From assembly GCA_030141605.1 (NCBI GenBank), contig JAQGDQ010000947.1, positions 1 through 64,000 on the forward strand: a stretch of DNA of 64,000 nt. The letters are read 5' to 3'. The position numbers and the translations under genes were made by a program. The notes under the pieces are model-generated. The model saw nothing but the letters and a program-made list of their open reading frames with translations, did not search any database and had not been told where the DNA came from. Below, piece by piece: positions 1 through 64,000 of this stretch (its first letter is position 1; each line of letters opens with the position of its first letter). The DNA is from Tubiluchus corallicola (Eukaryota > Animalia > Priapulida).

Positions 1-706
1 CTGCTGCATCATCTATTGATTGTTCATTGTCCAATCCCTATCACGCCTAGAAATCTTCCAGAAAAGAAACAAAAAACTTAATTTTGAATAGGATAAGTTT
101 GTTACACATACATACAAGTCACAAAAGTTCAATTTTTCCACACTTCAGGATAAAGTTCAACACACACAATTTAGAACTAACAAAATTTTCGATGTGCGAA
201 ATACTATAGTTAGGTAAGATAAAGACGGGAAGATTATGTACTTCAGGCTATCGATAAAAATACTTTTCTATCGTTGAAGTACAGTCATTTACAAAAGTTT
301 AAGACCAAAGTGATTTGTTTCATGAAAATTGACAAAACCATTGTTTAACACGGTTCCATCTAAAAACTATTCATTTATTCTTATTGCCCTTTCAGTATAT
401 CCCTCTTGATGTAAAGTCACGATTTGAACCCTCTGAGTCTCACTCAATGACGATTTTTTGCCCATTTTTTGGATCACAAGAAAAATACAAAAACGGCCGA
501 TCTGTATGGATAGCGGCAGGCAAATGAGTCAATCATACTCACTAGACGTACTGTTTCAAACCCCTAGCAGTATGAGGCAATCAACAAAGAATCTGATGCA
601 ATCAGGGTACAGTATGATGAAAATCCCGAAAACTCGAGCTTGGTCTTAAACTTTTGCAAGTGACTGTAATAAATTAAAAAAGAAAAATGAACGAGAGAAT
701 TATATA

Positions 707-1210
707 CAGGGTGCATAAGATTATGGATATGTATAAAATAAATAAAATAGCTTATTTTATGGATTTTTGAAATTTTATTTTATGGATATCAATAAAATAA
801 GAAATAGACTATATCTGGAACAAGATGCCCAGGGGGAAATCAATTAAAAAGTAAAATCAGGAGGCTTGAAACGTGTTTTTAAACACGCAGGACTTAGTTC
901 TAATTTTATCGGTTTCGTTTTAATTTTATCGGTTTCATATCACTTCAAATTTAATCAAATTTTACAAGACAATGCCTTGTAATTCATCACTTCAGTTCAA
1001 ATAATTCGCCTATTTGGTACGAATGTAGAATGCTCTCTACATTTCCGATCCAATGCCTGTATTAAGTTTTGATTGCCTTATTTTGTACAAAAAAATCACA
1101 AAAAAAAATATTTTTTTATTTTATGCATTTCTTATTTTATGGATTTTTCAAATTTTATTTTATGGATTTTTGGTCTTATTTTATGGATATCCATAATCTT
1201 ATGCAGCTTG
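707..1210. mobile_element. MITE with long TIRs (mirror 38324..38827)
   Basis: TA|CAGGGTGCATAAGATTATGGATAT ... ATATCCATAATCTTATGCAGCTTG, with internal TTATTTTATGGAT sub-repeats. Confidence 0.65.
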
Positions 1211-2061
1211 GTTATATACCAACGTAAAACTCTGGAACTTCAATATTTGCCCGCCGTCTCATCATATCTCGACGTTCCATCTTCTCACAAAGTTTGTTCC
1301 TCCTGTTTGTATCAGGATTTGGTAGAAACTCGGGAAATACGTGCCTATCGACAAATGTACACAAACAGGTATTTCAGTAGATGCAAAGCCAAGCAAAATT
1401 CCAATGTAACGAAGAACTCTCTTCATTAGTTATTTAGTAAAACGTTTTCGAATTTTTACAGCACTAATATTTGAACTTATTTGACATTTTTATTCTATTG
1501 TTTATGTGTAAAGGTATTTTTTAATAAAAAGTAAATGCAGACATTTACTGCTGATGGATGATGATACCCGACTGAATTTAATGTACATATAGATTAAAAT
1601 CATAAAGTCTTGCGGAAATGTTTTTGAAAAACTTAGTAATATTAAGTTAATTCTAATTTACAATCCATTTCATGGTTGTATTAAATTTTACTTTACGTAA
1701 AATAAATTATTATAAAAATAGCATTATGATGCTTTAATAGTGCCAGCATTGCTTGTTTATAAAATATAACAAAATCTTAAACTCCAGAATGAGTAATCAT
1801 ATCATTGTTATGATGCTTTAATAGTGTCGGCATTGTTTGTTTATAAAATATAACTTGTTTATAAAATATAACAAAATCTTAAACTCCAGAATAAGTAATC
1901 ACTAGTTTTTCTGCCCCCACCCCATTTGCCTAAAACTCTACTTGCGGCAGAAGGCAGACAAAAAAATTTAATTAATTCTCCCCTAAAAAGGAACAAAATT
2001 AATTCTCCATATATTCTGATAATTTCCTTCATGATATTAGTTCTCATTAATTATGTTCAAC

Positions 2062-2392
2062 ATTTGTGCAATAGTGCATGAATTTGTAATACATAACATG
2101 TTTTGTGCAATAGTGCATGAATTTGTAATATATAACACATTTTGTGCAATAGTACATAAATTTGTAACACATAACACATTTTGTGCACTAGTGCATGAAT
2201 TTGTAATTGATAACACATTTTGTGCAATAGTGCATGAATTTGTAATACATAACACATTTTGTGCAATAGTGCATGAATTTGTAACACATAACACATTTTG
2301 CGCAATAGTGCATGAATTTGTAACACATAACACATTTTGTGCAATAGTGCATGAATTTGTAATACATAAAACATTTTGTGCAATAGTGCATT
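2062..2392. repeat. 39-bp minisatellite, ~8.5 copies
   Basis: Unit TTTTGTGCAATAGTGCATGAATTTGTAATACATAACACA; produces spurious 13-aa repeat ORFs. Confidence 0.95.
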
Positions 2393-3479
2393 ATCAACTA
2401 TACACAAAGTGGATTTTCTCGTACATAAGTACAACCAACCTGTAATGGGCAGGGGCAGCCTCTAAAGATTCTTTTTCTGCATTTTCTGACGTACTCGGTG
2501 GTCCTGATGCAACTATTTGTGTGGATGTTGACAACGGTCTTTTGAAGCCTACATAAAACATTTATAAACTGCAACTGTGACGAACTGCACATGTAAATGT
2601 ATCTAGAAGCCAATTAAAGCGGTGTGTGTGTAGCATGCGGATGCGTTTTCGACGTGCAGGACAATCTGCGGAAAAAAATCAACAGGAAATAGCTGCAGAA
2701 AAAAAATAATGCATACTCAGGATGGATAAACTGGTGTATTGAAAACAATATAAACTGATTTTATCTATTCCGCATCCGGATGCTATGTAAACGCCACTTT
2801 ACACGTCGTGAAGTATAAAATATATAGATACGTATAATGGATTACCGAAATCACCTTTTATTAATATTAGGGTTCCTTATGTCCGATTTTTGGCTCCTGC
2901 GGGATTTTTGTGCTAAAATTAATTTTTTTTAAAAGTAAGGGATTGTGACCCCACAGACCAAAAAAATTGGGTGCCATTTTGAGGGGGCCATTTTCAGTTG
3001 GGAAGCAGATCAGAGGAATGCCCCATTGTTGACTATATAAAGACATACATAAAAATCGCAGGAAAGGGTATTTTATGATGCTGAATGCTAATCTGATATT
3101 AGCTTCTTCAAAAGAAAGGTTCCAATTGCCCTAGAAACCCATTTTACGGTATTCCTTCTGGCCCAGAAGTAGGGTACACTCCGATTATTTAGTGTACAAA
3201 TCTGAAACTTACTAGAATGGGGTGCTATAGAGTGCTGTATACAAATATGAACTTAGTTTCTCTCTGCGTATGAATCTATTTGCCCAGACTTCCATTTTCT
3301 GGGAACCGAAATGGGACAAAATGTAATATTAAGTACAAAAGACTAAATATTGCATATTGGTGTTACTGAACAAACGGATCTAGTAGCACAAACTGGCGAG
3401 TTTAGGATTTTTCAAGGACCCACAGCTAGGTCACAGTTCTCACATAAAAGAAAATGACTAGTAGGATGTTTTAACAGTG

Positions 3480-4680
3480 CCGAAGATGAAACTGATATTG
3501 TCATTTTTGAGGAAAGGCCGGCCTATACAACTTTGCACCCAGTCAAAGGAAGATTGCATGCAAAGTACAGGAGAAGGTGGTAAAGCTCCGCGACAACTGT
3601 TGGCTCGCCTTTTAATTTGTACAAGAGTCAAGCCCTGAATTTGGAGAGACGTTAGGCGACACCAATGGCAGTTCTGAGTTCTCTGTTATCCCAAAGTCCT
3701 TGTTCTGGTTAAAAACTTCTAATTACTACAGCGAAAATTCCTTCGTAGAATTTCACTTCAGAAGTAAAAGATGTTACAAGATACGTTTCAGGGAATGGAT
3801 TAAGAAAAAATGTGCATTATCTATGCCATGGTTGTTGTCCGAAGTATTTAAGAAAGAACCAAGCACGGCAAACTGGTACGACTTGCAGAAATCTACCTGC
3901 AAGCAATTGATAAGATCATGAGACGTTACACAGAGCGAAGGGTTATCTTTGGCTGCCACATCAAAGACTCACCAAAATCTGAGACAATGTCAAAGAGAAG
4001 CACGGGACTTATGACACCACGAGCTTGTGCAACTCAAAACCTTTCTGTGACACATTGAAACCAAAGTGGATCTGACTGTACACCTGGGAAAAGCGTTGCT
4101 TTGTGTTTTTGAGAAAAGAGATCAGGACTCAGTGGTAGTATATGGAATCTCGACACTTGCTAATAAGCCAGATCTGTATGACCAGTCTATCGGCCATCAT
4201 TCTCATGATGAAGCTGATATGCTTATCCCGCTACTTGTTCTTGATGCTGCTGAAAAGAATGGAGAAGTGCGGGATGTATGAGTTTGAATTTTTAGTGGAT
4301 AGATGGCGCCAGCAGGAGGAGCAGCAGCAGTAGGAGAGCGGTGGCGGTGAACAAAAATTTTTTAAAAATACAAGTGATGACCACTGCATTTACGAAGTCC
4401 ACGGCTTTACCATATTTGTATTTTACGTTTTAAATTAAAACGAAGTTAAAACATTGGATGTCGATGTATGTTCACCAAAAACAGATGTTTATATTGCTGA
4501 TGGATTTGATGGCAAGACATTCATTTAAAGGACGACTCCCTTTGGTCACAATTGGAAAAATTCAAAAGAGGATCGACAACATTGTTTGCTGTGCAGCTGT
4601 CATACCCGAGAAAGCCAAAAGGCCTTGGGTTTCATGCATTTTGAGGGGCAGACTGGGTTGGTAAGTGCTATGTAAACTTT
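3480..4680 (+). mobile_element. Degenerate DNA-transposon ORF with XPG/PIN-like motifs, Academ(X)-like (mirror ~34835..36055, -)
   Basis: Broken frames give [12 protein letters not shown] (HEEADT-like), DVCSP..FILLMDL (SPDTDVFILL-like) and LGFHAF*GADWVGK (HAFTGCD-like). The superfamily assignment is an inference. Confidence 0.55.
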
Positions 4681-4699
4681 TAACATACATCTTAACGAA

Positions 4700-5240
4700 A
4701 GATTTATGACATGCCACACTACTAGGATGATTAGTATTGCATACAAACGGTAACAAATAGCGACAACTGTGATATGATCAATTCCAAATTTTTCTCCCAG
4801 CAATATTCCAAGCTGTGTTAATATTTTCAATATTGCAACTGATAAGTTTCCAGGCATGAGATCCGCAAAGTAACTGACAAATCATCTGGACTATTTTAAT
4901 TTTCACTTTAAAACTAACCAGATAGAAATTCGAAATAACACTATTGGCCCTAAAAACAAAAACATTTTTTGAACAAGGTATAACAGCGCTGTCAGACAAG
5001 TCAGAAGTTAATATATGACCTAAATGAGAGTTTTATGCAAAGTTAAAGGTGCATCGAGAAATACCTGTGGTTCCCTATTACGTAAATGATGAGGATTGCG
5101 GAGAGTGAATAACATACATTTATATTTTACTTTGTTCCCATGAATATTAACAAAATTAAGGGAATATTTGCTGGCGTAAGTTTCACAAATCTCCAACATG
5201 CACTGAAGACTCTTCACACCTAGGAGCATTTCGGTCACGC
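4700..5240 (-). mobile_element. Non-LTR retrotransposon RT fragment (mirror 34275..34815, +)
   Basis: [29 protein letters not shown] and [14 protein letters not shown] resemble the region following YADD in LINE ORF2. Confidence 0.65.
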
Positions 5241-5703
5241 TTAGCAGTGAAAGAGTTCATCCGATCATGTACAAAAGAAGTTAAAAATGACAGCTGAGCT
5301 TGAACGGAGTACATGACAGTTAACATAAAAACATTGGATAGAGCAGAAAGAAAACATTTTCGCATGTTGATTAATAATCCATAGCATTTGTCATTGTAGG
5401 CATATCCACCAATTATTTGTACAGCTAATACAACAATACCAAAGCATGTGAAGCAAAATGTTTGCATCTATTGGTAAAGGCAACTGTAATGCATATGTAA
5501 ATGGTGCAGGTTTCAAAGTAAATGTTGCGACTTGTATTAAGGTCTCGATTCAGATGCATGCTATTTTCACCGGAGAAATTCAAAAACAATACTTATAAAA
5601 TCTATCGTAAATGTGAACAAGGTGAAAACGGGTCGTGAAAATGTAATGTGGGAAGACGATTAAATGAAAACTACAATTAAAAAACTGTGAAAAGAAATTG
5701 TGT

Positions 5704-6608
5704 TCTACGAGCGGAGTTGCTGGGCAACAACAGCAATTTTACAAACAGCTTCGGAGAAGCAGATATTGTTCCTAGTTACAAAGCCAGTATTGTTGAAGTA
5801 ATCATCTCGAGCATAATCTCTGTAATTACCGTGGTAGGAAACACACTTGTACTGGTTGCCATAGCAAACACAAAATTGCTACACACTCGAAAAAATGCCA
5901 TCATTGTATCTCTAGCAGCGGCAGATTTGATGGTTGGTGCTTTTGCATTACCATTCCTAATTGCCCGCGACTTCTCTAGAAGGATAAGAGTATTTCAAAA
6001 ACTCTCACCATTTGTAGGTCTTTCAACAACTACAGTAAGCGTATATCACATCCTACTGATAGCTGTGGAGAGGTATATCACAATCGTGCATCCTCTAAGA
6101 TGCAATGTCTACGTGAATACAAAAATGGTGTCACTATCCATAGCTGGGATTTGGATAACGGGAACAACCACGGGATACGTGCCGAGCGACTTTACTTACA
6201 CCACATTTGACACCGTTTCTTTTCGCTCTTTTTGAAATGCTGATGATTCCTGTAATTCTGGTGACGATTACGTTAACTGCTGTCGTGTGGAAAGCAGCAT
6301 GGCGACAAGCGCAGCGTGTAGACGACCAAAGTCAACAACCTTCACAGGGCGCGATGAGACAGCTTAAAGAACTAAAGGCGACAAAAACTCTGGGTGCTGT
6401 GGTGCTTGCTGCTATTGTTTTCTGGTTGCCGTCTATAATTGTGCCAATAATCAATGCAAAATGCAAGTGTATAACAAGGGATATGTTTGCACCTGGAATA
6501 TGGCTGGTTTATGCAAATAGCGCCATTAATCCAGTAATATATGCAGCATTCAGTACAAGCCACAGAACTGCCATGACAAAGATACTAAAATGTAAAATAA
6601 CAACTTAA
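5704..6608 (+). pseudogene. Disabled mirror copy of the GPCR
   Basis: A 22-bp deletion at ~5711 removes the ATG. A 1-bp insertion at ~6183 (GTGCCGAGCG vs GTGCGAGCG) splits it into ORFs 5687..6235 and 6207..6608. Confidence 0.88.
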
Positions 6609-6650
6609 ATTGTTAAGTAGTTGTTGTAAGTAAGTAGTGTTGTTTGTAAG

Positions 6651-7422
6651 GCTGGCTCAGTAACACGTACGGTCATTTGGAAATTCCCAGCCTCCAGTAT
6701 AGAATATAGCAGTCACAAAGAAATTTGCTATTTAAACTGATAAGTCAAAGAACTGGTATGGTGGACGATCCATTTATGTTTGTTTGGAATTTATGTAAAA
6801 CTAACAATACCAAAGGATACAAGTACCTCCAAAAGATCCTTTCTACTGATATCAAAGACGATGTTCCGGCAAAAATTCGTAACAAAACGGGAACAAAATT
6901 TTTGACATTTATAGAACTGAACCCATGTTTAGAACCTCATAAAGTCTATAATGATATGGAATCTGAAATCCTGGACTACCAAAGAGTTGAATTTACCAGA
7001 CTTAGGACGTCATCGCATAATCTCATGGTAGAAACCGGACGTTGGTCCAGAATACCGAGAGAAGACAGATTATGTACATGTGGGGAAGAAGTTCAAACAG
7101 AAGCCCACGTCTTATTGAGATGTCCGGTGACAGAAGATTTACGAATTGAACATTCTGAGTTGAACTTTTCTAGCATTTGTAACCTTATGCACTCCGCCAA
7201 TTTAACGTCATTAATGAAATATTGTTGGAGATGTGTTAAGACGTATGAGTGAAGAACTATTGTGCCCCTACATTAAAACGCGATATTTTTGTTGATTCGG
7301 TAAAGAAATTTGCCCTCTGTATATGATTTTTTGTTTTGTAGTTAAATTTTAATTTCGTTAATTATATAGTTATCGTTGCCTACTTATGTTATGGGAAATC
7401 ATTACGGTGAATAAGCTAATTC
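6651..7422 (+). mobile_element. 5'-truncated LINE (ORF2 C-terminus plus 3' UTR), present only in the left arm
   Basis: ORF 6725..7252 contains RLRTSSHNLMVETGRW..RLCTCG..TEAHVLLRCP (CCHC-type). TAAG is duplicated at both ends and the right arm has the empty site at ~32850. Confidence 0.85.
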
Positions 7423-8430
7423 TAAGCAGGTACGTTTATCATGTGCTAATACGCAAGCGTAGCAGTTTTGATTTGAATCTGTTACCCGCTCGTCCACTGC
7501 AATTAACCTCGTTACCCAAGAATTTCTAGAAACTAAATATTTAATCACGTGTCTATTGGTTCCAATTTCGAGTGGTTTTCAATCAAATCACGCTGGAGCA
7601 TCAGCGTAAGGATTTAACAGTTAAGGAAAAACTGAAAATTTTAGAGTGGCACGATAAATTTCTGAAAATTCCGGACAGAGGTGGTGTGCAGCAGCGCAGT
7701 TGAAAAGTTCCCAAACTATTGGCAGAATTTTGAAAGAAACTATCACAAGTTAAACAGTCAGCAAGCCAAAATGAGAATCTAGCGTCTGAACGTTCAAGAA
7801 ATGCTGTTTTTACTGGTAAACAAACGCCACACAACTCATTCAGCTGTGAGATCAGGGTATTATTCCAACACTGAAGGCATACTATAGAAGAGAAATGCGG
7901 GTGAAAGTGTTAGAAGCAATGGATTCGGATGATGCAGCTCATCAATTAAGTGCAAATGACATGGCTAAAAAAAGTTTTCTGAACACACTGCATCTATTGG
8001 CTATGTCATGGAGCAATTCAATTCAGTCAACACTCTATTCAGAACTGTTTCAGTCACGTCCGATTCACATGCCTGAAGAAAACTGATAATGAAATTCTTA
8101 CTACGTCGCAAGAGATAAGCCTATCACCACCTGGTATGAGCAGCATCGAATTCGAAATCTGGGTGGTAATTGATTCGGTCATTCAAGTTACACCGCAAAT
8201 AACGGAACACAAAATCATCACCATAGCAAGTGCGTGTCAAGACGAACATACAGAGGACGACAAAACTACTTGCGAGAAAACAAAGGCACCGCCAACTGCT
8301 AAATGTTTTATGAGAATACGTGCATCACACAGCAACAGCTTTTCAATGTTTTCATGATTATGAGAACCTTGTAAGCCAATTTCTTCGCAAGAAGATGAGG
8401 CAGCCGACTTTTACATAAAAATTAGTCATT
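7423..8430 (+). mobile_element. Internally deleted Tigger/pogo transposase remnant
   Basis: [14 protein letters not shown] (HTH_psq-like N-terminus) and [30 protein letters not shown] (end of DDE_1). Confidence 0.8.
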
Positions 8431-11400
8431 GGATCAATTTAAAGTTGTTACATAACTTTAATCCATAGGATAATACCTTAAAATGTGTAAGTAGCGTATA
8501 TTAACTGCACACGTAAGTAATTTTTATTTCACTCCATAAATTTACAATAATTTAAGAATAAAATATACAAAAATACAAACCAACCTAGGAGAACCTATAA
8601 GTAATTTTCAGATTTTTGTTGACTTTCAGACACGCACGAAAACTTGCGAGCATATAGTAGTCGATAGAGTTCGCTCTATAAGTATAAGTCAATAAAAAGA
8701 TTGCTCAAGTACCTGGTGGGATTAGTAATAGTACTGCACGACAACCAAATGACGCCATTTTTTGCCAAAATGAGCGCGTCCAAGCGTGACGTGTTGGGAC
8801 TTCAAATTGAGTTTACTAATTACACGAGGCGCGTATTGCATTTTTATGGCTGAAACGTTCTATAATTTTCCTCAAAAAAGCTCAGCTTCCAGATAACCTT
8901 GGCTTTTGCTTTAAACTCCACTTTATGTTAACCAATAACATACTAATATTTCTTACTTACAAGTCTTTGGCGTCAACATGCGGATACATCTCTTGCTTCT
9001 CGACAAATTACGCACACCATCCGATATTAAACTGCCACAGAATTTACAAACAGAAGCCATAATTAACAGAACAAGCAAGTTCAGCAGGTCGCTTACAAAA
9101 ACAGCATACCGCTAATCGGACCCCGTCATTGGCAAAAGCGAAACAACAAAGTTGAAAATTAAACACGACGATCGCTAATCCAAGCACCTAGATAAGATGA
9201 TAAGAATGTGCATTTCTCTGCCAGAAATTAGAATCGAATTAGAGACTTTCGAATATATGAATCAGACCGAATTATTCGAGATTTCTAATCCATTTGTAAT
9301 CCATTTCTGGAATAAGAAATCTGGCAGCAGATTCTAATCATTTTTTTTCAACTTTCGTTTAAAAAGCTGGTACAAATACCTACTAACCTACTACTTTTAG
9401 GTCATTTTTCTTTTTCCATTGCTAAAGTTACACAATTTTTATGTAACTGTGATTTTAGTATCAGTATACCATATCTTAAAATTTGTTTATGAAAATAACC
9501 TTGCACACAGCCAGTTTATGTAGTATTCAATGGGTTATGTAGTATTTAACGTGCATTGCTTTGCCAATGTACATTGTATGTATTTGTACAAGTAAAACTG
9601 AATTGAATTGAATTGTACATGTGCGATTTGTTTCTGTGCCATTTTTAAAATGCCATTTTTCCTGTGCCATTTTTACCTACTTTCGATCTGTGCCATTATA
9701 TTCCGAAGGTAAACAAACTAACTCGTAGAGTTAGTGTACAAACTAACTATATGATTTCTTGAGGCAAATTAACAAATGGAGTGGGGACACATGTAGGTGC
9801 TCAGCTTGTGCTACCTAATATGTGTTAATTATTTTTAAGTACACTGTATCTTCATTGTTTTAATGGATCAGTTTTAGTGTTTTTTATCTCCATATAATCT
9901 TTTCATATTCTCAGAATTAAGTGATGAACACCTTTTTAAATATTTGTGGCTGGCTTGTTTTTATCCTTGTATGATTTTATTTTTATATTTTGCATACCTT
10001 TTTATAATACCCTTTTTTCATTTTTTGATTTTATTTCCAATTTGAGTAATAGTGTGTGTCTATTTTAGTAATTTTTTTTAGCATACTATAGTTTAGTCGG
10101 TATGAATAGCCTATTTGGCTGTTCTTCTGTTGAACACCCGACTTTAAGTAAAGATTATGAATATACATATGTACAAAGACTATAAACCACAGAAAGTAGG
10201 GAAACATACTGCGCAGTAGTTCTCGCAGTTAGTGTCGCCCTAGCGACAGTTCAGTAACTTTTTGTTACAAGTTAAATATTTTGTACACTAAGCAAAGACT
10301 GCTAAGCCTACATCTCTCTTTGGCGATTTATAGCACCTGTTATATTTTTGAATATTATTTAAAGCAAGCATAAGGCATTAAGAATAATTAGTAGTTAAAA
10401 TAAAAATTATTATAATCATATCTCATAAAAATTAATAGGCTTATTTGCAAAAGAAATTAAGAAAGTTGATCAAAAAGAAAGTTTGCAAATACCTGGCTTA
10501 TGTAGTATTCGATTTCTGCAGAAATATTTTTTCGAAAAAACATTCCTATTTAATGTTCTTATCAGGAAATATTAGGCCTGACTTTCATAGTACCTTTCAT
10601 AGAAAGAAAATCGATTTTTTAGAAGAGCAAATAATTTTCTAGAACAAAACCTAATCTGAGCATCTGCATGTTTTGTTAATTCCAAGTTAAAAAATGTTTA
10701 AAAAGCATATAATCATACATTGGCCTTTGTTATGAGTTGGAGTTAGTTATAAAATTACGTTGAACAAGCAGAGATGCATTTACGACATTACTCCTCTTTT
10801 TTATTATCTGTAACAAAAAATAACTGAATGAAACATCAGAGCTGTCATCCTAAGCAGCCGACATTACTTCCACCTCTATAACAACCAACTAACTAGGTCA
10901 AAATCTGGTCAGAAGCCAACCTGGCGCATAAATTAGAATCTGCACGCGTGTCATAACACCTTATATATCATGTGCAGACATTACTTATATTTAGCCTAAT
11001 TTTTTAAGATTCAGATAGGCTTACATAAAATAAATGTTCATTAAATACAGTTTGCTTACGTGTAAAAATGTACTTGTACAAGCATATTAATAAAACGCCT
11101 GTGGCTAAATCCACTGACAAGTCTTGATAAATATTATTTATTGATGGGCTTAAATTAATTGATTTTATACGGGCCTAGGTGCCTAGGGCAATCATTTTAT
11201 ATAGTTAAATATATAGGCTCAGCTTCATAGAATCTAATTTTCGGTATTTGACTCAAATTTAGCTGATCTTATTTGTTTTTCTTTTGTTTTGTTTATTAAT
11301 CAGAGTCTGATTGCAGCTTGATTCAGTTCCCTATTTGAAAGTTTATTTAAATTTCTGTTTGGCTAGCTTGCTTTTCATTTTATTTAATTTGTTTTTTATT

Positions 11401-11632
11401 ATTTTTTTTATTTAGTATTATTGTTATTATTTTGCATGTTTTTCTCATTTTGAGTTATGCATGGACGATATGACAGCTTGAATTTTGATCATTTTTTATT
11501 CATTTGTACCACATTATTTGGCTTTTGCTTACCATTGCTTTTTGTTTATCATTTTCCTGTATGTTTAGATATCTTTGATTGCATTTTCATCCTTCAGTTA
11601 TTTAAAGTTGATTAGAGAATTTTAAACAGATC

Positions 11633-11865
11633 AAGTTGCTAAGTAAAATAGTAACAATGTAATTTCACTACTATTCATGAGTGAAATAGTTACAGTCACA
11701 CAGTGTCATCCCAATAATCACATACATCCGTTGAAGGATGGCTTGACTAGTTGACCCTCTTGGTCTTTCACCATCGTATTTCCATTGAGAAAATTAAATA
11801 CATTTACTTGCCTCAGTTATATCATGAATATGGAAATAAATACACGTTTTGAATTGAATTGAATA
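11633..11865 (+). mobile_element. Dispersed LINE/SINE 3' end with (GAATT)n tail; other copies at ~28910..29135 (-) and 44841..45068 (+)
   Basis: Shared AAGTTGC.AAGTAAAATAGTAA..ATGGAAATAAAT..GAATTGAATTGAA at three sites. Confidence 0.7.
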
Positions 11866-12014
11866 TATGAAGCACTGTATCATGCAATTCTTGTTGTGTG
11901 CATGCGTGCGTGTGCGAATTATTTAATTTTCGTTCTTCCTCTTTGTACACTTCGATATGTACTTACGCAGAAGAATAACGAATTTATATACAACCTAAAC
12001 GCTAACTTCAGAAC

Positions 12015-12110
12015 TTTTGCTCTGACGTCACGCAAATGGCGTTTTCCATAGCTCATTCGCGGTTTTCACGTGTCCTGTGCATAATCCTACCCGTACCCGG
12101 GAAGTAGTGC
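12015..12110 (+). promoter_or_regulatory. Putative WDR3 promoter / non-coding first exon (mirror ~28660-28755)
   Basis: TGACGTCA, AAATGGCG and CACGTG in a CpG-rich patch. The WDR3 ATG exon is preceded by a splice acceptor (TTTCAG ending at 13609), which implies an upstream exon. Confidence 0.35.
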
Positions 12111-12539
12111 TTACAAGCCACTGGTATAGCTTGTGTTTTTTTGCTACATTAAATTGCTGTGTTTACCAGTCTTTAGGACAGATTTCTTTATTTTGGAATT
12201 CTGCCTGCCCATTGTCTACAGTAGACGTGATGGGCATAATTATGATTTGTATTAAAATAATAATACTGTATTATATGATTCGATTAATAATCGATGTTAT
12301 TCCGTAATGTACTGGGCGAAGCATCGGCTTTTTTGCCCATTGTTTTCTCTATTTTCGTACTAAGCTGGTTGCATGTACAAACGTGAAGCAATTAACGTCT
12401 GAATTTTTCGCTGTCTGCGGTGACACGTAGAAATGATGATTACTGCAACGCCTCTAGCGTCTACTCGGTTTGAAAGGTTTTATTTTATTTCTCCGGATGG
12501 TCTGCTTACCATCATTTGTCAAATGTCTTTTAAAGTGAC

Positions 12540-12740
12540 CTGACATGTGTGCGCAACTTGTTCCAATCTTTGCATATGTTTGGAGTATGATAGATCATGC
12601 AGTCCTGGTACCAGTTTCGTTGTGTGACTCTGGATGGTTTCTACCTTTCTAATATATTCTAACTTAACTGATTACCATATTTCGTCTGACCGTCTCCATA
12701 CTCCATTACTGGGCGTACATTCAGCCATACAAGGGTTTTG
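12540..12740 (-). mobile_element. CR1-type LINE ORF2 fragment (mirror ~28030..28235)
   Basis: VETIQSHTTKLVPGLHDLSYSKHMQ resembles the CR1 motif LEKVQRRATKLVPGL..LSY..RL. Confidence 0.6.
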
Positions 12741-13029
12741 TACAGTATTAAAAACATTTAACAGTCTAAGCAATGCTGTAAGAATAGACCACAGATGTTT
12801 TCGACCTGCTTTATAAGGTTCATCAATAGTTTAAGAGTGTATTCTTTTCCACACTGCATCTTACAATTATCACCACAATACAGATAATTATCCAGTAAAG
12901 TAAATACAATGCGATATAGTCCAGATAATACAAATAAAATAAGAAGTCTTTAGCAGCTAGCATATACACGTGCACAATACACAATAATTTTGATGAATAC
13001 AGTTTGAAGCTAAAAGCATAGTTTGTCAG

Positions 13030-13200
13030 GCCAAACAGTATGTGGTATCATAATGCCGCCTGCCTTGAGGTCCTGTTTACATACATCTTTGTTGCGGAGC
13101 AGTGGCCTCCCGGTGGGTCTGGAGCCAGTGGCGAGTTTGCTGTACAGAATGTTCTTGGGCATACATGCTAGAATATTCACATCATGTAAGATATGTTTAA
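13030..13200 (-). mobile_element. RTE-type LINE ORF2 C-terminal fragment (mirror ~27575..27745)
   Basis: MPKNILYSKLATGSRPTGRPLLRNKDVCKQDLKAGGI resembles the RTE motif RxPKxxLYGEL..GxR..GRP..RYKD. Confidence 0.7.
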
Positions 13201-13224
13201 GATATGCTGTTATTTGATGACTAA

Positions 13225-13500
13225 CGATGAAAAGATCTCACGTTGGTGATGAATTGATCTCACGCTGGTGATGAATAGATCTCAATATTGGTGATGAATA
13301 GATCTCATGTTGGTGATGAATAGATCTCATGTTGGCGATGAATAGATCTCACGTTGGCGATGAATGGATCTCGATATTGGTGATGAATAGATCTCATGTT
13401 GGTGATGAATAGATCTCATGTTGGTGATGAATAGATCTCATGTTGGTGATGAATAGACCTCATGTTGGTGATTAATCGATCTCACTTTGGTGATGAATAC
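13225..13500. repeat. 22-bp minisatellite, ~12 copies
   Basis: Unit TGGTGATGAATAGATCTCATGT, with 24-bp variants. Confidence 0.95.
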
Positions 13501-13956
13501 CATTAGGCAAATGACTGATTCTGAGAGGCAAAGAAATGTTTCATTCTGTTGCGCCTGCATATGTTGTCATTCTATTCATGTTTCACTTACTACTTTTTTA
13601 ATATTTCAGGTACATGATGGGTATAACAAAGCAGTATTTGCGTTACGTCCCCACTTCTGTATTTGGACTCATCGGCAGTCATAAGAGCAACATTAAATAT
13701 GTTGAGCTGCGAGCACAAATGGGAAAATTCTGTGCTGTTGCTGCCTGTGAAAATGTGCTTATTTGGGATCTGCGCAAGGCCGAAATGGTAACAGTTTTTC
13801 AGCATACTATGCATGATATTCGTTTATCAAATATGTAGAAATAACGGAGCAATTACGCAATAGAAATGTACCAAAAATTGACACTTAGTAAGTGCTCAGC
13901 ACAGTCATCATTATGGTCTGTTGTTAAAGAATGTGTATGTCAGTAGCATAGATTTA

Positions 13957-14492
13957 CCGTATTTATTCGAGTATAACGCGCAAACTTTTCTACCGAAAAA
14001 AGAACTCAAAGTTTGGGTGCGCGTTTTATAAACGAGGGCTGGGGTGACATGCTTAGATGTATCAATATATTATTTGTGCAATGACTCATTAGTCGAAGAA
14101 TCGCTGACCACAATCGCAAAGCATTGAATGCAACAACATCTCTCGACCCACAAAACGCCTATGGTCTATTTTTAGTAACAGTATCCTTGCGTGGACGTTG
14201 TGGATCTAAAATAAATAATTCTCAATGGCTCATGCGCAACACTCGCTGCAGAGGCGAGGCATAGCTAAGGAAATAATCAATAATATTTGCATCATCAGCA
14301 GACTTTGTCATACGGTGTCATTTCCAAGAATTCTTGTTATCCCCTGTGATGTTCATAGTTTACTTTACATTGTCAATAAACGATTTTTATCATGGCCGCA
14401 CGTGTTCAACAACGTTTGTCACTTAGAATGCTTGGTCAGAGCCGATTTTGAATCGAAAATTAGGGGTGCGCGTTATACTCCAATGAATACGG
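13957..14492. mobile_element. Tc1/mariner-pogo-type MITE in a WDR3 intron (mirror 25889..26422)
   Basis: TA|CCGTATTTATTCGAGTATAACGCG ... CGCGTTATACTCCAATGAATACGG|TA. Confidence 0.8.
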
Positions 14493-17204
14493 TACATTTT
14501 GAAAAGAAAAGATGACTTTTGCTATTTTTATGCAACATGTTTTGCCTTTCCAGTTGCTTTTGCGGTACTGTTTTTAATTTGCACTGTTTGAAATCTAATT
14601 TATTTCTGTTATGTTGTGAATTAAGTCTGTCATAGCTTCGAAAAGTGGTATACAAGACCATACGTGTTTCATTGCATTCAAACAATAAGGTTTTACATTT
14701 TATTATTTTACATTTTCAGTAACGATTCTTGGTCACAAATAGGGATTTTTTTTTTATTATGAGATACTAAATACTATAGACAGAAAAAGTACAAGTGTTC
14801 CAATTCCGCTAAATAGTATAGAGTTTAGACACCCGCATATTTTTGTACCTTTCAGTTTTCCAAGTAGAAACTAAAGCTGTCTATGGGAAACTAGTCTTTA
14901 ACTAATATGCTCACTTGTTGCACATTTCATTTGCAATTCTTAATTTAAAGTACTACAATAAGAATTTAATGTGTGCTGCCACCTACATTTAAAATTATTT
15001 ATTATTGAAGTGAGTCAAGTTTAATTCAGGTTGTGGCCTTGGTCAGTGCTGCTCGGTCACCTGTACCTGTTGCGCTTACCATATATGGTAGCGTTGATTG
15101 TTAGTGTGTTTTACTAGCTAATCAGGTAAGCTCAGTGGGTGCATGTGACTTGGGTAGCTCTGCCAAGGCCAGACCTTCCCTTTTTCCCCTTCTTGAGCAT
15201 TACTGTTGAATGTTCACCATGTGTTTTCTCTCCTGTAAATAATGGTGTAATATGTAAATAGAAATAAAGTCTTCCACAGTTCAACACAATTTTATGGTTT
15301 CGTTTCGACCACCAGAGCCAGTCTACACTAACTTCAGTCTAATACACTTCAAGCTCTCTACAAATTCATTCCTTTTATGCATACTGCTACAAAGTTTCTA
15401 CAAGGTCCCTGGTTCAGTCCCGGGTTTTGCACTATGTTATGCCTGAATTCAACTATCCAAATCTTGAATAATTTTTCAGGTTGTGAATAATGTTGAAGAA
15501 TAGCAATAATTGTTTCCAACATAAAAATGTCAGCATAAAAATTGTGTCACTTTTTAGGTGACTCAACTACGTGGCGAGAAACAAGAAGCGACAATCGTCG
15601 CCGCCTCACCTGACAAACGCCACATTGCAGTCGGTTACAGCGATGGATCCATTGCAGTATTTAATGCCTTGACTGGTGAGAAGAGTCTGGCATTCAGTGG
15701 ACATAGATCTTCTGTGTCAGCTCTCATTTACGATCACAATGGAATGAGACTCGTTTCAGGATCAAAGGTACCTGAAGAAGGCATTGTGTGTTTTGTATAT
15801 GTAGTAAGGCTTAAAAAAGCAGCCTAGTTTCATGTTGGTGCTGTGATGTATCTTTCTGCCTGTAATATATTATTAGTTATGCATTGTAGTTAGTTAAAGT
15901 ACAAGAAAACCCTCCAATTACATAAAGCTTAAAAAATTCGTCTTGAAATTTAAAATCATTTATGTGCGGCCTTTTTGCATATAGGGCTTGCATCGGTAAC
16001 GCTGTACAAAACTTGTAAATTTAAACTCCCGCGATGACCGTTAGACGCAGCCATTTTGACGAATTCGAAACAAGTTTAGATAACACTGAGTAAAGTTTGA
16101 AAAAATAATCAGAGCATTCATAGGACACATTTCACTAACTAAGTAAAATTTTAAATTACTGTATCTTGTTAATAAGATTAAAAACAGTTTTTTGGGTAGC
16201 GAGTGGTGCACCCTGGATGGTGAGTCAGCTACATTTTACCAATTGGTGAAAACATTTTAAATAAATAATAATTTTCTTTTCTGGTTACATAATCTTTCAA
16301 GCAGGAGCAGGTAAGTGAAATGCTAACTAATATAACTTTACATGGAAAGTTTTTTGAGACATGGTTTAACATTTCCTTTTCTTCCCCTGATTTACTATAT
16401 GGCGTCATACAATGGCACTGTCAAGAGTTAATAAATAAATTGAATTGAATTAAATCTACTGATTAATTTCTTTCTGCTTGCTTGAAAACCACCTATATAC
16501 CTTACTTACCTGGGCAGCAGTTTATCTTCGGTTAATGTTTAAGCCTAGGCAGCCAAAACAATAAACACTGCAGAGTCAAAGCCAAGCCCTGGGCAACCTT
16601 GAGAATTTCATCTAGATACTTAGTCTGGTTGCTATAGCAACAGGTTGCATCCAGAAAGTTTGCTCACTGATCTCACTTGATATAAACTTTTAGCACTTAG
16701 TAGTCAGTCAGGAAACAAAATGTATATAATAATTACACTGTTTACGTTAGTGTACCTACTGTTTTAATGCATCAAATTAGATAAAAATGTTGTTGATAAA
16801 ATAAAAATTGGCCGTGAGCTAAGTAAATAAATCGTCATTAAATTGAAACGTGCGTCGTTGAAACGAAACGTCGCTAAATTGGGAGTGGTAAAGTGCAGAC
16901 TTTCTGTATCACAGTACCTGAAGTACAAAGATTATTATTGTTTGAAAGCGAGTTGATGTTTGTATAATACTTTTCAGGACACAGAAGTAATGTTGTGGGA
17001 TATCGTCAACGAATCTGGTTTATTTCGACTGCGCGGCCACAAGGGACAGATTACTGGATGCTGTTTCTTTACACAGCATAACGTTCTTATAACTAGGTAA
17101 CATTTACAACTTATATTATGTAAGTGAGTGAGATAAAGTAGAAAAAATTATTTCCTCGTGATAATAACAGCTCAGGTATTTTCAGTGTATACATTTATAT
17201 GCAA

Positions 17205-17725
17205 TATACGATCGTATCTCGCTTTGGGGGACTTCGCTTTTTCCGATATCGGAAGAATCAGACAAAATCTGGATTGTTAAAAAGTCCCGCTCACTACGGA
17301 CACATTCCGTTGTTTCGAGAGCTGACCGCTAGTTATTGGCACGTCACTTTGTTTACATTATTACATCAGTGTAACCACGTGCATATCTATGTGTAAAAAT
17401 ATAGAATCAATTGTGTGGAGTTATTTGAGTCAATTGCAGACAGTTTTTATATACTTTTGCATAGGAGTGGCCAGTACTTAGGCATTTTTGAGACAATTAG
17501 GTATCATGTATCCTTGATAGTTGGGTATTTTAAATCCCCTCATTTGCTAACAGTTTTTATATAGTTTTGCATGGGAGTGGGCCGTACTTAATGTTTTTGT
17601 GACAGTTAGGTGATTGATTCTACATCACCATGAGTCTAATACGCTGCGCTTACTATATTAGCTTAGTATTGGCAAATTCGGACCGACGTCTCCCTGCTTT
17701 TGTCCGGCAAACCCTGATGTGTGTA
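17205..17725. mobile_element. Dispersed MITE-like repeat family; relatives at 19686..20225 (inverted), 22655..23172 and ~41940..42270
   Basis: Shared GCTGACCGCTAGTT..GTCACTTTGTTTACAT..GGAGTTATTTGAGTCAATTGCAGACAG core. Confidence 0.7.
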
Positions 17726-19045
17726 TATATACAGTTCTAAAATTAAGTACTTGTGGAGCTTCAAGTTATTTGGCTGTGTGACTGTGGAAAAGTATGTGAT
17801 TGGATGATTCTTAGAACCATTGCAGCTGATGTAAGTCAAATATAATCGAAGGGGCACCTGTTACTTACTCTAATTTTTTTTGTAAACAATTTTCAACAGA
17901 ATCATCTATGAAGCAGCTAGGCCATTGTTTGTCTGTAGAAAGGTTTTTTATTGTTGCTTGACTGTTTCAGCTCAAAGGATGGTCTTATCAAATTTTGGGA
18001 TCTTACAACCCAGCACTGTTTTAAAACACTTACGGGTCACAGGAACGAGGTAATTTGTGATTTTTTGTCGATAGTTATATTATCCTTATTGATTTTTTAG
18101 CTGTTGTATATCTTGCAACACATTTGTTGCAAAATGCTTTTCGTCTGGGCGGTCGTGAGTTCAATGCAGAACAATCAACTAAACATACATTTCATCAACG
18201 ATCTACAAGTGATTTTGCATGGGAACGTACCATACAGTACAGTATTTTGGAATGCACCTGGCTTCAGATGCTGGTTGGCTGCTTAGCGTTACTTGTTGCA
18301 AAGCAACCCCAATCCTATGGCTGTTAAACTTTTCCACAATGTTTCGCATGGCCATAACAGTGAAATAAACAGGCCTGGGTGACTGCGTTTAGTGCTGAGC
18401 TTGGGTGGCAGACTACCGCCTTCCGTCCCTTGCATGAAAAAACATAGACGGCCTTGTGCTGTCTTCCACAGTGAAAGGGTTAAAGTCTGTACCCTTGATT
18501 TATTTGTTTCTGTATATTAACATACAACGTATTAGATGTTCATTTTGATTTTTTTTACCGCTTGTTAGGTTTGGAATCTGGTTTTAGTAAAAGATGAAAC
18601 TCGTTTAATTACCGGCGCCGGAGACAACGAACTGAGAGTTTGGAATTTACATTTTGCTACAGCGGAATCACAAGAGAGTGAAGAAGTCGAACCAGAACAG
18701 AAGAAGTCTAGAATCACAAGCGACAAAGGCGAAAGTGGCGACGACGACGACGGTGATGAAGAGGATGATGATGTACGTTTTTCAGTTTGTGTTAATTCTT
18801 AATCTTTACTAAGTCCTTCATTGCTGAGTATACGTTAAAGTTTATTTTAAAGTTTATTTTTTCGAGTATTTGCCGTAAATGGATCTAAGGTGGCGCCATA
18901 GGCTAGCCACTATAGTTTTTGAGTGTTTGCTTTTATAATTAATTGTTTAAGTACTGTCTGATGATGGACAGAATTACCAAAAAATTCTGTGCTGATAATT
19001 ATTTGCAGCATGTTTTAGTCACCTTGAAGAGGAATTACACTCATA

Positions 19046-21333
19046 CAGTAGGCGCCTCCTTAATAGAATCGACTTATTCGCTTAATTGATTCAAAAATGC
19101 GAAACAAAAAACTGAAAAACAAAGCGTGAAAAAATAAGCACTGAAAAAAATTAAAACAACACAGCTGACCCGTGAGAAATAAACAAACTTTGATTTCAAC
19201 TGATTGTAAGTATTCTACGATTCAGTTTTAAAGCATTCACAAAGCCTTAAAAAAAATTTTGGAAAAAAATTTTCCTTCCTCCCTACTGACATCTTTAGAG
19301 GTTTGACAGAAACTTTTTTTAGTGGCCCGCTTTAGAAAGGCGTGTCACCTATATTTCTTCAATGAAACGCCTATCCTCTGAAATATCCATGCAAAAAGCA
19401 AACACCAGCCAACTTTGTAATTTTTCTAAACGTGGTCAAATGTTAATACATACATGACAACCTAGAACTGTACCACTCGAATCAACAGCCAGTGTCAGCG
19501 CTCTGTCTTTTCCACGCCGTACTATTACTCCAGCAAATTTACATTTTAATCGACTCTGTAAGAAACGTAATAGCATTATTTTAACTTCACACTGAATTAG
19601 TTAACAAAATTGTTTACAAATGCGTCTGATTGTTACGAAACTAATTAACTTGATATTCCACATGCTGTAGAACATCAAATGATAACAGTACACTCATCTC
19701 TCGGTTTGCCGGACAAAAGCAGGGAGATGTCGGCCCAAATTTGCCGATTGTCCATATTTACCAATACTAAGATAGATAGAGTAGGCGCGATAAGATAGAT
19801 AGTATTAGACTCACGGTAATGTAGAATCAATCACCTAATTGGCTCAAAATCGTCTAGTATGGGTCGCTGCTATGCAAAAGTATGTAAAAACTGTCGGCAA
19901 TTGACTCAAATAACTCCGCATAATTGACTCTATATTTTTTCTGCACATGCTTAAATAAGATACTTTTGTGTGACCAATGAGCTTTTACTCTATGTCGTCT
20001 TACTTCGCTTTTGTGCGTTATAATATACGTTATCACGTTAAAGTGCAGTCGCTACACGCTGCTTGGTTACACTGACGTAATGATGTAAACAAAGTGACAG
20101 CACGCCAATTAGCGGTCAGCTCGCGAAACAACAGACGGTGCCCGTAGTAGCGTGACTTCTTAACGGTCCAGATTTTGTACGATTTTTCCGATATGCGTAA
20201 AAGTGAGGTCTGGTAAACCGAGATACAGCAGGCGCTGCTTAATAGAATCACTTTGGGACTGACGTGTTTTGACCCAATTAACCAACTGAACCTATTAACC
20301 GATGGGTGTAGTATTACTGGTGTAGAAGTATGAGGCATCAGCTTAGTATGAGCTGCAAAGGTTTTAATGAATTTTAGAAACGAAGTAATGCCTAAATTCC
20401 TCTGTGCAGTTAAATTTTTTTTTTAAATATTTTAAAATATTAATTTATATAAGTGAATTAGCTATAAATTAAAAAGTATACTTTTCTGAATCACACTAGT
20501 CCGTTTATTTGCACAAGATACTGTACCTGTGTCTTTGACTGTTAACAGATTAAGCCTGAAAGTGTGATTTGCAACGAGAGCATCAAAAGGAAACCGCAAG
20601 TGATTAAATGTTTAGCTTCCAGAAATTCTTGGGTAACGTAGTGAATGAGAAGGTAACAGATTCAAAGCAAAACCGCTACGCAAGCCTATTAGCGCATGAT
20701 AAACGTACCTGCTTACAAACAAAATGGCGCCTAACATGAATGTTTCCACTGTACATACATTATAGAGCACAAAAGCGAAGTAAAGATGAATAAAAGTAGT
20801 AAATGCTCTCTGGGCACATACAATGTATTGAGTCAATTATGTGGAGTTATTTGAGTCAATTACTGACAGTTTTTATATATGACATAAAAGTAGGAAAGGC
20901 TCTCTGGGCACATAAAATGTATTGAGTCAATTATGTGGAGTTATTTGAGTCAATTACCAACAGTTTTTATATATGACATAAAAGTAGGAAAGGCTCTCTG
21001 GGCACATACAATGTATTGAGTCAATTATGTGGAGTTATTTGAGTCAATTACTGACAGTTTTTATATATGACATAAAAGTAGGAAAGGCTCTCTGGGCACA
21101 TAAAATGTATTGAGTCAATTATGTGGAGTTATTTGAGTCAATTACCAACAGTTTTTATATATGACATAAAAGTAGGAAAGGCTCTCTGGGCACATAAAAT
21201 GTATTGAGTCAATTATGTGGAGTTATTTTAGTCAATTACTGACAATTTTTATGTATGTGTAGAAGCAGCCAGTACCAGGCATTTTTGAATCAATTAAGCG
21301 AATAAGTCGATTCTATTAAGGAGGCGCCTACTG
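19046..21333. mobile_element. Composite non-autonomous pogo/Tigger-like DNA element occupying the palindrome centre
   Basis: TA|CAGTAGGCGCCTCCTTAATAGAATC ... GATTCTATTAAGGAGGCGCCTACTG|TA. A related terminus occurs internally at 20226. Segment 20460-20850 resembles 55790-56500 and the Tigger remnants in both arms. Confidence 0.7.
20805..21255. repeat. 94-bp tandem repeat, ~4.8 copies, two alternating variants
   Basis: TGGGCACATA recurs at 20811, 20905, 20999, 21093 and 21187. Confidence 0.93.
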
Positions 21334-21606
21334 TATGAGTGTAATTCCTCTTCAAGGTGACTAAAACATGCTGCAAATAATTATCAGCACAGAATTTTTT
21401 GGTAATTCTGTCCATCATCAGATAGTACTGAAACAATTAATCATAAAAGCAAACACTCAAAAACTATAGTGGCTAGCCTATGGCGCCACCTTAGATACAT
21501 TTACGGCAAATACTCGAAAAAATAGACTTTAAAATAAACTTTAACGTACACTCACCAATGAAGGACTTAGTAGAGATTAAGAATTAACACAAACTGAAAA
21601 ACGTAC

Positions 21607-24600
21607 ATCATCCTCTTCATCACCATCGTCGTCGTCGCCGCTCTCGCCTTTGTCGCTTGTGATTCTAGACTTCTTCTGTTCTGGTTCGACTTCTTCACTC
21701 TCTTGTGATTCCGCTGTAGCAAAATGTAAATTCCAAACTCTCAGTTCGTTGTCCCCGGCGCCGGTAATTAAACCAGTTTCATCTTTTACCAACACCAGAT
21801 TCCAAACCTAACCAGCGGTAAAAAAAATCAAAATGAACATCTAATACGTTGTATGTTAATATACAGAAACAAATAAATCAAGGGTACAGACTTTAACCCT
21901 TTCACTGTGGAAGACAGCACAAGGCCGTCTATGTTTTTTCATGCAAGGGACGGAAGGCGGTAGTCTGCCACCCAAGCTCAGCACTAAACGCAGTCACCCA
22001 GGCCTGTTTATTTCACTGTTATGGCCATGCGAAACATTGTGGAAAAGTTTAACAGCCATAGGATTGGGGTTGCTTTGCAACAAGTAACGCTAAGCAGCCA
22101 ACCAGCATCTGAAGCCAGGTGCATTCCAAAATACTGTACTGTATGGTACGTTCCCATGCAAAATCACTTGTAGATCGTTGATGAAATGTATGTTTAGTTG
22201 ATTGTTCTGCATTGAACTCACGACCGCCCAGACGAAAAGCATTTTGCAACAAATGTGTTGCAAGATATACAACAGCTAAAAAATCAATAAGGATAATATA
22301 ACTATCGACAAAAAATCACAAATTACCTCGTTCCTGTGACCCGTAAGTGTTTTAAAACAGTGCTGGGTTGTAAGATCCCAAAATTTGATAAGACCATCTT
22401 TTGAGCTGAAACAGTCAAGCAACAATAAAAAACCTTTCTACAGGCAAACAATGGCCTAGCTGCTTCATAGATGATTCTGTTGAAAATTGTTTACAAAAAA
22501 AATTAGAGTAAGTAACAGGTGCCCCTTCGATTATATTTGACTTACATCAGCTGCAATGGTTCTAAGAATCATCCAATCACATACTTTTCCACAGTCACAC
22601 AGCCAAATAACTTGAAGCTCCTCAAGTACTTAATTTTAGAACTGTATATATACACACATATCAGGGTTTGCCGGACAAAAGCAGGGAGACGTCGGTCCGA
22701 ATTTGCCAATACTAAGCTAATATAGTAAGCGCAGCGTATTAGACTCGTGGTAATGTAGAATCAATCACCTAACTGTCTCAAAAACATTAAGTACGGCCCG
22801 CTCCTATGCAAAAGTATATGAAAACTGTTAGCAAATGAGGGGATTTAAAATACCCAACTATCAAGGATACATGATACCTAATTGTCTCAAAAATTAAGTA
22901 CTGGCCACTCCTATGCAAAAGTATATAAAAACTGTCTGCAATTGACTACAAATAACTCTGCATAATTGACTCTATATTTTTACACATAGATATACACGTG
23001 GTTACACTGATGTCACAATGTAAACAAAGTGACGTCCCAACAACTAGCTGTCAGTCTCGAAACAACGGACCATGTCCGTAGTGAGCGGGACTTTTTAACG
23101 GTGTAGATTTTGTCTGATTCTTCCGATATCGGAAAAAGCGAAGTCCCGCAAAGCGAGATACGATCGTATATTGCATATAAATGTATACACTGAAAATACC
23201 TGAGCTGTTATTATCACGAGGAAATAATTTTTTCTACTTTATCTCACTCACTTACATAATATAAGTTGTAAATGTTACCTAGTTATAAGAACGTTATGCT
23301 GTGTAAAGAAACAGCATCCAGTAATCTGTCCCTTGTGGCCGCGCAGTCGAAATAAACCAGATTCGTTGACGATATCCCACAACATTACTTCTGTGTCCTG
23401 AAAAGTATTATACAAACATCAACTCGCTTTCAAACAATAATAATCTTTGTACTTCAGGTACTGTGATACAGAAAGTCTGCACTTTACCACTCCCAATTTA
23501 GCGACGTTTCGTTTCAACGACGCACGTTTCAATTTAATGACGATTTATTTACTTAGCTCACGGCCAATTTTTATTTTATCAACAACATTTTTATCTAATT
23601 TGATGCATTAAAACAGTAGGTACACTAACGTAAACAGTGTAATTATTATATACATTTTGTTTCCTGACTGACTACTAAGTGCTAAAAGTTTATATCAAGT
23701 GAGATCAGTGAGCAAACTTTCTGGATGCAACCTGTTGCTATAGCAACCAGACTAAGTATCTAGATGAAATTCTCAAGGTTGCTCAGGGCTTGGTTTTGAC
23801 TCTGGAGTGTTTATTGTTTTGGCTGCCTAGGCTTAAACATTAACCGAAGATAAACTGCTGCCCAGGTAAGTAAGGTATATAGGTGGTTTTCAAGCAAGCA
23901 GAAAGAAATTAATCAGTAGATTTAATTCAATTCAATTTATTTATTAACTCTTGACAGTGCCATTGTATGACGCCATATAGTAAATCAGGGGAAGAAAAGG
24001 AAATGTTAAACCATGTCTCAAAAAACTTTCCATGTAAAGTTATATTAGTTAGCATTTCACTTACCTGCTCCTGCTTGAAAGATTATGTAACCAGAAAAGA
24101 AAATTATTATTTATTTAAAATGTTTTCACCAATTGGTAAAATGTAGCTGACTCACCATCCAGGGTGCACCACTCGCTACCCAAAAAACTGTTTTTAATCT
24201 TATTAACAAGATACAGTAATTTAAAATTTTACTTAGTTAGTGAAATGTGTCCTATGAATGCTCTGATTATTTTTTCAAACTTTACTCAGTGTTATCTAAA
24301 CTTGTTTCAAATGACCTGTCGTCAAAATGGCTGCGTCTAACGGTCATCGCGGGAGTTTAAATTTACAAGTTTTGTACAGCGTTACCGATGCAAGCCCTAT
24401 ATGCAAAAAGGCCGCACATAAATGATTTTAAATTTCAAGACGAATTTTTTAAGCTTTATGTAATTGGAGGGTTTTCTTGTACTTTAACTAACTACAATGC
24501 ATAACTAATAATATATTACAGGCAGAAAGATACATCACAGCACCAACATGAAACTAGGCTGCTTTTTTAAGCCTTACTACATATACAAAACACACAATGC

Positions 24601-26765
24601 CTTCTTCAGGTACCTTTGATCCTGAAACGAGTCTCATTCCATTGTGATCGTAAATGAGAGCTGACACAGAAGATCTATGTCCACTGAATGCCAGACTCTT
24701 CTCACCAGTCAAGGCATTAAATACTGCAATGGATCCATCGCTGTAACCGACTGCAATGTGGCGTTTGTCAGGTGAGGCGGCGACGATTGTCGCTTCTTGT
24801 TTCTCGCCACGTAGTTGAGTCACCTAAAAAGTGACACAATTTTTATGCTGACATTTTTATGTTGGAAACAATTATTGCTATTCTTCAACATTATTCACAA
24901 CCTGAAAAATTATTCAAGATTTGGATAGTTGAATTCAGGCATAACATAGTGCAAAACCCGGGACTGAACCAGGGACCTTGTAGAAACTTTGTAGCAGTAT
25001 GCATAAAAGGAATGAATTTGTAGAGAGCTTGAAGTGTATTAGACTGAAGTTAGTGTAGACTGGCTCTGGTGGTCGAAACGAAACCATAAAATTGTGTTGA
25101 ACTGTGGAAGACTTTATTTCTATTTACATATTACACCATTATTTACAGGAGAGAAAACACATGGTGAACATTCAACAGTAATGCTCAAGAAGGGGAAAAA
25201 GGGAAGGTCTGGCCTTGGCAGAGCTACCCAAGTCACATGCACCCACTGAGCTTACCTGATTAGCTAGTAAAACACACTAACAATCAACGCTACCATATAT
25301 GGTAAGCGCAACAGGTACAGGTGACCGAGCAGCACTGACCAAGGCCACAACCTGAATTAAACTTGACTCACTTCAATAATAAATAATTTTAAATGTAGGT
25401 GGCAGCACACATTAAATTCTTATTGTAGTACTTTAAATTAAGAATTGCAAATGAAATGTGCAACAAGTGAGCATATTAGTTAAAGACTAGTTTCCCATAG
25501 ACAGCTTTAGTTTCTACTTGGAAAACTGAAAGGTACAAAAATATGCGGGTGTCTAAACTCTATACTATTTAGCGGAATTGGAACACTTGTACTTTTTCTG
25601 TCTATAGTATTTAGTATCTCATAATAAAAAAAAAATCCCTATTTGTGACCAAGAATCGTTACTGAAAATGTAAAATAATAAAATGTAAAACCTTATTGTT
25701 TGAATGCAATGAAACACGTATGGTCTTGTATACCACTTTTCGAAGCTATGACAGACTTAATTCACAACATAACAGAAATAAATTAGATTTCAAACAGTGC
25801 AAATTAAAAACAGTACCGCAAAAGCAACTGGAAAGGCAAAACATGTTGCATAAAAATAGCAAAAGTCATCTTTTCTTTTCAAAATGTACCGTATTCATTG
25901 GAGTATAACGCGCACCCCTAATTTTCGATTCAAAATCGGCTCTGACCAAGCATTCTAAGTGACAAACGTTGTTGAACACGTGCGGCCATGATAAAAATCG
26001 TTTATTGACAATGTAAAGTAAACTATGAACATCACAGGGGATAACAAGAATTCTTGGAAATGACACCGTATGACAAAGTCTGCTGATGATGCAAATATTA
26101 TTGATTATTTCCTTAGCTATGCCTCGCCTCTGCAGCGAGTGTTGCGCATGAGCCATTGAGAATTATTTATTTTAGATCCACAACGTCCACGCAAGGATAC
26201 TGTTACTAAAAATAGACCATAGGCGTTTTGTGGGTCGAGAGATGTTGTTGCATTCAATGCTTTGCGATTGTGGTCAGCGATTCTTCGACTAATGAGTCAT
26301 TGCACAAATAATATATTGATACATCTAAGCATGTCACCCCAGCCCTCGTTTATAACGTGCACCCAAACTTTGAGTTCTTTTTTCGGTAGAAAAGTTTGCG
26401 CGTTATACTCGAATAAATACGGTAAATCTATGCTACTGACATACACATTCTTTAACAACAGACCATAATGATGACTGTGCTGAGCACTTACTAAGTGTCA
26501 ATTTTTGGTACATTTCTATTGCGTAATTGCTCCGTTATTTCTACATATTTGATAAACGAATATCATGCATAGTATGCTGAAAAACTGTTACCATTTCGGC
26601 CTTGCGCAGATCCCAAATAAGCACATTTTCACAGGCAGCAACAGCACAGAATTTTCCCATTTGTGCTCGCAGCTCAACATATTTAATGTTGCTCTTATGA
26701 CTGCCGATGAGTCCAAATACAGAAGTGGGGACGTAACGCAAATACTGCTTTGTTATACCCATCAT
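21607..26765 (-). pseudogene. WDR3: Second copy of WDR3 coding exons 1-5, also ending at the palindrome centre
   Basis: Exons 26765-26592, 24823-24614, 23397-23279, 22405-22327, 21807-21607. Frame open; lies head-to-head with the intact MRPL19. Confidence 0.88.
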
Positions 26766-26895
26766 GTACCTGAAATATTAAAAAAAGTAGTAAGTGAAAC
26801 ATGAATAGAATGGCAACATATGCAGGCGCAACAGAATGAAACATTTCTTTGCCTCTCAGAATCACTCATTTGCCTAATGGTATTACTCAACAATT

Positions 26896-27548
26896 ACCAT
26901 CACCAACACGAGATCTATTCATCACCAACACGCGATCTATTCATCACCAACATGAGATCTATTCATCACCAACATGAGATCTATTCATCACCAACACGAG
27001 ATCTATTCATCACCAACATGAGATCTATTCATTACCAACACGAGATCTATTCATCGCCAACATGAGATCTATTCATCAGCAACATGAGATCTATTCATCA
27101 CCAATATTGAGATCTATTCATCACCAACATGAGATCTATTCATCACCAACATGAGATCTATTCATCACCAATATTGAGATCTATTCATCACCAACATGAG
27201 ATCTATTCATCACCAACATGAGGTCTATTCATCACCAACATGAGATCTATTCATCACCAACATGAGATCTGTTCATCACCAATATCGAGATCCATTCATC
27301 GCCAATGTGAGATCTATTCATCGCCAACATGAGATCTATTCATCACCAATATTGAGATCTATTCATCACCAGCGTGAGATCAATTCATCACCAACATGAG
27401 ATCTATTCATCACCAATATCGAGATCCATTCATCGCCAATGTGAGATCTATTCATCGCCAACATGAGATCTATTCATCACCAATATTGAGATCTATTCAT
27501 CACCAGCGTGAGATCAATTCATCACCAACGTGAGATCTTTTCATCGTT
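26896..27548. repeat. 22-bp minisatellite, ~29 copies (longer mirror of 13225..13500)
   Basis: Unit ACATGAGATCTATTCATCACCA. Confidence 0.95.
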
Positions 27549-30500
27549 AGTCATCAAATAACAGCATATCTTAAACATATCTTACATGATGTGAATATTC
27601 TAGCATGTATGCCCAAGAACATTCTGTACAGCAAACTCGCCACTGGCTCCAGACCCACAGGGAGGCCACTGCTCCGCTACAAAGATGTATGTAAACAGGA
27701 CCTCAAGGCAGGCGGCATTATGATACCACGTACTGTTTGGCCTGACAAACTATGCATTTAGCTTCAAACTGTATTCATCAAAATTATTGTGTATTGTGCA
27801 CGTGTATATGCTAGCTGCTAAAGACTTCTTATTTTATTTGTATTATCTGGACTATATCGCATTGTATTTACTTTACTGGATAATTATCTGTATTGTGGTG
27901 ATAATTGTAAGATGCAGTGTGGAAAAGAATACACTCTTAAACTATTGATGAACCTTATAAAGCAGGTCGAAAACATCTGTGGTCTATTCTTACAGCATTG
28001 CTTAGACTGTTAAATGTTTTTAATACTGTACAAAACCCTTGTATGGCTGAATGTACGCCCAGTAATGGAGTATGGAGACAGTCAGACGAAATATGGTAAT
28101 CAGTTAAGTTAGAATATATTAGAAAGGTAGAAACCATCCAGAGTCACACAACGAAACTGGTACCAGGACTGCATGATCTATCATACTCCAAACATATGCA
28201 GAGATTGGAACAAGTTGCGCACACATGTCAGGTCACTTTAAAAGACATTTGACAAATGATGGTGGGCAGACCATCCGGAGAAATAAAATAAAACCTTTCA
28301 AACCGAGTAGACGCTAGAGGCGTTGCAGTAATCATCATTTCTACGTGTCACAGCAGACAGCGAAAAATTCAGACGTTAATTGCTTCACGTTTGTACATGC
28401 AACCAGTTTAGTACGAAAATGGAGAAAACAATGGGCAAAAAAGCCGATGCTTCGCCTAGTACATTACGGAATAACATCGATTATTAATCGAATCATATAA
28501 TACAGTATTATTATTTTAATACAAATCATCATAATTATGCCCATCACGTCTACTGTAGACAATGGGCAGGCAGAATTCCAAAATAAAGAAATCTGTCCTA
28601 AAGACTGGTAAACACAGCAATTTAATGTAGCAAAAAAACACAAGCTATACCAGTGGCTTGTAAGCACTACTTCCCAGGTACGGGTAGGATTATGCACAGG
28701 ACACGTGAAAACCGCGAATGAGCTATGGAAAACGCCATTTGCGTGACGTCAGAGCAAAAGTTCTGAAGTTAGCGTTTAGGTTGTATATAAATTCGTTATT
28801 CTTCTGCGTAAGTACATATCGAAGTGTACAAAGAGGAAGAACGAAAATTAAATAATTCGCACACGCACGCATGCACACAACAAGAATTGCATGATACAGT
28901 GCTTCATATATTCAATTCAATTCAAAACGTGTATTTATTTCCATATTCATGATATAACTGAGGCAAGTAAATGTATTTAATTTTCTCAATGGAAATACGA
29001 TGGTGAAAGACCAAGAGGGTCAACTAGTCAAGCCATCCTTCAACGGATGTATGTGATTATTGGGATGACACTGTAACTATTTCACTCATGAATAGTAGTG
29101 AAATTACATTGTTACTATTTTACTTAGCAACTTGATCTGTTTAAAATTCTCTAATCAACTTTAAATAACTGAAGGATGAAAATGCAATCAAAGATATCTA
29201 AACATACAGGAAAATGATAAACAAAAAGCAATGGTAAGCAAAAGCCAAATAATGTGGTACAAATGAATAAAAAATGATCAAAATTCAAGCTGTCATAATT
29301 TTATAACTAACTCCAACTCACAACAAAGGCCAACGTATGATTATATGCTTTTTAAACATTTTTTAACTTGGAATTAACAAAACATGCAGATGCTCAGATT
29401 AGGTTTTGTTCTAGAAAATTATTTGCTCTTCTAAAAAATCGATTTTTTTCTATGAAAGGTATTACGCATGAAAGTCAGGCCTAATATTTCCTGATAAGAA
29501 CATTAAATAGGAATGTTTTTTCGAAAAAATATTTCTGCAGAAATCGAATACTACATGAGCCAGGTATTTGCAAACTTTCTTTTTGATCAACTTTCTTAAT
29601 TTCTTTTGCAAATAAGCCTATTAATTTTTATGAGATATGATTATAATAATTTTTATTTTAACTACTAATTATTCTTAATGCCTTATGCTTGCTTTAAATA
29701 ATATTCAAAAATATAACAGGTGCTATAAATCGCTAAAAAGAGATGTAGGCTTAGCAGTCTTTGCTTAGTGTACAAAATATTTAACTTGTAACAAAAAGTT
29801 ACTGAACTGTCGCTAGGGCGACACTAACTGCGCGAACTACTGCGCAGTATGTTTCCCTACTTTCTGTGGTTTATAGTCTTTGTACATATGTATATTCATA
29901 ATCTTTACTTAAAGTCGGGTGTTCAACAGAAGAACAGCCAAATAGGCTATTCATACCGACTAAACTATAGTATGCTAAAACAATTTACTAAAATAGACAC
30001 ACACTATTACTCAAACTGGAAATAAAATCAAAAAATGAAAAAGGGGTATTATAAAAAAGTATGCAAAATATAAAAATAAAATCATACAAGGATAAAAACA
30101 AGCCGGCCACAAATATTTAAAAAGGTGTGCATCACTTAATTCTGAGAATATGAAAGATTATATGGAGATAAAAAAACACTAAAACTGATCCATTAAAATA
30201 ATGAAGATACAGTGTACTTAAGAATAATTAACACAAATTAGGTAGCACAAGCTGAGCACCTACATGTGTCCCCACTCCATTTGTTAATTTGCCTCAAGAA
30301 ATCATATAATTAGTTTGTACACTAACTCTACGAGTTAGTTTGTTTACCTTCGGAATATAATGCCACAGGAAAAGCAATGGCACAGATCGAAAGTAGGTAA
30401 AATGGCACAGGAAAAATGGCATTGTAAAAATGGCACAGAAACAAATCGCACATGTTACATGTACAATTCAATTCAATTCAGTTTTATTTGTACAAATACA

Positions 30501-31329
30501 TACAATGTACATTGGCAAAGCAATGCACGTAAATACTACATAACCCATTGAATACTGCATAAACTGGCTGTGTGCAAGGTTATTTTCATAAACAAAATTT
30601 AATTTTAAGATATAGTATACTGATACTAACATCACAGTTACATAAAAATTGTGTAACTTTAGCAATAGAAAAAAAGACCCAAAAGTAGTAGTTTAGTAGG
30701 TATGTGTACCAGCTTTTTGTTTCAACGAAAGTTGAAAAAAATTGGTTAGAATCTGCTGCCAGATTTCTTATTCCAGAAATGGATTACAAATGGATTAGAA
30801 ATCTCAAATAATTCGGTCTGATTCATATATTCGAAAGTCTCTAATTCGATTAGATTCTAATTTCTTATCATCTTATCTAGGTGCTTGCTAGGGTCGATGG
30901 CTCGACGCCTCTACAGGCCTACCAGTACATTTGTATTTTCCCTGGGTTGTGCTTATAATTCATTTAATGCCACTGGACTTGATTAGCGATCGTCGTGTTT
31001 AATTTTCAACTTTGCTGTTTCGCTTTTGCCAATAACGAGGTCCGATTAGCGTATGCTGTAAAATTGCTGTTTTTGCGAGCGACCTGCTGAACTTGCTTGT
31101 TCTGCTAATTATGGCTTCTTTTTGTAAATTCTGTGGCAGTTTGATATCTGATGGTGTACGTAATTTGTCGAGAAGCAAGAGATGTATCCGCATGTTGACG
31201 CCAAAGACTTGTAAGTGAGAAATATTAGTATGTTATTTGTTAACATAAAGTGGAGTTTAAAGCAAAAGCCAAGTTTATCTGGAAGCTGAGCTTTTTTGAG
31301 GAAAATTATAGAAAGTTTCAGCCATAAAA

Positions 31330-31420
31330 ATGCAATACGCGCCTCGTGTAATTAGTAAAATCAATTTGAAGTCCCAACACGTCACGCTTGGACGCGCTCA
31401 TTTTGGCGAAAAATGGCGTC
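31330..31420 (+). promoter_or_regulatory. Putative MRPL19 promoter (mirror at ~8750-8840)
   Basis: CpG-rich patch with ACGTCA (CRE half-site) and AAAATGGCG (YY1-like, overlapping the ATG) in an AT-rich background. Confidence 0.4.
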
Positions 31421-34400
31421 ATTTGGTTGTCGTGCAGTACTAATCCCACCAGGTACTTGAGCAATCTTTTTATTGACTTATACTTATAGAGCGAACTCTA
31501 TCGACTACTATATGCTCGCAAGTTTTCGTGCGTGTCTGAAAGTCAACAAAAATCTGAAAATTACTTATAGGTTCTCCTAGGTTGATTTGTATTTTTGTAT
31601 ATTTTATTCTTAAATTATTGTAAATTTATGGAGTAAAATAAAAATTACTTACTTGTACAGTTAATATATGCTACTTGCACATTTTAAGGTATTATCCTAT
31701 GGATTAAAGTTGTGTAACAACTTTAAATTGATCCAATGACTAATTTTTATATAAAAGTCGGCTGCCTCATCTTCTTGCGAAGAAATTGGCTTAAAAGGTT
31801 CTCATAATCATAAAAACATTGAAAATCTGTTGCTGTGTGATGCTCGTATTCTCATAAAACATTTAGCAGTTGGCGGTGCCTTTGTTTTCTCGCAAGTAGT
31901 TTTGTCGTCCTCTGTATGTTTGTCTTGACACGCACTTGCTATGGTGATGATTTTGTGTTCCGTTATTTGCGGTGTAACTTGAATGACCGAATCAATTTGC
32001 ACCCAGATTTCGAATTCGATGCTGCTCATACCAGGTGGTGATAGGCTTATCCCTTGCAACATAGTAAGAATTTCATTATCAGTTTTCTTCAGGCATGTGA
32101 ATCGTACGTGACTGAAACAGTTCTGAATAGAGTGTTGACTGAATTGAATTGCTCCATGACATAGCCAATAGATGCAGTGTGTTCAGAAAACTTTTTTTAG
32201 CCATGTCATTTGCACTTAATTGATGAGCTGCATCATCCGAATCCATTGCTTCTAACACTTTCGCCCGCATTTCTCTTCTATAGTATGCCTTCAGTGTTGG
32301 AATAATACCCTGATCTCACAGCTGAATGAGTTGTGTGGCGTTTGTTTACCAGTAAAAACAGCATTTCTTGAACGTTCAGATGCTAGATTCTCATTTTGGC
32401 TTGCTGACTGTTTAACTTGTGATAGTTTCTTTCAAAATTCTGCCAATAGTTTGGGAACTTTTCAACTGCGCTGCTGCACACCACCTCTGTCCGGAATTTT
32501 CAGAAATTTATCGTGCCACTCTAAAATTTTCAGTTTTTCCTTAACTGTTAAATCCTTAAGCTTATGCTCCATTTTCAAACTTCTGAACTCTATGCTGTTA
32601 TTTCATCTATGATGTTTACTCTTGTCAGCCACACGGAGTACCAGCTGATTACAGTTCCTGCATCTTTGACAGTTAACTGAAGTCGCGTGATTTGCTTAAA
32701 AGCCACTCAAATTGAAACCAATAGACAAGTGATTAAATATTTAGTTTCTAGAAATTGTTGGGTAATGAGGTTAATTGCAGTGGATGAGCAGGTAACAGAT
32801 TCAAATCAAAACTGCTGTGCTTGCGTATTAGCACATGACAAACGTAGCTGCTTACAAACAACACTGCTTACTTACAACAACTTAAGTTGTTATTTTGCAT
32901 TTTAGTATCTTTGTCATGGCAGTTCTGTGGCTTGTGCTGAATGCTGCATATATTACTGGATTAATGGCGCTATTTGCATAAACCAGCCATATTCCAGGTG
33001 CAAACTTATCCCTTGTTATACACTTGCATTTTGCATTGATTATTGGCACAATTATAGACGGCAACCAGAAAACAATAGCAGCAAGCACCACAGCACCCAG
33101 AGTTTTTGTCGCCTTTAGTTCTTTAAGCTGTCTCATCGCGCCCTGTGAAGGTTGTTGACTTTGGTCGTCTACACGCTGCGCTTGTCGCCATGCTGCTTTC
33201 CACACGACAGCAGTTAACGTAATCGTCACCAGAATTACAGGAATCATCAGCATTTCAAAAAGAGCGAAAAGAAACGGTGTCAAATGTGGTGTAAGTAAAG
33301 TCGCTCGCACGTATCCCGTGGTTGTTCCCGTTATCCAAATCCCAGCTATGGATAGTGACACCATTTTTGTATTCACGTAGACATTGCATCTTAGAGGATG
33401 CACGATTGTGATATACCTCTCCACAGCTATCAGTAGGATGTGATATACGCTTACTGTAGTTGTTGAAAGACCTACAAATGGTGAGAGTTTTTGAAATACT
33501 CTTATCCTTCTAGAGAAGTCGCGGGCAATTAGGAATGGTAATGCAAAAGCACCAACCATCAAATCTGCCGCTGCTAGAGATACAATGATGGCATTTTTTC
33601 GAGTGTGTAGCAATTTTGTGTTTGCTATGGCAACCAGTACAAGTGTGTTTCCTACCACGGTAATTACAGAGATTATGCTCGAGATGATTACTTCAACAAT
33701 ACTGGCTTTGTAACTAGGAACAATATCTGCTTCTCCGAAGCTGTTTGTAAAATTGCTGTTGTTGCCCAGCAACTCCGGTTCTGACATCTCAGTTTTCCGC
33801 TCGTAGAACACAATTTCTTTTCACAGTTTTTTAATTGTAGTTTTCATTTAATCGTCTTCCTACATTACATTTTCACAACCCGTTTTCACCTTGTTCACGT
33901 TTACGATAGATTTTATTATAAGTATTGTTTTTTAATTTCTCCGGTGAAAATGCCATGCATCTGAATCCGAGACCTTAATACAAGTTGCAACATTTACTTT
34001 GAAACCTGCACCATTTACATATGCATTACAGTTGCCTTTACCAATAGATGCAAACATTTTGCTTCACATGCTTTGGTATTGTTGTATTAGCTGTACAAAT
34101 AATTGGTGGATATGCCTACAATGACAAATGCTATGGATTATTAATCAACATGCGAAAATGTTTTCTTTCTGCTCTATCCAATGTTTTTATGTTAACTGTC
34201 ATGTACTCCGTTCAAGCTCAGCTGTCATTTTTAACTTCTTTTGTACATGATCGGATGAACTCTTTCACTGCTAAGCGTGACCGAAATGCTCCTAGGTGTG
34301 AAGAGTCTTCAGTGCATGTTGGAGATTTGTGAAACTTACGCCAGCAAATATTCCCTTAATTTTGTTAATATTCATGGGAACAAAGTAAAATATAAATGTA

Positions 34401-37400
34401 TGTTATTCACTCTCCGCAATCCTCATCATTTACGTAATAGGGAACCACAGGTATTTCTCGATGCACCTTTAACTTTGCATAAAACTCTCATTTAGGTCAT
34501 ATATTAACTTCTGACTTGTCTGACAGCGCTGTTATACCTTGTTCAAAAAATGTTTTTGTTTTTAGGGCCAATAGTGTTATTTCGAATTTCTATCTGGTTA
34601 GTTTTAAAGTGAAAATTAAAATAGTCCAGATGATTTGTCAGTTACTTTGCGGATCTCATGCCTGGAAACTTATCAGTTGCAATATTGAAAATATTAACAC
34701 AGCTTGGAATATTGCTGGGAGAAAAATTTGGAATTGATCATATCACAGTTGTCGCTATTTGTTACCGTTTGTATGCAATACTAATCATCCTAGTAGTGTG
34801 GCATGTCATAAATCTTTCGTTAAGATGTATGTTAAAAGTTTACATAGCACTTACCAACCCAGTCTGCCCCTCAAAATGCATGAAACCCAAGGCCTTTTGG
34901 CTTTCTCGGGTATGACAGCTGCACAGCAAACAATGTTGTCGATCCTCTTTTGAATTTTTCCAATTGTGACCAAAGGGAGTCGTCCTTTAAATGAATGTCT
35001 TGCCATCAAATCCATCAGCAATATAAACATCTGTTTTGGTGAACATACATCGACATCCAATGTTTTAACTTCGTTTTAATTTAAAACGTAAAATACAAAT
35101 ATGGTAAAGCCGTGGACTTCGTAAATGCAGTGGTCATCACTTGTATTTTTAAAAAATTTTTGTTCACCGCCACCGCTCTCCTACTGCTGCTGCTCCTCCT
35201 GCTGGCGCCATCTATCCACTAAAAATTCAAACTCATACATCCCGCACTTCTCCATTCTTTTCAGCAGCATCAAGAACAAGTAGCGGGATAAGCATATCAG
35301 CTTCATCATGAGAATGATGGCCGATAGACTGGTCATACACATCTGGTTTATTAGCAAGTGTCGAGATTCCATATACTACCACTGAGTCCTGATCTCTTTT
35401 CTCAAAAACACAAAGCAACGCTTTTCCCAGGTGTACAGTCAGATCCACTTTGGTTTCAATGTGTCACAGAAAGGTTTTGAGTTGCACAAGCTCGTGGTGT
35501 CATAAGTCCCGTGCTTCTCTTTGACATTGTCTCAGATTTTGGTGAGTCTTTGATGTGGCAGCCAAAGATAACCCTTCGCTCTGTGTAACGTCTCATGATC
35601 TTATCAATTGCTTGCAGGTAGATTTCTGCAAGTCGTACCAGTTTGCCGTGCTTGGTTCTTTCTTAAATACTTCGGACAACAACCATGGCATAGATAATGC
35701 ACATTTTTTCTTAATCCATTCCCTGAAACGTATCTTGTAACATCTTTTACTTCTGAAGTGAAATTCTACGAAGGAATTTTCGCTGTAGTAATTAGAAGTT
35801 TTTAACCAGAACAAGGACTTTGGGATAACAGAGAACTCAGAACTGCCATTGGTGTCGCCTAACGTCTCTCCAAATTCAGGGCTTGACTCTTGTACAAATT
35901 AAAAGGCGAGCCAACAGTTGTCGCGGAGCTTTACCACCTTCTCCTGTACTTTGCATGCAATCTTCCTTTGACTGGGTGCAAAGTTGTATAGGCCGGCCTT
36001 TCCTCAAAAATGACAATATCAGTTTCATCTTCGGCACTGTTAAAACATCCTACTAGTCATTTTCTTTTATGTGAGAACTGTGACCTAGCTGTGGGTCCTT
36101 GAAAAATCCTAAACTCGCCAGTTTGTGCTACTAGATCCGTTTGTTCAGTAACACCAATATGCAATATTTAGTCTTTTGTACTTAATATTACTAAATTTGT
36201 CCTATTTTGGTTCCCAGAAAATGGAAGTCTGGGCAAATAGAATCATACGCAGAGAGAAACTAAGTTCATATTTGTATACAGCACTCTATAGCACCTCATT
36301 CTAGTAAGTTTCAGACTTGTACATTAAGTAATTGGAGTGTGCCCTACTTCTGGGCCAGAAGGAATACCGTAAAATGGGTTTCTGGGGCAATTGGAACCTT
36401 TCTTTTGAAGAAGCTAATATCAGATTAGCATTCAGCATCATAAAATACCCTTTCCTGCGATTTTTATGTATGTCTTTATATAGTCAACAATGGGGCATTC
36501 CTCTGATCTGCTTCCCAACTGAAAATGGCCCCCTCAAAATGGCACCCAATTTTTTTGGTCTGTGGGGTCACAATCCCTTACTTTTAAAAAAAATTAATTT
36601 TAGCACAAAAATCCCGCAGGAGCCAAAGATCGGACATAAGGAACCTTACTATTATTAAAAGGTGATTTCGGTAATCCATTATACATGTCTGTATATTTTC
36701 TTCATACTATGTCTATATACTTCATGACGTGTAAAGTGGCATTTACGTAGCATCCGGATGCGGAATAGATAAAATCAGTTTATATTGTTTTCAATACACC
36801 AGTTTATCCATCCTGAGTATGCATTATTTTTTTTCTGCAGCTATTTCCTGTTGATTTTTTTCCGCAGATTGTCCTGCACGTCGAAAACGCATCCGCATGC
36901 TACACACACACCGCTTTAATTGGCTTCTAGATACATTTACATGTGCAGTTCATCACAGTTGCAGTTTATAAATGTTTTATGTAGGCTTCAAAAGACCGTT
37001 GTCAACATCCACACAAATAGTTGCATCAGGACCACCGAGTACGTCAGAAAATGCAGAAAAAGAATCTTTAGAGGCTGCCCCTGCCCATTACAGGTTGGTT
37101 GTACTTATGTACGAGAAAATCCACTTTGTGTATAGTTGATAATGCACTATTGCACAAAATGTTTTATGTATTACAAATTCATGCACTATTGCACAAAATG
37201 TGTTATGTGTTACAAATTCATGCACTATTGCGCAAAATGTGTTATGTGTTACAAATTCATGCACTATTGCACAAAATGTGTTATGTATTACAAATTCATG
37301 CACTATTGCACAAAATGTGTTATCTATTACAAATTCATGCACTAGTGCTCAAAATGTGTTATGTGTTACAAATTTATGTACTATTGCACAAAATGTGTTA

Positions 37401-40400
37401 TATATTACAAATTCATGCACTATTGCACAAAACATGTTATGTATTACAAATTCATGCACTATTGCACAAATGTTGAACATAATTAATGAGAACTAATATC
37501 ATGAAGGAAATTATCAGAATATATGGAGAATTAATTTTGTTCCTTTTTAGGGGAGAATTAATTAAATTTTTTTGTCTGCCTTCTGCCGCAAGTAGAGTTT
37601 TAGGCAAATGGGGTGGGGGCAGAAAAACTAGTGATTACTTATTCTGGAGTTTTAAGATTTTGTTATATTTTATAAACAAGTTATATTTTATAAACAAACA
37701 ATGCCGACACTATTAAAGCATCATAACAATGATATGATTACTCATTCTGGAGTTTAAGATTTTGTTATATTTTATAAACAAGCAATGCTGGCACTATTAA
37801 AGCATCATAATGCTATTTTTATAATAATTTATTTTACGTAAAGTAAAATTTAATACAACCATGAAATGGATTGTAAATTAGAATTAACTTAATATTACTA
37901 AGTTTTTCAAAAACATTTCCGCAAGACTTTATGATTTTAATCTATATGTACATTAAATTCAGTCGGGTATCATCATCCATCAGCAGTAAATGTCTGCATT
38001 TACTTTTTATTAAAAAATACCTTTACACATAAACAATAGAATAAAAATGTCAAATAAGTTCAAATATTAGTGCTGTAAAAATTCGAAAACGTTTTACTAA
38101 ATAACTAATGAAGAGAGTTCTTCGTTACATTGGAATTTTGCTTGGCTTTGCATCTACTGAAATACCTGTTTGTGTACATTTGTCGATAGGCACGTATTTC
38201 CCGAGTTTCTACCAAATCCTGATACAAACAGGAGGAACAAACTTTGTGAGAAGATGGAACGTCGAGATATGATGAGACGGAGGGCAAATATTGAAGTTCC
38301 AGAGTTTTACGTTGGTATATAACCAAGCTGCATAAGATTATGGATATCCATAAAATAAGACCAAAAATCCATAAAATAAAATTTGAAAAATCCATAAAAT
38401 AAGAAATGCATAAAATAAAAAAATATTTTTTTTTGTGATTTTTTTGTACAAAATAAGGCAATCAAAACTTAATACAGGCATTGGATCGGAAATGTAGAGA
38501 GCATTCTACATTCGTACCAAATAGGCGAATTATTTGAACTGAAGTGATGAATTACAAGGCATTGTCTTGTAAAATTTGATTAAATTTGAAGTGATATGAA
38601 ACCGATAAAATTAAAACGAAACCGATAAAATTAGAACTAAGTCCTGCGTGTTTAAAAACACGTTTCAAGCCTCCTGATTTTACTTTTTAATTGATTTCCC
38701 CCTGGGCATCTTGTTCCAGATATAGTCTATTTCTTATTTTATTGATATCCATAAAATAAAATTTCAAAAATCCATAAAATAAGCTATTTTATTTATTTTA
38801 TACATATCCATAATCTTATGCACCCTGTATATAATTCTCTCGTTCATTTTTCTTTTTTAATTTATTACAGTCACTTGCAAAAGTTTAAGACCAAGCTCGA
38901 GTTTTCGGGATTTTCATCATACTGTACCCTGATTGCATCAGATTCTTTGTTGATTGCCTCATACTGCTAGGGGTTTGAAACAGTACGTCTAGTGAGTATG
39001 ATTGACTCATTTGCCTGCCGCTATCCATACAGATCGGCCGTTTTTGTATTTTTCTTGTGATCCAAAAAATGGGCAAAAAATCGTCATTGAGTGAGACTCA
39101 GAGGGTTCAAATCGTGACTTTACATCAAGAGGGATATACTGAAAGGGCAATAAGAATAAATGAATAGTTTTTAGATGGAACCGTGTTAAACAATGGTTTT
39201 GTCAATTTTCATGAAACAAATCACTTTGGTCTTAAACTTTTGTAAATGACTGTACTTCAACGATAGAAAAGTATTTTTATCGATAGCCTGAAGTACATAA
39301 TCTTCCCGTCTTTATCTTACCTAACTATAGTATTTCGCACATCGAAAATTTTGTTAGTTCTAAATTGTGTGTGTTGAACTTTATCCTGAAGTGTGGAAAA
39401 ATTGAACTTTTGTGACTTGTATGTATGTGTAACAAACTTATCCTATTCAAAATTAAGTTTTTTGTTTCTTTTCTGGAAGATTTCTAGGCGTGATAGGGAT
39501 TATGTGCTAAACTCCTTCAGAACGGCACCATTCAAAATGGGTCTTGCAAGACCTATGATTTTCTGCTACTGTTTGAGCACAGACATAACTAAACAACAAA
39601 TTGTACTGAGAACTAAATGATCACAACAAATTATGTACTGTTCTATTTCAGAGAATCTCGGCTATCCAATCTTGCTGCTTGTTATAAATCATGCTATTCA
39701 TAAGTGATGTTTTGATTGGATAAAGTTAAGAAAAACACACCTTTCTCAGCTTTGTCTTGTGTGCACTTGCGTGATCGTACAAACTATTTGGTAATCGCCT
39801 GTTTGCTGCAGCCCAAGAGAACCCTCTGCTCTAGAAAGTTTCAGGAAAAGCTAACCAATCAGCCAAGGAGAAGTTAAGGTCCTTAAACGGGAATTAATCC
39901 TTAAAAATAGAGTAGACTTGAGGCCAAAGTGTATCAGAGTGTTGTGTCTAGAGAATTGAAATTGTCTGCATTAGTTGATTTCACACAAGTGATACTGTAC
40001 ATTGTTGCAGTGCAAACACTACAGCTACTGAAAGCTTTTTTTAATTTATTCATTAAAAGTCGATTGTTTAAGGTAAGCAAATGCATTTCATTGATAATTT
40101 TGCATGAAAATCCATTGTGTGAGGAGTAGATAACCTACAAAAATTATCAAATATAATGTAATTACTGCTTAGTGAAACCAGTTTTTTATGAAGCCATGCA
40201 AAACGCAGCGAACACTTGCAGTCCTGAAGGAGTTAATTATATATATGTTGTTTTTTTGAATGGAAACACTAGAAAAACTGATCAGTGTTTGAAAAGGAAC
40301 AAGGATACAGTTATTTCCTAATTAGTTCCTTGAAGGCTGTGATGGACAAGATTCTGTTTTTGAATTTTCCTAGAGGTATTCCAAGCTTCAGCAACCTCTA

Positions 40401-43400
40401 TTCCTTGCGTTTCCGACCGCTTTTGATTTTTTGTTTTGAAATTTCAAAGGTTCAATCTTGGCGGTAACTGTATCCGATCCCCATGCACCTGGTTGCGAAA
40501 GCCGATTCGTCGGCATCTGCATTCAGCGAAGTGGTCAAGGCTTACGGGCGGATTTTACTTTAAGAAATGTCATCGATGATCAAGGTACGTCTTCTGTGTT
40601 AAAGAGAAAGAGGTAGCAAAATCCATTACCTAAAACAACTCTGTTACTTTTTTTCAAATTTTAGTAATGTATTGCACACTGTCGTACGATCTGTAATTCT
40701 ATATGTTATCGATTTATCGTCTGCAATGCGTTTGTATTCCTAATGTTGAAGACGTTTAGATTCACTTACAGCAGGGGTTCTCAACCGGGGGGAATGAGCC
40801 ACCTCCAGGGGTGGGGGGAACGAATGGGTGGAAAAATAAAAAATAAATATGTAGAAAAGCAGAGAAAAAAAGTACAGAAAGCCTTCATAGCCAACTCAAC
40901 ACACCCTCCTGCTCAAAGCACGTAATCGATTAGATGTTAGCAATGATTTGAGAGTGGCACTCTCAATCACAACCCCCCCCCCCCCCGACATCAAGAAAAT
41001 CATGTCCTCTGAACAGGAGCAAGAGTCACATTGAATAAAAAAATGTGGAAATAAAAAAAATTGAATTAAAAAAATGCATTTTTCATTTTGTTTTTGGGCT
41101 ATGGGGGAACGAGAATCAGCAGCCTTCAAAAGGGGGGAACGGGTCAAAAAAGGTTGGGAACCACTGACTTACAGTAAACTCCACATAACTCACATCCAAC
41201 CGAACCAAAAACGCTTTGAGTAAGGCGATGTTGACCGTTTTCCAGCATAGAAACTCTAAACCCCTCCTCGAGATGGCGAGTTAAATAGAAGGCAGAAAGT
41301 CAACCATTCTATACATAAATGATTAGATGTCAGGACAATTACCTGAAGAAACAAACCGTGTTTCAGACGGAGACAATGATAAGTGTTAGACAGAGACGGT
41401 GAATTCGAAGAGACTGTGACAATGGAGTGACTGTTTTCACGTCACCGACTGAGACTTTCCAGAAAAAATAATCGTGGGCCGCAACTCGTAAGACATCAGA
41501 ATTTTTCCGGAAGACGACACTGTTTTTGAGTTGTACGAAACTTTTTATTTTTCTAGAGTATAAATTGCATTTTTGAGTTAGGCGAAGTAAATTACATGTA
41601 TTTTGATTAAATGGACCATAATTTTTTTATTTGAGTTAGGCGAAATTTTTAGTTACGTGATTTTGAGTTATGTGGATTTTACTGTACTAAAAATGGACCC
41701 AGTTTGTAGTTTTTAGCACATTCTAACAGAAAACTAGAACAAATTGTCATTTAGATAAAAGTCTTGGAAAACATGCATTTCTATTCACTCAGTTTTTAAG
41801 CCTGCATTCATGCGATATGTAATATTTCAACATGCGTGTTTGTACTTCTAACCCTCAAACGCCATACTGGACTTGTGACACCACAAATTCTTTTTCAAAG
41901 TAATAAATTCAATTGTCTTTATGCTTTTAGCAGGGATGAGAATTTTCCGCGGATACGCGGAATTCCGAGTTTTTGGAAGACCAGTAGTGCCATTTTTGTA
42001 AATCGCATAAATTCGTTGAGAAAACTTTTCTGGACCCAGTACATTATTTCGCAAGCTGACCGCTAGTTGGCAGGCCGTCACTTTGTTTACATCACGTACA
42101 TCAGTGTAACCACGTGTAGATCTCTATGTATAAAAATATAGAATCAATTGTGCGGAATTATTTGAGTCAATTGCAGACAGTTTTTATATACTTTTGCATA
42201 GGAGCGGCCAGTACTGAGGCGTTTTTGGGACAATTAGGTATCATGTATCCTTGATAGTTGGGTATTTTAAATTATGCATGAAACAAGGTAATTGATATTT
42301 TAAGTCCACTTATGGCTCTCTTTGGTCACAAAATTGAATTTGTTGGGGGCTTCATGGGGGCTTTGCCCCATTGGGGGCCTAGGTGGCCCCAAAACCCTCA
42401 GCCTGTTTCAAGAGTTTTTTGCAATTTCTCATTCTCATCCATGTTTTAGGTGTGGAAATAAGGTACGATTTATATAACCCAACATTACAGAAGATAGAAG
42501 TACTGAAATTAGAAAAAAGGCTCGATGATGAACTTTTTTACCTGAGGGACGCTCCGCTCAAGTATAGTACATTTGATTTTGACATGAAACCTGAACTCCA
42601 CGCAACCAGTGCTAGTGTTCCAGTTAACCCGTTAAAGGTACGTGCATTGTATTGTATCACTCCGATTCTGAAGTAGTTGATTCTTGCATAAATGAGCTGT
42701 AGGTGTTCTGTTTTGTATGTAATTTAAAGCAAAACCGGATCCAATCTTAAAATGTAGGTCAAAACAATCTACACTAAAATATTGAAAGGGAAAATACTGT
42801 TTTTTGAAGAATGACTTACATGAAAGACTCATTACCTCACAAACACAATTTCGCATTCGTGCCACTAGTTCTCCTTTGTTACATGCATTTCGCCATCGCT
42901 AAGTAGACGGGCACTAGTGCCTGCATTTGGAAACGTGTTGCACAAAAAATACGAGTTGTACCTCTCAGTTCAATGTGGTAGTTTGTAACAAACTGTTTTA
43001 GTACAACACACTGAATATCTTACAGTAGCACTGTACTTCAATTTTCGCTTTCGCAAACACGTGCAATACGCTCGAGGAATATTTTTGTTGTTGAAAATTA
43101 TGCTAGTTTGTGATGTCATCAATAGCAGGCTCGTCCGCCATTAATTAAGTCTTAAATCTATTATTTAATTAACAGAAATACTTTTGTAGTATTAATTGCG
43201 TTAAAATGTATACTTTTTATCAAATTTGAAAATGAGAAATCATCTTGTCTTCATTTAAATGCTGTTTGCAGGTGCCATTGCGAGAGAGACCTTGGCTTGA
43301 CCGATGGGAGAGGAAAGAACTGAAAGGTGTGCAAGACCTAGGGTTGCCAGACAGATTTTACGAGCGGGCAGCAGAATTAGCCCAACCTTGGGAAAAGTAC

Positions 43401-43685
43401 GTTATTGCGGTAATCATTGTGATAAAAGGAGGGATATTGTTTATGGCTTAATTAATTGGCTCAGTTATCTGCGTACTGTATATGTATGTATCTGTTTGTG
43501 TATGTAAGAAATGTGAAAATTGAATGGTCTGCCATTTCTATTATAGATATGACCTTATGAAGCAGTACAGAAAAACGATTCCTCTGGAAGAACAGGAAGA
43601 AATTTTCCAAGAAGTTCACAAGGAGCAAGTGCAAATTGACAAGCAGCGACAGGAGCGGAAACGACGGCAAAAGCACAAATCTTAG
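31413..43685 (+). CDS. MRPL19: Mitochondrial ribosomal protein L19 (bL19m), complete 7-exon gene, 286 aa
   Basis: Exons 31413-31452 ([13 protein letters not shown]), 36985-37093, 38190-38314 ([28 protein letters not shown]), 40450-40584 ([40 protein letters not shown]), 42450-42637 ([34 protein letters not shown]), 43272-43396, 43547-43685 (TAG). All introns GT-AG, phases compatible, 861 nt in total. Exons 1-2 are less certain than exons 3-7. Confidence 0.92.
31735..32860 (-). mobile_element. Tigger/pogo transposase remnant (mirror copy retaining the start [13 protein letters not shown])
   Basis: Reverse complement of 7423..8430, plus ~115 bp around 32570-32685 that is absent from the left arm. 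Confidence 0.8.
32882..33787 (-). CDS. Intronless class A (rhodopsin-like) orphan GPCR, 301 aa, nested antisense in MRPL19 intron 1
   Basis: Motifs GN (TM1), [10 protein letters not shown] (TM2), AVERY (TM3), KATKTL..FWLP (TM6), NSAINPVIY (TM7), plus N-terminal N-glycosylation sequons. The first in-frame ATG (MSEPELL) is at 33787; the ORF-track start 33811 is GTG. Confidence 0.92.
   Translation of the reverse strand: MSEPELLGNNSNFTNSFGEADIVPSYKASIVEVIISSIISVITVVGNTLVLVAIANTKLLHTRKNAIIVSLAAADLMVGAFALPFLIARDFSRRIRVFQKLSPFVGLSTTTVSVYHILLIAVERYITIVHPLRCNVYVNTKMVSLSIAGIWITGTTTGYVRATLLTPHLTPFLFALFEMLMIPVILVTITLTAVVWKAAWRQAQRVDDQSQQPSQGAMRQLKELKATKTLGAVVLAAIVFWLPSIIVPIINAKCKCITRDKFAPGIWLVYANSAINPVIYAAFSTSHRTAMTKILKCKITT
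37141..37472. repeat. 39-bp minisatellite (mirror copy) in MRPL19 intron 2
   Basis: Reverse complement of 2062..2392. Confidence 0.95.
39512..40232. mobile_element. piggyBac-like non-autonomous element next to the outer arm boundary
   Basis: TAAA|CTCCTTCAGAAC ... GTCCTGAAGGAG|TTAA: short TIRs with a TTAA-like target site. Confidence 0.55.
40772..41166. mobile_element. hAT (Charlie-like) MITE
   Basis: CAGGGGTTCTCAACC ... GGTTGGGAACCACTG with a perfect 8-bp TSD, ACTTACAG. Confidence 0.85.
41172..41684. mobile_element. Tigger-type MITE
   Basis: TA|CAGTAAACTCCACATAACTCA ... TGAGTTATGTGGATTTTACTG|TA; homologous to 46835..47476. Confidence 0.85.
42728..43254. mobile_element. TTAA-flanked dispersed element, possibly Kolobok-like; copies at ~44212..44520 (inverted, partial) and ~59808..60400
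   Basis: TTAA|AGCAAAACCGGA.CCAAT.TTAAA.. start shared with 59804; the three copies align by eye. Confidence 0.65.
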
Positions 43686-43807
43686 CAGCACGACAAACAG
43701 AAATTTAGGAGAGCCGACAGAGACAATGAAGCAAGAACGATCTTGGTTTCATTACTGCTGGAGTTAAATCGGTCTTCGCCACTAGACTGCTGACCGAAGG
43801 AATGTTG

Positions 43808-43813
43808 AATAAA
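43808..43813 (+). terminator. Putative polyadenylation signal of MRPL19
   Basis: AATAAA ~120 nt after the stop codon, followed by a GT-rich tract. Confidence 0.55.
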
Positions 43814-46800
43814 TTTCTAGAATTAATTTACTCTGTGGCCGTCTGTCTGTTCTTTAGTATTTGTGTGCACAGCTATTGTAAAACAGATATTGCAGTTAAA
43901 GCGGTACTAACAAACCCTTGTCACGTTTGTATTGTACTAAGCACAGAACGTCGTCATTAGTAATTTAAATTGGCAATGAACAGATTAAGATATAAATTTT
44001 TTCTAGTAAATAAAGTTAAATGATTTTGTCAACTTAAGTAGAATCTTTTTGTGGTTTCATGTTGAAAGAATTCTCAACAGTTCAAATAGTCATTACAGTT
44101 ATATGTAACAAATCTATTTAGGTTTTACACTATATTTTTTAAGGTGCAGACCTCTTATGGCAAAAGTAGCCTGAAATTTATAGACACTACAGCTGGCCAC
44201 TAGTACTTTAAGGAAGACAGGATGATTTTTCATAAACTACCCCATTTTCAAATTCGATAAAAAGTATACATTTTAACACAATTAATACTGCAAAAGCTTT
44301 TCTGATAATTAAATAATAAATTAAACACTTAATTAACGGTGGGGAAGTATTGATGACATCACAAACGCACAATTTTCAACATCAAAAGTATTCCACGAGC
44401 GTGTGGCACGTGTTTGTGAAAGCGAAAATTGAAGTACAGTGCTACTGTAAGATATTCATTGCGTTGTACTAAAACTAGGCAAGTTTTAAGATAAAAATCG
44501 AAATTTCAAATTTACAGCTGTGCTCACATGAGCTGCTGGTTTGCAGATAAATTTACAGACATTTGCAATGTGATTCTGGTATCCAACTCACTTGCTTTAA
44601 TTATCCTGCTCAATTAATTTCATTTATTAGGATTCATTGTAGCCATTATAGACACTCTCATGTCACTGATGTCCCAGTTAATGTCTCTCATCTTTACTAT
44701 GTAGGTCTACAGTTAGCAGTGCTAATGCACTAACTAGCAGGCAGCACTTGTGTAGTTCGAAAACCGATGAAAGACAATAATTGGTAGCTAATCCAGTAAA
44801 ATAGCACAATAAATCACGCATTTAGTGAATTTTAAACAGAAGTTGCCAAGTAAAATAGTAATAATGTAATTTCACTACTATTCATGAGTGAAATAGCTAC
44901 AGTGTCACCCCAATAATCACATACATCCATTGAATGACGGATGGACTAGTTGACCTTCTTGGTCTTTCGCCATCCTATTTCCATTGTGATAATTAAACAC
45001 ATTTACTTGCCTCAGTTATATCATGAATATGGAAATAAATGCATGTTTTGAATTGAATTGAACTTGAATCGGAAGCATCACTTCCACTCGTAAGAAAGCA
45101 AAAATGTCAACTAAGTTTTATTCATTTAGTTTTATTTTCATTGTACAGATTTTAACGAATAACACGCAGCCTCATCAATAAAAATTTATTTACAAAATCG
45201 TAACATCAGTAAAAATGGCAGACGACCAATTTTACAATATAAGAGCATTATTTGCATATATTTATCAATCACTAGACGAAAAACTGCCTCATTACACATC
45301 AAATCCTAGTAGTTTAAATTTAATAGCAATAATTTTAACTTAGAATAGAGACATAAAGACGTGAGAAAATAGCAAACTTATTACAGCATCTTATGTGATT
45401 AGAACAAAGTAGCTAAGACATAGATTTCACATGCTAGAATACAACACTGCCTACAGAAAACATTTGTTAAACAAATGATTAGATCCAATTTCCCCGAGTT
45501 CCAAAATATGTAACAATCACCAGCCATTCATACTGATAAATAGCAGTACAAATAAAGCAGGAAGACCAAGCAAAAAAGTTCATTAAACTAATTAAGCTAA
45601 TACTGGCTCTTTAACGAAGGAGATAAACTTGCCAAGCATATTACAAAAGAAATCAAAAGAAGCAAAAATTGTAAAACGTGAAGGGAAAGAAAAATCGTGA
45701 TACGGAACAGGTAATTGATCTGACGCCCATTTCACGCGTGACTCGCTCATGCGTACGAGCTAAAAAGTGAGATATGATAGTGAATATTAAAGAATAAATT
45801 TTCATAACAATGCAGAAAAATGCAGAGCGATGGAGCCACACAGCATGGGAACGCTTCTTTCCTTTTCTCACTTTACTAATTGTATTACATGTACGTCTTC
45901 GTGAGAAATTTTTATCGAATAAAATACGATTATTAGCAAAAGAGTATCAATAAGAGTTACACTGGCAAAGCAAGCAAATGAATAGAAAAAATGATTATTA
46001 GTAAAAATACAATGAATAGTTGGTAAACGGCATGATTAAATCAAGAAACCCACTTGCTAAACTAGAAGTCCCTTTAATAAATAGCCGCAAATAGAGCCTT
46101 AGTCAATTTCACAATCTCAGAACTTATTCAAAATGCAGCTTGAATCATGGTCAATGAAAATGCTGTTACAAGCAAATAACAAAGAACAAAACAATTTCTC
46201 TATATTTCCTTGATATTAATTAGAATTAATTTCACTAGTTGCACAAAGAAACTAAAAAAAAGCAAATATAACAGGCAAAACAAAAACAGGTGATTAAAAG
46301 TAAGCTGGCAATGAAGTACAGCGTATTGCAACAACAAGTACCAATTTTTCATTACAATTTCTACAAATGACATAATTTAAATACAAAATAATATTTCAGC
46401 GAACTACCCTGTATTCTTTGCAAATTCATGACAAGCTTCACAATCAAGCTCTCCTTACATGCAAGAGGCGTAAGCATTTATAAATTAATGACTCTTAAAA
46501 GTGATTTTGTGATTTCATTTAAACTCTCGTCAAGCCAAGGTTTTCATTAGGTTAAAAACTGAACCAGTCAGCTCTCGATTAAATTAATTACATATTTACA
46601 AAGAGAAATCACAATACTGAAAGTTGACTATCAATACACTGCACAGTTACTTAAGCTCAACTTCTCAATTATAAAAAACTTGGGATAAATATGGGAAGTA
46701 TTTTTATTCCTTATTTCTGCCACTTTTATCCAACTACCATTTACAAATGATATGCTTCTATGAAATTTTTGATAATTATTTATACCTTGTATTATATCAG

Positions 46801-46834
46801 TTAGACCTTCAACTATTTTCAAGTTATTAATGTG

Positions 46835-47476
46835 CAGTAAACTCCGCATAACTCAAAACCAACCGGACCAAAAAAACTTCGAGTTAGGCGATGTTGACAA
46901 GTTTCCAGCATAGGAACTCTAAACACCTCCTCCAGATCGAGAGCTAAATAGAAGGCAGAAAGTCAACCCTTCTATACGGAAACGATGAGATTTGATGACA
47001 AATACATAAACAATAACAACTAACATAGTGAAACGCGACTTTTTATGCTACACATGTACATGGGCATGTACACAACACAACACATGTACAAGGGCATGTA
47101 CACAACACTGTTAAACAATATAACAGTGGGGCTACCAATGTCTTACGTACTGCAGTAGAACTTGTTCGTATGGAGAAAAATAATTGCAAGACGACAGAAT
47201 TTTCCCGGAAGATGATCCAGTTTTTGCGTTGTACGAAACTGTTTTATTTTTCTAGAGTATAAATTGCATCTCTGAGTTAGGCGAAGTAACTTACATGTAT
47301 TTTGATTGAATGGATCATAATTTTTTATTTGAGTTTGGCAAAATTTTGGGTTATATATTTTGAGTTGAGCGATGTTTTATTGTGGGAAAAACGAAGGATT
47401 TCATCCGTTCCGCTGAAATTCTTTGAGTTAGGTCTAAATGTGAGTTATGCGATATTGAGTCACGCGGAGTTTACTG
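46835..47476. mobile_element. Tigger-type MITE, same family as 41172..41684
   Basis: CAGTAAACTCCGCATAACTCA ... TGAGTCACGCGGAGTTTACTG|TA. Confidence 0.85.
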
Positions 47477-47928
47477 TATCAAAAATATTCCTCATTAGTT
47501 GTCCAAAAAATTCATTGCTTGACTGATTTATTCATCAAATTTTGCTAAATTATTATTTTTAGTACATGCACATACTTACAATTGAAAAACTCTTAGGAAA
47601 ATGGTAGAAGTAAAGCAATGAAAATCATATACATACAAAAACGGATACGGCATTTCACAACGTGACGTCTTCGGTGAAAAGTCGGTGACACATGAACAAG
47701 ATACAATGTTAGCAGTTGGTTTTATTTTCTGCTTAAAACTTTGAGCATAATTTTTTTAGTTCTGAGCGAATCGTATAATTCCTTAACTTAATTCAATAAA
47801 ACAAGCCAGCAGCCTCAAAACCTTTTAAGCTGCCTGGACTTACATTGATAGTAAAACAAAACCAAAATACCTGCGTCCTTAGAAGAATCACTACAGTTAA
47901 TGCATAATCTGCAAAGTGCTACATTTTA

Positions 47929-48118
47929 GTACACTGTTTTAAGGGCAAATACCAAGGCTAACACTACCAGAATCTTTTACACTGTTTTAATGGCAAATAC
48001 CAAAGCTGACACTATCAGAGTCTTTTACACTGTTTTAATGGCAAATACCAAAAGCTAACACTATCAGAGACTCTTACACGGTTTTAACAGCAAATACCAA
48101 AGCTAACTCTATCAGAGT
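47929..48118. repeat. 48-bp tandem repeat, 4 copies
   Basis: ACACTGTTTTAATGGCAAATACCAAAGCTAACACTATCAGAG-type unit recurs at 47931, 47979, 48027 and ~48076. Confidence 0.9.
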
Positions 48119-49361
48119 CAAAAACTAGATGTGCCCAAATCACACTGCACCTTTTAAACCTATAATGTGTCACTCACTTTTGAATACATTCAGCCAAGCC
48201 ATTTCATTATTATTCATTTTAAATGATTTGGTTACATTGCATGATTTGACTATAATAAGATAAGCATTAAAAGTCTGGGATTAAAGAAAGATAATCAACA
48301 AAAAACTCAGTCTATTTGGTACAACAAGCATTACTCGTACTAATCGCAAATGATCACATTAAAAAACAGTTTCTAAGGTCTAATTACAGCACATTTCCAA
48401 ATTTGAAACTTTACGAAATTTCATTCTAAACTCGGGGCATTTGGAAGAGCTTATTCTGGTACAATTCTTAATTCACACTCCAACAATCTCTGTTGCAAAG
48501 AAGCTAGAAGACGCTACATTTTATCATGATTTTTAAGTGTCGCACTTATACAGTTATGACTGTACATGCATGTGTGCGTGGTGAAAGCATTTCAAAAACT
48601 GACAGCTCAAATGCATCAACTTCAAATGCTACATTAGAATGCATCTGTCAAATTCATACTGGTTGCTTCGGAAGAAACAAATAGTTTCAGACCGCGAGTC
48701 CTAAACACAAGGTCACTACCCTAGCCGACACAGGTGGCAGAAAACCGGAAACGTGTCTTGTTTTGCAATGGACAGGCTGCAATACTTATTTTTGCAAAGA
48801 GCACTTCGACTGCTTGTCTTGCAAAACTTTGGTTTTTTACCATCTTCAACGCACATGTGTGTCAAATATGGCCGTCTGTTGACATCATTTGTGTTTTTTT
48901 CTGCCATCTGAGTCGTATTAAACACCACATAGTTAACTAAAACTAAAATCATTCGGATAAATCCTTTCAGAAACCATGTAGCAATTTGACGCGATAAACA
49001 TCTCCATAAATATTGATGCTCAGCAATCCGCAAGCACGGCAATCTTGAACAGAGGCAACAAAAACAAAAAACATGGCTGCATGCACCGGAGTCAATAGAA
49101 CCAAGAATCCACTTGCATGCAAAATTAGAAGCGACCTGCAGTGCAAAAATAAAACTCAGATAAAAATGTGCAACAAAAGCAAACTAACATACTCAAAATC
49201 ATCAACCTGTAAATAAACTAAATAGTAAAACAGAACTAAAATGCTGTTCTGCACAAACTGAGAATAATACACACTTGTTACAATGTTGCATTACGCAAGC
49301 AAAGAACACCAATAAACAAATGAACCCTGACTGCAGTTACACTTTGCTGAATAAGAGCACA

Positions 49362-49850
49362 ATATTACCTCATTTTTGTGTAAACTAAGATTTCCTATAT
49401 TACCTCATTTTTGTGTAAACGAAATTTTCCTATATCACCTCATTTTTGTGTAAACGAAATTTTCCTATATTACCTCATTTTTGTGTAAACGAAATTTTCC
49501 TATATCACCTCATTTTTGTGTAAACGAAATTTTCCTATATTACCTTATTTTGCATAAACGAAATTTTCCTATATTACCTCATTTTTTTGTAAAAGAAATT
49601 TTCCTATATTACCTCATTTTTGTATAAACGAAATTTTCCTATATTACCTCATTTTTGTGTAAACGAAATTTTCCTATATCACCTCATTTTTGTATAAACG
49701 AAATTTTCCTGTATCACCTCATTTTTTAGTAAACGAAATTTTTCCTATATTACCTCATTTTTGTGTAAACGAAATTTTCCTATATTACCTCATTTTTGCG
49801 TAAACGAAATTTTCCTATATCACCTCATTTTTGCGTAAACGAAATTCTCC
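49362..49850. repeat. 35-bp minisatellite, ~14 copies
   Basis: Unit TTTCCTATATTACCTCATTTTTGTGTAAACGAAAT. Confidence 0.95.
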
Positions 49851-50529
49851 CATCTTCAATCTGATACAAGGTATGGGAAGAATAAGGCTTTGACCTTAAA
49901 GAAGAGCCCGAAGACAAAGGTATGAGGTATCACGTATATTAATTCATACCGTAGAAACCCTCACAGGAGATCTGTAAGCTAAAAACTAACTTGCACGAAT
50001 CAGAGCTCTACTTTTCAAGAAAGTTTCTGAGAGAAGTGTTAACAGATTCATGCCTTCTCTGATTAAAATTGATTAAACTGATAGAAAATTGATTAAAAAA
50101 AGTCGACCGGGGATATGCAAAGTTAAATTTTCAAATGACCATTGTCTGATACTGATGATATAAAACAGAGTTCAAAAGCAGCCAGCAACAAGAAAATACA
50201 ACTAAAAAAGTGCAAGTACGTAACAAATTCTGTGGAAAAAAATAATTGAAAAAAGAAAAATGTATTCACTGCAATTTTATGCATATATCACAAGAAAAAA
50301 GTGTAGGTAGCTAGTTGCTTAGCTTGCATATTTGTTACACTAGTTACAATAGTTAAAATGGAAATTGTTGTAACAAAGGCTTATAAAGCTGCCTTATTAA
50401 GATCATCTGCAGTCTTTGCCATAAGCGGTTAGTATTTCGCTATCTTACAATGCATTTTGATCATTGCAGCGAAAACAGTGTCACATACTGTACTGCACTC
50501 TTAAGAAAAATATAAGCATCTACGTGACT

Positions 50530-53500
50530 CTACACAGAAGGCACCCAGTCAGACGTGACGGGTCGGGCGTGACAGTAGCAGCTATTGTCAACGTGACCGC
50601 ATGTATAACGAGGCGAAATACCTTGAGAAGCTGGAGGGTGGTTCTCGCGCGGCATGCTGCATACTTCACACTGATTTAGAAGAGGGTGGTTTGTGTAAGT
50701 ACAAGCTGAACAGTCCCACGGAGGTCCACAACCATCATCATCGTCGCGATCATTTGGCGGCTCCGCTGGACGATGTGGAGGACTCTCTGAAACTGATAAG
50801 AAACTCTAGTTGACTGGAATTGAAATACACCAAGTGCAATCTGTATAATAATCACTACTCTGCAATATTTCGGTTAAAATTTTGGGAGAAATTACCCTAA
50901 AAGCAATATTGCAGAAGAGTGCAAATGCTGACTTTAACAGAAGAGTGCAAATGCTGACTTTAACAGAAGAGTGCAAATGCTGACTTTAACAGAAGAGTGC
51001 AAATGCTGACTTTAACAGAAGAGTGCAAATGCTGACTTACACAGAAGAGTGCAAATGCTGACTTTAACAGAAGAGTGCAAATGCTGACTTACACAGAAGA
51101 GTGCAAATGCTGACTTTAACAGAAGAGTGCAAATGCTGACTTACACAGAAGAGTGCAAATGCTGACTTTAACAGAAGAGTGCAAATGCTGACTTTAACAG
51201 AAGAGTGCAAATGCTGACTTACAAAGGATTTTTTATTTTATGTTCTTTAATCATATATTTCACCAACACGGGACATAATTACAAATACACATAGACATTT
51301 TTTTCTCCAAATATGCCACAAATTTCCATTTTACGGAAAAATAACTTTATCCGTCGAGATGGGGTAAGGAAAGACCGTAGGTCATCTAGTCACTCACCCC
51401 TCATAATTTAATATTGTAATAGCAGAAAAAAGAATTGATGACAGAGGATGCAATTATTGTTAATTACTCAAATAAAATAATCAAAATAAAGCAATAACAA
51501 AAAGAAAAATATAAAAACAAACATAACAACAATAGCATAAGTGAAAAAAATAATAACAAATGAAGATTACTATTTTACAGTAATGGTTTTTGTGAAGCCA
51601 AGTTTGCATAATCACCTATACCTATATATACTGACTGGATTTACTTTCTAGTCACTGTCTCAGTCTCAGTGCAGTGCAGCAGTCATGCTAATCATGTTCC
51701 TGTCTAACTCTCAGTGATCAGTGCAGGACACTATTGTTCTCAGTGTTCAGTGTAGCAGTCATTCTAGATATGTCTATGTAGTCTAATAAATGCTTTTCAG
51801 TTTTGTGCAAATATGTACTATCTACAACCTCAAACATGACTTTCACAAATGTTGTAATTTGTGTAGATTTCCCATATTAAACGAATTTGCACTGAATATT
51901 AGATTCACAAATAAGAAATAAAGCTTATAGTACATTAGTTATAAGCAACAACAAGAATTTTACTGCAACTTACTGTATCATTCGTCATAGCAACAATGAT
52001 TACGTAAACTGTTGCAGAGCCCTTCGGGGCTTGCAAAGAGAAACTCTGACAGCGAAACAGTAAAAAGAGATGAGGATGAACTTGCTAGTAATGACATGCA
52101 AAAGAGAGAAAAGGGCAAAGATTGAAAGAATGATAATCCTGACCATGTTAACTACAGACTCGATTACCAGAGAGCTGCAGCGTGAGACTTGCCGCAAAAA
52201 TGGAGATAAATTACATGCGTATTCCATATTTGGAAGAAGCGACAGATTACGAAGTTATGTTATTACACCACTTTTTATCTTCCACTTCTTGCAGTACTTT
52301 TTATTCTAAGTTATTATTATTCATAGTAGCTAAAAGTATCCCTTTTAATACTTATTTTCAAGGTAGAAATACTTTTAGTTTCCTTAGTTACTTGTTGTAT
52401 ATCATTCCATACTTTGGGGCCTTGGTGTTTTAAAGTGTTTATTATAAAGCGATTTGTCACATACAATGGCACGTAGAATTCATTACATTTAGTGTTATAA
52501 ATGGACTGTGTCAATTTGACTGGATTATTACAGAAAGAAGGATACAAATTAAGTAGGGATTGTAATATAGTGGGGCAGGCAACAAAGAGAAAATAATTTG
52601 ACTAAATAAAAGATGTACAAATTACAAAGCCTTAACTGCTTAATTATTTAGATATTTTCCACTAACTGTTTAGAAAAATGAGGAATAATCAATTTTTGGT
52701 TGAATACAGTGGTACCTTTTCTGTCTGTGCTCTACGTCTCTGGAATAACTTCAGGGCCTATTTCAGGGGGGGGAGTGGGGATACTTCCCCGGGGCCTCAC
52801 GCCAAGGTAACATTTTTTGTTTTATGCGAACATACTGCCTCCTCTCTCTCTCTCTTGCCGCACGCGCACCGTTTGCCAGTATTGAGAAGTCTTAAGGACT
52901 GGTCTTGAGAATAAAGCAGTTTTTCTTTCAATTGTTCTTTCCTTTAACAATTGTATAACTCCATGTTTTCTCTACGAAAATGCTTCTCCGGCGTTCTAGC
53001 AATTCAAAAATTTTCTGGGTGCCAACCACGGTAGTGCCCGCCCCCGGCATCCCCCCAATGGGGCCTCTCACGCCCCATTTCCCCGGGCCTCGCCTAGGCT
53101 GAAATAGGCATTGAATAACTTACCTGTTGCCATACGTTCCACAAATTCATTAGATCGTTTTAAACAATGTCCTAAAACACATTAGTTTAAATTGTACTTT
53201 TTACGGTGAATTATTTTTAATTTTTAATGTTTTTTAAATTTTATGTTTCTTATGAACTTTAAATGTATTTTATTATTGAGATTTTATATGATGCAGTGCA
53301 CTACGTGAATAAATGTTATACTACACGACATTCCATTATACCCTGGAGATCCTCTTGCTGAAAGATACCCACCTGCTGGTCCAATAGGAATGCTGGAATG
53401 CCTGGGATGTTCAAATCCATCGTAAAATGTATCATCAATCACCCCTAGAGCATCTGAAAAAAATCAAAACAGAATTCAGTAAATGCAACTATGGCACCTT

Positions 53501-56500
53501 CATCACGTTTACCATATAACAAACACATAAAAATTTGTAAGAAATAAAATAAGTACGAATCAATTAAGTAAATATTCTATGTTTTCGAATACGGATATTT
53601 CCAAGTTCTTGTCTTCCCAAATGCAGCGCATTGCGTTAGCAGCTTTAATGTTTTAGACTTCATAAAACATAAAAGTATTAGTTTGCTCTGCAGAAATGTG
53701 TACAGTAACAAGTCTTTTCACAGTTGCAGCGATTGCATGATGATCGTGAAGAAGCCAAAGGTTAAGTGTACAACGATTTGTTTACACTTGACAAAGCCTC
53801 GCAGCCCATGCTATTGTAATACTGACAGTATTAACAGTTAGCTAGAACCTTACCCAGTTCATTTTTTCTTATTCCCAAGCAAAATCCTGCTAGTAAATCA
53901 GTCTACACACAGAGTAGTGCACAAAACAACTAAAGTTACGGAACTGATGCAACGGACGGCTTTGTTTTACAGACACCTCATGTGATTATTGTAGAAACGC
54001 TGGTGTTGTACATTTAACTTTTGCGAAACTGCGAAACGCTTATTATATGTGCTACATAAGAGAATTTGCATTGTATTCCAGTTCAAATTGTCGAAGAACA
54101 GATATTGCGATCCCCTGTAAATCTTAAACAAAGCAAGGATAACATAAAAGAACTATTACAAGTAATTATATATTTCATGTAAAACTTTAAATATGTGTTC
54201 TGTAAGTCACTTGTATATGGTAGGTCTATAAGAACTAACAATAAATCATTGCAATGTTTATTTTGTCTGTGGAAGTTTCAGAATAAAGTTTATGTAACTT
54301 TGAGAAATGAGCATAACCGAGTAAGTCGCACTGGCTAGAACACCAGAATTACATACTCTGCACTCGCTGTGTGTACAAAACCGATGAAAAGATAAGCAGG
54401 CTTGTTTAGATGAAGATAAACATAATCGGTGCCTTTTCTTTCTTTACACATCACATATTTTTTTAGGAAAGACTCTTTCCTGGTGGCTGGTGTTTCCCCA
54501 ACCAACTGCCATCCGGTGGATTCTATCCTGCCAATGATTGTCTCGTACGAGTTCCAGTTTCTTCGTTTTCCACTTTTCTTTCCAAAATTCTTTCGTTTTA
54601 GAAATGACAAACCAATCGGCGGGTTGTGTTAGATCTGTCGCATTTGAAATGCAGACTAATTACACCCAAATAGTGTAGCATTTTTTGCTGCATCAGAACC
54701 AGAATTTTGTGTATAAATACAAAGTGTAAACTTACACTCTCCCTCTATGTCTATTTTCTTTATCATACACTGTGTCAAGATGCGTAGTTCTGTATTCTCT
54801 TTACGCAGATTGGATAAATCAAACTGAAAAGAAACAATCTCAATATTAATTTCAGCTCGAAGAATCTGCAAGTCTAGTTAGCCAATTGCATTTTCGCCAA
54901 AAACAAAGAAAAGTACGACATTGCTACAGGCTTCGTTAAGAGTTTTAAATATGGAGTAACAACGAATTCAGTAACAGTAACATTAGTACTGCTTTGTGCT
55001 ACATGTAACGTGCATGTTTTCATTATAAAATGTTCCGTTTTAATTAAAAAAATCAAAATACAGTATATACTTATGTACAAGTCGAATTTTTGACAGACAA
55101 TTTTAAGGTGAAATTTTTGGGGTCGACTTATACTTGCGGTATGTTTTTGGGAGATGTCGCTAAAGAGTCGTCTACAATACGAATATCTAAAGAAATAATC
55201 CTTCATTATACGCTGAACTGAATGAACACTCATACTGTGATACTTCACATCAGAGAATGTTCGCATCTTGACATTACTTCACAAAATTGACAAATATTAC
55301 TGTAATTTATTTTAATGTATGTGAAATTAAGTTAAAATTTATATATTACCGGTAAATAAACTAGCGACGGAGCACTCGATCAGAACATGGAAATCGCCAA
55401 TGACGTTACTGAATAAAACTGTTACGTTTCAGGTATGGGTTTTTAGTTTTAAGGGAGAAATCAACGTCTGAAATGTTACGACGGATGCTGGCCGCGATAT
55501 CCTAGCGTTAATATCTATATATATATATATAGATAGATAGATATAGATATATATACACACACACATATACATCTGGTAGGTATAATATACTCGGCCCAGG
55601 CACTTGCATGTGTCTTGCACACTAACACAGTAGGCTATTGATTTATTACTTGGTCATTGTTGACATCATTTACTCTGGAAGATCTTATAAAATGTAATAT
55701 AGAAAATGATGCAATTTTTGGTCTTAAAATGCACATCGACTTGTACATAAACTCAACTTGTTCACACGTATGTACGGTAAGTGAATTAGCAATAAATTAA
55801 AAAGTGTACTTTTCTAAATCACACGAGTCTGTTTATTTGCAAAAACTACATAAAATTCCTTCAAAGTCAACTGCTTCATTTTATCGCGAAGAAGTCGGCA
55901 CACAAAGTTCGCATAATGATAAAAATGTTGAAAATCTGTTATGTGATGCACAAATTCTCGTAAAATACTTAGTGCTTGGCGTGCTTAAACTGTTGATGGT
56001 ACCAGTAGCTTCGTCTTTAGTTTCGCTTAAGCTTCCGCTTGCTATAATTGTGACGCACTTACTGTACTGTACCTGCGTCCCTGGCATAACAGCAACATCT
56101 AACTGATTAAACTTTCTGGCAAAAGCAGACAACTAAGCAAGTGATTAAATGTTTAGCTTCCTGGAATTCTTGGGTAACGAGGTTAATTGCAGTGGACAGG
56201 CGGGTCAAAGGAATCATTAGTCTAGCATATTGACGCATGATAAACGTTGTTGCTTACAAACAGAACGGTACTTAACATGATTGTTTCTATGAATATTACA
56301 GGACAAAAGCGAACTAAGCTGATATAAAAGTCATAAAAGCTTGTAAGCGAAGCAAAAACATTGAGTCAATTATGCGGAGTTATTTGAGTCATTTACCGAC
56401 AGTTTTTATGTACATTTGAATAGAAGCGGCCCGTTCAAGGCGCTTTTGAGTCAATTAAGCGACTGAGTCTGCGAACCGTGAGTCTATTAAGCGACACCTA

Positions 56501-59500
56501 CCTTACTGTCACGTTGCTACGGTTGCGAGTCACAATGAATCATAGTTTTATTATAGTTTAACAATGGTCAAATTTCTAGCAAGTAAGGAAGCAAATGTCA
56601 TTATATTATTATACATATAATGAAATTTGTGTGGTTTTATACACTATAACAACACAAACTTAACACAAATAAATTTAACCAGTTGTCGCGTATACAAGCT
56701 AATAGACATTATACAAAAAAATATTGGAGATCTACTGAAATTCACTGTTGATGGTGCAAACTTCAATACGATAGAAAGAATTTAAAGTCCTTATGGTTTT
56801 AGCATTAAGTGAACGGTATCTACGGCCAGAGGGGACTATTTCAAAATACTGAATACCTGGATAACACTTATTATTCCTGATATTTCATCAGACAGAAAAT
56901 AATTAAACTGTGTTGGTTTTGCATTTGGGCTGCATAAGCAGAATAAATGCGTATAAAATTACCACATTAAGGAACTGGCAATATCTGTGTGTCAGAAAAC
57001 TGTATCTACAGTCCAGACACATTGCATTCCATTCAAATCTATCTATTATATTAATATTCTTGGTATATATATATAAGATTCGAGGCTACAGCTTGGACGA
57101 CGGCACCATTTGCGGCGATCTATACATCAAACGAAAGGTCTCGATCCAGTGTCGTCTCATTGGGGGTTAATTTTTCGAATCGGGCCCACTGGGACGAACG
57201 GGGGGCGAAATACATTATTGATTCTGAACTGCTGCCTGTGAAAATCTAACTCACTGTTTTAAATAAATACTAAATAACACATAATAGGATACAGGAAATT
57301 CTTTTTCATTTTTTTCTGGCACGCTTGAAATTTTTCTGTGTATTACGTTATGTTACAACGTTATGTATTATGTTATGGTACAACGTTATGTATTACGTTA
57401 TATTTTTTATGTTTTAAAATCTATATAAAACTTACAATAGGCAGCCCGACTTGTTCATCTTTGCACTGCTTTCTTAGACAATCAGCTTCCAGTTGATTCA
57501 CCTGGCTTCTCAATGCCTCACGTCGTCTCATCGCCTCCTCAACCTCCGCCGCCATCTTGTCCCGCCTTGTCTTCTGATGCAGTAGAAGAGCTGCAAGAAA
57601 TTTTATACTCAAGCAAGTTTAAGATGTCTAAAAGTACATATGACAGGGGGACTGCATATGTAATTTAAACATCTTTTAAACTTGCTTGACGACAGGGGGA
57701 CTGCATATGTGCTTGATGACAGGGGGACTGCATATGTACTTTAAAATTCTTTTAAACTTGCTTGATGACAGGGGGACTGCATATGTACTTTAAACATCTT
57801 TTAAACTTGCTTGATGACAGGGGACTGCATATGTACTTTAAACCCCCTTTTAAGCTTGCTTGATGACAGGGGGACTGCATATGTACTTTAAACATCTTTT
57901 AAACTTGCTTGATGACAGGGGACTGCATATGTACTTTAAACATCTTTTAAGCTTGCTTGATGACAGGGGGACTGCATATGTGCTTTAAACATCTTTTAAG
58001 CTTGCTTGATGACAAGGGGACTGTCATACAAACTACTTCTAATTGGTATGATATACTGGTATGGCTATGTTGGTATCACACAATGAGGCACATTAAAAAG
58101 GCACAGTGAGGCAAATGTGGAAATAGAAACTCTAAAATACTGTACTTACAATAAACATTCTTATATACAGCAAACAAATAATGAGACAGGTTCACAAGAT
58201 TAGAAGGACAACAAACTCAAAGCACATATAAAGCTGCTTACCTTGTGTATATGAGAACTCTTCTTCACTCATAGGTTGAACATTGATATACTCGGGTTCA
58301 TGTGAGAAATGTACTGCAACATTGGATAGCGAAACATTCTGTCCGGAACTGACGGCATGGGGCAATTGCACAACAGCTGAAGGACTCTGATTCATCATAG
58401 CGCGACTTTCTGGCGCACTTGTCCTCCTTACTTGCTGTGATATGATACCACTTCCAGGGGGTGCCCCTGTCCTAAGATCATGCAGCGGCAAATCGTACAC
58501 TGGGTTATCGTAAGCTCCAATGTGATGCGGATTTTGCGGCGAGCCGGGCAGCAAATCGGCAGGTGGATTAGTTGGCGTGTTCGGATTCGACAATTGAATT
58601 TTCACTCCAGACCTGTATTGCGGTTGACTCGTGCCTGGTGGAGGCGACACACCTGTAATTACATGTATAGGTCTTGTCAACTGTTCAGGTACTGGTTCCA
58701 GTCCTTTCTGCACACGTACACTCAAAGACGAGCTATGCTGTAGATGAGACGGATTATGTAGTTGCACAGCAGGCGAGCTGCCATAGTTACCTGACAATGT
58801 ATTACCAGTGTTGCTTACATGTCCATAAGCAGGAATAAGCTGACTCTGCCCTACATACGGATTTGAAATTTTCCCTACCTGCGGACCAGCCATGTTATTA
58901 TTGTTCAACATTAAATTATATGGCTCATTAATGTTAGTCACATTGACCGTATTGGTCGAGCTCCGAGACTGACTAGCATCACCGTGCATTGCTCTAGGAA
59001 AACGATGAACCTGTGAATGCACTGGACTATGGTGTGTAAAACCGGAATTGATCTGTGACTGCTGCACCGACGAAATGACGGGAACGTTCTCGACACCGTG
59101 AATGCTACCAACCTGGTAGACTTGAAATTCTGAGGGCGTAAGCACGTCTGGTTGTTTCTGCACAGGACTGTAGGCATGATTTTGAGTCCAGTTAGCCGAC
59201 GGACTGTGGATTTGGCCAGCTCGTGGACGTGTACTGGCATTTAGCGGCAAATCCATTTGATTCCGTCTGTAAGATGGCGGCAGATTTCTTTCAGATGCAT
59301 ACATGTAACTGTTGCTCATCTCTGTAAGGAGGGCTAAGCATTTGCTCCGATTATATTGAGCCTGCATTAAAAACATACAAATGTAGTGCAACAAAGTGAT
59401 TTTTGCCGTAAGAACAATCAGCCGTGCATAAAATTAGTGCAACAATAGGTGTGTACTAGCAGCACAAGGGATTCATATCCTGACCACTAATCTAACATGC

Positions 59501-61071
59501 AACAGGGACACAACAAGTTTCAATCAAGAATTCTAGATCACATGCAGTTAAAATAAGTACCAACCTAAGCACCATGAACTCAGAAGTTTGGCTACAGTTC
59601 ATCAAGGTATCAAGGAACATAAGTAAGACAGAAAAAAATGAAAGAAGAATCAAAATGAATCAACGAACAAACTACAATGGCAACACACTCTTCATGTTCA
59701 GACTAGAAAGCTAGGTAGTAGTAGGATGATAACCAAGTAAGAAAAACATGAACAAAAACAAATATCAACCTCGTACTTGTGAATGAACAAAATGACTGTC
59801 GTGTTAAAGCAAAACCGGACCCAATGTTAAACTGTAAGTCAAAACAATCTACTCTTTAAAATATTGAATGGAAACACAATTTTTTTCGAAAAATGACTTA
59901 CGAAAAAGAATTATTACTGCACAAACGCAATTTCACGTTTGCGCCACTAGTTCTTCGCTGTTACACGCACTTCGCCATTCGCTGGTTAAACAAGCATTAG
60001 CACCTGCATTTCAGAAACGCATTGCACAAAAACAAGTGCTGTACCTCTCAGTTCAGATGTGTTAGGTTGTGATGAACTACACATGTTTGATGGCTCATCT
60101 GTGAGCACAGCGGCAAATTCGAAATTTCATCTTAAAACTTGCCTAGTTTTTGTACAACACACCGTATGTCTTACAGTAGCACTGTATGTCAATTTTCGCT
60201 TTCGCAAATACGTACAACACGCTCTTGGAATATTTTTGCTGTTGGAAATTATGTCAGTTTGTGATCTGTCATCAATAGTTGGGCTCGCCCGTCGTTAATT
60301 AAGTTTTTAATCTATTATTTAATTATCAGAAAGGCTTTTGCAGTATTAAGTGTGTTAAAATGTATACTTTTTATCCGACTTGAATAATTATCCTGTCTTC
60401 TTTGAAAAATAGAAAACACACGGACATAACATAATATAAGGTTTAAGGCACTTTCTTCTAATGAGGAAAAGACAGATGTTTAGATGTACAAAATAGCCTT
60501 AGAAGTACCACAAATGATCACATGCAAAGAAGCTGGACTACCAAAAATCAACAGTACAATTCAGTAAATAAAAGAGACATCTGAGACTGACACACATTAA
60601 ATAAATCATCAAGGCAGACTAAGCAGAGGGAACTACCACAAGTTATTTTAGTTTTCGAAAAGCCCAAGGTTAGAACTTATACCAACTTTCTTGGCATGAA
60701 TAAGCTTAAATGAAAAATGCAAAGACGACGTCAGAAATTACAATCCGAAACTAAAAGCTGTAGCTGCTGTTTTCTGAAATAACAGCAGGTAAATTTCAAA
60801 AATCCCCCGAGCAAATTCTAATGATAAAATAGACGAATCAGAGAAAATATTTATCAGCTGAATACAATTTCCTTGTAAAACTGGTTGCTGTAATGATAGC
60901 ATTTATTTTAAATTAAGGTTACTTGCTTATTTTTTCACATGGGTCTTTTCCCCATTTTTATTGTTTGCAACGTACTTTAGTGATACAGCGAACAATTTCA
61001 TTATCTGGAATGGTAGAAAACTGGTTTTTCATTTCTTGAAACAAGGCTGAATAATCCATAACATCTCCCAT
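50530..61071 (-). CDS. TAB2: TAK1-binding protein TAB2/TAB3 ortholog, 6 coding exons, ~598 aa
   Basis: Exons 61071-60976 (CUE-like MGDVMDYSALFQEMKNQFSTIPDNEIVRCITK), 59361-58242 (end of CUE plus P/S/Q/N-rich linker ..FSYTQ), 57590-57436 (ALLLHQK.. coiled coil), 54823-54736 (LRKENTELRILTQCMIKKID), 53453-53373 (TFYD), 50786-50530 (NZF WDCSACTYTNHPLLNQCEVCSMPR, TAG). GT-AG, phases compatible, 1797 nt in total. Confidence 0.9.
50912..51223. repeat. 26-bp minisatellite, 12 nearly identical copies, in the last TAB2 intron
   Basis: Unit CAGAAGAGTGCAAATGCTGACTT(TA/AC)A. Confidence 0.96.
52752..53113. mobile_element. hAT-type MITE
   Basis: CAGGGCCTATTTCAG ... CTGAAATAGGCATTG with an 8-bp TSD, AATAACTT. 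Confidence 0.82.
54400..54650 (-). mobile_element. pogo-type DDE_1 transposase fragment
   Basis: NATDLTQPADWFVISKTKEFW resembles the pogo motif NxTxxxQPxDxxVxxxxKxxW. Confidence 0.5.
55061..55777. mobile_element. Tc1/pogo-type MITE containing a TA/GATA/CA microsatellite (55513-55570)
   Basis: TA|CAGTATATACTTATGTACAAGTCGA ... CAACTTGTTCACACGTATGTACGG|TA imperfect TIRs. Confidence 0.6.
55790..56502 (-). mobile_element. Tigger-derived non-autonomous element, same family as the palindrome-centre element
   Basis: Shares GCAAGTGATTAAATGTTTAGCTTCC.G.AATTCTTGGGTAACG and TTGAGTCAATTATG.GGAGTTATTTGAGTCA with 20460..21330. Confidence 0.7.
57608..58024. repeat. ~49-bp minisatellite, ~8 copies, directly upstream of a TAB2 acceptor
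   Basis: Unit AAACTTGCTTGATGACAGGGGGACTGCATATGTACTTTAAACATCTTTT. Confidence 0.93.
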
Positions 61072-62399
61072 GATGGTTTCTACACGTCACTTCATTTCTG
61101 AATTATCAGAATACCGAAGATAATGAACACCTGGAAAAAAGATGGACTCTGATTACTCAAGTACTGCCAGTTGTAAATATTTTATTAGAATTCAAAATAT
61201 CTAGTTTCCAGAGGTTGTAATTATAATATCTTGATCGCCGTGTACTTTTTAGTGTGATGCATGAATTTATCATAAAGTTTTAAAAATTATAATTTGACAT
61301 TCATTCAAAGGTGATGGTACCACCTGCTTTAACATAAGACGCTGAAAAAATGCAAAACTTAGCTGAATTTCAACTCATGAACTTCACCTTAAAGGAAAAC
61401 TGGATGATTGTTTAGACTCATTCTCATTTTAATTTACTGTCCAAAATATACATTTTCTTCCCTTTAAAAGTTAACAATTGTTCCTTATATTTGAATAATT
61501 AGCTTAGAAAGTTAATTAACGGCAACCGAACACAGCTATTGCTTACGTCAGAAACTAACCACAGTTTGCGCAATGGCAGGTGTCTTCCCTTGCTCGTCAA
61601 GCACATTTGCATAGGTGTTACAGCACTGTTTAAACACATGATGTCACGAAAAATGTGCTCTACGTCATATAACGTCAGAAACTAACACAGCAGTTCATGA
61701 TCATGCTTATCACGGTACCGCCTTCTATTTGTCGGCCACGCGAATGTGACAAAAAAGGTGCCTTCGCCTATTTTAGTAGATTCACTGAGCCGTGCGTAGC
61801 TTTGAAAATTTGAGGATTGGAAGTAATTATTATTTAATCTAAGCTTTGATTTAAAAAAAGTTATTGTAGTTTTCAATATTTTACAGCATTCTTTATTCTG
61901 AACTCCTGCTTACACCATCGTCCGGTTTTCTTTTAATATAAAAGTTGTTCACCAATTGAGTTTTTTCATTAGATAGCCACAGTGCTGATGTTCGTATAAA
62001 TACCTATAGTTCAATAGTTCATAGAACAATCAACAAATTCACCTATCAGTACACCTTTTCAATAAATATTATGCAGGTAGTGAAACTTGCAGCTCTTACC
62101 TGTTGGAAATCAAATGTCGACCAATGCCAAGTCCAACACTCACAAGAGCAGCTCTTAACTAAAATAAACAATTGAGCGTACTGATTTGTTTTTTAAGTAA
62201 TACTTACGTACAGCTAAAGAAAGAACAGTACGACAACTGCATAAATTTGAAATCCACCAGTACGTTGCTGCTGCCAGGGCACTGAGCCAGCAGGAGAAAT
62301 AACTATGCAAGGACATTTTCAGGATAAAGTCAAAATACTGTGACAATATGTGTAAATACGTACTACAACTTTGCATGGATTATAGAATCGCGAAATTTA

Positions 62400-62600
62400 C
62401 ACAAACGTTAACTTAAAACCAAAGACCAGATATATATACTTCAGTATTGGCTTCAAAGGCTGCTTTGATCTACAGTTGTCTTGTAAAATCTCTGTGACTA
62501 TATTTGTGATTACTTTTGTCATACAAAGCTGGTCTAATCTCCACCGGGTGTACGATTTGTTCATCATCCATTATGAAAATGAACTTGTCCATCCGCAGAA
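62400..62600 (-). mobile_element. MADF-domain remnant, probably PIF/Harbinger-derived
   Basis: MDDEQIVHPVEIRPALYDKSNHKYSHRD resembles the MADF motif LI..V..RP.LYD.....Y..R; it is followed by a stop. Confidence 0.5.
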
Positions 62601-64000
62601 AAAAGGTTTGGCAACCAAAGTGCAGATCAATGTGAGTACGTGGCTTTCCATTCGCACACAATGGAAACGACAAACACGGAAAGTAATGTGACAAGCAGGT
62701 TTCAGTACAAAGGCAAGCTACTGAGTTTAATGGTTTGCATGCTATTGCTTCACTTTTTTCCGTGCGAGTCGTACAGAGTGGAAACCAGGAATAATGACAC
62801 TCAGCGTGGAACTTGGGCAATTGTTTTTGAGAAGGCCAGTGCGTCATTTCGCGTCCGACGGCCTTTCTGTGATGCTTTTGCTACTAATCTCATAAGACGA
62901 TATAAGAAAGTGCACTTTAAATACGAACGCGAAATTCTAAAGGGCTAGAAATTATATCAGGACACGATAATCAACTTGCTGCTGTGGCAAAAGCGGCAAA
63001 AAACAAGCTAGAATACCAATATACTAAAATAATGTCTTTTTCGCTAAAAGACCAATTGTTAGTTCAATATAAATTTTATGCTAAACTACCTGATTTAGAT
63101 ACGAGTATCTTTAAAGTAGAAATGGAATTGCACCGGTAATACCGTAGTATTTAAAGTCAATATAAAATTTTAATAAATTAAGATGTAAACAGCAAAGCAA
63201 TATCCGCAAGAACCCTAAAATTGAAAAAAATGAAACTTGAAACTTAGGTTAAAGTTAAGCACATTTATTTCCTGATACAATTTGTGTTATAGAAATTAGA
63301 ATTAATTAGGAATCATCAAAAACCAAAAATTAAATCACATTTGAAAGCAAAAATCTTAAGTTAACATAAAAGCACACAAATTTAATCGTATTTGGTCATA
63401 TTCTTTATATATTACATTATTTACCAATTACGGAAGTTTTTATAGTTGTCGATAGAGGACACTAGCTAATCACAACCATAAGTTTTCCCGCTAAATTAAA
63501 AGTGGCTGTTCATCATCTTCGTAGTAGGATACGCAGTTTATTATTATCTCTGTGGCTGTCATTGGGTACAGCACATTAGGATAGGAAAAGCAGCGCAAAT
63601 ACGAATTGGGTCTAAACGTTAACTTAGTTTCGTAGCCGCGAAGAGCCCAGCAAAGTATTAGTGGGCATTGGCTCATAGTCATTATCAATATCAACAATAA
63701 TCATTTCTCAAAAAGTGATCCGTTGTAGTTGATAATATCTTTGTAGTATTAGAATTAGAATTAGAAATTTAACTGAATAAGTAATAACATTATTGAAGTT
63801 TCAACTTTTGGGGATGTATGTTAAATTCAGTTGGTGATTACTGCTTAGGATACATTGTTGCTATGGTATAGATGCATGTGCTAAAGTAAAGAAATTGTGT
63901 TAGTGAAACTGTTGTCATGTGTAGACTGCCCCTTTGCGTTTTCATATTATCGATGGATTTAGGGCCCTGTTAGCATAGATTTACACCATAAACACTGAAA

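What the first reader, a model, noticed from the sequence alone, without database searches (positions are those of the whole stretch)
33..39501. 39.5-kb gene-bearing palindrome
Seen: two ~18-19 kb arms in inverted orientation around a 2.18-kb spacer, duplicating MRPL19 exons 1-3, a GPCR, WDR3 exons 1-5 and the divergent intergenic region between MRPL19 and WDR3. Each arm has private insertions, deletions and minisatellite lengths, so this is not simply a fold-back read artefact. Inference: either a real inverted duplication or two haplotypes stitched head-to-head.
Basis: partly seen in the sequence, partly recalled or inferred. Interest (0 to 1): 0.85.

Follow-up and report, generated by a model that had tools for sequence, protein, structure and literature searches.

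The report
Two haplotypes folded into false palindrome
The 39.5-kb mirror-image stretch is in the assembled sequence, but public data from two samples lack its fold point and the deeply sequenced one shows only two-copy depth, so it is likely an assembly error that joined an animal's two chromosome copies head-to-head inside the WDR3 gene.

Summary
The inverted arms exist (33-19100 and 21279-39501; 203 substitutions in 17,518 aligned columns, 41 indels). The 'spacer' is not foreign: it holds WDR3 exon 6 (19555-19454, minus strand), in phase with right-arm exon 5. So the right arm plus spacer is the native locus, and the one abnormal join is 19100/19101, at a 14-bp imperfect inverted match. None of 4 public runs (2 samples, contigs only) bridges that join. 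Their contigs enter the spacer from other sequence instead, and in the deep run arm depth (121-165) does not exceed exon-6 depth (179). The arm differences behave like alleles: 7 of 8 WDR3 coding changes are synonymous, and sample S1 branches at left/right SNPs. Most likely the left arm is the second haplotype, attached through a fold-back chimeric read (0.65) or a mis-walked 2.2-kb heterozygous inversion (0.2). A real private inverted duplication (about 0.1) is not excluded, because S1 carries variants found in neither arm and may not be the assembled animal. Low interest.

The parts
33..19100 (.). Left arm: inverted second version of the right arm; likely the other haplotype
   Evidence: allelic behaviour
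21279..39501 (.). Right arm: native locus, continuous with WDR3 exon 6 on its left and the later MRPL19 exons on its right
19101..21278 (.). 'Spacer' = native WDR3 intron 5 remainder (with dispersed repeats and a 94-bp minisatellite at 20786-21257), exon 6 and the start of intron 6; single copy in the window
19454..19555 (-). WDR3 exon 6, 102 nt, AG/GT flanks, phase 0-0, in frame with right-arm exons 1-5
   Evidence: blastp against 5 of 5 WDR3 homologues, residues about 256-289, E 7e-9 to 2e-5; no stop in exons 1-6
19087..19100 (.). Fold point: 14 bases identical to the reverse complement of 21279-21292; the native intron-6 contigs of both samples also align from 19087. The abnormal join is 19100/19101
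13617..18772 (+). WDR3 exons 1-5, left copy (13617-13787, 15558-15767, 16978-17096, 17971-18049, 18569-18772); open frame, no exon 6 behind it
21607..26762 (-). WDR3 exons 1-5, right copy (26762-26592, 24823-24614, 23397-23279, 22405-22327, 21807-21607)
36985..38314 (+). MRPL19 exons within the right arm (36985-37093, 38190-38314); the gene continues outside the arm at about 40443-40592, 42452-42640 and 43266-43670
1220..2548 (-). MRPL19 left-arm copies of the same two exons (2548-2440, 1344-1220)
32882..33820 (-). Intronless rhodopsin-family GPCR, 312-aa stop-to-stop frame, right arm
   Evidence: PF00001, E 2e-34
5681..6608 (+). Left-arm GPCR copy, split over two frames by one extra base at 6182; also lacks 22 bp near the start
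6647..7422 (+). Left-only 776-bp insertion holding a 180-aa frame with no Pfam hit; repeated elsewhere in the genome by contig depth
10756..11468 (.). Left-only 713-bp insertion, made of high-copy sequence by contig depth
1..32 (.). 32 bases outside the left arm; they match neither the right arm's continuation nor the native intron-6 continuation

Best explanation
The palindrome is likely an assembly artefact: the right arm and spacer form one continuous MRPL19-WDR3 locus, and the left arm is likely the second haplotype of the same region, attached backwards through what was probably a fold-back chimeric read. Shown: the spacer holds WDR3 exon 6; the only abnormal join is 19100/19101; native intron 6 and intron 5 align over about 14 bases in inverted orientation there; two public samples lack the join; arm variants occur as alleles. 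Inferred: a DNA strand copied through exon 6 folded back onto intron 5 at that short match during library making or amplification, leaving a 2.18-kb loop. That molecule gave the assembler an edge from the left end of the spacer to the left end of the arm. The assembler then walked haplotype L backwards, through the spacer, into haplotype R, and filled the left arm with the other homologue's reads. WDR3 exons 7 onward would lie on another contig.
For: (1) Exon 6 lies in the spacer in phase with right-arm exon 5; nothing of WDR3 beyond it is in the window. (2) 0 of 4 runs bridge 19100/19101. In X1, one contig (depth 152) leaves the window at 19100 with 69 other letters and another (depth 162) enters at 19087 from 226 other letters. 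X2 and X4, from different samples, show the same foreign 30-letter end at 19087. The depth of bin 19070-19088 is fully accounted for by those contigs (X1 169.2 observed vs 169.3; X4 3.68 vs 3.68). A join on half of S1's chromosomes would put the entering contig near 117, not 162. (3) X1 arm contigs have depth 121-165 against 179 for exon 6; 6 of 8 fall below the three-copy range and 2 of 8 do not discriminate. (4) WDR3 left/right coding substitutions are 7 synonymous of 8 (neutral expectation 0.27, P = 7e-4), and the one MRPL19 change is synonymous. Both versions therefore evolved inside working genes. (5) 5 of 38 S1 contig ends abut a left/right SNP (0.4 expected, P = 5e-5), so both variants sit in one two-copy sample. 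Sample S2 matches the left arm with 0 differences at 8846-9263 and 9897-10289, where the arms differ. (6) Divergence is patchy (variance/mean 8.8; identical runs up to 2037 bp), as expected of alleles. (7) Amplification chimeras are mostly inverted, with short overlaps and distances under 10 kb (PMC9984789 passages), and cause false inverted duplications and misassemblies (PMC6218980; bioRxiv 10.64898/2026.06.11.730069).
Against: S1 carries variants found in neither arm where the arms are identical (for example 7 at 3606-4109, and 17 plus 8 gap letters at 15339-15905), and X1 holds only 0.60 of the words. S1 may therefore not be the assembled animal, so the read test may show only that the structure is not shared. 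All four runs are contigs, which drop rare variants, and the tool warns that depth is no copy number. The shallow runs are noisy: in X2, 2 of 7 arm contigs (16.5, 15.5) are 1.6-1.7 times the exon-6 contig (9.6), and X4 ranges from 3 to 51. The 69 letters of the X1 contig past 19100 were not printed, so their identity with 21278 onward is inferred. Left and right are identical for only 144 bases beside the join, shorter than a chimeric long read would leave unless consensus calling overwrote it. I saw no chimeric read and do not know whether the library was amplified.
Confidence: 0.65

Rival explanations
1. The assembled animal is heterozygous for a real 2.18-kb inversion of the spacer (19101-21278) between the two short inverted matches, which flips WDR3 exon 6. 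One breakpoint of such an inversion is exactly the 19100/19101 adjacency. The assembler entered the spacer from haplotype L and left it into haplotype R. The 39.5-kb palindrome would still be false, but the junction real.
For: Geometry: joining the left end of the spacer to the left end of the arm is one junction of this inversion (from the sequence). It explains directly why left-type alleles reach to within 144 bases of the join. Exon 6 is 102 nt, phase 0-0, so its loss would be in frame.
Against: The join is absent from 4 of 4 runs, including both chromosomes of S1. The window has no N and resolves 470-650-bp minisatellites, which suggests long reads that should span 2.2 kb (inference). Loss of a WDR3 propeller exon would probably be harmful (inference).
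Confidence: 0.2
2. A real, recent, private inverted duplication: a fold-back or template switch at the 14-bp match that copied about 19 kb from the homologous chromosome, cutting WDR3 in intron 6 on that chromosome.
For: The spacer of 2.18 kb and the short inverted match fit human fold-back inverted duplications (spacers 766-70,466 bp, median 3,428; 2-8 bp microhomology; PMC3907307 passages). The sequence is gap-free across the join. S1 may not be the source animal.
Against: In that study 9 of 9 tested duplications came from the same chromosome, which predicts identical arms; here the arms differ as alleles do. The join is absent from two samples. Bases 1-32 are not the native intron-6 continuation (0 matches in the window at up to 3 mismatches), so this is not a clean insertion that would spare WDR3. 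Yeast Utp12 is essential (PMC3897721 passage; orthology to WDR3 recalled).
Confidence: 0.11
3. An old, fixed palindrome kept similar by arm-to-arm gene conversion, like those of mammalian Y chromosomes.
For: A mosaic of identical and 2-5% divergent patches.
Against: A fixed structure would show the join and doubled arm depth in every animal; neither is seen in S1, and the join is not seen in S2. The left copies of WDR3 and MRPL19 are truncated within the window, yet their differences are synonymous.
Confidence: 0.04

Closest known systems
False heterotype (haplotype) duplication in diploid assemblies (VGP, bioRxiv 10.1101/2020.05.22.110833, passages read)
   Same: Both haplotypes of a heterozygous region are kept in one primary sequence and look like a gene duplication; recognised by read depth and haplotype-specific variants.
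   Different: The passages read describe tandem or separate-contig placement, often with a gap. Here the copy is inverted, gap-free and joined at a short inverted match.
Inverted chimeras and palindromic reads from whole-genome amplification (PMC9984789, PMC6218980, bioRxiv 10.64898/2026.06.11.730069; passages read)
   Same: Inverted join at a short overlap, loop under 10 kb, leading to false inverted duplications in long-read assemblies.
   Different: A chimeric molecule has arms from one template, whereas the assembled arms here are two haplotypes. Reported overlaps peak at 5-8 nt (12-13 nt hotspots also noted); here about 14 imperfect, of which at least 6 appear exact. The library type is unknown.
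Human fold-back inverted duplications with a disomic spacer (PMC3907307, passages read)
   Same: A single-copy spacer of a few kb, with inverted microhomology at the spacer-duplication boundary.
   Different: Those arose from the same chromosome in 9 of 9 tested cases and show a copy gain. Here the arms are allelic and no gain is seen in the deep public sample.
'Hairpin-capped broken bubbles' in Verkko graphs (PMC11466045, one main-text passage and the start of the Fig. S2 legend)
   Same: Two haplotype paths of a bubble capped by a hairpin in a diploid assembly graph, judging by the name.
   Different: I saw only the name and part of the legend, not the figure. There it breaks scaffolds rather than being output as one contig, so this is a lead only.

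Membership tests
False haplotype duplication (assembly error) | The two copies differ by allelic variants | tested here: met
   7 of 8 WDR3 coding changes synonymous; 5 of 38 S1 contig ends abut left/right SNPs; left-exact stretches in S1 and S2
False haplotype duplication (assembly error) | Summed depth over both copies equals single-locus depth | tested here: inconclusive
   Met in X1 (6 of 8 contigs below the three-copy range, 2 uninformative). X2-X4 are noisy, depths are contig means, and S1 may not be the source animal
False haplotype duplication (assembly error) | The join is not supported by the source animal's reads | not testable with these tools
   0 of 4 public runs bridge it, but these are contigs, no long reads were offered, and the source is not established
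Amplification or library inverted chimera | Short inverted overlap at the switch point, distance under 10 kb | tested here: met
   Native contigs align from 19087 to 19100, the same bases that mirror 21279-21292; loop 2178 bp
Amplification or library inverted chimera | The join rests on one or a few reads, or on an amplified library | not testable with these tools
   No raw reads or library record
In-vivo fold-back inverted duplication | Single-copy spacer with inverted microhomology | tested here: met
In-vivo fold-back inverted duplication | Both arms derive from the same chromosome | tested here: not met
   Arms differ at 1.16% plus 41 indels in an allelic pattern, starting 144 bases from the join
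In-vivo fold-back inverted duplication | Copy gain over the arms | tested here: inconclusive
   No gain in X1; source animal uncertain
Fixed gene-converting palindrome (Y-type) | Present across individuals, with doubled arm depth | tested here: not met
   Join absent in S1 and S2; two-copy depth in X1

The most novel reading that the evidence does not exclude
The assembled animal really carries a 39.5-kb or longer palindrome whose two arms come from different homologues, made by a template switch at a 14-bp match. The WDR3 pre-mRNA read through the fold point would then form a stem of more than 5 kb with exon 6 in its loop, silencing that allele and possibly yielding small RNAs against WDR3.
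Probability: 0.1. Interest if true: 0.55.

Novelty: not a real feature. Interest (0 to 1): 0.1.

Why it matters
As an artefact it matters only for curation. The contig should be broken at 19100/19101 and the left part moved to the alternate haplotype; otherwise WDR3, MRPL19 and the GPCR look duplicated and WDR3 looks truncated. It also gives a side-by-side view of two alleles (about 1.2% substitutions, 0.7-0.8-kb insertion differences, an open versus frameshifted GPCR). If it were real, it would be a germline fold-back between homologues, unlike the same-chromosome human cases, through a ribosome-assembly gene.

Tried and rejected
No whole genome is held, so I could not look for the contig with WDR3 exons 7 onward or for sequence left of base 1.

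No RNA holder was listed. X2 and X3 have no cover at 18880-19086, which is a hole and proves nothing.

Protein searches found no WDR3 or MRPL19 from this organism (best identities 60% and 76% over the full query) and did not place it beyond invertebrate animal. MRPL19 exon 1 was not located.

'Clean insertion of the left arm into intron 6' was rejected because bases 1-32 do not match the native continuation. 'Spacer is neutral filler' was rejected (exon 6). 'S1 is the source animal' could not be decided.

Look-ups of earlier findings near this place, by words and among relatives gave nothing on this feature; two searches listed unrelated notes from the same genome. A paper search for palindromic contigs from hifiasm gave 1 unrelated paper. 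PMC9668749 (passages) added only general statements on false duplications. I make no claim that such contigs are undescribed.

Full report
Observation. A self-comparison of the window shows collinear inverted blocks from 33/39501 inward to 19100/21279. Aligning the arms gives 203 substitutions in 17,518 columns (1.16%) and 41 indels, six of them 50 bp or longer. Divergence is strongly patchy: variance over mean is 8.8 in 500-column bins, with identical runs of up to 2037 bp beside patches of 2-5%. I verified two MRPL19 exons per arm and did not find exon 1. The organism is an unannotated invertebrate animal by its hits; no genome is held.

Anatomy. It has AG/GT flanks, continues right-arm exon 5 in frame without a stop, and matches residues about 256-289 of 5 of 5 homologues tested. 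MRPL19 likewise continues from the right arm into the right flank. The right arm and spacer are therefore one ordinary locus, MRPL19 and WDR3 facing apart, and the single abnormal join is 19100/19101 in WDR3 intron 6. No WDR3 sequence beyond exon 6 is in the window: the one weak hit from the C-terminal parts of 5 homologues falls back on exon 5.

Public data. Six runs were listed; four hold the stretch (X1-X3, sample S1; X4, sample S2), all as contigs. I laid those four on 1-20000 and on 18880-19420. No listed contig bridges the join. In X1, a contig of depth 152 follows the arm to 19100 and goes on with 69 other letters, which were not printed; I infer they are the right-arm continuation. A second contig of depth 162 comes from 226 foreign letters and enters at 19087. 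X2 and X4, from different samples, show the same foreign 30-letter end at 19087, and that sequence is not in the window. Many pieces were not shown (316). However, the depth of bin 19070-19088 is fully explained by the listed contigs (X1 169.2 vs 169.3 computed; X4 3.68 vs 3.68), so no hidden bridging contig exists in those two runs. X2's value of 1.17 fits one contig covering only the last two bases, and X3 has none. If half of S1's chromosomes carried the join, the entering contig would be near 117 rather than 162. The native intron-6 contigs align from 19087, and 19087-19100 is also the exact reverse complement of 21279-21292. The switch thus lies in a match of about 14 bases; the X1 contig has 2 differences over 19087-19201, and an X2 contig is exact from 19095.

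Depth. X1 arm contigs have mean depth 121-165 against 179 for the exon-6 contig. Of 8 contigs, 6 fall below the range for three copies (3 of these also slightly below the two-copy range) and 2 cannot discriminate. Against this: the tool warns that contig depth is not a copy number; in shallow X2, 2 of 7 arm contigs are 1.6-1.7 times the exon-6 contig; X4 varies from 3 to 51.

The arms behave as alleles. Of 8 substitutions in WDR3 exons 1-5, 7 are synonymous (neutral share 0.27; P = 7e-4), and the one in MRPL19 is synonymous too. A long-dead truncated copy would not look like this. Of 38 true ends of S1 contigs listed in the left arm, 5 abut a left/right SNP (0.4 expected; P = 5e-5), meaning both variants occur in a sample at two-copy depth. 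X2 matches the left arm exactly over 728 and 588 bases where the arms differ at 8 and 13 substitutions. X4 does so over 418 and 393 bases, where my alignment has 24 and 8 substitutions (some beside indels may be alignment noise). X1 shows right-arm letters at 1253, 2861, 2867, 3274 and 18937-18956. The main caveat is that S1 also has variants in neither arm where the arms are identical, so it may be another animal, or the arms were homogenised in consensus calling. I could not decide this.

Mechanism. Joining the left end of the spacer to the left end of the arm is what an intrastrand fold-back makes, and also what one breakpoint of a 2.18-kb inversion makes. Either edge lets an assembler walk haplotype L backwards, cross the spacer and continue on haplotype R (inference). 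I favour a chimeric fold-back read (0.65). It directly spans the hairpin, would be dropped from contigs, and matches the known features of inverted chimeras (PMC9984789), which cause false inverted duplications and misassemblies (PMC6218980; bioRxiv 10.64898/2026.06.11.730069). The inversion reading (0.2) better explains left-type alleles only 144 bases from the join, but long reads should span 2.2 kb, and neither sample has it. A real duplication (0.11) fits the spacer and microhomology of human fold-back events, but those came from the same chromosome in 9 of 9 tested cases (PMC3907307). It would also cut a gene whose yeast counterpart is essential (PMC3897721; orthology recalled). A fixed Y-type palindrome (0.04) is contradicted. 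All papers were seen as passages only; for PMC11466045 also part of one supplementary legend.

Outer end. The arm stops 32 bases from the window edge. Those bases are neither the mirror of 39502 onward nor native intron 6. A contig end or another left-only insertion is more likely than a true end there, since 7.8% of the left arm lies in such insertions. So 39.5 kb may be a lower bound.

Verdict. It works like a false haplotype duplication (bioRxiv 10.1101/2020.05.22.110833) in inverted form. Full membership needs the source reads. Two earlier notes describe a caspase-STING gene on separate pieces of this genome. That might mean retained haplotypes, but I did not test it and do not count it. 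Interest 0.1.

Noticed in passing
window 5681-6608 (+) and 32882-33820 (-): The intronless GPCR has an open 312-aa frame in the right arm, but in the left arm one extra base at 6182 and a 22-bp loss near the start: a presumed loss-of-function allele or a consensus error. An X3 contig stops aligning at 6183 with 9 letters left over, which fits the right-arm form.
   Followed up: partly
window 6647-7422: Left-only insertion with a 180-aa frame and no Pfam hit. Its Cys/His-bearing end resembles the C-terminus of non-LTR retrotransposon ORF2 (recalled, not tested), and a 4-bp repeat flanks it.
   Followed up: partly
window about 50533-59433 (-): A gene ending in an NZF zinc finger whose best single-domain PDB matches are TAB3 and TAB2, with a 413-aa Pro/Ser/Gln-rich frame upstream (58192-59433): probably TAB2/3, tail-to-tail with MRPL19.
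   Followed up: partly
window 7850-8357 and 31808-32315: Decayed DDE_1 transposase fragment (PF03184), present in both arms.
   Followed up: no
window 17395-17713, 19689-19942, 20064-20226, 20519-20879, 42032-42272, 56137-56489: A family of short dispersed repeats at 72-89% identity; the 94-bp minisatellite at 20786-21257 is built from one of its segments.
   Followed up: no
window 15339-15905: Sample S1 holds a WDR3 exon-2 region haplotype with 17 differences and 8 gap letters from both arms, which are identical here: high allelic diversity, or a haplotype missing from the assembly.
   Followed up: partly
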